DNA from: Phoronis australis
Taxonomy: Eukaryota > Animalia > Phoronida
NCBI GenBank assembly: GCA_002633005.1
Contig: NMRA01000237.1
Coordinates: forward strand, 62,001 to 126,000
Direction: 5' to 3'
Length of the DNA: 64,000 nucleotides
Below the pieces are notes generated by a model. The model saw nothing but the letters and a program-made list of their open reading frames with translations. It was not told the DNA's origin and did no database searches. The position numbers and the translations under genes are program-made. Below, in pieces: positions 1 to 64,000 of the stretch (position 1 is its first letter; the number at the start of each line of letters is the position of its first letter).

Positions 1-826
1 TTGAAATCACAAGCTCAGTCAACTGGGTAAACCACACACTTTTTGTTTAATGTGATCTGATTACATGGTCCCTTGGATCTACTGATTATCTCACCTGATA
101 AGGACACCATGAATGAGATTGTATGTAAACAGGGGTGAACATTCATAAAACATTCATAAAACCTGTTTTGTTCTGATTGCCTTCAGGCTATTGTGGCCTA
201 TATACAACAGGGCTGGCCAGGTAGAAGTGTGTTGTCTATTATATCTAGAGCAGGGGTTATTAAACATATGTTGTGGATTGGCAATAGGGAATGTGAACTT
301 TTAACTGAGATAAGATGTGGTGAGGATGCCTGGATGTTTGCATGCAAATCCATTCATTACTGTTGGGGTACTTTACTGCAAATCGTGGAAAGTTTACCAC
401 AAGTTTTTTCATAACTTATATGCAATGCAAACCATCTTACTAATGGACTAAAATTGTCTTAATCTTTAGTTTTGTTGAGAAATTTGACGAAATAGAATTG
501 CACTTGCAGGCCACATTGTCCACTAATTATGTGAAGAATTAGTGAACTTAAGTTAATTTTCAATTTAATTGCAGTACAGCACTGAGCTTAACCTTTCACA
601 CAGACATACACTCTCCGACAACATCAACCTTGGTGTGAAAGGCCTTTAGGAGACGCATGACATGACCCGTGGCTCTCCACATTTCAAATACTGTCGAGAT
701 ATCCTCACTCCCTTTGATTCCTAACTGTCACAGATTTACTGCTTGTCCAATTATCCGACTATTATTGGACAATAAACCAAATCTAGTGCTCATCAAACAC
801 CCTTGACATAGTTTGTCCGCTTTCAG

Positions 827-917
827 AGAGGACATACTGCAGCATGGATTCACAGTGATCGTGGATGGCAGAAGGACAACTGTGACTCAGCTACATGATG
901 TTATACAGTTGTTAGAG
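827..917 (+). CDS. SESTD1: SESTD1-like exon (SEC14 domain) EDILQHGFTVIVDGRRTTVTQLHDVIQLLE
   Basis: tttcag acceptor, gag|gtgagt donor; GFTVIVDGR motif of the Trio/Dbl/SESTD1-type SEC14 domain. Confidence 0.9.
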
Positions 918-3900
918 GTGAGTGAGTCTGTTGTCATGGATACCATCAATTTTATGAATTCCATAGTGGAATTCCGTAGTACCATTCCCATGTATTTGAG
1001 AATTCCAGAAATTTTGCAGCAGTTGTTGTATAGAAATTGTTTCCACTAATCTGTTGCGTGTCTATGTGATTGAGAATCCCAGCAAGTTCTGTATCCTCTG
1101 TTGTTGGAAGCCCTTGAAAATGCCGTTGTCAGCCATCTGTTAGAAGATATAGGAGCTTATTAACAAGAATTTGCCAAATATCTAAAAAAACTAGAAAGTT
1201 TAACTCTGTAAAAGTATGTTTTCTGAAAGTGGAGAGCCTATAGAATTTTATTTTTGACTTTTTATCAGTTTGCCATTAGTTGTGTCACCTGACCAAGTCT
1301 TTTTAGTAAAATTAAGCAAATATGAAAGATACATTGATAGCAAAAATAGGGCACCGGTAACATGACCATGTTTTGTTCAATACGAATGTTCAAGGTTATA
1401 GCTCAAAAATGTTGTTACAGTTTTCTAAATTCTGTATGTTGATAGCCCTCATGCAAGCTTCCCAGTCTTATTGTTCTGTGCCATGTCAACTTCTTTTCTA
1501 AGTGCAAAGTAATGCCACATTTAGTGGTCCCAGTTTTCCGTTTTCAAAAACAGAGAAATTGTTTTACAAACATAAAAGCCTGTTTTTTCAGATTTGTAAA
1601 TTATGAAATTCCGTTTTACTATTTTAATATCCGCCACAGCTTCTTTTGGTCGATAGCTTGATGCTGGCCATGTTTGTTGTTTCTTAAAATTGAAAAAATA
1701 TCAGTGCCACCTTCAGAGAGAATCGACAACCGCTTGCACCCGTCTGCTTAAAAATGATTGTCCATCGATCTGTGGCTAGTATATGTCGAAATTTGACGGA
1801 GTGTGTTATCGATTTTTGTCAATTAAAAAAACAAAGATACTATATTTGTGTTATCTGCGACTGAATTGTGGCAATTTTGTTCAAAATCTCATTATTCAGT
1901 CAAATAATACAGAATTCGTGAATTCCGTCCGTTTTCAGTTATTGCTGAAAACTAGGATCTCTGCTCAAGGTTTGTGGTTGATTCCATTACACTTGTGTAA
2001 AGAAACAAACAACCATTTTCCAATACAGCAATGTTGTATACTGATCTTTCCTGATGGCGTTTTGATCAAATATTTTGCCTTGCCGCTTAAAGGCCCCATT
2101 TCACATCAACGTCAAGGTGCCCGTGTTTTGGTCAGTGTCAGTTAGTGTGAAAGGTTATCTTTGGTCTCTAATTGTAAATAATTTGCCATATCTGAGATAG
2201 GATGTTGGGAAGACCGTCAAATTTTGACATTTTTCTTGTATTACTCATCAGCTTGAATGGACATGATGAGTTTGTAAAAATAATCCGTATGATTTATGAG
2301 TTGATCAAGAGGCATTTATGGATTGTTAAGACCTTATCTTTCTGTTCAGTTTCAGCCTCACACTTTAAAGTAAAGGTTTCTTTCATGTTAAGTTAATGTT
2401 TTGTGAAGGAGATAACCAGATATGGGTCTATTTATGAAAGGTCAGCCTAGTGCATACCATAAATAACCATGTTCAAGTAGTTCACCCCTGTCTATGCACA
2501 CATAATTTTTGTTAAGATTGAAGAATCGATTGAATATCACAAATAAGGCAGCGGGATGCTTACAGGGACATTTTCAGTGTCGATACAGCTGCAAAGTGCA
2601 TGGAAACCCTGATGGTATTTTCCATCTTGCAAATTAAGAAGAGAGCATTTTGTAGTCTTCACCATCTTTGTATCGCGCGTTGGTGGATGCCAGCTTACAC
2701 CTCTCAAAAACAAAAACAATGCAGCTTCTTTTTTTGCTCGATTGTTGTTATTGTTGAATGACTTTGCTTGCTTTATACAGTAAAATTTATCCAATTTTGA
2801 ACAAAGATTTAATTGCCAAAATGACACTTTTTCATTTTCAACGACTTCTACCGTTGTTGTGAATGGCCGCAATTTTTTAAAAGTTTTCCAACGGTAGCTA
2901 TGGTACAATACTTGAGAATGGAAAAGTATATTCCATATGTTGCATGGAAAAATGATACAATGAAATTTCACTTGTTGACCTTACTGTGTCCTAAATTGGT
3001 TAGATTTTACGGTGGTTGGCTTTAGGTTAACTGAAAGTAGTGTTTTCTGACAAGGTAATCGGGTTGGTATGACTTGTTGAATCTGAACCAGCAACTTACC
3101 AGCATATCCAAAAGTTTTAAAGTTTGTTAAAATAAAACGCTTTTAAGTGCATAGATACAGCTATATATTTCTAAGTGTGAGACTGAATTTACCTGGAAAT
3201 ACTGGTACCTGCATAGAGTAGTAGGGAGTCGTGTTCTAATTCTGAGTGCATTCTATCAACAATGGTGCAATTCTAATAGTGATAGGTACAGGGTTTAATA
3301 ATCGCTTGTCCCTCAGGCTAGCAAAATTGACAATTGATGCTATTCCCAATATCCGTTTGTTAATAACTAAAAAAGTGAAGTATTGTAACTGGGAACAGCA
3401 TATTGTTCAGTGAAATATGATTATAGTACAGCAAAAAAAATCTTCAATTTGGGACAAAAATAATTGCTAAAATTGCCACATTTCTATTTTTTAGACGCTA
3501 ACCACATTGTTACAAGTGCTCAAAATTTTACCCTACTTTGTTTGGTAATAGGTACATCATACAAACAAATTTTCCTGAAAAAATTTTATTCAGAAATTTA
3601 ATGAAATGAAATTTCACCTGTTCGCCTTATTGTGTCCCAAATTCAAGAATTTTCGCGTTGTTATTTAAATGTCCTGCATTTCATTGTTTTCTTCTGATGT
3701 CAATTCCAAAATCAGACATCTCCCAGTCCTTTTGGCACCTGGCACGTTTGATATTGAACTCTGTGAGCTTGTAGTTCTTGCTTTTGTACTGGAAATCTTG
3801 AGTGTCACATTCATTGGTTGACATTGACGTGAAATTCTGCCCTTTGAGGTTATACAGGACCTTATCAGCAAGTCTGTGCGTATTTAGTTAAATATCTATA

Positions 3901-6900
3901 AATCTACATATTTTAGTTCAGTAAAAGTATATATTTTCTGAAAGTGGAAAGCCTGTAGATTTCAATTGTTGACTGTCATTAATTCCGTCGCGTCACTAGG
4001 TCTTTGCAGTAAAATTTAACAAAAAAATAATGGTACACTGATAGCAAAACAGCAATTCTGGTCAGCCATTTCTGAAATATGATGCTCCGAAGTTTGGATG
4101 TTTTTCAAGGGTCCTGCTTTAGTTAAAAACCAGTAATTTATGGCGTGTAATATCTTTGGCAGGATCTCTTCACTGGAAACCTGAATCATGTCTTCATTTT
4201 GAAGCATGCTGCATCCTCTGAAAGACAAGTGTTCTTCTTGAACTTGGATAAGAAAGTACGAAAACCAGAGGTAAGCCATCTCATATGAATTCAGCTTCAG
4301 ACCAGTGGTCGTAACTGGGATTCCACATCATTTTATCACTCATTAGAGAAGACAGGGCTTGGAATTTTCCGCGGAAACGCGGATTTCCGCTTTTTTCAAA
4401 TGTGCTTTCCGCTTTTTTTTATAATATTTCCACGTAGAAAAATCGGATTTGATATAAAATTTCCGCGGCAAATTCCTTTCTTACCGCGGCGTTGCAGACG
4501 ACGTTCACCTCCAAAAGCGGAAGTTGCTCTTTATGTTTCGGAGGAACGTAAATTGTCAACATTGCCGGGGCATCTGGGACAGCGTGGTGGAATTTTCAAT
4601 GGCGTCTCGTGTTATTGTTAAGCGCGGCGACAAATACCACCGCTCTGCAGCCAAAAATGTGTGGGTTGGGAGTGGACGGGCGAGCTAAAAGGACGCAGAC
4701 GCATGCTACTGATGGTGGTAACGTTTTTTTTTTTTTTTTAGTCCTCCCGATTTTTGTCGGGGAAAGGTTCACATTGACCATTTCAAGGCTGGTTATCGGG
4801 CATGATTTGGGCCGTAAAAGTTTCAAAATTTCCGCGTTTTTTGTCATTGGTCATTCCAAGCCCTGAGAAGACTACTCTGGCGATGAATTCGACTTTCACC
4901 TTGCCATCATGATGGGGAACACTGGATAATTTTGTCTGAATACTTGTGGCTTGTACTGTACTTCAGGTACCCTTGATGACATAAGCTGTTGACCTGTAAA
5001 TCTGTCAATATGACATGTATGTTCAAAGCTCTATAGGTCAATTACATATCTATACCCACGTTTTTTTCTAAAACAATCCCAGCCAGCGATGTTGTCTGTC
5101 TTAGACATAGAAAATTGCTGAGAATAGGTGTTTTGTGATTTGAAAAACACAATTCTCAATTGTAGCAACTGCGTCCTTTGATTTTGAATAAAGACAACAA
5201 CTTTTCTAGAATGTAGCGACATGTTTCCGCGGTAATAATCCACCATTGTTAAACGTTATTCATAGAATGGATGCCAGGACAGCAACAGGTACAATACACA
5301 GAAAATTCCAAATCATGCAAAAGTACCAGATCAGGAATGGCTTGCAGTCAGTGAATCACCACTCAGTGTAACAGTGTTAACGTCTCATGGGCAATCTGTG
5401 CATTGAGTGAGGGCGTTTCTGAACACTGAATGTGAATGGCTTCACGCAGTTTCAAGCAATAGTGATTAGTATTGCTGTCAGTCATCGTAATGCTGTGTTG
5501 CCCAGCGCCCTCTCTACAGGCATCATTGCTTTCGAAGTGTCTAAAGATGTGTGAATTCTTATCTGTAACTAGGTCTACCTGCAGCTATCCTGGCATCCAG
5601 TTGTCTCGATAAAGCTGGACAATGGTGGATGTTTTACCGCCAAAAAATGTTGCTACATTTTTGAAAAGTTGTTGTCTTATTCAAACTTTACTTGTGTTCG
5701 TCAGTGTGAGATCTTTTGGTCCTTTGTCTTATTTTTCTTCGTGATTCCAAATGGTATGCGTTTACTCATTATTAGAAAACATGTCTGAGCTGTTATGATT
5801 GATATTTTTATGTCAATATACAAGTATTTGGCCAAGTGGTCTGAAGCTGTGTTTCTTGCTTAGACTGGTCTATTTATGGACTATGCCTGAATGCTATGAC
5901 GTGTAAATGTCAAAATTGTGAGCTGTATATACCGAGGGTCTTGTGAGCTCAAAGGGTATATCATTAGATAACCCTGTGTGTTATTCAGTGTGGTGAGTAG
6001 CATAGAACTGTCTTCAGGTAATATTCTGTGTTTTGTGAATAGTCACAGTTTTAAACTAGAAGTGATAAGACCTTGATGCCTGCCATAAATGGCCATTGAT
6101 TTGTTCCTAAAGTTTAGCTCTGAATTCAGCTCATTAATAACATGATCCAGTTGGACTCCGTGCCAACAGTCTTCGTACCACCCGTGGTGTCACCAACTTA
6201 ACATCCAACATTTGCTATCATTCACCATTATTGAATGTAATAGCCAAATATCCACTTAAAACTTTTGTTTGGCAGACTCCCTTGCCAACAATGGTCATAT
6301 TGGTGTGTAACTCTGAATTATGGTCTTGTTTGTGAATACTTACAGGGTGTTGTTTTTCCATTTCAGTTTGTCAACATGAGTCGACTTCACTCCTCTGTTG
6401 ATCGTAGACAGTTGCCCCCCGAACTGGGGGGTAGTCTGGAGTACCAGCATGAAAAATGGGTTCACCGTCGACAGGTAAGGGGGAGGGGGTCACTCTGTTT
6501 TGTGCAGTTTGAAAGACTAATTCCTAGGATTAAACTGCCATCGCAACTGCCAAAATGGGTGGATTAAACTACGGATTTGCGTAACACCCCTGCAGTGGGA
6601 AAGGGTAATTCCACTCCGAAGGGAGTAATAGCTAGATGTGGTGACCTGCAACACAGGTTTTCAATCGAGAGTGTGAATCAGCTTTGCCATCTGGTAATTA
6701 ATGCTTTGAACTAGTGGAAACTCCAATTTCGCAACTGATGATGAGATGCTGTGGGAAAAATTAGAGAGGAACTGTGATGGGAATTCGACCCTGTGATCCA
6801 CTGACACTGAAAACAGATCATGGCTCCTCTTCAGCTGGGACATGTTGCATGTGGTGAATTCAGGCTATTGTAAGGAGATGGCCTGCTACAATGTCTAGAA

Positions 6901-9900
6901 GACAGACATTCGCTATAATAGCTTTAAAAAGGGTAACTATGCCAGGTTTCGGTCATAGCCTATGGGTGGGTTCCATGTACATCTCTCTAAATTTGTGTGT
7001 GATTTTAGTTCACAGAAAGCAGTGAGGAAAAGTCACCAATGTGTGAGATTAGGGGCCCATTTTCTGAATTCTCCGGAGCTTTATGTGGACAAATTCACAC
7101 TATTAAGTTGTTTTTATTGAGGGTGACTGTGTATCACATGCATATTAAATGAATTTACGAGGGGTCAAACGGGCCCAGTAGGGGCCGGCATGTCATTTTT
7201 AGGGCCACCACGAGGGTTTGCCTTTGGGAAATTGTGGTCAGGTAGCTCCTTGTGACATCCACCAGTGGACATGCGTGGATCAACTCATCAAGACTGACCA
7301 CTGTGCTTACAGTGATTCTTGACCTATTTAACACACAATATGGTAATACTCTGATATAACGTGCCCGAATTTTGAGAACTAGTTTTGTCCACTAAATAAC
7401 GGGCATCAAACTTATTCTCAAAATACAGGCATGTTATGTCAGACTATTGCCCACAATATGGCTGGCAATAAGTGAAATTCTATTTTGCTAAACTTATCTA
7501 TAGATAAAGATTAAGAAAATGTGCGTCTATTTTAGCGTGGTTTGTAGTTTGTAGAATTTGTAAAACAGCATTTTGGCAATTTTTCCATCGCTTGCAGCAA
7601 ATAACAATTTTGGCGATTATTTTGTGCGAAGTAAGTGAGGAGTTGCCATGCTTGGAAATAAGAGATGTATTCCAAGAATCTGAGACTTAAGTTGATTTTT
7701 TACTCAAGTCTAAGATTAGTCTCAACTTCCAAATTTGAAACTTCCACATCAGGTAAGTTAATCAATATAAAAACAAAGCATAAGTAAAAAATTAAGTCAA
7801 ACTTAAGATCTTTTTCTTGAAACAGACTTGAGACAAATTTCCGTTTTATCTTAAAATTGGCTGAAATTTAAGATTTGTCTTATCGGGTAGCTAAGTCGGT
7901 TGTCTTGGAACGGGCCCCTGGACAATGTTGGACCAAGAAGTGAAATTTGGGTAATTTAGATGTGCAGCCTTATCCATGTCTATTTTTTCAGGCGTTATTT
8001 GTTCTTTTCTTTGTATAACATTAATCCTAGTCATTTTATTTTTTAAGTAACAAATACAGTGTATACTTATCAAGTAAATGTCAATGCATTATTTTTTAAA
8101 TTGCAAATGGCTGTCACAATCGGAATAAATCAGTGGAGTTGTTTTCGATAATGACAATCATAATGACAATGATAATGATAATGTCTCTGCAGGTATTGGA
8201 ACAGTTCCTTCAAGATGCCCACAGGGTAAACGAGAGGCTAAAGGTCGTATCCCAGGCAACGTCCAGACACTCTCCTGATGAAAACCTTCGTTCAGTCGCT
8301 GAACAGACTCTGCACAAAGGTATGAGAACAATAGCGTAAACACATAAAGCCACCTTTTCTTTTCATTTTCTATTTAAACAATCATGAAATGAAGAAGTAT
8401 GCTTATTAATGTTATGTTGAACTCTGCTTTGGCTGGTCCAAGAGGGCTAATATTGAAGTAATATGAAATAAGAATGGAGCAGTTCATTAAGCCAAAAATA
8501 ACGTTTCGGTCAATGCAAAAAATGCATAGTTGGTTTGGGCCTGTACCCTGACTCATTTTGAGAACTGCGCTCAAATATTAAAAACCCCGCTTGCATCAGT
8601 TTCATTCAGTCTCATGTTTTTTTGAAAACCTAAACAAAAGCATGTTTTTTTTTTTGAAAACCTACACAAAAGCATGTATTTTTTTTTGAAAACCTGCACA
8701 AAAGCACATGTTTTTTTTTTGAAAACCTGCTCAAAAGCACAATTATTTTTTTTTTGAAAACCTGTACAAAAGCACGTGTTTTTTGGAAAACCTGCTCAAA
8801 AGCACATGTTTTTTTTGAAAACCTGCACAAAAGCACATTTTTCTTGAAAACCTGTACAAAAGCACATGTTTTTTTGAAAGCCTGCACAAAAGGACCTAAG
8901 CAACAGCCCATTAAAATTTAAATGACGTATTCTTATTGAAGTGACTTATTCAGCAAATTCAATTTTAGGCCTCAAAAGTGTGCACCCAATATTGATATGG
9001 GATGCCCACTTGAAGGCGACTGAAGAGTGGGGCCCCTGATATATAGGTCCCCACTTTTGAGGCTCAAAACTGAATTTCATTTTAATGAAAAAAGTGATTT
9101 AAAATAACCTATTTATTGTAGTATACAAAGTAGTGACAAAATATTGTCACACCCAGAGTATTGTCACACCCAAAGTATTGTCACACCCGGAGACTCATCT
9201 AGTGGCTGTCACAATGATGTCCAGTTTTAAAAAATGATGGCGTGGATGGCGTGGCCAAGAGAGAAAAAAGCCTGCTTGTTTCAAAACAAACTTACAATTT
9301 GTTGTTTTAGTTCCATAAATATTCAATCATAAATTGAGATTGCTGACACTGTGCATTTTACCATCAATGTCACACAGACGATTGGCAATTTTGGCAGCCA
9401 TGTTTCTCGGGGGGGGGGGGGGGNTCCCTATCATGGTGACCTCATACAGAATTCCCTGTTCTCACTTTTACATTCTTAGTTGAACTGGTGTACTTCAGGT
9501 AAGAGCCTTCTCCACCAGTTCTGCACAGAGGCAGGGTTCCATAGTCAGCCCTTGGATCAGCTAGAACATGAAATCCGCCGAGTGCTATCTCACCTAGAGG
9601 CGTCACTCAAAAACAGCCGAGGTCTAAGCACTCACTCACAGATAAATGCCATCGAGGTGGGGATAAAAAAGGTTGGTGGTGTTGTCTTTTGGAATACTTT
9701 TTATTTTACGACAGTTGGACTGTGATACTGAGAAAAATTCCCAGGGGCCCATTACATCATGCGTGGTAATGGTGAGTGATAGATATTGAGGTCAGGTGCT
9801 TTGCTTGTTTTGCATGGCGACATCTTGCGAAGACTTGCGTGATCTCACAAGTCTCAGAAAACACTAGCGTCATGTACCATGGCCCATCTGGGTCATTTAC

Positions 9901-12900
9901 GACTTTCGAAAGCCGACACATTTTCTCTTTTCCCCTGGCTGCTCCTAGCTATGTATTAACTATAGGTACATTGTATGACAAAAGCAATCGGACAAAATAT
10001 GGTTTCCTTGTCATGAAGGTTAATTCTGTTAACAGCAAATAGGATTGGTTATAACCAAAAATCTATTTACAAAATGGCTTAGCCACTGTACTAACTTTCT
10101 ACTGACGATGAATTCAGCTTCTACCCAGCCCCAGTGACGGGGAATTCTATTGGCAGTTTGTCGGAACACGTTTTGCTTCTACAGTATGTGTGATTCTGGA
10201 CTTAACTCTAGTCTACGAGCAACCTTTGATTCATTGGTAATTGTATTTGGGGTCTTCCCTGAGATTTCTCTGCCAACAATTCATAATGTAAAATGGCCGT
10301 ACAGGGACTAATAAACTGTACGCTACCCTATTTGAAAAGGCTATTGGCTGTTTATTCTGTGTGAGCAATGGTGACGTCTGAGGTGGAACTGGCCGTGCGC
10401 TCATTTGAATTTGAGATTTTTGATGTACTAAGAATTTCGACTGTCCCAAGTAGGTGTACTGGCTACTCAGTATGGTCATCACGACAGAATTGCATTATGA
10501 TGTTAGATAATCTTACACTATCAATCATTCTGACTCGTCTTTTTATGCCAGGTTATTGACTGGATTCTTGGTGCAGCTGAAAAGCTGCTCTCCTCGCAGA
10601 CAGACATAGGAGACTCGTTTGACACGGCCACTGAATTGAGGAAACAACATGAACATATGGAGATCAAGTGTACAGTGAGTGTTGGTGGGCGGGCAGTTGA
10701 AGGTGGCAGTGTGTGAATGGTGGCTGTAGGACAGCACATAACTTTTTTCCCCTGACCATGTTGGTGGATGGGTAATAGAGAATTAGTGTAGTGTATGGTG
10801 GCTGTTGGAAGACAGCTCATGGCTTTTTTCTATGTTGGTAGTCGGGCAGCAGATGAAGCCGATATATATGGTGGCTGCAGGATAGCGCATAAATTTTTTT
10901 TGCTGTCTACGTTGATTGAAGGGCAACTAATAATGTGTTGTATATGGTGGATGTAGGAGGACAGCACAAAATATTTTCCTGACCATGCTGGTGGGTAGTA
11001 GGAGGTAATAAAGGGTAATAGTTTATGTACAATGGGGGCTTTAGGACAGCACATGATTTTTTTCTCGTGATCGTGTTGGTGGGCAGGCAGTATAGGATGG
11101 TGGTGTGTGTACGGTGGCTGTAGGAGGACAGCTCGTAACTTTTTTCTCCCAACTTTAAATGTTTGTTTTCACTGTTTTTAGCAAACTTATGGTAACTACG
11201 CTGAACTGCGACACAGCATCGAAGTCCTGCCAGTTGAAAATAGTGAGCTGTTGGCACAGCGAGACTACATGGATACGGTCTGTCGTAACTACGCTAGTCG
11301 TCTGGAACGTCGTAGGAATCTCCTCATTGCCTCAGTTATGTTTCACCGCCTTGTGGAAGAGGTAGGAACTCCCAGAGGCAGTCTTCGTTTCTTCCCAGTG
11401 ATAGTGGGCATTATTTATAGCGAATATATTACATGCATTCGCCAGTTAGGGTTATTTACAACATTACACGTCTACATATCACACATTAGAATATGTAAAC
11501 AGTGAAGTATGGAGATAGAAACCTTGCTCAAGAATGGGGGAGTGGTCTAGTGGGATTTGAACCCAGGATCTTGGCAGGAACTCTACCACTAGGCCATGCT
11601 GCTGCCAGTTTTCACTCCCCTTTTTTCAGATTATTGGAATTGGGTAGTCTCTGGTTTTTTAAATGTTTGTTTTTGTTTTTATTGGTTCTTGATGTAGAAT
11701 ACAAAATTGTCTAGTAGCTTGTAATTTCGGTTGACTCTGGCCTTATGGCTGTCTAATGCACATCAAAATTTTGTGGATAATTGAAGGTGTAAATTAAGAT
11801 CGTGTTCGTTCCGTTCTAGCTGTCTTCCATGTACGACAACCTGCTTGAACTACTATGTTCGGACATTGTGGCTGACACAGTGGACACCGCCCAGCAGCAG
11901 CTTGACCATCTCACAGAAACATGCTGCAAAGCTGGTGAGCTTAAATTGTCCAATTTTAAAGACACTCTCATCTTGTTCCGTGTCCGTTTCATTTAGTAGT
12001 GTCTCTGATTTTCCGCGATAATGGAAAATGAACATAATTCGCGGACTGGGACCTCTTCAATGAAATTCTAGACTTTGAATAAAATTCACATATTTCAGCA
12101 GCAGGTACCAGAATTCTGATATATTTTTTGGGTAATTACTGGGAATAAAATACATCATTTGCTTGAAACTGATTCTGGTCACAGCTTGATCAATGGAATT
12201 GAAATGGAGTTTTAAGAAGTGAAATGGAATTGAAATGGATTTCTAAGAAATGAAATGGAAATGAAAGGGAATTCAAGAAAAACGAGGCAGATTTCGCAAT
12301 TTGAGAAGGAAAATTATTTATATATTGTGTAGCCAAACATTATGGCTGAATAATACAAAGTTGTGCGATGAAAATAAATACTTATTAAATATTAAATAAA
12401 TATTTTAGTCTAGAAAGGTCTTGGACTGGGTGTGACTGATGAACCAGGGGTTGAATAAGTTTGCATGTGGTGTTGTTCACCTATTGATTTCACCTCTTGA
12501 CTTGCTCATCTACTCCCACACATTCACCAACAGGTCAGTTGATCAATCAAATTCTGGACGAGGGTCAGTCCATCACTGACCAGATGGCCTGGCCAGTGAA
12601 GAACGCGTTCGGCAAGGACATCACGCCCAACTACGGCCGCCAAATGTCACACGTGCAGGACGTCCTCGCCAAGTTACAAGAGCGGCGGGATCGCTGCGAG
12701 GAACTCTCGGATGTCCGGCGGCTCAAGCTACAACAGATACTGCAACTGAGGACGTGCGAACGGGATGCCAACCAGGTCTAGTTTTACTTTTTTTTACTGC
12801 TTCAGTGCATTTTACAAATAACGTATAGCTTGATTTAGGCATTACCGTGTGGAAAATTCTGAAGTAGCATAGTGCTTTCCTTGATGAATGGGAAACGCCC

Positions 12901-15900
12901 AAGGAAGGTTCCCTTTGAACATGAGTGTACAGGGTGGTGCTGCACAAGTGGGTGTACATTTGACAGCACAAGACGTTAGTCTTTCTCAAATTCGTCTCTG
13001 CACAACTCAACTGAAGTCTTCAAGCAGTTATAAACACTTCTTCCATCGCAAAAACCAACTTTTGGATTGTACCACTTGATGATATGAAACTGATTTCAAA
13101 TTCTTCCTTAGTCAAAATAGATGTTGTTCCTGGACTTGGAAAGAACTGACCTACTTATGACCAGGCTCTAAAAGTGGACTTTTCACAGTGTGTCATTTTG
13201 TTTACTAGCATGATCTTTAGCATTAACTAAACTGTCAGGTCTTTACAAGGTCAAAAATCTCTTCTCATATGAGTAAGGAACAAGTTGAGACCAATTTTAT
13301 AATGGGCGGAAAGTGGTCTGAATCAAAAGTTAGTTTCTTCGACAGAATGCTGGTTTGTAACCGCTGTCTGTTTTTCTGATATTTCGTTAAATTTACTTCG
13401 GCAATTCTACTGTTGACCTTTGACCTTGAGCCTGATATCCCAAGTTTGACCTTCTCGTGTGCCCTTATTGTCTTGGTTGACCCTTTGCGGAAGAGTTTGA
13501 TCCAGGATATGCAGTGGGATTGACTTTTCATTTCCTCAACCTTTGACTTTTCTTTCAGGCCGTTGATTGGATAATGGAACTGTGTGATGTGTTGGCAAGG
13601 ACAAATACTGAGATGGGCAAGACACCAGTGGAGGCCGAGAGCCTGCAAGAACAGCATGCAAAGTTTGAACAAACTGCAAAGGTAGTAAATGTAGTGAAGT
13701 AAATAGTGAACATGCAGTCAAGTAACAGCGATTTTGTCAACAAAAAACCAAGCGATGAGCTATTCATAGGAAAGCAGTTTCTAGCATGGCACATACAATT
13801 AGCTGTGTCCCTAACTCACATTGGGAGCCGTGCCCGAAAGAACATGGATGGAACTGGTCCTGGTCTAGCTGGATCCTTTAAAGGGACTGGTCCTGGTCTA
13901 GCTGGGTCATTTAAAGGGACTAGTCCTGGTCTAGCTGGGTCATTTAAAGGGACTGGTCCTGGTCTAGCTGGGTCATTTAAAGGGACTCGTCCTGGTCTAG
14001 CTGGGTCATTTAAAGGGACTGGTCTTGGTCTAGCTAGATCCTTTAAAGGAACTGATCCTGGTCTAGCTAAATCCTTTAAAGGGACTGGTCCTGGTCTAGC
14101 TAGATCCTTTAAAGGGACTGGTCCTGGTCTAGCTGGATCCTTTAAAGGGACTGTTTGCGACATGACAAAATCGTGGATTGTTGGGAGTTTTATAAAATCT
14201 TTACCAGGAAGATTCGCTCCCACTAAATTGGTTTATTTTTGTTCAGGGAGTTCAGTTTGCCCTAATTACTGCTATGTCGGGCTTTGAGACAACCCTCCAA
14301 TACACATTTTTACCCGAATCATTCACGTTCTGTGAAGCTTGTGTTTGTATACGCACTGTTAATACATGCTTTAAGGAAAACTTACTACTTAAATTAACAT
14401 GTTGTAGATAATTTTTAAGCCACTTTTTGTCCCTGACACTCTTCTGTACTATGCATGCAGAACTAGAAAGTTTTTTATATTACTTATGGCTTGGTAATTC
14501 ATAGCATTCCAAACCTTCTTGCTGTTGTGCAGCTTTTTGAAAAAAAACATACCACAGCTGAAATGGATGTGAGCAGGCTTTTTTAAGGTGGTGAGCGCGG
14601 GTTTCAAAATGAGCTGGAATAGAGACTTGAACCGACTATGCTGTTTTGGCCTATCAAGGATTTTTATATTAAGTTAACTTCAAAGTTGGTTGCTTTTCCC
14701 TTTAAATAGAGTCCTCACTCAAATGTTCATAAGTATATTCGTTTGTTAGCAGTTGGACTTTATCTGTTGCTTTACTGTCAGGGAACGTATGACTATGGTC
14801 AGCAGCTGTTGGAAGCCGGTCTCATTCTGCGACGGTCGCTGCGTCATGACCCATCGCCAAATCAGGATATCATGCGACGCCTGCAGGAGGCGTGGAGGCT
14901 TTTCACTCAGGGAGTAGGAGAACGCAGCTCAAGGCTTAGTGTAGCCACGGTCTTTCATAAAAATGTGGACAAGGTGAGCGTATGATTACAGAGTTTGAGA
15001 AACATGGAATAAGTTAAAACTGTGTGTGGTATAGCTTAGTCCCTGTATGTCTGTTGATTGAAAGGACCTTTGCAGAGTTTATTTGGAGTTGGGAGGTTGT
15101 GAGTCAAGACGGTTTTCCACACGAGCACGTCTGCTCATGATTTGTTTTTCATAGAGACCATTTGGTTGTAGTTTTGCTGTCAATGCGATGTAGAAATTTT
15201 CTAAAAGGATAATTTGCAAATTATCGCTGCCCATTAGCCTGTTTCCAACACATTTGATTTAATTGCTTCTAAAGTGAAAATTGTTTGACGCCACGTACAC
15301 TTTTGACTAGCGTGCCGTCAATTTTCTGCTGATGTGTTGTTTAACATCTTTCACGCAAAAAAGCTCAACCTCGATACATGTACGTGAAGAAAGAAAATGG
15401 CGTTTTGTTTCGTCTTGTTAACTCAGCCGGTCTTGCACACCAGAATTTGAAGTCTAGGGAAAGGTGTCTTCATGCTCCCAACACACTGAAGAGTTGATGT
15501 CGGATGTTGGCTATTGTTTGAACATGAATTGATGGCTTGTGAAGATCAAACAGAAAATACCTACCAACACGGGTTGCTTGTGTCTCCAAATGCACATTTT
15601 CTATGTTATAAATAATCTGTTGATATAATCTCTTTTGGAAAGCTATATAACTAACATGCGCTTTTTCGTCTCACAGTTAATTTTAGAAATTGATGAGGTC
15701 CTCCTGAAGCTCAATAGTGCTAGTGGCAGGGACGAGACTGTACGGTACGTTGGGGTCAAAGACCAGCTGGCCAAAGAGTGTAGGGAAACGCAGAGAATGG
15801 GGCAGGCCCTGGTCGAACGCATGTCCCTACCCGTTGTGTCCAAGTCAAGGTGAGACAGCTTGAACTCGGTTGTTTAGAATGGGATTTTAAAATTATGTGC

Positions 15901-18342
15901 CCCTTGTGTGCACTTATTGCCTTGAGCGCACTATTTTATGTGAGAAATTGCATTCAACCTAATTTCTGTATCTAAGTCTCATTATCATATGTTTATTTTG
16001 TATTAAAGACCTCTGGCCGAAAGTACTGTAAACAAAAAATTGATAGGCACATTTGCACATGCAGTCAACCCATTTAAGAGTTGTTCTCTTCTTTTAAGGG
16101 TAGAATACACAATCATATTTAATAACAGATATATCTGGATTGATTAGCTAGCAAGCGTGTACAGGATTCTTGAGTTGGGTGCTTCCACTGAACTTCTTTC
16201 ATAAAACGTGACCTAAGTTCACTAATCCCTTGCAAATCAACAGGAAGTGGTATTCATCCCCTACAAGACCATCACTGCAAATCAAACGTAGTCTATTATA
16301 ATATTCCTCTTTCTCCTGCCTACCCACTTTCACTTGTAGTCTGTGGTTGGACCATCTAAGTCTCATACAGCGTCAGTTAGCTCAATTCAAACTTGCAAGC
16401 TTCATACTAGAATAAATCAAGTTTTGTGATGGTGAATCTTTCTGTTGGACCTATCAGTGAACTGCATTTGATCTGTGGTGATACACGTAATTTAATCAAG
16501 CCTAACTCACTGTATTAAAGAACCAAAACAAAGGGCTCCACCCTTAAACATGAATCAACTATGGCGCTGCTTGTGGCTTAAGACAGCTATAACGCAATTT
16601 GATTAACAAATTCATGAATATATAAATAACTATTACTTACAACCTACTTAAACTCTTTCACTGTTCTGAGCTCGGTAGAAGCAGCTCCACTAATGGACAA
16701 TTTTAAATTTATTAGATGGCACAGGGCTCAACATTTAGCGTAAATAATATCAACCCGCTAAATGTGACCTAGCATAATTCCCAGGTCATAATGCAGGGAA
16801 TGAGGTCAGCATAACAAGGAAAGTGCATGTGCTGCCGGAGGCTGCGAAAGTCCTAGTCCACAGAAATAGCTTAGAGTTGGCAGCAGCAGGAAATGAATAA
16901 TCGAGATACTGTCTAACTGGACAAATACGTTCACCCAAAATTCATCGGTCGGCTTTTGTTCTAGTTAAACTGAAAACTATGAGTGCATTAATCAGTAGTG
17001 CCCTATTACCCTCTAACCCAGTATTCCATGCGGGCCTACCTCCTATCTAAAGGGCCCTTCATACTGACGTCGACGCGTCGATGGTTTGGGGAGTTGCGGT
17101 CAGTATGAACGCTTAACTCCGGTCCTGGATCGCAGTTAACAGCTCCAATTAACATCGCTGTTAACAAGTGGATTTAAGACCGCAGCGTCAACGCTGTGGT
17201 GCAGTATGAACGCTTAACTCTGGTCCAATCGAAGTTATCGCCAGGTGCCACTGTTGTCGTCAACAGTTACAAGGTAGTGACGTCACTAATAGCTGCTTAT
17301 ATTTTGCTCTAATAATAACCAATCGATTTAAAAATAAGTTTAATGTCACTTAGCACATGCAAATATTTCCAAATTGAAACATTGAAAAAAATTTTAGCGT
17401 GCAACGCTACCTTGCGATAACTTCGATGACGACAGCGGCACACAACTGTTTACTTTGATGGTCATTAACTACCGAAGCCAGTATGAACGGTCCAGTTAAC
17501 TGCGCTGTTTACGTCGATGCTCCCCTCAGACCGGAGTTAAGTCAATATGAAAGGGTCTTAAGGGAAAATTGCGCAGTCATGTAACTAGCCATTGTACTTC
17601 TTGCAAGACATTATTACGACATTGTCTGTTTACTTCCTGTACTATTCTTGTGTTTGAATGTGGGCATGGAATCTCCGTGGTGACTTGCGGAAAAATGCGA
17701 TTTTTTTGACAAAATCTTCAACAAAGATAGATATTATAGTATTTTATTTGACAAAAATTTCCCTTCAAAGTTTTCTTGGTCAGCACTCTACAATGTCTGG
17801 GGAGTTTTGAGTATTTGCAACAAAGGAAAGTGGTTATTATTGGCAAATAATGATGCTTAAACCTTTAACAAAATTTCTTCTTATTTCTGATTTTTAACAA
17901 AACAGCTTTTTTACACTAAATATTTATTCTGTTTGCTGAAACTCTAAACCAAAGCACTTGATATTAAAATTAATTTAAAATTTCTCTACTTTACTAGATT
18001 CTAATTATATGTTGTATTTTTATCTATTTGTGTGCTTCTCCCAATGAAGAAGTTGAACAACAGACAAAGTTCTGATGCTTTAACTCTGTGTTACTAGAAT
18101 TGTTGCCATGGTTACACGTGTGACTTTTTATTTGTAGTTCACCAAGTGAAAGCAGTGTCGGTCAGGTGGAGTCGGACAGACAGGCGCGTGGCATCATAAT
18201 GATGAAGTTGACGACATTGGACGTCAAATTGACCGAACTGTTGAATTTCTTCGGTCAAACTGAAGTTGGTGACCTGAAGGAGAGGATGAAAGAGGTAAGC
18301 CCTCCTCAGGCTCCAGAAACAATTCTGCAGACGGACCCGTAA
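827..18342 (+). CDS. SESTD1: SESTD1-like SEC14 and spectrin domain-containing protein; 13 exons in window, 5' end upstream of window
   Basis: Spliced translation shows motifs I recall from vertebrate SESTD1: GFTVIVDGR, QLPPELGGSLEYQHEKW, IGDSFDTATELRKQHE, AFGKDIT, DVRRLKLQQILQLRTCERDANQAVDW, GTYDYGQQLL, GQALVERMSLPVV. All introns are GT-AG with compatible phases. Confidence 0.92.
1150..1350 (+). repeat. Dispersed repeat family copy (related copies near 3870-4055, 29590-29765 and partially 57995-58060)
   Basis: Shared motifs aaaagtat(at)attttctgaaagtgga..cct.tag and agtaaaatt...atagcaaaa. Confidence 0.65.
1528..1957. mobile_element. Possible degenerate MITE
   Basis: Imperfect terminal inverted repeat tcccagttttc / gaaaactagga and internal aattccgt motifs; no TSD confirmed. 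Confidence 0.3.
4163..4270 (+). CDS. SESTD1: SESTD1-like exon (SEC14) DLFTGNLNHVFILKHAASSERQVFFLNLDKKVRKPE
   Basis: ggcag acceptor, gag|gtaagc donor, 108 nt phase 0-0; absent from the ORF track; fits the FPGN-x-VxxLK segment of SEC14. Confidence 0.8.
4354..4864. mobile_element. MITE, hAT-like, about 510 bp
   Basis: Perfect TIR (C)AGGGCTTGGAAT...ATTCCAAGCCCT(G); flanking 8-bp direct repeat GAGAAGAC (4346-4353, 4865-4872); subterminal ttccgc motifs. Confidence 0.85.
5184..5720. mobile_element. Long-TIR palindromic MITE, copy 1
   Basis: ttgaataaagacaacaacttttctagaatgtagc...atccaccattgt is inverted at acaatggtggat...gctacatttttgaaaagttgttgtcttattcaa. Confidence 0.75.
6346..6474 (+). CDS. SESTD1: SESTD1-like exon (end of SEC14) GVVFPFQFVNMSRLHSSVDRRQLPPELGGSLEYQHEKWVHRRQ
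   Basis: tacag acceptor (alternative in-frame acceptor at 6367), cag|gtaagg donor; QLPxELGG motif. Confidence 0.88.
8193..8319 (+). CDS. SESTD1: SESTD1-like exon VLEQFLQDAHRVNERL...EQTLHK
   Basis: ctgcag acceptor, g|gtatga donor, phase 0-1. Confidence 0.85.
8613..8891. repeat. Minisatellite, unit about 30 bp, t(n)gaaaacctgcacaaaagcacatg, about 9 copies
   Basis: Direct inspection; variable poly-T length. Confidence 0.9.
9142..9192. repeat. 17-bp tandem repeat tattgtcacacccagag x3
   Basis: Direct inspection. Confidence 0.85.
9499..9671 (+). CDS. SESTD1: SESTD1-like exon (G)KSLLHQFCTE...IEVGIKK
   Basis: cttcag acceptor, aag|gttggt donor, phase 1-0 matching neighbours. Confidence 0.8.
10552..10674 (+). 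CDS. SESTD1: SESTD1-like spectrin exon VIDWILGAAEKLLSSQTDIGDSFDTATELRKQHEHMEIKCT
   Basis: 123 nt phase 0-0; spectrin W...IGDS...L..QH motif; absent from the + strand ORF track. Confidence 0.92.
10680..11150. repeat. Degenerate minisatellite (ggtggctgtaggacagcacataactttttt core) filling an intron
   Basis: Core recurs about 6 times at roughly 75-90 bp spacing. Confidence 0.7.
11182..11361 (+). CDS. SESTD1: SESTD1-like spectrin exon QTYGNYAELRH...RLERRRNLLIASVMFHRLVEE
   Basis: ttttag acceptor, gag|gtagga donor, 180 nt. Confidence 0.92.
11545..11605 (-). mobile_element. tRNA-derived SINE head
   Basis: Minus strand gcagcatggcctagtggtagag...ctgggttcaaatccc: A box TGGCCTAGTGG, B box GGTTCAAATCC; no complete cloverleaf. 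Confidence 0.65.
11820..11934 (+). CDS. SESTD1: SESTD1-like exon LSSMYDNLLELLCSDIVADTVDTAQQQLDHLTETCCKA
   Basis: ttctag acceptor, g|gtgagc donor, 115 nt phase 0-1; resembles recalled SESTD1 LSQQLDGLLGMLCVD. Confidence 0.88.
12534..12775 (+). CDS. SESTD1: SESTD1-like exon GQLINQILDEGQ...DVRRLKLQQILQLRTCERDANQ
   Basis: 242 nt phase 1-0, GC-rich coding composition, strongest SESTD1 similarity. Confidence 0.93.
13559..13681 (+). CDS. SESTD1: SESTD1-like spectrin exon AVDWIMELCDVLARTNTEMGKTPVEAESLQEQHAKFEQTAK
   Basis: 123 nt phase 0-0, long polypyrimidine acceptor. Confidence 0.92.
13850..14153. repeat. 33-bp minisatellite gggactggtcctggtctagctggatcctttaaa, about 9 copies
   Basis: Direct inspection; intronic. 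Confidence 0.95.
14782..14973 (+). CDS. SESTD1: SESTD1-like spectrin exon GTYDYGQQLLEAG...ATVFHKNVDK
   Basis: 192 nt phase 0-0, aag|gtgagc donor. Confidence 0.92.
15677..15849 (+). CDS. SESTD1: SESTD1-like exon LILEIDEVLL...GQALVERMSLPVVSKS
   Basis: tcacag acceptor, ag|gtgaga donor, phase 0-2. Confidence 0.88.
17051..17558. mobile_element. PIF/Harbinger-like MITE
   Basis: TIR agggcccttcatactgac vs agaccctttcatattgac (14/18), TAA on both flanks, internal repeated cagtatgaacg motif, locally CpG-rich. Confidence 0.7.
18138..18342 (+). CDS. SESTD1: Composite last SESTD1-like exon: SPSESSVGQVESDRQARGIIMMKLTTLDVKLTELLNFFGQTEVGDLKERMKE, then either the splice donor after 18294 or read-through VSPPQAPETILQTDP-stop
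   Basis: ttgtag acceptor, phase 2 matching the previous exon; gag|gtaagc donor at 18294/18295; in-frame TAA at 18340-18342. Confidence 0.82.
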
Positions 18343-20989
18343 TGCTTGCGCCGGATACCTAATTTCAGAGTTCTGGCACTGTAGTAGGTGAATTGAGATT
18401 TTTTAGACTGTTAAACATGACTTGAGACTTGGCTAGAGAATTGACCAATAAGATAACATTCTGGCATGCTTCTCTTTTGCGTTTTGGGAGCACAAAAGCA
18501 TCCTTCACTTGATCTAATTTCTAATTTTGGTGTGAATGACGGGCTGAGTTGACAGGGACGGAATGCTATTGCTTTCACTCTTGGACATTTTGAAGTGTTG
18601 GACATTTTTTCTGTGAATCGTTTGAATTTCCCATCGCATGAAAGTGACAACTTAATGGCACGAAAGCTGGAAAGAGTTTATAAAATTGTTGGAAAATACC
18701 CCTCAACAATGAATCCTTACACGAATGCGGAACGTTATCTACCAAATACCATATCTCCATCTAGTGGCAAGGCATATTTCATCATGCCACTGCTATATTG
18801 GAAAGTAGCTAGTATGTGACACGGCTTCAGTTAACTTTCAAATTTCATGCAACGTGACAATTTGCTAGTCAAATCCTAAGTATTGTTTGTCACGCTTAAG
18901 CTTAGATTGTGTTGACAGGCCTAAAATCACTGACTGCTATCTCATTGACCGAAATCCAAAGATGACGTCTTGTGACTAGACCTCCAAGACCCTGTGAACT
19001 ATACCTCTGGATCCAGTGACTGATTCTGTTAATGCTTTGTACAGATATCAAGTAGTGCACCTTGCCCATGACATGTTTTTGTTTGGCAACATTATTTCCG
19101 CTTGAGCCTAGGATTGTTTCTCTACCCTGCTTGTGCACCAGGGACCCATTTTGTCAAAGGTTTTACGCCCAAGTGATTGCTGCCTCAGAGTTTTCCTGGC
19201 GTCTGGCATTTCACATTTGCGGCTAGTCAAGCTGTACGTAGTATAAGAACACTGTCTTTAGTTAAATTTATCTCAGTGCTTGTAATGTTTGAAAACATGT
19301 CTGTGACTGAGCTTCTGGCCTTTGGTAAAACTGGCTGCTGTTGAGTATTGTCAGATGGATTGCTTTATTTGGTTTGCTTACTTACCTCAAGGGGGCATCA
19401 CTGCATTGGCACTGACTGTGTTGCATATTACAGTAAACACATAGTCTGCCAGTTAATGTAGTACAAACAATTTGTGGTTCAAAGGCTGTTTGAAAGCCCC
19501 ACCCCCAGAAGGTGGAATCACATTTGTAATATCTTAATACAAATAGGCTCAGGTGGCATTTGTAGATTAACTTTCTCCTTCAAGTTGGCAAAACCAATTT
19601 TGTTTAAAACTGTTATAACCCTGTGCTATGTCATATTTTTGATACGGACCATTTTCCGCAGTTTAACTGATCTTGACTTGCTCGTTATTGCTTGAGATAA
19701 TGGCAGAGAAGAGAATGACTGTGCAAACTTGCAGAGCGTAGTGTCAAGCAATAGCAAGCCATCAGCTCTTTCCAAGCCCATAGGTCTCATCTACTTGAAT
19801 TAAGAGAACAATTTGAGATGAATTTCATAGCGTTAAGTTCTCTGTATGAAAAGTTGTTTTTGTTGTGGAAGACTGTTTTGTAAGAGCTTCAATCTCCATT
19901 CATTGTTTTTATTAAATTACATTTGTGTGGTGTAAAACTGAGCCATATTTGAACAAATGCTTAAATAGACATATTATCAATTTCATTTTTGTTTGAATTG
20001 TATACATTGCCACAGAAGTCTTAAGTTGAACTGTGCATCTGTGGTCATGAGTCACAGTTGAAATGTGGCTACTACCAAATGTGTTTCATTCCTGAAATCA
20101 GTCTTGGAATTTGTTGCCATGGAAATGCCCAATGATACTCTGGCTTGAGGTTTCTTCAAAAGTATGCTATAACTCTGTTTCATGTGATTAGCTGCATTCA
20201 GGAATGCTAACGAGTTACGATGCCTGCACATGTCGACTCAACTGAGTATTTTCATTGAAGCATTACAAACATAGCTGTAGATGATAATCATAATTGCAGA
20301 GTTTTCTCCTCCGCAAAAGTGCCTGCATCAACTTTCCTGATCGGAAGTTCTCATAACTCCATGAATAAAATCATCATTAGGGAAATAATGTTTTGTTAAA
20401 TAGAATAGAGAACTGAATTTGAAGAAACTGCACTTGAAAATTGAGATAGACGATAACTGAATAAAGCATGGAACAGTCGGACATTGTCCTAAAACATGGC
20501 TTTACAATGCCCCTCTGCCATATGTGTACATGTTTAGGCTCATACGCCTATAGCTGAAGCGATGCATTGTTTTCAAAGAACTTTTTTCTCAGAGTTTCTC
20601 ATACAATTCCATGCCTCCACTAAGCTCCACTAATAGCCACAGACTACCACTCCTTGTATATGTTGAACTGTTTTTTTCTGTCTTATGTCTGATTTAGTAC
20701 TTTTCATTTGGAATGTTGATGTTTCATTGAAATACACATCAGTGGAAACCATTTCGTAACAGATAAGGCATGCCTTACTCATATGTTATTTTTAATTTTA
20801 CTTGTTGGTTTTATTCTGGTGTTTTGCACTGCTTTGCATATAAGTATGTTGGCATAAACATTTATAATCCATGTATTTTATTTGTGTCTTTATGTAGACT
20901 TGGTTTGTTTATTGTTTTACTTCTCATTATGTGACTGGTAATTCATACAGCTAACGGACAATGTTCGCATTATTTTTGTTTTAATAGGT

Positions 20990-21003
20990 AATAAAATAAT
21001 AAA
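20990..21003 (+). terminator. Candidate polyadenylation signals (two AATAAA) for a stand-alone SESTD1 transcript
   Basis: AATAAA at 20990-20995 and 20998-21003 after a U-rich stretch resembling a 3'UTR; other AATAAA copies exist nearby, so the site is uncertain. Confidence 0.3.
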
Positions 21004-22274
21004 AATACATTTGCTTACATACTTCTTCCTAAAGGATGCTAAGTGCTATAAGAGGAATTACAAATATTACAACTTTGATGAAATAAGAAATCGAAAAATG
21101 TCATGACTATTAAAGTTAATAAAAAACAATCATGACATATTTACAAAAAGTTTGATTTTGATAGATCTTGAATTGGCAATAATGTAAACGGTTGCTTATT
21201 ATTAATTCTAATCTTATCTTACCTTTGAGGGCTGTTATGTAATATGACCATTTCTTTGGATACCACTTTCACACAATGGTCATTTACAGGGGGAAGCTAC
21301 ATTTTCAGAACCACAATTGGTGCCTGTTATTTAATGGATGAAACTGGTTCTCAAAATGCCCGGAGCCCTGTAAGCTGACTATTACCCAAATATTTTCATC
21401 TATCTTACTTTGAAGGTGGTCATTTTTGACCTGGCAGAGCGGTGCTCAAAATCTCTTTGAAATGCTGCTTTCATTCTTCTAGGATGTCTCCTTCCATTCT
21501 AAGTAGAATGTTTCTGATCTTACCTCTGTTTAAACCCTCAGAGTTTATCTGAATTAGGCTTGAGTTATCTAAGGCGGAAGGTCAATGGTGTGCTACTGTT
21601 GTGTTTAAAGTAAAAGGATTATTTTACTAGTAATTAGAACTTTGCCTATCTAAATGGACTGAAGCCTTTTGCATTCCTCAGAAGTGAAACCAAGAGAGCT
21701 GCAGCTCACTAAATCCAGAATACCATAAACTTAGATTTGATATTCTAATGTTTATATGGTTACTCAACTCGATTATAGAAATGAAGAAATGAGTTCACTG
21801 ATTTCTTGTTCTAAATTCACGTTTAACACCTGTGGTTTTATGATCGTATCTGTGATAAAGGCAAAGACTTATAACAAAATTTACACAAAAAATTCCACAG
21901 TTTGGGACAGTAGAACATGCTCATGGTTGGAGTTTGTACCAAATTTTAGAAAAAGGCATTACAGGTCGTCCCAAATTCAAGAATTAAGATCAACAACAAA
22001 CGATTATTCACCTTGATGTTACACTTCACAGGGACGTATGAAAATGTTGCATTGACGGTAATTTTGACAAGTTTAAGAACAAACAAACCTTTGTAATACT
22101 CTGTTGATACACACCGCTGTGCCCATTACCTTCAGAATCAAGAAAATTCAATTTCGACTTGAATTTCGGTGTCACAAAATTCAGGGACTGTTAGTGGTGT
22201 ACCGCACCAATCTGCTATTCATCTGCTTTGTTTAAAGTTACCTTATTGGCGAGAAAAATCTTTTTCTGAAATCA

Positions 22275-22350
22275 ACCCCAGCACGGAATCGAACCTCTTC
22301 TCGCATCACAACCTAACGCTGTGTTGGCGGTGCTAATTCCCACTCGGTTT
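22275..22350 (-). mobile_element. tRNA-related SINE fragment (related + strand copy near 57624-57702)
   Basis: Minus strand aaccgagtgggaattagcaccgcca...ggttcgattccgtgctg resembles aacaagtgggatttagctccgcca...ggttggattctgtgctg; B-box-like GGTTCGATTCC. Confidence 0.5.
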
Positions 22351-23111
22351 ATGAAAGCATATTTCAGGTATATGTGACTAGTGCTGTCACCAGCTTTAAT
22401 ATTGGTGAATGTCTGGCAGACAATGAGAATAAGCGATTTGTAATAAAATCAAAAAACACTATAAATTTTATTGTGTTACAGCTCTGGTCAAAGCTGATAA
22501 CTTCAAAAGGTCCATCCCATTTAACAATGATCACAAAATTGCATTTTTCATTAAAAAAAACAACAAGTAAAAATGTCCCTGCAATAATCATTGGTACTGA
22601 GAATCCAGAATACCAGAAATCAAGCTTGCACTGAAATTTTCTAACTCTGCAGTGGGTAAGTTGACTACCAACACAGGCCAATTACTGCTCTGATGGTATT
22701 TCCCAATATGGTAGAGGGATTCTCCATCAGTCCACCCTCTAAACAGGGGTGTCAAGTGGTTTTTGGCTCGAACAAATATTTAAGTTCAGCTCTACTGTTC
22801 AAACGCGGCCACTTTTCAGGCATATCTCTACAGCGTGTTGCTGACTTGGTTTATATTTTCTGTGAAGGAGATTCCCCCCGGTTAAGATTTGTTTGATTTT
22901 CTGATTACTGTGATCTTGCTCCCCCTCTCTGTTCAAGTGGCACGGACCAGGCCTGTCTGACAACCATAACATGAAGCAGCTGAAAACTTACTGTTGGTTT
23001 GACTGAGGGTGCATAGCTGTTGCATGCAGGCCTTTATATTTATCCCCAATTGCTCGCCCATAGTAACCCCTTGCTAACACAATTTTGTAACTGGACGCGA
23101 CCAACGACAAA

Positions 23112-23246
23112 ATGTCGGACCGTGAGTCCGACATGCTTTCGGAATACACGGACTCCGTGTTCACGGACTTCCACCCGTCAACGACGACGATCAGTACGAT
23201 CGCGATCAAGGCGGGCAATTCCAAGATCATTCTCGCCATATTGAAG
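23112..23246 (+). CDS. First coding exon of the CCDC141/titin-like unit MSDRESDMLSEYTDSVFTDFHPSTTTISTIAIKAGNSKIILAILK
   Basis: aaaATG at 23112 with in-frame upstream TAA (23088-23090); aag|gtatgt phase-0 donor; resembles CCDC141 STTTVSSVAVQAGDSKIVIAVIK; missed by the ORF track. Confidence 0.88.
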
Positions 23247-26200
23247 GTATGTTGATGTTTGCATGGTGGATGTTTTTTCTCGCTGTTGCCCAAACTGGTT
23301 TAATTAAGCGCCTGTTTTCTGTGCACACATAGAAATAGCCTACTAGTGCTGGAAGTGCTTAATCCATTACAGCAAGCCCTAGCAAAACTTAGGCTGTTTA
23401 GTTTGATAAACACCATACAACTGTGTCATATCAAACTTTTCTGTAATGGTCAGAGGCACAAGGCTTGTGCCCCTCCTGCTATTATGTGACTGAGTGTCCA
23501 CTTAGTGGTCAGTGTATTATTGCCTGGCTTCTTGGTCACTGATCTCAATAAAGCACTGTGTTGCCCATCAGTCCAGAATACAACCTGAGGTCCTGTAGTG
23601 TCCTTAACAGTATCTTACAAGGGGCTTGTTTCTCGAACAGTCTATAGTTAAAAGTTTTTTTTGTCCTTTATCTTGACTTTTTAGTATGCTCCCGAGTAGG
23701 CAATGGATTTCTGTCTCTTGGCTTCGAGTTGTTGACAGATTATCTGACTTTTAGCTTTATAGCCTGATTTTATGAAAGAAGCAAAGCATCCATCGACTGA
23801 TTTCTAGCTAAAAGGCAATATAGTAGAGTCCTAGAGAAACAGTCCTGTGGGGTTAAAATTTTGAGTCCCCATTCTGTTATAATCTTTTGAGAAACAAACT
23901 TCTGCACATTTTAGTCTGCCTGGGCATTAATTCTGTTGTTCTTGTGTGGTAATTCCACTTAAAATGGCCAATTCTGAACATAGGCCGCCTAAGTGTACAT
24001 GCACATGGCCAGTGTTGTTATTCCAAGTCTTGGGTAAATCGGTGGTAAATTTTGAGGGTTCTTCAATGAGATCATAAATTCATGCCCGCATGTTATCGCC
24101 TGGCATTAAGAAGACTGAAGAATTCTGCCCAGTCTTAACCTGGGATTACCCAATACCTGTGTAAATATAAACAAGTTATTTAAATCACATGATCCCTCTT
24201 ACCTCAAGTCCTGTGTGTAAGTCCTGTCCATTGATCTCTGTTCATATGTTCTGAGGCCTAAGTATAGTGCTCTGTTCATATGTTCTGAGGCCTAAGTATA
24301 GTGCTCTGTTCATATGTTCTGAGGCCTAAGTATAGTGCTCTGTTCATATGTTCTGAGGCCTAAGTATAGTGCTCTGTTCATATGTTCTGAGACCTAAGTA
24401 TACTGCTCTCTTCATATGTTCTGAGGCCTAAGTATACTGCTCTGTTCATATGTTCTGAGGCCTAAGTATACTGCTCTGTTCATATGTTCTGAGGCCTAAG
24501 TATACTGCTCTGTTCATATGTTCTGAGGCCTAAGTATACTGCTCTTTTGCCTTGATCAGTTGTGTTGCAGTTACGACCATCTCTCTTCCAACTTTGCTCA
24601 AAACTAATTGCCAAAATAGTAACTTTTCATTTTTGGCATGTATCTTTGAAATGGTGAACTCGAGTGTTGCTCTGTGAAAGCCATGTACTACCAATTAAGA
24701 TGAAATGAAAATAATTTTCTGAAGTTTTGTTTTTGTTGACAATTTCCACTTATCAGCCATATTGTGCGCTGTGTTTTGCTGTAGGCTGTGTACACTTATG
24801 TGTCCTGAGCTCAACTTGATAGTTCCTTCAATTTAAGAATTTTTCACAGGGTGTCTAAAAGATTTCTTCGCATCAAGCAAAAAGGTCTTTGCAACTATAT
24901 TCTTGACTTCACTTAAAATCTTTTCAGTGCTTTAAAAAGTTATGGTTAAAAGTGGATGTAAGTCTGAGACATTTAATTGGCCTTTACAGACCCGGTGCTC
25001 AATACCATTAGATGAGTAATTTATTATTTTCTAATAATTAGCGAATACTGGATGTAGTCATTTGCGAACTAATTTTGTAACTAATCTTACCGTTTATCAG
25101 TTTCGCAGGTTTGATAAGACATCTTCCAATCTCCTTTCTCCAGCAATAACTTCACCTCAAAGGATACCGGTCTCCCCCATTAGACGATAAAATCGGCTAA
25201 ATTAGCATGAAATCTTGCTATAATTAAGAATATCCCATGTCACCCTATTAATAAACAGACCATGCGCAGTATCTGCTTGATATGCGATTACTCCCAAGTC
25301 CAAGGCCTATATACTGCTGCAGTTATTTCTACATAGAAATTGTCTTCATAATTTTATTACATCCAGGGGTCACTTGAAATAAAATGCAATTTTCTGTACA
25401 ACTGGGACCAAGGTCAAATTGATTAGGGATAGGTACTAATTAGTATTCATCAAATTTCCAGTTTGGTTGTAAAATGAATTACTTAAATTGATTTTATTTC
25501 TCGCTGTGAAAAAAATAAAAAAATATTAATATTGAATTATTTTCAACACTCCATTACCAGAAATAATTCATACAGTCCAGATAGGAATTTATATAAGTCA
25601 GTTAATCTCTCCAAGCAGTTCAGTCTTATTTCTTGTGCACTGCATATTTGCGCACTGGGGTTAGGAGCAGTCTGTTGTGTTTAACTCCCCAATTGAGTTC
25701 ATTAGGTTGACTAATGAAAACAAGGTTTAAGATGATGGTATGTTCCTTGCTACTGCTTGGCTGAAATACTGACCAGAAACTGCCACAAATGGTGGGATTC
25801 TGATAAATTGTTAAGGTGATGTTTAGGATTGCAAGCTTGACACCCAAAAGTGCTTTGAAATTTTTGTGTTAACCATGCTACCATGTTATGTGGTGTATAA
25901 TGACTACTGAAATCTGAACCTGTAAAACAGAACACCACCATGAAAGTGGTGACACCTAGTATTAGTGCTGTGTTTGTCTTGAGGCTCAGGATGATACCTC
26001 ATCATTTTCCGATGAAAATAACTGCTAAAATTACACTGTTTTTATTTTCAAGGATTTCTAACAGTGTTGTGAATTCCTACAAAGTTTCAAAATGTTTTCT
26101 TTTGGTAGCTAGGCTACAAAACTTGTATATGGTAAAGCATTGTGGCACTATATATCATTTATGAATAAAGGAGAAAATATAATTTCACCTGTATATGGTA

Positions 26201-29200
26201 AAGCATTATGGCACTATATATCATTTATGGATAAAGGAGAAAATATAATTTCACTTGTATATGGTAAAGCATTGTGGCACTATATATCATTTATGAATAA
26301 AGGAGAAAATATAATTTCACTTGTATATGGTAAAGCATTGTGGCACTATATATCATTTATGAATAAAGGAGAAAATATTATTTCACCTGTATATGGTAAA
26401 GCATTGTGGCACTATATATCATTTATGAATAAAGGAGAAAATATAATTTCACTTGTATATGGTAAAGCATTGTGGCACTATATATCATTTATGAATAAAG
26501 GAGAAAATATAATTTCACCTGTATATGGTAAAGCATTGTGGCACTATATATCATTTATGAATAAAGGAGAAAATATAATTTCACCTGTATATGGTAAAGC
26601 ATTGTGGCACTATATATCATTTATGAATAAAGGAGAAAATATAATTTCACCTGTATATGGTAAAGCATTGTGGCACTATATATCATTTATGAATAAAGGA
26701 GAAAATATAATTTCACCTGTATATGGTAAAGCATTGTGGCACTATATATCATTTATGAATAAAGGAGAAAATATAATTTCACCTGTATATGGTAAAGCAT
26801 TGTGGCACTATATATCATTTATGAATAAAGGAGAAAATATAATTTCACCTGTATATGGTAAAGCATTGTGGCACTATATATCATTTATGAATAAAGGAGA
26901 AAATATTATTTCACCTGTCTGCCACATTGTGCTCTAAATTGGTGAAATTTTACCGTAATTTAGGTTTGTTGATTTGCCATTAAAAAACGCTATTACAACA
27001 GGCATGGGGAGGAGACAATGTGGACAAGGTTAGTTGTTATTTCGAGATGCTGATTTTTTATAGAGTATAACGCGCACTTTTCTAGGTTTTGTAGATTTTC
27101 ATTCAGAACTGTCAAACTGGGAACATTTTTGGAACATGTTTGTGTCTGGTTTGTAACTGAATAGCTCAGTGATGATGTGCAGATAATGTCAGTACCATTT
27201 ATTTTTGGGGGTGAAATATGGTACTTGCACAGGTTATGGTCTTCAATAGGGGAAGGGGGTCCCTCCAGGGTGGGAATACTTCTGTGCTGTAGATTTGGAC
27301 TGTTTCACAGTTTTGATCATATTGCTATGGTTTTTTCGGCAGTATTTGTGTTGAAATGAATATCTTATTCCACAAAGAAGTGATGTAGGTTTTGTTTTCG
27401 AATTGAGGGATCTGTGTGGATATGTGAAGAGTAAAAGTAGGTCTTGATTCAGATTCTTTTTTCCAAATACTATGTACCACAATTTTGGCCCTGTGGAGCC
27501 TCTCCTAGCCCTTAAGTTAATGAGAACCGGCCCTTGGTATGACCAGCCTGTGAAATCTAGTTGGGCCAAAGAAACTTTACTGAGTGCTCATGGTATGTTT
27601 GGTAGTTCTGCTGAACCAACACCAGCCAAAATGCACTGAAGCACTTACAACTCTGAAACAGCAGGTCAACATACAGTTGGTCACAGTCACAGCTTCTATA
27701 ACATGTGGTGTCAGACAATCTGTAAACAGATGGCATGTCTTATAAACAACATTCATTTGGTCTTGTGTTCACTGGTCAAGTATTCACCCCATAGTCTGGT
27801 TATTGCCTGGGGTGTTAGGGCGCCTGTTTGTTTTGTTTTTTTTACAAGTTGAAAATTAATGACCTTGCAAAGGGATCTATAACTTTGGTGTGGCACGCAA
27901 AGCCTCCTTCCATTTGGTGTTTATGCTCCATGGTGTCAATCTGATGGCAGCAATGGCACTGAATTGTCCTGTTTCCAACTTGAGATCCTGATGTTCTACA
28001 AAAAGTAGAAAATGAATTGCAGTCTTGCGCTTCTTGGACTTTGCTTGTTATTTTATGAGAATGGACTTACACATTGTGGGTTGCCTTGAAATACTCAGTC
28101 GTGCTTTCGAATACCATTTATTTACTTCGTAAGATGGCATTGTTAAATTCACAAAAACTTTTTTACTGTTTATTTATAAAGATCTTTTTATATAGAAAAG
28201 AAAATGCCGTTATATTTTCTTTTGTTTTTACTGGCCTAGGTTTGATAGCTAAGAAATTTCGCTCTCTAAGTGAATCTGTTGTGGTCTTGGGGCCTATTTT
28301 AAAGGTTACACACCCAGCAGTAGCCAAGACATAGTCCTTGGATTTTTAAGTAAAACTCGAATAAAGACAACTTTTCTAAAATGTAGCGAGCTGGAAACGC
28401 TATCGCATGAAACTGCGTGAAGCCATTCACATTCAGTGTTCGTAAACGCCCTCACTCAATGCACAGCCTTCCCATGAGTCATTGACACTGTTACAATGAG
28501 TTGTGATTTGCTGATTGCTCGGCAATCTTGATTCGGGTATTTTTACTTGATTTGGAATTTTCCTTGTATCGTACCTGTTGCCGTCCTGGCATCCATTCTC
28601 TGAATAAAGGTTGAGAATGATGGATGTTGTACTGACAAAATGTGCCGCTACGTTTTAGAAAAGTTGCTGTGTTTATTCAAACTTTACTGGTGTTCATCAG
28701 TGCGAGATCTTTCGGTACATTTTTATTTAAAAAGCAAATGATTAATGTTACACTAAATTTGATTGTGACATGGCATTCACTTTGGCAAACCTAGGTAATA
28801 TGGTGTGTTGGTAGACTGCGCCCTTGGAGTAATAATGTTCTGTTGTATGATTTTTAAATTTTTTTCACCCACAACACAATCCTCATTGTATCAGTTTTAA
28901 CTGGGCCTTCCAAAAAGAACACTTGTATCACAAATGCATTTTTTCCATTTCTATGGTAAAACTTCAATAAATCATGAGACAATCTGGTGGAAAGTGCTTT
29001 TGAATTAAAGAGCCATTCATGAAATCGTGCGTGCTGCCTGTAGCAATAGGGTGTGTATAGACATTGATTATGAGACCAGGAGAAATGTGACTCAAAACCC
29101 CTGATAAAAACACCTATACCGTAAGCAACAGTGCAACAGGGGTTGTTCCAGTTGTAAAACCGCTGAAATCAGAGGCCACCAAGACAGTTTGAAATATGCA

Positions 29201-32200
29201 CAGTGCATATCAATTAAATCACATATGATCATAAATCAACATAAATTTTAGATTACGAAATAAGCAATCTAATAGAAAAAAAGGTAAACAAGTAACAAGG
29301 CATTACCCAGAGATCCTATTGGAAAGTGTATACAGAGATGGCTAAACAGTGTAATAGAATATCTGCATTGTACCTACCATGCCTGGCCCAGTAAGCAAAA
29401 CATTCCAGCCCATTAACTCTCATTGTTCAACAAGTATTTGGCCCAGTTTTTGAGGGTGCATAGACATTCTGTCTCCCCTCCATGAACTGTGGAGGGAGGT
29501 TGATTTCCTGGTGATTTGTAGAAAGTCAGCTAGAGTGGTTCAGGAAATTTACAATTGTGGTTGAAAAGGTTATGTATTACCTTTTTAAAAAGTCTGTGTT
29601 ATCCAAATATCTACAAAACTAGATTTTAACCTGTCAAAAGTATATATTTTCTGAAAGTAAAAAACCTATAGTTTTCAAACTAATATGTCATTAATTGGCT
29701 TCCCTAACAATGTCTTCTATAAAAAATTAGCAGAAAACAAAGCTTAATTCATACCAAAACAGTGTCATTAATAATGTGACTGAGATAAAATCTCAAAAGT
29801 GCATTCAAAACTATCATTTCGTTTTTGTTTCGTGCATTTTATTAAATTTTTTTACAGGCTCTTCTCACAAGTGTAGAACATTTTAAAACCAATCCAATCA
29901 GCCGTTTCAGAAATTAGACGTTCCGAAAATAGTAAAATTCGCAAGTTTTTGTAGCGTTTTATATAACCTTAAACTACTAGGTTTCATTGACCGAAACGTT
30001 ACTGCTTTGTTTCACTGTGAAAGATTATGGTATGTAGTATAATTGCAACCAATTTAGGGCACATTACATCAAAAAGTGAGTTTTTTCTTATTTTTTCATT
30101 TTAAGACAACTTGCACCACATTTACTCTTGACAGTTTTCAAGTTGTACTTTAGTTACCATCAGGCAACGCTTGAAAAATGTGCATCGAGCAGTGACAACG
30201 GTGTTATAAGCACTTGAAAATGACATGAATTTTTTATTTTAGGAATTAGTTTGTTCAGAATTGGTAAGATATTACTGTGCACCAGAGTTCGCAATACTAT
30301 TTAAATACGGTCATATCTCCTGGTTTTATTGTTAACATCTTGAGATGTCTGGGCAAAAGTGTATCCTGGATTTAATAGCATTGTTTTTTACGCAAATATG
30401 GCAGATTGGAGACATTTTATTCTGCTAAATGAAAATATATGAAGATGGAATTTGTAGTTCATTTTAGAGCAATTTATACTGTTTAGCTGTCATCATTTAA
30501 GACATGATGGAATTCTGAGCATTATTGACGATGTAATTAGCACCTAAGATTGACTGGAATTTTTTATCAATTGCTTTTGTTTGAATTTAAAAGAACATCA
30601 ACTTCAACCACACAGCTATGCCTTTAATAATCAGTTTGTAGTCTATGTTCATGTTTGGAATATTAATGTAAAGATTATTTATCTCTTTCCGATGTTTTGT
30701 AATGCTTGTCTAGCTAAGGTACTCTAGTCTCTTTTTGAGGCCGGTGGGCCACTAAACAACAAAAGATTTTCCCTGTCATTTTGCATTTTTTATAACCAAC
30801 CAGTCAACATCAAAACGTGACTGTGGTGTCTCGGAAAAAAAGATTAAACAGTTGTCACTGAGAGTTCCCCCTGGGATTGTCTGTGTGTAACAAAAGTAGT
30901 TGTTCTTGGAATGCATCTAAACCTTCTGTTAAAATGTACATCATGGGGACTGCTTCAAACCTGCTCTGCCAGATTTCCTCATCAATTGAGAGCTGTCAGC
31001 TATTTTTGGTCTCCATTTACTGTGTACTATTAATAGACCTGAGGAATGCCAGACTCTACCAGCCTGATTTGCGCAATACAAAAACATGAAAATTGGAAAA
31101 GTAGTTGGCGTTGTTATTTTTTTTAAATCCTTAATCTCAGCATTTTCAATTAATGATTTAACCATAGCCAAATTTACTTTACCCTCTGGTCACCACCACC
31201 AAAAGTGCGATCACACTATTGTTTTTTTTTAGAAATTTTGACCTCATTTCATCAAAAAAATTATCTAACCCACCAGTCTGCACCATTTAAATATTAAATA
31301 CAGCACTAGACCGGCAATCTAGAGACCTGTGGTTCGATTCTCAGTTGGGGTTCCTGATTTTTCGGTGTTTATTTGATATATTTCACTACTGGCCAACCTC
31401 AGCGTCTATATATTAAAATATTACATTATTTGAGAAAATAAGACTTTAAATGTTCGCTTTTGTCTTTCTCCCATATTATTTAAATTTGCGTTTCTCTAGA
31501 ACTCCTGATATCTCACTTCTAAAATCCACCCACTATGCTCTTAAGCTTGGCGCACCTATTTACCATCTTGAGTTTCCAGTAGTATTGCACAATAAAGTTT
31601 TCTCCAAAACTGTGCCATTCTTTGGGCATTCGCATACATACAGAGCACGTGATGGCTCAGGCGCCTACTTTCACACCATGGTGTATCAATACAGTAGGTC
31701 CAGATGCACAATTTCATCCACGGGACCTGAATTAGAACTCTTAAGTATGAGTACGTTTTTGGTACACCCTGTATATAGCAATGTACTTTGGTACCTATCA
31801 CTGCAATAGGCCTTTCCAGTCTGTCTGTATTGCATAATCATTCTGTCTAATTAATTAGTATATTCAGTAGCTCTACTATTCTTCCTTATTACATCAGCAT
31901 GGCTAATACTTGCCATGTTGATTCGCTGCCATTTCACTGAGAATGACAGTTTCACGGCACTCCACAGCACCAAGATGTTTGCATGTTGCTGATGGCAAAG
32001 TGTTGAAGTTGTAGCTTCAAATAAACTGTACCAAAACTTGCAATGTGATTGATCTCGTCAATTTAAGGTTTGAATTGATTGTCTGTTCTGTTGGTTAAGT
32101 GGCGATATCTTATGAAACTGACAGAGGTTAGTATTACATGGGAATTTAACCTGTTCAGATGAAGTTTAGGGTTTTCACCAAGAGTTGAACATTGGGTGGT

Positions 32201-35200
32201 TCCCTTCCTTGTCACTAGGGGGAGTTACAGGTGCATGCTTCTGGGTGTTTTGTGGCAACTGACCAATCCCAGTCTTTTTATTCTTCTTTACTTGTATTCA
32301 TAAAAGTTACGCCAGTTCTAACAATTCCTTTGCAAAGTTCAGTGTGTTATAACAATACAAAGTCTTAATGATAAAAAACATCATAAAAGCTCAGTCTTGT
32401 GGAGACCTGATTATTTTCTAAAAAATTATTGAGCTACCATAGAATTTCTCGTGACTCTATTGCACAGGATGTCGACTATTGTGCCGTGAATACTTTTCTT
32501 ATCACCCCTCAACTAGTGACCTAGTTTTGTTAATTCTGGTATCGTTTTTGCCTTCGCAAATATGCAGTTATTCTTCACTAATAATAGATTAAAATGTTAC
32601 GATTTTTCTCTTTTTTCAAGAATTCGACGAACTAACTGGTCACATGTTTGCCTTTTTGTGTGTTAAATAGGCAACAAATTGCCGTAGGTTTTCTGATCAC
32701 CATACTGGACTCGCATTTTTATTTTGTTCTTTCTAAGAAATTCTCCTTTTCTACCCTCTACTTGATTTGGCCTCAGTGCCAAGCTGGCGTTGAATCAAAA
32801 TCATTGCGCAGCAGCATCACCAGCAGCAACAGTTGGAGTCTGGTGCTCATCATGTCTGTAAGCCCACTCACTACTTAGGTATTAACATTCTTGGCAAGAC
32901 TGCCATCTCAAGACATAAGATAGACAGAGATGGCTTTCTGTAAACAAGATCTTGTTCAAGCTCTAGTTAAAAGGGCTTGTGATAAAACAAACAAGATGGT
33001 TGGAAAAGAGGCATTTGTCTCTTGCTGTACATCTTCAGTAAATGCTCATTGGTTAGAGAGAACTGGTTGGATAGAGAAAAATGAACGTTTATTTGCTAAT
33101 AGCAATTTAGATGAGTTGCACAGGTTATGATAAACTGTTAAATCATGCGTAGTGCATTAGCGTGGCACAAGGTTGTAGCCATATTTTTATGTTACGTTTT
33201 AATTTTTTCTAAGTTAAGGAAAAGTGGTAAAATTTGTCTGGAACATTGCCAATATTATATGTGAATCATAAAACATAAGCCAATGAAATTGGAGTCAAAG
33301 TGTTATAATAATCATTACCTCCACAGAAGGGACTTCAATATGCTTGTTTTACTCTAGTATCTTTTTATGACGCATTTTTTGTGGTACGGAAAAATCTCTG
33401 ATTTTGAATAAAAGTAACTAAAACTGGCCTTTAATGTGGTTGTGAATGGCCACAATTTCTAACATTGTACAACGGTTGTTATGGTATAGAACTCAAAATT
33501 ATGAACATTTTGGTGCTCTTCTTATTAGGGAAAGAAACGAAAAATTGAATTTCGCTTGTCCACCATTTTACAGTCTAAATTGGCCAGATCTTACTATAGT
33601 TTTTTTGACAGTATTCCAGTTATCTTGGTAACTTTTTTTCTGGAGTTTTTCTATTTTGGTCTTCGAATGAAACGTGATTACAGCAATTAACCTGTCTGGT
33701 AAGGAAAAAAATTGCGTCAGTCTCTGATTCAGCAGCGATCAAATTTCAAAGTTTAAACTTTCCACCTTGGTGGTTGTTTGCACCAAGCAGCGTTTTGGGG
33801 TTCTGTCTGACTCATCTCAGAGTGTGATTAATGAGGTTACTTACCTGGTTTATCTACGGCTTGTTGATGAGCACGGCTTGTTGATGAGCACGGCTTGTTG
33901 ATGAGCAAGATTTATCAATGGTTTAAACATCTGTCGTCTTTTGAATCATGAGCAAAAACAAGAAAAAATACAAGGTACCTGAGTAATATGAGAAGTTTCA
34001 GAAATGGCACCATGCAGCTCACGAGGGCCTAGTCTTCTACGCAACCTGTTTTGTCTCGTCGAGTTTGAATTTAGCCGTGACGAGTTTGATTTACTTGCGT
34101 CAGTTTGAAAACCTGTGCAATTAATTTGAACTTTCTTCTAGGAAATTGGGACAGTTTGGGCTTTTGTTACCAATTCAATGGATTCATTCCAAGACTTAAC
34201 ACATTAACTCACACAGTATGGACGTGGACCTTGAAACACGCATGTGAATTTTGTAATTCAGGTCGAGTTTGAATTTTTTGTTGTGGGAACATGAGGGCCT
34301 TTTTGATTTTGCTTTTCGTGATGGGATTATAGTTTTCAATTGTCTGTTTGATAGTTTCCGAATATGAACAAAGACTTTGTAAGCCAGAATATTTATTGTA
34401 AACATGTATGAAGAAAATACTGTAAAAAAGATTTATTGCTCATGCGTATAGAAAAGACTGTAATAAGACAAAGAATATTTAGTTCATACTGTGGGATATT
34501 TTGAGCTTGTGTACTGGATTTATTTCCATTTTCCATTTATTGCTAGATGAGCAGCAGTACAAATCATTTTTGTTTTGTATGAGTTTTAGTGAACACAGTC
34601 TTTTGACATCTCTTTACAACCACACACGGTGCACATCCTTTAAGAGCAAAAGAAAAGCCAACATTTACCATTGTTTGAATGCCGTATTTGTCTGGGTTAA
34701 AGTCTGCAACATAAAAAATCAACGTGGTCATAGGCTGAACATAGGCTTTTAGAATTGTTTATGGTTGAAATGGGTGTGTATCTGAACTACATTTGCATTT
34801 ATATAAACCAACCAGGTTGCCTGCAAGAATTGAATAAACGAATTTGAAGAATGCAGGCAATGTGTTGCTGGGGGTGGGGGTGTAGTCGAGCATATAGCGA
34901 GCATATAGCGTTTGTTTTGAGGAACTGAAACTGGGTTTACATTGACCAGAGCATTGGCAAATTGCAAGTAGGTGCTTCAAGTCAAATAGGGATGTGAGCC
35001 GGGATGAATACAGTAAATGTCGTGGACTTCCTTTCAGAAATTTTCCATTTGTGTTCAATTTTTTGGCTAGTTGTTTCAGACTTTGAAAAAATTTGATTCA
35101 CAATTTTTATGTGTTGATTTTCAGAGCGAAGAATGGATTCGCGTACGCATACAACAGATGGAGCCCGACCTAATGGAAGTCGGATCTACCCTAGAGGAGG

Positions 35201-38200
35201 CGCTCCAGTTGCAGGAAGAACACAGTCAACTACTAATGAGACTCAATGTAAGTGGCTGCCATTTTTGAAACCACAATACTCATCGCTGCTCCCCCCCTGG
35301 GTCATGATGGACAATGACCCGTGACGACAGGTCATTCCAATGACTCAGGTTGTGACTATTGTTTGCACTCTGTCCTCATAACGGGGAATTCATGGCCATT
35401 TTGTGGGATTATTTTTGTATGTTGCAATATTTGCTGTCTCATTCGCTTCAGTTTGCACATCTGCAAAACTGGCAAAAAGTCACAAATTCCACCCAGTGCA
35501 CTAAAAACGTCAACTTCAGTCTGGAGTAAGTCAAGTTGATTTGACAAATTTTGTTGCTGAATCTGTTGATGAATTCCGCTTGTAATTGCATAAAGTCAGG
35601 AGTGCTCGATTTCGGTAGAATCTGATCAATTTGGACAAAAATATTTGCATTCTTGTGAATGCCCAAAATCTTTCAAAATGTTTTCCGATGATACAGAACT
35701 TGAACATGGTAAGGCGCAGGTTGGTGCTACGTATTTGCTGTGGAAAAATGAGGAAATAAAATTTCCCATGGCCACTTAATTGTGTCCTTACTTGGTGGGA
35801 TTTTACTGTACTGTACTATGATGTGGCCAACAGATGGCGTGCTGACAAGACTTAAAATGTTTGCAACATATTTTCCATGCCACATTGAGATTGACATTTT
35901 CCTGTAAACGGTATTGTAAATATCGTGAATTAGATTTGAGGCCATTTACTTATGCCTTAAATTCCGGTGAGATATGAAAACATTCCACTAAGTATTACAG
36001 ATTTTTTTTACTTTTTGACAAGATTTCAGTGGTAGTGCTGTTAGACAGTTCTAGCTGGTTTTGATAAAAACCACCATTTTCTGCACTTAATTACTTTTCT
36101 GATTTTTAAGAGCCATTTCCGTGTTTTATGAAAATTGAGAAGAGTTGTCCATTAAGAATTTAATTTAAGTCATTCTGTTAGAAACAGGAAAATTCTTTCA
36201 TAAGAAAAAACACTTTTCGCTTATAGTGTTAGTGACTTGAATGAAAAAGACTTCTAAATCTTGGAATATATGTGGTAAATTGTAGTAAATTGTAGTGAAT
36301 ATCTGCTTGATAAAAGCACTGTGGAACCCTGGCCTTGAAATTTTATGCGGCAGAATTTAACCTAATGTTGTTTTAAAAGAATCGCAAAGAAATTTCTTGA
36401 TCTGTGCATCCTTATGACAATCCACTTTGGTGATCACTTTGAATTACGGCCAAAAGGTGTCGCTACATTCTGGGTTTGGGAGCTGTACGCTGTAGTAGAA
36501 TTAACTTTTTGTGAAGCATAACTTCTGCAAAAGCACAATGTCATTTTTCACTAGCCGTTAGAGGAAATGCTAAAATGACAATTTTTTTCTTTTTGGTTTT
36601 CACAGGAGATGCAGGTTTTATTGAATTTCATAGTCTGCAAGATTTTAATTTTGTATTTTAATTGATGAGCTGCTCTTAAAATCGAATCGACGGCTTCATA
36701 CCTTCAAAGATTGCTACTTTCTGAGCACAGGTGAAAGTTTCAGCTGAATGCATATGTTCACAATTGCAAAACTTAATGTGGTGATATAGACCATCAAAAA
36801 AATCCCATCATTGCAGCTGTATGCAGACTACTGGCATTTCTACTTTCCAAATAGCTTTACAAGCTATAGCATGTTATGTAAGCATTTCTGACAGAATAAT
36901 TGAAGGCCATTTCTAGTCCATCTGAAGTACCTGCCCATTGATGTTCAACCTGAGCAATGGCCTCTTATCCAATGCTAAACAGTGGACGCCTATACCATTT
37001 ACCAATTATTTGATCAAGGTCATTGTTCAATTTGAGATTGGGATAGCTACGTTTTCATTCTTGATTTAGACTCTCTTTCTGCTTGGTGGCTCCATTGCAA
37101 GGTTAGTTGTCAGTAGTTTGCTGGGAATTGACGTGAGATTGATATTTTTGCTATTTTCTCTAAGTTTTCTTTGATTTGATTAACCGTAGAACCATAAAAA
37201 AATATCCAAATTTGGCTAATCTCCAAAGATCACATCTCAGAAATGGCTTATCAAGTTCAAACGAAACTTATCAGGTACTTTGCGTTGTGCGCTATTCTTC
37301 AAAGTCATGTTAGGAATTTTTTTAAATAATGCACTTTTGTGAGAGCGTCTATCAATAATAGGCCTTTTTGGGTTTTTTGAAAAAATCCAAATGTTGCATG
37401 AAACAAAAATGAAATAATGTAGAAATCTGTAACAGCGTTTTTGAGATTTCATCTAGGACATTTTTCTCAAGCAAAATTTGTTGTTCCTAAGAAGACATGG
37501 TCACATGGCCTAAGCAACGGCAGAATGGTATTATATTCTACAGGCTTGCTGCTTCCAGAAAACCGATATTTACACCAGGGCTCGATTTGTCGACCGGCAG
37601 CTAGCCAATGGGACTTAAGGTTCTGTTTGAAGACCTTTTGTTAGTTGTAACCATGTCAGAGAAGAAGTACGGCAAATAAGGATTGACATGTAATGGTGAC
37701 GTTTGTAATGTCATTTTTATTAAAAGTTCAAAAAAGGTATTATAATTATGGCTTAATTAAGATTTGAAATGTATTTGTGTATACTAAAAGTAGGAAAGAC
37801 ATTCCTGGGGTTATTTTTACTAGAAATAAAATAGTTGTTGTAATAAAAGAATGCTGAAGAAATGAGGCCCAGTTAGAATAGGTTCCTAGACATTCTTAAA
37901 GGAGAAAGCCAACTTTTATGATGTTCTTTCTTTAAAAATTCAAATGAGTATTTTGATTCTTGCAAGCTAAATAGCGCCTAATTAACATTTAAAATATTCT
38001 TTTTAAGATAAACGTTGATTTGTTTTACTAGTCAAGATTTGACTAAAATATTTGACGATGAGGCAGTGTGGCCTAGTGGGATAAGTGTCCATTCTTAAGT
38101 CATGGTCATTGGTTCGAGTTTCCCTGGGACATACTGCCATATCCTTGAATTTAATAAAGCATGAAAATAGTTCCACCCTAGCGGCCTGTGCACGTCTGGT

Positions 38201-41200
38201 ACACCGTGCACTAGTCCGCCGGCAATTAGTTATTTTTATTATATACTTGGTCCTTAAAACAGTGAAATTCAAACAGTAAAAAATTTCCTTGGAGCCATTA
38301 TTACTCAGCGAAATGGTATTTTTGAAGTACCTAGAAGGTTATTCTATAATAAATTGTTTTCATTTTTACGTGTGCTGTAGTTCGCATTTTGCCAATTAAC
38401 ATAATGAAATGTACACTTGTCATAACTTGAGGCGTATTGTTTTTTGTCACATTCTTCATATCCAAAGTAGCGGATATGGTGTTAAAGGAGAATGCCACCC
38501 GATTTAATTAGTCTTTTTTACCGTCTTAATCGGCCTATATCCACATTGCCTCTTATACGGTCGACCTCACCTTGCCGAGAGGCGTTGCGTTAACCTGCGA
38601 GGAAGGTGAGAAAAGACTCAGCGACGTCAGTGGTTCGTCTGCAGAGTGAATGCCGCTATATTGCTGTGCATCGTTCCCTCTTGTCCAAACTATGAAGCTG
38701 AGAAGAAACCTGGTATATCGTTTTTTTTACTTCCTCTAGCGCCCGAAATGCTTAGGAAGTGGCTCGCGGTAGTGAAGAATGAAAGGTACGTTGTTAATAG
38801 CAAGTGTGAGGCCGTGAAACATCTCCGTGTCTGTGGCCGGCATTTCGTCGACAGTGATTTCTCTGACGAATTCCGGCTTACCAGAGAACTATCCATACAT
38901 TCCGTTGCCTGTGCATGTTGTCGGCGCGGTTCGAACTGATAGCCTGTGAAACCTAGCGATCCGACCCATGAAGTTTTCGTCGGATGAGCTCTTGACTAAA
39001 TCAGGATTGGCGCCGGGCGAGTTGCCATGTAGACGTTTATTATTCTGCGTTCTGTTTCGAAATGATTATTCTCATCATAGCCAATGCTTATATAAAACTG
39101 AAACAAAGTCTGTCTCATTAGATACAATTTGTAATGCCTTTGCAGTATTTGGGAGTGCAAATGTTGAGAAGCCAGTAATGAATAAACCACTGCGTTAGCG
39201 GCTTTTGATGCGGGCAATAACGGTAATTGACCAGGCACTGAGGCCGTGTGAGCGCATGCTAATTCAGTGTTTGCTGACAGAAAGCTGTTGTGAAATAATT
39301 ACTCGATTTTATACGCTATGGTCATATGTTAGGGGTGAATCCTTATTTATAAATACAAATAGATTATTCAAATTATTGTTACTGTACAACCTTTGCCCTG
39401 ACGATCTGTGGAAGGGGAACCCGACTTTGCGTCCCCCGACAAGGAAGTAGATTTTCAGTTTCGTGGCTAATTCACATAAATAATTACGTGCACATTATTT
39501 CTTTGGCTCTCTATCATAGTCTTTTTGTGATTGGAGGTTTAGTTTCCAACTCAAGCTAGTTTATGTTCGTGCCAGTCCCGGCACCACAACGGGCCTGATC
39601 GGGTTCCGAGCCACTGGCCGGGATAACAAGTGTTTTTTGTGTTTAGAACTTAAAAAATCACAAGCCTAAACAACACAGATCTAGGTTCTCCTGCCTGTAT
39701 TTCACAGAAGATTACCGAACAGACCCCAAACTCCTGCTACGGACCTTGGTAAATTGGCCTGCCGACCTTTGTAGGCTAGCCTACGGTGTGTCCAAATATC
39801 AATAAATCCGTAACAGCGAAATAAAACAACACGTTTTTATAAGAACTCAGAGGGTTTTACATCAAAGTTTGATGATTTATTGGTGTTAAACGATGAATTC
39901 AAACGATAAGCTGACACCAGTAACCCATGTTGTGAACTGCTGAACAGACTGCGTGTGAAACCAATGACGCCATTGGATAATTTCAACATCTCTGTCTGCC
40001 GTCAGGTGTCGGGTAACGCAGTCGAACGTGCCGTTATCGAGTAGAACTACTCGATCTAAATTGATACAAAATAGGATGTTTTTGGGTAGCATTCTCCTTT
40101 AATTTTATTTTCAAAATCTCTCTTAAACTCGCCCTAAAAGACTGGAATTATTGCCCTCAAAAGTGGCATGTATATAAAACAAGACTGTTATATATGTGTT
40201 GTTTTCTTGTTTGTATTGTAGTCCAGCTTGGCAAATGTCCATGGAAGGCACATTTGAGACAAGTGTTTGTTTTAAGGGGACCATTCTCTCCAGGTGTGAG
40301 ATAGGGTCTGTGTTTACCTTCAAACTTTATAGAATGAAATCGACTCCTAATCCGTCTGCATACAGGCCTGTCTGTTAAATATAGAAGAACACGAAGTCAG
40401 CCTGTGAGGTAGCTTATATTGGGAAGCCACTTGGTGTACTGTGACATTAGAGTGCCTTTAGAGGATGGCAGTGTACTGCGTGTAGTGTTTGTAGGATTTG
40501 TACATACCGTTGTAGACTTGGGAGTTTCAAAGGTATTCACCTGATTGGTAATTAGTTTAGTTCAGCGTGGTTTTAACTTTGGAAACGTTTTTGTCTTGTG
40601 GTTTGCACTTTCTTGACTTGTCAGTTTTCAATAGTTTCTTAATATTCTTGTAGTTAACGTCCTAGATTGGACATCCGTTGCTTGTTGCCATATGGACATT
40701 CGTGTGGTGCCCAATGCCCTTAAACTTTATTAATCTGGTTATATCTTAATCAGTTGCCGTCAGGAGATGACAATTCTTCAAGTAACTGATTTCTGCAGAG
40801 GTTTTAAAACTGAAAAAGGGTCACTTTTTTCTGTTGTCCTCATCAACTTGGAAAGCTATATGGTAGAACAGTGGAATTTTATTTTTTTCATAAGTCTGAA
40901 CAAAATAAAGAGGAAGAAAATTTCACTTCATTCCCAACACAGTTTGTATTGTGAGTGAGGACGTGAAATTTTGAGCGTTTTTAGAACCGCATTGCCACGC
41001 CTTTAGGCCCATACCCAAATAATGCCTTTTTTCGCAGCCTTCTTTTTACCCAAGTGGTTCGCAAATTGGTGCATGCGCAAAAGTTTCGCATATAAGCGCA
41101 GTTCTCCATGTTCCCAAGTTTTGCATATAAGCGCATTTCCGCGCAGACGTCCTTGGGCTTTATGGTAATGCAGTGAGTGTTTGAACACAGGTGTAACTAG

Positions 41201-44200
41201 GAGGGGGTGACAATCCTAGCTGCATCACTGCTTTTGAAAAGACAGAACAATGTCAATTTTAGCAATCATCTTTGTTCGAATTTTTATTGCTATTTTACTA
41301 TTCCAAATCCTTGCTGCTAATTTCCAGGCCAAACAAGACGAGATTCGCGAATTGCTGGCCCGTGCTGATGAAGCGGTAACTCACCAGAGATCGTATAGTG
41401 AGGTCTACGAAGCCATGGCCGACACTCTCGGTGAAGCGTGGAAGGATCTCAACGCTCAGCTAGAACTGAGGAGACAACTGCTGGAACAGAGTGTCAACTT
41501 TCACCGTGACGCTAACCAGGTAGGGTGTGAACCAATGGTAGTGGGACTTCTCTCCGAAAGCTTGTGGAAAATGGGAAAAAAGGGTAAATGGTCATGGGAA
41601 ATTTTATGAAGTAAATAAAACTACTTTTTGGGGTAGAAATGGCTCATGGAAACCAAAAATTGTATGCTGAAAAACTCATTAAACATGAAAACACAATATG
41701 ATTTGGCACTATGTACATGTCTGTTATTGCCGTCACTGATTTTCATTTCAGTTCTCCTCCAGGATGCAGGAGGCGATCGAGCGCTTCAGTCACGTAACCG
41801 TGGCTCAGGACGTGGAAACAGCCACCCAGCTACTGCGGCAGCACCAGGACATCAAGAAAGGTAATAACACACAGCCACTGTTTTGTTGGATTTAGCTATG
41901 TCAACAGGGATCAGTGTGTTTTGGTCATTAGAAAGGATTAGGTGAGGTTATTAGGCCCTGAGACTGCCAATTCCATTGCGTAAGTCGTCCATTTCCCCAG
42001 GAGTGATGAAGGAGGGGTGGTATTGGTTTTGTGGCGAAATATTCTACAGCGAATGTAGTTGATTTTCTGCAACTTTGTGAACCTACCCACAGGCATAAAA
42101 GCTTCTACCAGAGTACAGTAAAGCTTTAAACAGTTCCACCTTCCGCTATTAAGTTATTAATGTTTTATTAACATCTAAGACAGACATGTATTATTGACAA
42201 GTATCCATTTATAATTTTTGATTTCATTTAAGTCCATGGCTACACAACTTATTCCATAGATTATGATAAATGACACCAATTTAGCACACAGTATTGGTGA
42301 CACATGAAATTTTACTATTTCGTTTTCTCATAAGACAAGTGGCATCAAGCAAATACTTTGTAATTATTGAAGTTCTTCATCATGGGTTCCATACAACAAT
42401 GTTAGAAATCCTTAAATAATGAAAAAAGTTAATTTTACCCAATTATTTTGGTCCAAAACCAGTGAGATACTACCCTGTCCAGATTGCTATAGAGACTTGC
42501 CAGCACATCAGTCGTGTTACTACATACTGTGCTTTGAAACATCGACCTTTTAGTTGGCGCGGTGTCCATATGTACAAATGCCTGAACTAGGAAGTCCTGA
42601 GAAAATCCATAAAATTGCACTATAATAATACTCAGATACAGTACTAGACAAAAGTTGCCAGACAAGATACTGTTTTCACATAATGCCGGCTAATTCTGTT
42701 AACAGCAAAAATCGATGTTAGTAGATATTAGGGAAGCAAAATTCTAATTACAGAATGACTTTGCCACCTTACTAACATTCGTGATTATTCCCCTTCATTC
42801 TCGCTCATCAGGGGAGATTACTCTGACTATGAATTCAGCTTCCGACTAGCCGCCATGACTGGGATTTCATATCATTTTATCTGAATACGTTTGGCTTGCA
42901 CTGTATGTTATAGTTTCTGCTGTGGTAGCTGTTCCATTATTATCAACCTCACTTCCTGTCCGCTTTCAGCCATCTTGGAGTCGTCCATGCACACGTTGAG
43001 CCAAGGACATGCTCTTCTGGACCGTATCCGTGAGATGGGCGCTCAAGCGGACGTGCAGAACCGTCACGCGACCACCGCCGCCTGTTACGGCATTGAACAC
43101 ATGCTGGAACTGCTGCACGACCGTCGGCGACACCTGGAGGACTTGTGGCTACAACGCAAGGTCAAGCTGGAACAGTGTCTGCAGCTGTGCCAACTGGACC
43201 GAGAGATTAAAAAGGTAATGTGACAGCAGACTTAATTGGTCACTTTGCGGTCTGTTGGGGTTTGGTGCATTACAGGGACAGCCGGTGGAATACTCACAGC
43301 AATTTCTNNNNNNNNNNNNNNNNNNNNNNNNNNNNNNNNNNNNNGGGGGGGGGGGGGTGCATTTAATGGAAGTATTGTTATCAGTTTCCAAATTTCGGTG
43401 TGCAGTTCCTTGCTAGTTTATACTGTTGCCACAAATCATGTCATTTACTAACAAATTTCACCCCAATCGCAGATCATGGACTGGTACCACGGCACAGGTG
43501 ACCCATACGTGCGACAGACTTACCTAGGAGATTCACTGTCCTCCACACAGCAGTTGTGTGAGGAACACCACAAATTTGAGATTCATGCCAAGGTAAGAGG
43601 TGTTGCCTTGATAGCGATGCTGGTGTGAATTGTTTAGCAACAACTTAACATAGCTGTAAGCAATGTACTGTATGAGAGAGTAGTTGAAACAGTTATCATG
43701 ATTTCACCCAAATAAATGTTTAGCAGTTATCATAATAAATTCACTTAATAAATGTTAGACAATTATCATGATTTCACCCCAAATGAATGTTAAACAGTTA
43801 TCATGATTTCACTCCAAGTAAATGTTAAATTATAGTTATTTCTCTCCAAATAAATGTTAGATTTCACCCCATATGAATCTTAAACAATTAACATGATTTC
43901 ATACCAAATGAATGCTAAACAGTTCTCATGATTCACCCCAAATGAATGTTAAACAGTTATGATTTTACCTCAAATAAATGTTATATTTCATCCCGAACAG
44001 TTATCATGATTTTACCCTAAATGAATGTTAAACAGGTATCATTGGCTTTATCACGAATAATGACGTATGATGCATGGGCAGCTGGAATAAAAAGTGATAT
44101 GCCACACGTAGCTGGTGAATATTATCTCGTAACCCAAGTTATCCTACTGTGTCTAACCAATCAGAGGATGGAAATATCAGTGGTTGTGTAATAATAATAA

Positions 44201-47200
44201 TAATAAATAAGTGAGAGGTCGCTCAGCATTTGAAATATCTCTACTTTAGCTTCACCTCCACACAGAACGAATTTTTTGAAAATAAATGCAGATATCAGAA
44301 AGTCTGATCTATTGTTAAGTGTTCCCTGCAGTCATTTGTCCAGTATTACAGACACTGGTACACAGGCTGACTGCCTACAACACTTCAAAGAGTTACCACT
44401 GTAGTCATTGCTGCTGTGATAATTGCTCTGTTTCATGCAAAAAGAACTTCAATCAGCATTCATAGTAATTACTAGGGTTTTCTGCAGTGATTTTTGTACA
44501 TATCTTTTGACAAAGTTTATGGTACTGTGTAACGATGTTTCTAACGAACAGTACGGTAAGTTGACATTGTCGCCAAGTTTACGTAGTCTTCGTCTTTTCT
44601 CAGGACATACAAGAGACGGTGATGCGTGTCATACGGACGGCCGATCACCTCATTCACTCTGTCCATTTCGACACAAACGCCGTCAGAGAACGACTGAAAT
44701 TTGTCGACGAGTCCTGCGAGAGCTTCATGATGCGTTTGGACAACAAACGAAAGAACCTACAAATGGCGTTCAACTTCTTTGGACTTGCACAAAATGTAGG
44801 TTCTGGACAGTTTCTAGTGTTGTTAGCATTCTTTTCTAATTTTATGGTATTTTAGTGATCTGAAAAAGAAAAATGCCTTGAATGAAATTTATTTCAGCTG
44901 CCATTTTACCCGACAAACAACACGTTGCCGGGTAAAAGTTATTGTTTGCTTGTTGACATTTCGTAAGGGGGCGGAACTTGCGGTGGGTCAATTAAGAGAG
45001 GAACCACCATATTTTCGGTCTGCACTAGGTATTGTGACTCTTTCCTTACAGGCCCTATCCAAACTGGACCAGATTCAAGGTGACTTGATGAGGACAGACC
45101 AGGCACGGAACAGTGCAGCTCTGGCCGAGCATCATGCCTCCCTGGCGCACGCCATTATGGAGGCAGTGACGCCCGCGCTTCACGAGGGTCATACTCTTCT
45201 TGAGAGGGTCGGGAGAGATGAGCCTGGAGCGGAGGGTGTCGTCAGGAAGGTAACTACGATTTCTTCAGAAAGATGCATGAAGTTTCGTTAAAAGTTGGCT
45301 AGTTTCACTTTTAGTTAAGATAAACCTGGTAAAAGAAGTGTGATGGAAATAATTGCAAGCTGTTGCTGTTTTTGTTAAAAGAGTAAACTGATTTTCAAGG
45401 CATATTCGCATGTAACTTTTATACTTTGATGTTCTTAAACTGAACACTTATCTATAGTGAGTGTTTTTAGATTGGGCTCTTTCAATGTCCATTGATGAAA
45501 ATTCTTTGAACCCCATCTTGAAGTTTCCGTTACAAAAAGGATTATGCATCCTATCAATTTACAGAACTCATGTAACAATTTCCTTCCGGTCATAATAACC
45601 CTTTCCTACAGTGAAATAAATGACATGTTTCGACGTTTTCACGGGTAACAGGCTGGAAGAAAACTGGCTTCTGACTATTCTCTGTCTCATTTTTGACTAC
45701 ATGATTGACTGTGTGGTACACTGGTTGTTGTTCAGATGTCGGAGCTGGAGTCACGCTCTTCTAACCTGGAACAACTGTGCAATATGCGTTCAGCTGAGGC
45801 AGACCAGAGAAGTAAAGCTCACAGTGCGTTCAATGACAAATATACCAGTGTAAGTGGGCTGCATGTCTCAATTATAGTTATGGGAAGATTAAACCATTCG
45901 GTTTGTTTGAACAATCTATTTATACGCTCGCTCCCTTTGTGGTTTCTGCTGTGACTCTTTTGCAGTCTGGTTAATTATTCGAGTACCTGTTTTTGGGTTG
46001 TTCTAAGGACTCTTGCAAAAACAATGTTGAGAAGTATCTATGTATGAAAGAAATTATGTGTTATATTCTTCAACTCGCCGCATTTTGTAAAATTAAAATT
46101 TAAAAGCGAACCAGATGGAACTTGCTTTTGTGTTCCCACTTCACTAAAGAGCTGTACGCACCCTAAGTGACATCTATGTGTTTCACGTTACAGATGTACA
46201 CATGGCTTAGACACGTAGGTGAGGCGGCCCTGAGTCAGCACCGCGACTTGGGCACCACTTTGAACACAGCTAAGGACTTTTTGGATGTTCATGAGCAGCT
46301 AGAGGAAGACATTAGAGTAAGTGGTAGAGAAATAATGGAAACTTGTGGCTAAGGTGACCTCGGTGTGAACGCTGTGATTTGGGCGCTAATCTTATTGGAT
46401 ATTCACAAACATCTAGGGGAAGGTATTGGGATAAGTACTGATGGAAGACTTCAGGGGAAGAGCTAAGTCTATGCCAAGGAGTTCCCATGAGTCGTAATCA
46501 GATGACCAGTGCAATGGGCCTAGTGAGGCTATCTGTCACTTTAAATTTGAAGTTGCTGGACCCGAGTTTGGCGAAAAAGACTTAAAATTAAACAAGAATT
46601 TTTTGTCTGTTGTTCATCGAAACAAATGTCGTCCTTAATTCGGGTACAAAAATCCTCAAAGCTGCATGTCCTTAGATTGCACCAATGATGGGAAATTTTA
46701 ATTGGGGTCCCAAGAAAATAGTGTCAATCAAATGCATGTGACCTCAATCAAAGTTTTTGTGAAAACTCGTTGAATCTTCTCTAGTTTCAGTTCTAAACAA
46801 TTCAAAACCAAACAAGAATAGCCAAAAGGACTCTTTATTTAGACACCAGCTAATTTTACTTACTTATTTTTTCAATGTTTGTGGTTCAGTGAACTTTTTC
46901 AGACAATGCTGGTTTCCATATTTTGAAAATGACTTTAACCTGGGTTTCATCAAAGAAGCTAATCTTAAACTTTAGTCGTTTTTTGCAGTCAGTTTCATTA
47001 TGTTCCTTTCTCAGATGAGAAATGATTTCTGGACTTGCAAAAAGCGAGAGTTCACTCTTTCTCGAGATGATGCTCTGTGCATAGAATGACACACTGCGAC
47101 ATGCTAACTTGTAGAGCCGTGTCTCAAGCAAATAGTAATACGGACTTCAGTCCTTTTGAATCCCTAATTTTACTAAGGAACGATCTAAGGCCATTTTCAT

Positions 47201-50200
47201 AACGGTAAACAATGTAAATTGGAAGTTGGTTTTGTGATGGATGATGGTTTTATAGCTGCATAAACCAACATACAGTTTGGTCTTAGCTGCCTAATGCTTT
47301 GCGTATTTTGTTGCATGTCAACCACTGTACAGTACTAACCTTTCTTTCTATTCCAGGGTCGCGACAAGGAGTTGGACACACTGGGCCAGATAGCCAATGA
47401 CGTTGTTCGCTCTGGCGACCAGGGGTCAACCGAGGTCGTCCAACGCGCCAACTCGCTGGCACAACAATGGAAGAATGTGCACTACATTGTGGAGAAACGA
47501 GTCAGGCTGTCTCTGCTTTACGTCACATTCCACAAGCAGGCCAATCAGGTGAGGCTGTAAAACATCTCGTCCACGTCACGTGTAGGGGGTGGCACCAACA
47601 ATACCTGAGCGAATGGGGAAATGGCTGCCCTAGGGGCGAGCAAGTGACAAGAAACTATAGGGGGACTCTGACGCTCTCTTGAGAGGCCTGGTGTTAGGAG
47701 ATGTTTCTGGCGAGCTAGTGGTCAAACGTGTTGTATACTAAGTCTCTTTTGAAAAATTGAAAGTTTATGCTTTGGGTGTAATTTCAGGAAAGTAAAGCAT
47801 TGAAGTTGATCGTATTCTGTTTGAAAGGCTGTTACCAAAATGCCTGAAAATGCACGGCAGTCTTGATATCTACATTAAGCAATATTGAGTTCGAACGGAT
47901 ATCACCAACTTCTAAGTAGAATAAATATAATTTGCAGAGGCAATCCACAAACTCCTCTAGGTTGATAGTGTAATTTTCACTGTAAACAGCGTCTAATGAG
48001 TCATTCTTATCAAAGCTGAGGTTTCTAAACATTGTATTGTTTGTTATTAAATGTTCACATGTAATTGCCATCCATAGCTCGGCATTGAACTGGATGGTCT
48101 GGAGGACTTATTGAACCGGGACTCACACCATGTGAACGAGGCGGTGATGTTACACATGAACAAGAAGTACACAGACGTGAACACACTGTGTCTGGCGACA
48201 GAGGACAGTGGACACAAGTTCCTGCAGGAGACACAGAGGGTGGGTGATGATTACTGTCTGAGTCACAGGGGGGCATTGGTTTGAAATAGACTGCAGGCTG
48301 GGTTACCAGTGTTGAATGCTAATCAATATTTATGTCTAGATTTTGAAACTAGTGCTTCATTCTCTAAATGAGGGAGGTTTATCTGTATTATAAACTGGGC
48401 GATGTTACTATTATTGCGTGTTAATAGATCTCCAATATATTGAAATTATTTTCCCTGCCGGTCTGACACACAGAGGCTAGCTTATATTACCCCTTATGAG
48501 AGATGACCTTGTTTTTCAAAATACATTGAAGTCTACCCGTAATTCTTTGTTCAGTTCTAATTTCTTCCGTTACCTGCATTTTTATAGCAAAATGTTCAAT
48601 CTGCAATGCGTGGTTGACAACTCTGCTTTCAAGTCTTAATTATAACAGGAAATAGTTAACAACCGCTTTGATAATAATCAATTATGTCGTATTTACTACA
48701 TACGCAACCATTTCGTTTTAACTCCAAACAGCAACACTGGAAAGAAACCACACCAGTAGGGCAAGCAATACAAAGAACAGATCAGAGCCAAAATGAGCAG
48801 ACTAGAACAAAAAATTGGCAGGAGTCAAAGCCATAGTTGTAACTTCATAGATGTACTATTGTTACGGTGCTCAAAAAGAGGAACATTTTGTTGTGTGTGA
48901 ACTCCAAGACTTAAACTAGTAATTAATCACTTATACAGTGCACTTTTTCTCTGCTTCAAAAGGAATGTATTTTTTGTTAACAATTTTCATTACAATATTC
49001 AAATTGTCATTTTAATTGCTTAAATGTCTGTACTCATTTTCGACAAAGATTCAAGATGATGAAAAACTCGAACCAAAGAGGGCGACACTTACCGTGGAAA
49101 CGCTGATGTCGCAGCTGAAGGAGCGTAAGCGTAAAATCACGGAGTATTACGAGAACTGGGAGCTTAAAGTGGCCACGGACAAAGACTTCAAGAAACGTTG
49201 GACGCAGTTTGTGGAAGAATCTCGCAAGGTAGGGGTCATGAGGTGGCTCAGGGAGAGGAAAGGGTTGGATGTGCGCGCGGGTTCAACGTGTTGTTGTGGA
49301 AAATAAAATGGGACTGTTTACTGCACATTGTTATTTTGATATTTGTTCTTATTAACTCTCAGGGCATTTATATTCAACACCTGAAAATTGGGGAGGATGT
49401 CAAGCAATTACATTATGTTGAACATGTGCGTTCAGATGTGGAATCTTCGTTGTTGAAGCAATCAGTGGATGCCATTCAGTGTTTGTGGTTTGGTTGCATG
49501 GTATTAGGAACACCATCTCAATGTATAGTGAAATACAAAATGGAGGGTTCCACCCCAAAACTGATGAAAATCATTAATAGTGTTGTAAGAGATGGTGCTA
49601 CATAGGGCTGTAAGGATTTGTTGATGTTTTGGTTGAATTTCAGTAGATGTGGAGTTTTGAATTGAATTTGATGTAATTTGACACTTTGTTTTGAAATGTC
49701 ATGTTTTATTGTGTGTGTCTGTTGTGGATTATGATGTGGGTATCAGCATGTTAATGTTTGCAAAGTTTGATGTAGGAGTTAGTATAGAACTTAGCAAACA
49801 CAGACTTATGTACTTGACTTCTTCTTTTGGAGAGTTGATGGGATTTTATATTGCTTTTGAAAACAATTGATTGCATTGTCACTCATAAAAATTACGCACA
49901 AGTTACAAGAAAAATGTGGACTAATGTTGCGAAAAAAAAATTATCAGTTGCATTTGTTTATATAACGTCCCATTGTGTTTTGTTGTTATTTGTTATTCGT
50001 TATTTGTTGTATTCTGTTTAGTAGATACTTTAATGTAGTGGGTACTAACTTGCATCATTAATTCATCGTTCCTCGTCACTTTATGTTTTTGTTGTTCATA
50101 TCACTTTTTTCTCACATTTTGTGGCCAATGCTTATAAAATCACTGTATATTTAATTAATCAGTGTTGTTTATTTTGACACATTTTACATTGTAGTCCATC

Positions 50201-53200
50201 TAGTGGGCATAGGCAACGCTGTGAAATCGGAATGTTTCTGAACTAACTCCGGATAATATCTGCTGTGATGGTGCATCAATACACAAAACACAAAAAAAAT
50301 ATTTCTCAGATTAAAGTTTTTTATTTCTTGCCACGTGAATCGAATTCGTCAATTTTAGGATGTATCACATCTTATCACATGGTCTGAACTCAGATTTGAA
50401 ACTTCACCAATCATGCGGCATTCTTCGAGAACAAATTTGTAAGGTTACTCTGAGCATGCTACACCATTGGTCCAGTACAGAGTCCTGATATTTTATTAAC
50501 GTACTGTTGTCAAGTGTACAGTTGAACAAGTATGATTATTTTAATTTTACTTACACCCAAAATGCCGCAATTCTTTTGAATGTAAAAGAATTTTTGTTTC
50601 TCCGAGCTTGTTGTGAAATAGTTGTTCACGGTACTTTTATGTCCTTTCACTAATTTGCTTTTGCCTTGTAACACGCCTGTTACTAACTGTTCTCAGACCG
50701 TAGACTGGGCTATGCGGAAAGAGGACGAGTTTTTCCCAGCGATCGCTGGTGAACTGGGCACTACACTAGAGAGCACGCTTGAATGTCAACACCGCGTAGA
50801 TGAGTTCGAGCCAGTGTGCAAGGTAATACCTGTGTGTGTGTTTGTGTGGTTGTGACCTCTGACCCTAGATGTGTGGTGCATACTGGGAGATAAAGGTTTG
50901 TGGAGATGAAAGTTCGGTAGTTCAGCGACCGTTTGACATTTCGAATTTAATAGGATTTTAATAGTGTAATAACTCTATTGAAAGAAGTGATGGTTTTAAA
51001 AATGAATATGGAACTGTCCAAATCTTTCACATCAACAAACTTGTTTCTCCCAGAATGCACCTGGATTTACTAGAATGTTTAAAATATCTGCTGCTCTCTT
51101 GTGACGCAGACAATAGACTGGGTTATGAAAACGGAGAAGGAAATGTTTGCCCCATACATCGCCGGAGATTTAGGTAAAAGTCTCGAGGCTACTGAGAGGA
51201 TGCAAGCTAAAATGCAGGAGTTTATGCCAAAGTCGCAGGTATGGTGGACATATAGGTGGTATGTTATGAATGATATCATGAGCACTGTTAGTAGTACTAC
51301 TTTTATCTAGTTTTGTAGATTTAAACCATTTTTAGTTTTCATTGATTCAATTTTAATGTTTTAGATGTCATGAGATTTCATGAGTCTTTGAAGTTGTATG
51401 TTTTTGACTGTAGCATCATTATTGTTATGGTTAAACAAATATAAGCAACTCATTATGGGATTTTATTTTGGAAAATTGGGATTAAAACAGTTCTGTCTAG
51501 TTATCAAATATTGTCATGTATGTTACTTTATATTTTCACGGTGCAAGTATTTTTTTGTCTGTACAAAAACGAAAATTGTTACGCCATTTTGCTAGAACAA
51601 TTCAGCTATTTCATATCAAGGCAAGTTTAATAGCATGAAATGAACTTCATGACAATTCAAAAGTTTTTAGTTTTGTGGTCCCATGATTTTTCGCCAAGTC
51701 TGCTATGCCGCATCATTTTCCGTGTCTTCCTCAGGAGGTCCAGCAGCGCATAGAGCGCCACCTACAGGAAGCCGAGGAACTCGGCAACCAGGGGGATACT
51801 ATGGGCCAAAAGGAACGCATTATTAACGAATTGGTACGCGTGCGCACCCGCTTCCAGGCACGCATGACGGAATACCAGGTGCTATTGAATATGACGGTGC
51901 AGTTCTACAAGAACTTAAAACAGGTGAGTTTAAATGTCTTATGAAATAAGACACTGTTACAGAATGGGAATGGGTTTGGCTAAATCATATAGAATTAAAT
52001 TCCATTTTATCAAAATAAAGTTCAAAATAATAGTGTTAGCTTTGCTGAGTCTTATCCAATAAGGGAACCACAGAAAACAATTTATTAAACTTGGAGCACA
52101 TTGTAAATTAAGTGATTATTCACCTGCAACAGGTCAGTTGTAAACAGTCTTGGAATTTATGTTGTCAAATTTGCACAGAATTTTTTATTGGTGTTAAAAC
52201 ATTTTCAAATTTCTGCACAGAAATGTTAATTATGGGTAAAGTGTGTACTGAAACTAAGTCATTCTAAGCATTTCTTGTTCTGTACAGCTGTCGTGAAATA
52301 ACAGTTGACCAGAATAAAATTATTTGTAGTGAAGAAATGTTGTTACCATTTGAAAAAAGGGAAAACAGTAGTTTTGTCCTTATGTTTGTGTGAAATAAGG
52401 ATTATTCTGGTGCTATTGTAGTTGGATGAGGTCATTGCTAGAACAGAGGTTGAATACCAGCGTGCTGAAATGCCGTCTGAGCTGGAGCGAGCGGAACAAC
52501 TACTGAAGGATCACTTGGATACCAAACAACAGGTGGAACAATTGATCGACAACTCATGGAGAGAAGGCGAGCAGATCGTGGTCAGAGTTCGTCAACAGGT
52601 AAATGGTTTGTCAGGTTGCAAGAGCGGTTACGATAAAAATTTTCCAGTTTGCCGCTTGCTGGGTTTTGTCCCGTAAAGCTCATGCGATTACGTGTTTGGC
52701 TTGTTGTGCTAGGCAAGATCTTGCGAAGTCTTGCATGATGTAACGTTTTTTTTATGTCCTTGTGTCTATGGAACTCAGGTCTGGACACTCATCCTGTGTC
52801 TATACTCATGCTACTGGTTTTCATTCCAGTCGACTTATTTGCTGTTTTGTATTGATTTTGCTTTAGGAGTAATAGTAAGCATTACAATATATCATTCACA
52901 ACAGATAGCATGAACTCGTTAATTAATCAAAACCACATTCTCTGCAGGAAGTAACTCATGAAAATTTGACACAAACGTTTGGAAATAATTGAGATTTTTT
53001 TTGAAAACTTTTTGTGTAAAATATATTGCCACACTCGCAAAAAAATATTTATTGGCTGCTTTGCTACCAGGACTCTGAAGAAGCAGCGAAAGAGGAAGTT
53101 CAAAAGGTGCTAGAGATGACAGATGACCGACGTAAACAGTGGGAGAAAACGTGGGATGAACAGAGAAAACGGCTGGAGCAGAATGTCAGTCTGTGTCAGT

Positions 53201-56200
53201 TTAAACACGAGCTGAGGCAGGTATGTGCAGTGTCATTGAGTTGGGGCAAATTTGTTGCCACGTGTGACATTTCCTAAATGTCCATTTATGTGTCAGTTTA
53301 AACACGAGCTGAAGCAGTTAGTGCAGTGTCATTGAGTTGGGACAAATTTGTTGTCACGCGAGACATTTCGTAATTGTCCACTTGTTTCACTTATGGCATG
53401 ACTTGGAGCAAGTTCGTCCAGTGTCAATGACGGACAGTTGTTGTCATGCAATACTTCTGAAACCAACATCTCATTTTTAGTTGTTTTAAACATGAACTGA
53501 GGTGAGATGTGCACTGTCAGTGATTAAGACAATTTTTGTCACGTGTTCTGTTTTATAGTAATGTCCAGTATTTTATATGTTAACAGTTGTTGAAACAAAT
53601 AGACGTTCAGACTCGGTTTATACGTGGTCGCAAGGTAAATGGGACGCTTACGTGTGATAACTTTATGTACTTAAACATGAACGTAACTATAAATATGACT
53701 TAACCATTAACGTAGTTATCGTCAACCTATATACAGGGAGGATGTAAAGTCTAAGAATTTCAGTTACTTGAATATTAAATAAATAAATGCTTATTGATTC
53801 GTCTGCGAATACCTTAGTATGTACACTTTTTACTCAAATAAATGTCATGGTTATAATTATAATGCTTGTGGACGTTTCTTTAAACATTCTGTGACGAGTG
53901 AATAACTGAACAATATAACAACGCTAATCTCTAATTTGTAAAAGTCATACGATGGCTATGTTAATTTAGTTAATTCACTTGAAGTATATAACTTATTCTG
54001 TGACATATGCCTTAACTAGCATAGCTTAAACATTACCTAGAGACCATAGGTAGTGTCATTAGTAATTATATGAGATTTAATTTGCAATGGATTACTAAAT
54101 GAGTTTTTTTCCTAAATCTTGGAATGATCATAGTAACTGACCACCTGAAAATGGATTCAGGAATATTTGCCACTGTCGTACATGGAAAAGAAAAAAAACT
54201 CAAAATTTCTTGAATTTGGATAACACATCTATTCTGCTGTTCAGTTTAAATGCAAGTGCAGGGCACTCGAAATTCTTCCGGTATGACAAATGAAGCAAGG
54301 GACCTTCCTGTAGAAATGCCGGCGTTCAGGTAAATCACGCAGGTCCCTTGTCCCACAGATGCCCCCATGTTGATGAGCTAATTTCTGTGCTCAATCTGTT
54401 TAGATATCAAAAACTGTGCCTTCTTAAACTGCCCCTGGAAAATGGACTTGTCCATTTTTATGGGTTACACATTTGTTGGTTACCAATGAAGGCAAAAAGG
54501 AACTCCACACTTTCTAGTTGATCATGTCTTCTCGTCAATGCCACCTGGTGTTCATTTCAAATCTCCTACTGAGTGTGAACCATCTTTTTGGATGCTGACT
54601 ATTTGTTATTTTTGTAGATGAACTACCAGATGGATGAGTTGAATCGTCAGCTGGAGGCCAAGAAGGGTAACTATGGCAACTCGCTATCAGCGGCCATGTT
54701 GACAGACCAGGCGTACAAGCAGTTTGAACTAACCATACAGGTTAGTTGGGTTTCGGTACACTTATAAAATCCAGTTTAACTGTCTTGTTAGAAACTTGAT
54801 CGGTTTCACGATACCTTGCACTTCGTGAATAGATTTTTACAAGAAGTGTAAGTGCCACCAAATCTAGAAATCACAAACATCTAAATTTCATTTGTGTGGA
54901 ACAGAGCAAGTACCACATTAGAGATGACCTCATGGTATCAAAATGTGGCTGAAACAACTGTTTGAAGACTTTGAAGGATGGTAGACAATGACGTGAGAGT
55001 CACGATGCAAGTTTTGGTGCCTGATAAGGATCTGGAGAAACGCAGCTTCACAATGGACTAGACTGATATCTGGATTTGAAAAGTATTGTCAATACTATTG
55101 CTGGAGTTGGCACTGACCATAACTTTGCCACATTTGGTTCTGAATCGCGTTAGAAAGGTTGGTTAAACTAATTTTTCAGCTACATTCACACAGCTATTAG
55201 CCAAACTGTCGCCCTCTCGTCTACAGGTCCTTGACACTAAACTTCAGAGATTCCTCAGTACGGCAGATATCTTGATCAAGAACAAACATTTTGACACTGT
55301 CAATATTCGGCTGGAGATGGACGCTCTGCAGAGAAAATGGACGACCTTCCACACCAGTGTCCAGGACTACCGCGACAAGTTGGGTCTCTCCGTGGAGTTC
55401 TTCGAAGTTGTCGAAGAGGTGAGTCTGCTATGAACTTGGCTTCTTAATGTGTACTGAGGGAAAGAAAAAGGCAAGGCCTTTGATGTTTCATTGCCTACAT
55501 TCATGGTATGCCTACTTGGCGTATTTATTTCAACTTTGCAAAGTCTGGTTAAAGCCTACGTTGAATGGAGTTTTGTTATTTTAGATGTGTTGGGCAAACC
55601 AGACAGTCCTAGCAAAGCCTTAGCAAACTATCACTTAAATGTAGGCCCCTCAAATGATAGGAGCAGTTGCCTCTTCATGCCGTGTTGCGCCTCCTCGAGA
55701 ATCCAGCACAAATAACAAAAGGCTGAAAGCAATTCTACTGAATAGGGGTCTGAATAGAACACAACTGAATGTTGTTTGCAGTTGTTTTAATTAAGAGTAA
55801 CTGATTCTGGCCAATATGCCTAATAGCTCATTACAGTTAACAATTTATTGATTCTTGAACTCAGAGCGATGCTCTTAAAGTGGAACTTGCAGGCTATTTC
55901 CTTATCTCTGTGATTGATTGGCCTAACTTATTAGAAGCGCGGTATATAGCGATGATGTCAATATGAAATAGGTTGAAAATTGCCAAATAATTGTAAGAGT
56001 TTTGCCGCTAAAATGATCCAGTGCAAATCACTGAACTGTGTCCTGTAAGTATCATGACCTGGTGCTGAGGAATAACACTGCATGGTGCAGGGTATGTGAG
56101 CCTGCGAGGTACGTCATTATTGCAGTATTTTTTGTTTTTACATTTACAAGTTGTCAATTGATACAACTGCACTTTGTTTAGCGTAGATTATGTTTAAATA

Positions 56201-59200
56201 GCATTGTTGTTTAGTTCCTGCTATACATCAGCATTGTTAGGAGCGTGCAAATACATCTTTGACATAATGTAGGAATGAAATTTAGAGGTGTTAACAGTTC
56301 AAGATGGGCTTTAAAGTTCTAGTGTAGCCCCTTTAATCAGACATAGCTGACATACCTCTTAGTGCTCGATAATGACTGTTTGGATTATGTGTTGGTGTTG
56401 TGTTTACACCATGGTAACTAAACACAATGCATGAAAAATGATTTTGCTACGGACACAGTTTTTTTCTCATAACTTGGTTTATTTCCTTTCTGATGCACCT
56501 CGGTTCTTTTCCTTGAAACACATTTACTGTGAACAGCTTTCTTTTCTAACCAACAGTTTTTGGTGAAAAATGCTGGTTAGCAAGACGTACAGTGCTCTTT
56601 GGAAGGAAGAGAGATTATCCTAAATACAACCTCGCCGTGGTCATTGAAACTCCCCCTGTTGATTATGGTGTTCTAATGTTCTTTCTCTGTCCACTAGACG
56701 GAGCACTGGGTGAAGGAAGCCAATCAGATGTTAGTCACATTCAATCGTCAAGGTGCTGAGTGTCACAGTCCTGAGCAAGTGTCCCACCTTATGTCGGCTA
56801 TGTCTAACTTTGTGGACCAGGGCCGTCTACCCCAACAGGAGAGGTTAGAGAAGGTGACCAGGTTGGCGGAAAGGTTGTACGGTAAGGCTTCCTGCAATTG
56901 GTACACGTATTAATTCTCCACTTACTTTGCATAAAAATAATGCGCAAATTGTCATCTTCCCATTTTTCAAAGGTTAATCACTTTGCAGTGAGAAAAGTAA
57001 ACTGTAATTACCAAATGATATGTGATGACGTCTAGGCAGTAGATGTGCTAGTTATAGACAAAAAGTTTGTAAAACTTTATTGTTATCGAGAAATTTGACA
57101 AATTAGAATTTCACTTGTCAGCCATGTTGTTCGTTAAATAAGTAAAGAATTGCCATATATTGAACCTTGGTTCATTTGCGGATGTATTGCAATGTATTTG
57201 CCAATTTAGTAGAGATTTTTGCCACCTTTTCCAAGGTAGCCAGTGCCCATTTGTACTGAGGTTTTCCAAAAAAAGAAAGAGATCAGTCACTCTTGTGTAA
57301 TTTGTTTGGTACATTCTTCCTGCTATGTACGCACTTGGAGACATCCTGGTTTAAACATTAAATAGTTTTGTTTCTAGTGAATTTCCTAAAGGGACACTAT
57401 TGTATTTTATGGCCAAAAAACTCATTTCGGGATTATTTATTGTTGAATGGGATAGACTCCTTGAAGTCATTAGCTTTGATCAGAGCTATACAAGACAACA
57501 AAATCTGTTGTGTTTTTGTGATTTTATAAGAGATCATTAATAATCACTGTTGTCTGCCAGACATTCACTGCAATCAAGGCTGGTGGCTCCACCTGTGAAA
57601 TATGGTTCAAATACTCTAGCATTTAACAAGTGGGATTTAGCTCCGCCAGCAGAGTGTTTGGCTGCGACTGCGGGGGCTCCAGGTTGGATTCTGTGCTGAG
57701 ACTAATCTCGGGAAATCAGTTTGCTGGCTGGTAGTGTCCCTTTTGTAATGTTCCATGCGATTCTTTTACATCATGTGATTTGCTCTGTGTCACCTGCAGG
57801 TCCCCAGGGTCGCCAACGTATAGAGCCCCTGTTGGCCAAGAACAGAGACGTGATAGAGTTATTTGACAGAGCTAACAAGGACATGACCATACTGAAGGCA
57901 AATCTGCAAGGACCTCCGGTATAGCTATTTTATGTGTTCCTGTTGTAAACAGTCTACCACATGAGTGATCAAAAAAGAAAATGGCAAAATTTCTTCCTTG
58001 ATCAAGTCTTTTTAGTAAAATTTAAGTAGAAGGTATGGTACAGTCATAGCAAAACAACAGTGTCAGTAGGTTGTCTTTTATTTTATATAAGTGTTAAATA
58101 TGAGATCTCGAAATGCTGTTACCTTTATGGAAAACAGCACATAAAGCATGATAACTGAACGTTTCACGTGAATTGGATCAGTCATTTCTGAGATATGTTC
58201 CGAAGTTGGCCAAATTTGGACATATGTCTATGATCCTGCTAAACCTCAAAAAATTTGATCTTTTTTGTCAGGGAAGATTTTCTGATTTGCTTTGTTTCAT
58301 TTGCTCTGCTTCTATTTTCTCTGTAGGAGGTTGTCGACGGCGTGGATGTTGTGATGCGTGAGGCACCGTCCTTTGCCACCAATCAGGTGCTGGAACACAT
58401 GCACGTGACCCATCATATGAGGGTCACGGAGACGACGACGACGCGAACTTCCACCGAACCTTTTGCAGTATCCATTGTCCCCATTGTTGAAATTCAGCCT
58501 CCTAGATTTACCAAGCACCTTAAGAACACCGACATTTTCGAAGGCGAGAGGTTAGCAGGAAAACAATCAATTTATTCGAAAAGTTGCTTTATTGAAGTTA
58601 TGATATTGTACAATCAGTTGCAATTGGAAAGAAGGTATGAATTGAGACATACAACTTTAATTAAAAGTTTTTCATTGTGAAGCAAAAAAAGTATTTATTA
58701 TCAATTTGTTCTTATTGTGTGTTTGTACATGATGTTTCTAGAGATTTTAAATCTGTACTATCGACTAAATTGAACCAGTTATTATCAAAAATTAAAAAGG
58801 GAGGTCTCAGAAACATTTGCTTAATATTCACTTCTTGAAACTGAGCCTACTATCTATCATAAAGTCAATTGTTACTCTGTATGCAAAGTGTGTGAATGTC
58901 TGATGGTGCTTCCTTTAAGAATCAACATTGCAAACTCTCTGTTTATGTCAATTTCTTATTTCTGAATTGTATGCTTTTCCTTCTGTGCTAGCTGGAACCT
59001 GAGTATCTTGTAACTGAGCGCCATGCTTTGCTGTAACTGAAAATAAAGAATAAATCTTTTGAGACATGCATAAGATATGTAGCATCGCTTAATTTTTAGT
59101 TTGTACAAACAAATTTATTCACCTCAAAAATACTAGAGAAAATCCGCTGACATTCTGAATTTTTTTAACTTGCAGGTTTGTTTTCGAGTGTCGCGTCGAC

Positions 59201-62200
59201 AGTCCTCATAGCCAACCCAAGATAGAATGGTTCAAAGATGGCCTGGCCGTGCAGAGTCCAGATTACGAGCAGAAATTCTTTAACGGATTTGCCACACTCA
59301 CCATTGACGAGACGTTTTCTGAGGACACCGCTCGCTACACGTGTCGCGCGACCAATGAAGCGGGAACTGATGAAACCTCGGCAGAACTTAGAGTCATTGG
59401 TGAGTGGTAATTTTCCCCCTTCATTATTGCTTTGTACTGTGTGTGGTGTTCATGTTGACTAAGGAGATGTGGTCCTTTTGTTTCGCACAAAAACACGTTT
59501 AGCACTGTGTTATACACAGCACTTAACAAAATCACATTTGTGTGCTCGAATCCTTGCCATTCTGTGTAATTTTATTTTGGAAATTTTGATGTATAAAATA
59601 TAGTTTCATGAATTTTCCTGTCAATTGAGAATCTAAAGCCACTAGCACCAGCTGGTACCGTAACTCTGTTTAGTATTGGGACACATTACCAGTTCTCATT
59701 CAGCTGATGGCCATAATGGTTGTACTGATTAAAAAGACCTGGTGCAAGCTTCAGTCTTCTGCAGTAACAACTCATCAGTTTTTCCTGAGCTCAGAAATAA
59801 TGACTTTGTTTTTCAACAAAACACGAGTTTGACAGGAGAATCGGGGCTTAATGATTTGATGTCTTTGAGTGTTTGACTGACTTTCTTCATTCTGTCTTTT
59901 CTCAACTCTGATCCTTGGCTTCTTAACGCTAACCTCACCAGCATTTCAACGTCACTTTCTTGCAGAAACACGCCACAAAATAATCCCGCCCGATTTCACA
60001 AAGAACCTCCGCACCATGGAGCTGAATGAAGGCGTGCCCGTCGCACTCGAGTGTCACGTGACCGGCACGCCAACGCCCTCTATTTCTTGGTACAAGGACA
60101 ACTCCAACATAGACAACTCGCCCGACTACATTATCACAAAAATCAACGGCACGTGCTGCTTGAAAATTCGCAAGCTTCTCAAAGAGTACGAGGCGCGTTA
60201 CACATGTCGAGCCTCTAATGCCGGTGGCGAGGCTGCGTCAAGTTGTCGACTCTCTGTCATCTGTAAGCACTGCTTTTGTCTATGCATGCTTTCTGCACCT
60301 CAGAATATTTCTAGCTACACCCGCTTAGCTGTAAATGGAATTTTACATTCTTGATTTTATCGAAGGATGTCGGTAAAGTGTCGACCCAATGACGTATGTT
60401 CCAGAAATTAACGGATTATTGTAATTTGGCTTGGCAGTTTCAGGAAACAATCATCTATGAAAATAATACTTCCAGTTGCTTAATAAATTATTTCTGAATT
60501 TTAATTTGCATATCATGAAGAAATCTATAAATCTTGTCTGTGCCCAAGACTCATTTACAAACTCAAACTAGACTGAAACTTACGACTTGACCAGTCACAC
60601 TGTCATTTACTTGTAAGTTTACTCGAAGCATGCCATGCCCATGGTCAGGTTTCACGTTGAGTATTCTGCACAGATGTTAAACTGTAGAACCCAAGCCCTG
60701 GTGTTTTGTTGGCAGTTCGGCTCCAGAGCATAGATGCATTGTCTGCTCTTTCAATTGGGTGACGAGTAGTCGTACCACTTTGTTCACAAGAGGTCACTAA
60801 GCGTAATTCTGATCTGAAGCCGTGTTGAGGGCATACGTGAAATACCACTTGTGAGAATGCTGACTATTGCTGTGGTCTTCTCTGAAGTGGTTTTGTCTTT
60901 GAATGTTACGTGGTGCCTGATCTGATCTTGCATTCAACGTAAAACGTGCCAAGGAGGTTGTATTACAAGATATCAAACCAGGTTATTTTTCAACAGGATT
61001 GTATGCAATATGTTTATTGCCATACACTATTTGTTGTTAAAAATCTAAAAATCTCCTAATTTAGTGTATTCTATTCAGTTCTGAGCATTCATAATTGCTG
61101 TGAAAAGTGAAAGGAATTCGATTTTTAATTAAGGAAGCTGATTGTTCTTAGTTCTTTTTATTCACCAAATATCCTCATATGTTTCAGAAGTCCAGACTTT
61201 TAGGAATGATGACTAATTTCTGTATCTGAATTTCAAGGCAATTTTACCAAATGAATGTAATGATATTATTCTCACTGTTCTGTATGTTTTATTGTTAAAA
61301 ACTCTTAAATCTGCTTGTACATTTCACTGACATGGTTTGATTAAAACGGTAGCTTATATACTCTGAAACTGCCGCAATTGACTGATACATAATACCATTT
61401 GGTAATTGGGCATCATTGGACAACTACAAAGTCTCAGTCAATATTGTGTTATATATATACCCTGCATTCAGTCATTCACTTTCTCTATTGACAAAAAGAT
61501 TTTGTACATAGCTTGTTTAAGATCACCTAGGTGTGTTTGCATTGAGGATTAGACTGACTTCATATATCTGTGTCATATTTACCTTGGGCTTGGGAAGTAG
61601 AGCAAGGTGTTTCATTGAGGCATGTTACCTGTTCTGTGGTGGCTGACATATTTATCCCCGTTCTGCCTCAATTGCTTAAGTTAAGTTTTATCATGAGAAC
61701 ATTGGATAAGTTTGTGGGTTACCTTGGTAGCTGGTAATTGGCAGTGCACAATCAAATCGCTGATATGGGATATTAGTAACAGCATTGCCTATGCAGCCAT
61801 TGTCGCCACACTCCTGTTGGTGACAAGGTGAAAATGGGTGTCGCCACCTCCTGTTGTTCATGTTGTTCATGTGCGGTCGTTCTGCGTTTCTAGCCGGCAA
61901 GAAACCCGTCTTCACCGAGCCCCTGAAGGACGTGACAGTCCGCGAGGGGAAGCCCGTCGAGCTGAAATGTGCCTACTCTGGATCGCCAGCCCCCACTATA
62001 GCATGGCTACGTGGGACTCAACCCATTGTGCAGTCCAGCGTATTCAAGGTTTGTGTCCTGCTAGTAATTGTTGGTGTTTGGCAAGGACTGGATTTATTTA
62101 TTAACAAGCTTTTTGCTCGTTTGTGGTTAGCTTTGGAGGCTTATTGATGTTGGGGCATATTGATGTTAAACGTTTGAACTGTGTGGTGCTGAATTTCGGG

Positions 62201-63183
62201 TTAGATAGTAACAAGCTTTTTTATTGGTGTTGAACTTTGTTCCAGGTAATGTTCATCTTTGGGCCAGTTGTTGTTAAACTTTGAACTAATTATTGAAGAA
62301 CATTTGGGAATTGGTGTTAAAGTTTGGCCCAATTGATGTTAAATTTTGAACCAGTGAATAACGCTGAATGGGCTTCAGCAAATTGGTGCTAAACTTTTGG
62401 CCAATGGATTTTGACGTTTGGGATGGGCCAGTTGGTATTAAATTTAGGCCAGTTTGTGCTATTCTGTGGTCCTCTATGTGTTTAATTTAGCACCAGTTAG
62501 TCGTTTTTTGCCTGCAGATGTTGCCATATTCGTGCCTAATTAAATTGGCGCACCTATCTTTGATGCTGCAAATAGTGAAATGTACGAGTTGAGTGTGTAT
62601 TCTGTGGATGGATTGAACATAGGCAGAATGATATATCATGCTTTTCAGTTACTCGTTTAACTAATTTAACCTTGTGCGGCTCCCGGAAAAAATGTAAAAG
62701 TTAACAAATGCTTTTAAGGAATCAATGAAAAATCTAGCAAGCGTTTGATCTTGGCATTGTCCACTCATGATGTATCACCATTCAATAGTCAGATTGTAAT
62801 GCTTTTGGCAGTTTTGAAAGTTGTGTCCCTCATGATTCATCTTTCTCCAGCTGATTTTGAGAGTTGTCCCCCCTTGTGATTCATCCCCCTGTCTCCACTA
62901 GATTGTTACTCAGCACAATTGGACCCGGCTCGAGATCCGCGAGACCTACCCAGAAGACACCGGCCTCTACAGTGTAGTTCTCAAAAACTCAGCTGGTGAG
63001 ACTCGCTCATCATGTCACGTGACCGTGGACAACACGATGTCGACGGCCAGTGAGGACATGACGTCGGACGTCGATGCGGAGCCGGTGGCGCCACGTTTCT
63101 TGCAGGGCCTTCATGACCGTGAGGCGATGGAAGGCAGCAAGGTTCGACTGGATTGTGTGATTGTTGGGCATCCAGAGCCAGAG
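23112..63183 (+). CDS. Titin/Sallimus(Zormin)-like spectrin-repeat plus I-set Ig protein with a CCDC141-like N-terminus; 27 exons in window (two probably alternative), continues past the window end
   Basis: N-terminus STTTISTIAIKAGNSKIILAILK, then MEPDLMEVG, VYEAMADTLGEAW and LELLHDRRRHLE, resemble recalled CCDC141 motifs; C-terminal part has I-set Ig domains including VRLDCVIVGHPEPE as recalled in arthropod Sls/Zormin; all phases compatible. Confidence 0.9.
24236..24545. repeat. 34-bp minisatellite ctctgttcatatgttctgaggcctaagtata(g/c)tg x9
   Basis: Direct inspection. Confidence 0.95.
26123..26917. repeat. 66-bp minisatellite x12, highly homogeneous
   Basis: Unit ttgtggcactatatatcatttatgaataaaggagaaaatataatttcacctgtatatggtaaagca. 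Confidence 0.97.
28359..28720. mobile_element. Long-TIR palindromic MITE, copy 2 (interior inverted relative to copy 1, internally deleted)
   Basis: gccattcacattcagtgttc...cgccctcactcaatgcaca is the reverse complement of about 5397-5440; same termini. Confidence 0.75.
31300..31352 (+). mobile_element. tRNA-derived SINE fragment
   Basis: agcactagaccggcaatctagagacctgtggttcgattctcag, B-box-like. Confidence 0.4.
33857..33907. repeat. 17-bp tandem repeat acggcttgttgatgagc x3
   Basis: Direct inspection. Confidence 0.85.
35125..35247 (+). CDS. Spectrin exon SEEWIRVRIQQMEPDLMEVGSTLEEALQLQEEHSQLLMRLN
   Basis: ttttcag acceptor, aat|gtaagt donor, 123 nt phase 0-0. Confidence 0.92.
38060..38130 (+). 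mobile_element. tRNA-derived SINE head
   Basis: ggcagtgtggcctagtgg A box and ggttcgagtt B-box-like; same A-box context as 11545-11605. Confidence 0.55.
38486..40098 (+). mobile_element. Non-autonomous Kolobok-type DNA transposon (about 1.6 kb) carrying a THAP-domain remnant
   Basis: TTAA|AGGAGAATGCCACCC ... GGGTAGCATTCTCCT|TTAA: TTAA TSD, AGGRR termini, 14/15 TIR. Confidence 0.85.
38650..38870 (+). pseudogene. Frameshifted THAP (C2CH zinc finger) domain inside the transposon
   Basis: CIVPSC...FFLLP...RKWL...RVCGRHFVDSDF matches THAP consensus; ATG at 38650 (MPLYC) is out of frame with CIVPSC. Confidence 0.8.
41328..41519 (+). CDS. Spectrin exon AKQDEIRELL...VYEAMADTLGEAWKDLNAQLELRRQLLEQSVNFHRDANQ
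   Basis: 192 nt phase 0-0, canonical splice sites. Confidence 0.93.
41752..41860 (+). CDS. Spectrin exon FSSRMQEAIERFSHVTVAQDVETATQLLRQHQDIKK
   Basis: 109 nt phase 0-1; DVETAxxLLxQH spectrin motif. Confidence 0.9.
42970..43214 (+). CDS. Spectrin exon AILESSMHTLSQG...LEQCLQLCQLDREIKK
   Basis: 245 nt phase 1-0. Confidence 0.93.
43308..43344. other. Assembly gap (N run) adjacent to poly-G
   Basis: 37 N characters; a single N also lies in a poly-G run at 9424. Confidence 0.99.
43473..43592 (+). CDS. Spectrin exon IMDWYHGTGDPYVRQTYLGDSLSSTQQLCEEHHKFEIHAK
   Basis: 120 nt phase 0-0, aag|gtaaga donor; not in the ORF track. Confidence 0.9.
43688..44040. repeat. Degenerate minisatellite, unit about 31 bp, aacagttatcatgatttcacccaaatgaatgtta
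   Basis: Direct inspection, about 10 decayed units. Confidence 0.8.
44604..44795 (+). CDS. Spectrin exon DIQETVMRVIRTADHL...FFGLAQN
   Basis: 192 nt phase 0-0. Confidence 0.9.
45052..45249 (+). CDS. Spectrin exon ALSKLDQIQGDL...GAEGVVRK
   Basis: 198 nt phase 0-0. Confidence 0.9.
45736..45849 (+). CDS. Spectrin exon MSELESRSSNLEQLC...FNDKYTS
   Basis: 114 nt phase 0-0, agt|gtaagt donor. Confidence 0.88.
46194..46316 (+). CDS. Spectrin exon MYTWLRHVGEAALSQHRDLGTTLNTAKDFLDVHEQLEEDIR
   Basis: 123 nt phase 0-0. Confidence 0.92.
47357..47548 (+). CDS. Spectrin exon GRDKELDTLGQ...YVTFHKQANQ
   Basis: 192 nt phase 0-0. Confidence 0.92.
48078..48239 (+). CDS. Spectrin exon LGIELDGLEDLLNR...GHKFLQETQR
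   Basis: 162 nt phase 0-0, ccatag acceptor, agg|gtgggt donor. Confidence 0.85.
49049..49228 (+). CDS. Spectrin exon IQDDEKLEPKRA...WTQFVEESRK
   Basis: 180 nt phase 0-0; AAG acceptor, so the exact start is less certain. Confidence 0.85.
50697..50822 (+). CDS. Alternative spectrin exon A TVDWAMRKEDEFFPAIAGELGTTLESTLECQHRVDEFEPVCK
   Basis: 126 nt phase 0-0; paralogous to exon 51110-51238. Confidence 0.85.
51110..51238 (+). CDS. Alternative spectrin exon B TIDWVMKTEKEMFAPYIAGDLGKSLEATERMQAKMQEFMPKSQ
   Basis: 129 nt phase 0-0; paralogous to exon 50697-50822. Confidence 0.85.
51735..51923 (+). CDS. Spectrin exon EVQQRIERHLQEAEEL...QFYKNLKQ
   Basis: 189 nt phase 0-0. Confidence 0.92.
52422..52598 (+). 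CDS. Spectrin exon LDEVIARTEVEY...GEQIVVRVRQQ
   Basis: 177 nt phase 0-0. Confidence 0.9.
53071..53220 (+). CDS. Spectrin exon DSEEAAKEEVQKVL...LCQFKHELRQ
   Basis: 150 nt phase 0-0. Confidence 0.9.
53192..53384 (+). repeat. Tandem duplication (about 97 bp) of an exon 3' end and its donor site
   Basis: tgtgtcagtttaaacacgagctga.gcag...gtgcagtgtcattgagttggg repeated at 53192 and 53289. Confidence 0.88.
54618..54740 (+). CDS. Spectrin exon MNYQMDELNRQLEAKKGNYGNSLSAAMLTDQAYKQFELTIQ
   Basis: 123 nt phase 0-0; not in the ORF track. Confidence 0.9.
55227..55418 (+). CDS. Spectrin exon VLDTKLQRFLSTADILIKNKHFD...SVEFFEVVEE
   Basis: 192 nt phase 0-0, gag|gtgagt donor; not in the ORF track. Confidence 0.92.
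56698..56881 (+). CDS. Spectrin exon TEHWVKEANQML...LAERLY
   Basis: 184 nt phase 0-1. Confidence 0.9.
57800..57918 (+). CDS. Last spectrin-region exon GPQGRQRIEPLLAKNRDVIELFDRANKDMTILKANLQGPP
   Basis: 119 nt phase 1-0; weak donor ccg|gtatag. Confidence 0.8.
58327..58550 (+). CDS. Linker plus start of Ig domain 1 (EVVDGVDVV...QPPRFTKHLKNTDIFEGE)
   Basis: phase 0-2; PPxF...L....V/I.EG I-set start. Confidence 0.88.
59176..59399 (+). CDS. I-set Ig domain 1 remainder FVFECRVDS...WFKDG...EDTARYTCRATNEAG
   Basis: phase 2-1; canonical C, W and D-x-A/G-x-Y-x-C motifs. Confidence 0.95.
59966..60262 (+). CDS. I-set Ig domain 2 (PPDFTKNL...LECHVTGTPTPSISWYKD...YTCRASNAGGEA)
   Basis: 297 nt phase 1-1 whole-domain exon. 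Confidence 0.95.
61894..62048 (+). CDS. I-set Ig domain 3, N-terminal half (GKKPVFTEPLKDVTVREGKPVELKCAYSGSPAPTIAWLR)
   Basis: phase 1-0. Confidence 0.93.
62150..62495. repeat. Degenerate short-unit tandem repeat (ggccaattggtgttaaacttt-like)
   Basis: Recurrent ttggtgttaaa/ttgatgttaaa motif. Confidence 0.55.
62902..63183 (+). CDS. Ig domain 3 C-terminal half, linker, and start of Ig domain 4 (...PEDTGLYSV...APRFLQGL...VRLDCVIVGHPEPE)
   Basis: 282 nt phase 0-0, gag|gtgagt donor; gene continues beyond the window. Confidence 0.93.
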
Positions 63184-64000
63184 GTGAGTAGAGAGCAGTG
63201 AGGTGACACTTTGGCATGTTGTCCTATTTGCATCACATCTGAAGCACGGGTGGACTAATTCCCATTGGATGGGGCTTTATGATGGTTGTCTTTTTACAAA
63301 AAAATTGGGTGATGGTTTAATAGAGGAATAAGGATGAGAAATCAATAATTTTATTGTACTCCAATGATCTTGTTTGCTTTTTTGTTGTACATTGGGCCGA
63401 TGGCCATGTGTACAAATAAGTAAAGGGAGGAAATATTCAAGGTACCGAATGTTGAAGGCAAGATAGTCTTGAAAGAAGGTTTTTCAGTAGGTGAGGAAAA
63501 GACTCTGATTGACTTACTGACATTCATACACAAGTAGCATGTTATATATTCTGTGGCACATTTAAATCTAAAATCAAGTCAACTTGAGATGGGTAACTCT
63601 GTTGTCTTGCAAAAGGTAGAAAACTGAAAATAGTATTCTTATAGTGTGTATATGTTATAGATAGGCCTTCGGCTCCTTATGCAAAACATCACAGCAAAAT
63701 ACTTTGATGAAAAATTATTTGAAAACAGCTTTCTCTCAATTTATCTTTTTTGCAGGAATTTTTTAATTTTTTTTCAATTAGTGACATCTTCTCCTCATAC
63801 TAAGTATGCAAAATCCTAGTGGGACAATCAATTGTATACCAAGCTGTGGGTTCCACTTACTAGCTGCGAATACTACTAAAATGATGATTAGAAACATTTT
63901 GTACCATACTTAGTGATATTAGCTGTTGACTGTAGTCTTGCCATACCCTTGGCTGTAGGTAATATGGTTCCATAATGCTAAGCCAGTCAAGGAATCCAAG

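Follow-up and report, generated by a model that had tools for sequence, protein, structure and literature searches.

The closest described system is 'connectitin' (SESTD1-CCDC141-TTN; CG15822-zormin-sls in Drosophila), reported by Hanashima et al. 2025 (PMC12198301), in which a single SEC14-spectrin-Ig gene is present in cnidarians and placozoans and has diversified into three genes in bilaterians, the single gene being hypothetical for bilaterian ancestors. The same study regards Trio/kalirin as the paralogous ancestor, likens the three starts of connectitin to the three internal promoters of kalirin, and cites CCDC141-TTN and zormin-sls as spanning transcripts, with none for SESTD1-CCDC141 (PMC12198301); our literature search found no published SESTD1-to-CCDC141 splice. 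For the individual proteins, excerpts of published reports place zormin both in the H-zone and, close to the Z-line, in the I-band (PMC7039190), describe CCDC141 as a titin- and nesprin-1-binding protein located at the costamere (PMC12657953), and attribute phospholipid binding to the SEC14 domain of mammalian SESTD1 (PMC4536496).

Judged by its sequence, the window analyzed here (a 64,000-nucleotide stretch of Phoronis australis DNA) holds the connectitin locus, with a spiralian-like SESTD1 followed by CCDC141/zormin and an Ig array. A SESTD1-type SEC14 and spectrin unit lies at the 5' end (the start of SEC14, with its earlier exons, is 5' of the window), a CCDC141/zormin-type unit lies immediately 3' on the same strand, and Ig domains, with I-set matches in three exons, come after the spectrin repeats. 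The features are as follows.

827–917, + strand: SESTD1 exon, SEC14/CRAL-TRIO part (HMM built on homologous SEC14 regions, E 6e-6)
4163–4270, + strand: predicted SESTD1 exon, SEC14 part, phase 0/0 (top splice-site pair in 918–6366)
6367–6474, + strand: SESTD1 exon, end of SEC14 (HMM E 2e-12)
8193–8319, 9499–9671, 10552–10674, + strand: SESTD1 spectrin exons (homologue tblastn, open frame)
11182–11361, 11820–11934, 12534–12775, + strand: SESTD1 spectrin exons (same evidence)
13559–13681, 14782–14973, 15677–15849, + strand: SESTD1 spectrin exons (same evidence)
18138–18294, + strand: last SESTD1 exon, composite (RNA coverage, open frame, repeat spacing)
18295–18300, + strand: phase-0 splice donor gtaagc at a repeat boundary (9.15 bits; spacing +110/+105 aa)
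18295–18342, + strand: read-through tail of 15 codons and TAA, end of stand-alone SESTD1 (one RNA fragment over donor and stop)
18343–20465, + strand: likely 3' UTR of stand-alone SESTD1 (sense RNA depth, motif scan; 3' limit inferred)
23112–23246, + strand: CCDC141/zormin-type first coding exon, phase-0 donor (motif common to 28 homologues)
35125–35247, + strand: shared acceptor exon, remaining helix A and helix B (AG immediately upstream in 41/41 genomic relatives)
41328–57918, + strand: CCDC141-like spectrin exons, 41328–41519 through 57800–57918 (tblastn, Pfam, open frame)
58327–64000, + strand: Ig I-set exons (Pfam I-set E 2e-16, 2e-22 and 7e-12 in three exons)
58327–about 58550, 59176–59399, 59966–60262, 61894–62048, 62902–63183 and 63959 onward, + strand: the individual Ig exons

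The top database matches of the 5' unit are SESTD1 models, and its spectrin block (8193–15849) matches the Pfam family Spectrin_SESTD1 (E 6e-16). In the SEC14 part, the predicted exon at 4163–4270 fills a gap in the profile with a weak HMM match (E 0.11), and the exon at 6367–6474 falls under the cut-off against CRAL_TRIO_2 (E 0.056). Trio/kalirin identity was considered and rejected: the last spectrin exon is followed by Ig exons rather than RhoGEF-PH, and five RhoGEF-bearing proteins score 84–114 bits against the core of the window vs 353–405 for spiralian SESTD1 models. The downstream unit matches proteins named CCDC141-like at 73–78%, and relatives sharing its CCDC141-type start reach 3,098–6,732 aa. 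Its spectrin part includes a tandem exon pair (50697–50822 and 51110–51238), and the window stops inside the Ig region, the gene continuing past 64000.

The boundary between these two units falls within a spectrin repeat. A preliminary description of this DNA had proposed that the last SESTD1 exon could be spliced into the downstream unit, and the splice sites that it named are all present. The exon at 18138–18294, which carries helix C of the last repeat and the first half of the following repeat's helix A, ends GAG/gtaagc in phase 0, with read-through adding 15 codons before TAA (18340–18342). The exon at 35125–35247 has a tttcag acceptor, also in phase 0, and a Trp stands at +4 past the junction, as it does after the junctions into 10552, 13559, 43473, 46194, 50697/51110 and 56698. 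The exon at 23112–23246 has a phase-0 end, a strong donor (rank 7/38) and an in-frame stop upstream (ORF from 23091); because that frame is closed and the only in-frame AG past the stop within 23000–23200 scores −7.4, it is a first coding exon.

The intact in-frame donor at 18294 is a real feature of the window. It ranks 16/38 among modelled donors, and only 10 of 4,216 other GT sites on the + strand score at least as high. Ten equally good unannotated sites would allow for a chance GT consensus in a terminal exon, but their density is just 0.16 per kb, and this donor is in phase 0 at a repeat boundary. Elsewhere in the array, 13 phase-0 introns in helix A are spaced 101–119 aa apart with one gap of 215 aa, which the 18294 junction divides into +110 and +105 aa. 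The exon end carries hydrophobic residues at −7 and −3, as at all 13 other helix-A introns, and the exon end at 23246 has a lower half-helix score than all 13. The half-helix score at 18294 is itself modest, with 50 of 1,619 10-mers equal or better and two more 10-mers within the same exon slightly above it. The residue-for-residue agreement with homologous junctions described below largely refutes a chance origin, which we regard as extremely improbable.

Joined, exons 6367–18294 and 35125–57918 give a stop-free frame of 1,642 aa, and a start at 23112 followed by the same downstream exons gives one of 1,116 aa. RNA evidence for this species came from three raw-read runs and one contig run, matched by species label; about 18–19% of each raw-read run was read, with joints listed from 3 reads upward; the first read mapping consisted mostly of repeat-derived reads, and depth at the locus was about 1x. 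The junction 15849–18138 was seen in 1, 4 and 0 reads of the three runs. At this depth and threshold the joint 18294–35125 was not listed and 23246–35125 stayed below 3 reads; no mapped read was clipped at the 18294 donor, again at low depth. In a second mapping X3 and X4 gave no mapped reads, and the X1 pair apparently ends about 10 bases before the donor, as judged from bin depths, and is therefore uninformative.

The sole informative RNA fragment at 18294 (1/1) reads through, crossing both donor and stop. Sense-strand depth is 0.1–0.7 across 18206–20861, with reads extending about 2 kb into the likely 3' UTR, where a motif scan places AATAAA at 20364 and 20460; the bin of exon 23112–23246 has a sense depth of about 0.9 in two of the three runs. 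These data, along with the conserved start of the downstream unit (28 homologues) and the three bilaterian genes of PMC12198301, are also what would be seen if the donor were an unused ancestral relic, SESTD1 always being read through and polyadenylated and CCDC141-titin always using its own promoter. An unused donor and its dangling half-helix would, however, be expected to degenerate. Both nevertheless persist in molluscs, hemichordates and amphioxus, the junction is joined in four database entries, and a single read-through fragment is compatible with a minor fused isoform. We therefore consider a relic unlikely, although less so than the other alternatives. The three-product model of the preliminary description is well supported: stand-alone SESTD1 is backed by one RNA fragment and the CCDC141-type start by sense reads and spliced relatives, while the fused form is favored by repeat geometry and homologues and has no junction read here at about 1x.

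The same junction is present in other animals. It is spanned in a single HSP by the Lingula model XP_023933441.1 (44% identity, without the CCDC141 first exon), and occurs with that exon skipped in Octopus bimaculoides (XP_014784189.2) and the crinoid Anneissia japonica (XP_033111497.1), all three being automatic gene models known here from sequence alone. A fourth entry, the JGI protein P0155 (477 aa on a single contig of 2,103 nt, arthropod-like by similarity and so from another phylum), begins as SESTD1-like sequence (E 2e-35 against a millipede model of SESTD1 type) and carries on across the junction into the two exons that follow; because it is unbroken throughout, it is likely a spliced transcript. 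A model from the sea anemone Exaiptasia is collinear over the junction, with Trp at +4, and a Logan contig protein nearest to Octopus diverges from the fused model of that animal precisely where the junction lies. Among stand-alone SESTD1 models of spiralians and invertebrate deuterostomes, 7 of 10 terminate with the half-helix plus Val, a pattern spotted by eye prior to counting (null rate 0.20–0.24; P 0.0007–0.002), vs 2 of 17 other SESTD1-type models (those named being arthropods, nematodes and one fish); this ending appears to be a sign of donor read-through.

The donor might instead splice to a nearer acceptor, either that of an alternative terminal exon or, ahead of the CCDC141 first exon, the AG before 23030, yielding another SESTD1 end or a two-ORF RNA and no fusion. 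There are 41 AG sites scoring at least 6 in 18320–35124, the AG before 23030 scores 6.5 and leads to a phase-0 stop after 15 codons, and three mollusc models run on past the half-helix with unrelated residues. Yet the candidate frames are all at most 53 codons, tblastn of 45 homologues against 18295–35100 reaches at least 35% identity at the CCDC141 first exon only, no such joint was listed in the low-depth read mapping, and homologues that continue in frame enter a 35125-type exon, so that we consider this reading very unlikely.

Across 45 proteins with the orthologous acceptor exon, the CCDC141 first exon is upstream in 28, 12 start at or near the acceptor exon, and five have other long upstream sequence, three of them SESTD1-linked; Lingula is outside this count, since its model ends at the acceptor exon. 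A metagenome scan gave 46 loci. Three are transcripts to which the CCDC141 first exon is joined, 41 are genomic acceptor exons, which are not independent because many are near-identical, and two have no such first exon; the fused junction was found in none of the 46, a set that does not include the P0155 contig. Several candidates were rejected: a simple repeat accounts for an apparent upstream SESTD1 match in one metagenomic locus (L010); in Hyalella XP_047736475.1 and Schistocerca XP_046998678.1 a half-helix precedes the junction, with no SESTD1 match; and the model of Macrostomum P0195 combines SESTD1-like and Ig parts with a TBP domain, the orthologous exon being absent. AlphaFold without alignment gave a low-confidence helix through the Lingula junction region (mean pLDDT 46); for the fused Octopus protein, pLDDT was below 50 over 756–883, and the alignment placed the downstream repeats out of register.

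Because the donor is intact and in frame with the gene next door, the two 'genes' are likely one switchable unit, and we put at about three in four the probability that SESTD1 and the CCDC141/titin-like part form one modular connectitin unit with a three-way switch. Like the other repeat-boundary introns, the one after 18294 interrupts a spectrin helix in phase 0. Skipping the donor would add 15 codons and a stop, with likely polyadenylation near 20.4 kb, and produce stand-alone SESTD1. A presumed internal promoter would start transcripts at exon 23112–23246, spliced to 35125, for a CCDC141/zormin-start spectrin-Ig protein; splicing of the CCDC141 first exon to a 35125-type exon is seen in relatives. 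Use of the donor would join 18294 to 35125 and complete the split spectrin repeat in a SEC14-spectrin-Ig protein, which may be the ancestral form. By analogy, this product would combine a putative phospholipid-binding SEC14 head, a spectrin rod and an Ig end on myofilaments. We consider it likely that Phoronis australis makes this SESTD1-to-titin-like fusion, probably as a minor or tissue-restricted form.

Both the connectitin locus and its ancestral single-gene form have been published (PMC12198301), and RefSeq already has fused models for Lingula, Octopus and a crinoid; the surprise is therefore moderate, the ancestral fusion being published and the fused models standing in RefSeq under other names. 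We lean slightly towards a broader reading in which ancestral connectitin never split in a large part of the invertebrate bilaterians. Spiralians, hemichordates, echinoderms, amphioxus and some arthropods would still use a single ancient spectrin-helix intron to join SESTD1 to the titin-like unit, and intronic polyadenylation plus an internal promoter would be the switch that gave the separate vertebrate genes. If so, these animals would make a titin-family protein whose head binds lipid and which might serve as a direct membrane anchor of the sarcomere, and SEC14-headed titin-family isoforms would be predicted in invertebrate muscle or nerve. The 2025 model of three separate bilaterian genes would be corrected, gene fission would have a concrete mechanism, in which one repeat-boundary intron acquired a promoter together with a poly(A) site, and the adjacency of SESTD1, CCDC141 and titin for >500 million years, left open by PMC12198301, would be accounted for.

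Compared with known systems, the window is like Trio/kalirin in its SEC14 and spectrin N-terminus, but has Ig domains where Trio/kalirin have RhoGEF. With Drosophila zormin/Sls and mammalian CCDC141 it shares spectrin repeats followed by Ig and the first-exon motif, whereas these proteins begin at the internal first exon and lack the SEC14 head. The fused Lingula, Octopus and Anneissia models, named SESTD1, Trio-like or uncharacterized, have the junction at the identical position and stop inside the spectrin region; in Octopus and the crinoid a low-complexity insert of 100–150 aa precedes the half-helix, with almost none in the window. Connectitin itself has the same order, strand and domain series of SEC14, spectrin repeats and Ig, but is published as three bilaterian genes, whereas the SESTD1/CCDC141 boundary of the window looks like a usable intron.

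An animal gene lies on the + strand of the window as two consecutive units, and the best named matches come from Lingula, a chiton and other molluscs, which marks the source as spiralian-like. We modelled 39 exons from homologue tblastn matches and splice sites, with one more SEC14 exon added by prediction:

Up to 18294, + strand: unit 1, SESTD1-like, SEC14 exons and then spectrin exons
23112 to 57918, + strand: unit 2, first coding exon (23112-23246), a 123-nt exon at 35125, and spectrin exons to 57918
After 57918 to the window end, + strand: Ig exons of unit 2

The locus is a member of the published connectitin family, i.e. the SESTD1-CCDC141-TTN array named by Hanashima et al. 2025 (PMC12198301). 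Within unit 2, the tandem paralogous phase-0 exons 50697-50822 and 51110-51238 (42 and 43 codons) both code for one and the same half-repeat of spectrin and, from sequence, are likely a conserved mutually exclusive pair; the six homologues shown carry one copy each, which is of the first type in five and of the second in Bradybaena. At 53192-53380 a 96-bp tandem duplication repeats the last part of exon 53071-53220 together with its donor, and the copy is possibly an alternative donor. Intron 35248-41327 holds a THAP-domain ORF (38610-38936, Pfam E 4e-11), probably a transposon fragment or nested gene. Intronic minisatellites occur at 26124-26918, 24236-24545, 13853-14153 and 8617-8892 (periods 66, 34, 33 and 32), the 66-mer and 33-mer arrays producing spurious long ORFs, and both an assembly gap (37 N, 43308-43344) and a single N at 9424 are intronic.

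The preliminary description placed a phase-0 consensus donor in the last SESTD1 exon, and this holds: exon 18138-18294, whose incoming intron is backed by RNA (1, 4 and 0 reads in three runs), ends in GAG/gtaagc in phase 0, with the stop TAA (18340-18342) 15 codons further on. In a weight matrix built from the other modelled donors, this donor scores 9.15 bits (rank 16 of 38), a value matched by 10 of 4,216 other GT sites. Its proposed join to exon 35125-35247 would likewise be in frame, giving a stop-free frame of 1,642 aa across 31 joined exons. The strongest internal argument for the junction is the donor position. Thirteen other phase-0 introns interrupt helix A of successive spectrin repeats at a spacing of 101-119 aa, except for one 215-aa gap, which the 18294/35125 junction splits into 110 + 105 aa. 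The exon-size rhythm of 123 nt then 192 nt (13559/14782, 35125/41328, 46194/47357 and 54618/55227) fits this position argument too. Hydrophobic residues stand at -7 and -3 before the junction, as in 13/13 other helix-A introns, and the conserved helix-A Trp falls in place at +4, as anticipated; the half-helix score alone is moderate (50 of 1,619 10-mers are equal or better).

Three named database gene models, from Lingula (XP_023933441.1), Octopus (XP_014784189.2) and a crinoid (XP_033111497.1), lack the CCDC141 first exon and pass from SESTD1 into the 35125-type exon at the identical residue. The JGI protein entry P0155 (477 aa, encoded on a contig of 2,103 nt and most similar to arthropod sequences) continues unbroken from SESTD1-like sequence across both the junction and the exon boundary that follows; because an acceptor AG precedes the orthologous exon in 41/41 genomic loci, many of them near-duplicates, P0155 appears to derive from spliced RNA. 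A model from the sea anemone Exaiptasia is collinear over the junction, with Trp at +4, in keeping with an ancestral fused gene.

A scan for stand-alone ends covered 35 proteins, of which eight models were set aside (3 fused, 3 partial, 1 cnidarian, 1 leech). Among the rest, 7 of 10 full-length stand-alone models (molluscs, hemichordates, amphioxus and one Octopus-like Logan contig) ended in the first half of spectrin helix A followed by Val, a read-through sign since a GT donor read through encodes Val. This pattern, spotted by eye before it was counted, has a null rate of 0.20-0.24 in unrelated 45-residue windows (P 0.0007-0.002). It recurs in 2 of the 17 remaining models (those named being arthropods, nematodes and a fish) and is therefore no general sign. 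The SESTD1-type entries P0068, P0074, P0075, P0076, P0078, P0091 and P0093 (insects, where named) share a conserved C-terminal tail motif absent from spiralian models.

For RNA of this species, three stranded runs under the species label were compared with the window, each to the extent of about a fifth of its reads. The read-through product postulated earlier was seen once, in run X2, where the two overlapping mates of a single fragment, covering about 18261-18411, span donor and stop. Unspliced pre-mRNA is a possible source of this fragment, but the sense strand stays covered at a depth of 0.1-0.7 as far as about 20.8 kb, there are AATAAA signals at 20364 and 20460, and none of the three runs has reads in five intron bins beyond; the region after the stop up to about 20.8 kb thus fits a 3' UTR of stand-alone SESTD1. 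No placed read was clipped at the 18294 donor, and in this fifth of the runs neither donor (18294 or 23246) showed a joint to 35125 at the 3-read threshold. Two intronic repeats, 16900-17560 and 31300-31415, draw many divergent reads of either strand that originate at other genomic sites; inverted-strand joints occur in the second.

Exon 23112-23246 had been read as a first exon from an upstream in-frame stop, correctly: it cannot be an internal coding exon because its frame is closed just upstream, and the sole AG in frame beyond that stop has a score of -7.4. Sense depth in its bin (0.95 and 0.91 in two runs, 0 in the third) lends slight support to an internal start. Among annotated forms, a CCDC141-type start is the most frequent (28/45 proteins with the orthologous acceptor exon), and three intronless contigs show this first exon joined to the acceptor exon. 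Its C-terminal half (23175-23246) substitutes a different, beta-like segment for half of a spectrin helix, yet it is conserved in 28 homologues (about 42-73% identity), among them models from flatworm, mollusc, hemichordate and amphioxus.

Judged by sequence comparison, several bilaterian phyla seem to keep a working splice switch at the SESTD1/CCDC141 boundary, not a finished gene split. Most likely, an ancestral intron within a spectrin helix would have acquired a putative poly(A) site, a putative internal promoter and, belonging to the latter, a separate first exon. Short SESTD1 would then arise when the donor is skipped; firing of the promoter would give a CCDC141/zormin-type spectrin-Ig protein, and use of the donor would restore the ancestral SEC14-spectrin-Ig chain. 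The splice sites, phases and open frames are present, as is one read-through fragment, and we predict, at about three chances in four, that the 18294 donor is used for fusion in this species. Purely by analogy, the SEC14 head might sit on phospholipid membranes and the Ig end on myofilaments: phospholipid binding has been described for mammalian SESTD1 (PMC4536496), CCDC141 localizes to costameres with titin and nesprin-1 as binding partners (PMC12657953), and zormin is found close to the Z-line and within the H-zone (PMC7039190).

Hanashima et al. report a single connectitin gene for cnidarians and placozoans and conclude that diversification led to three genes in bilaterians (PMC12198301). 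No SESTD1-to-CCDC141 splice in a bilaterian was found in the literature searched, mostly outside subscription papers (e.g. on amphioxus and ascidian connectin); bioRxiv 2024.01.31.578124 employs zormin solely as a marker. While the locus family is already known, the new element is its SESTD1/CCDC141 boundary as a probable splice switch: the spanning transcripts cited in that account are CCDC141-TTN and zormin-sls (PMC12198301, citing Labeit 2006 and Burkart 2007), whereas the junction predicted in this window is SESTD1-CCDC141.
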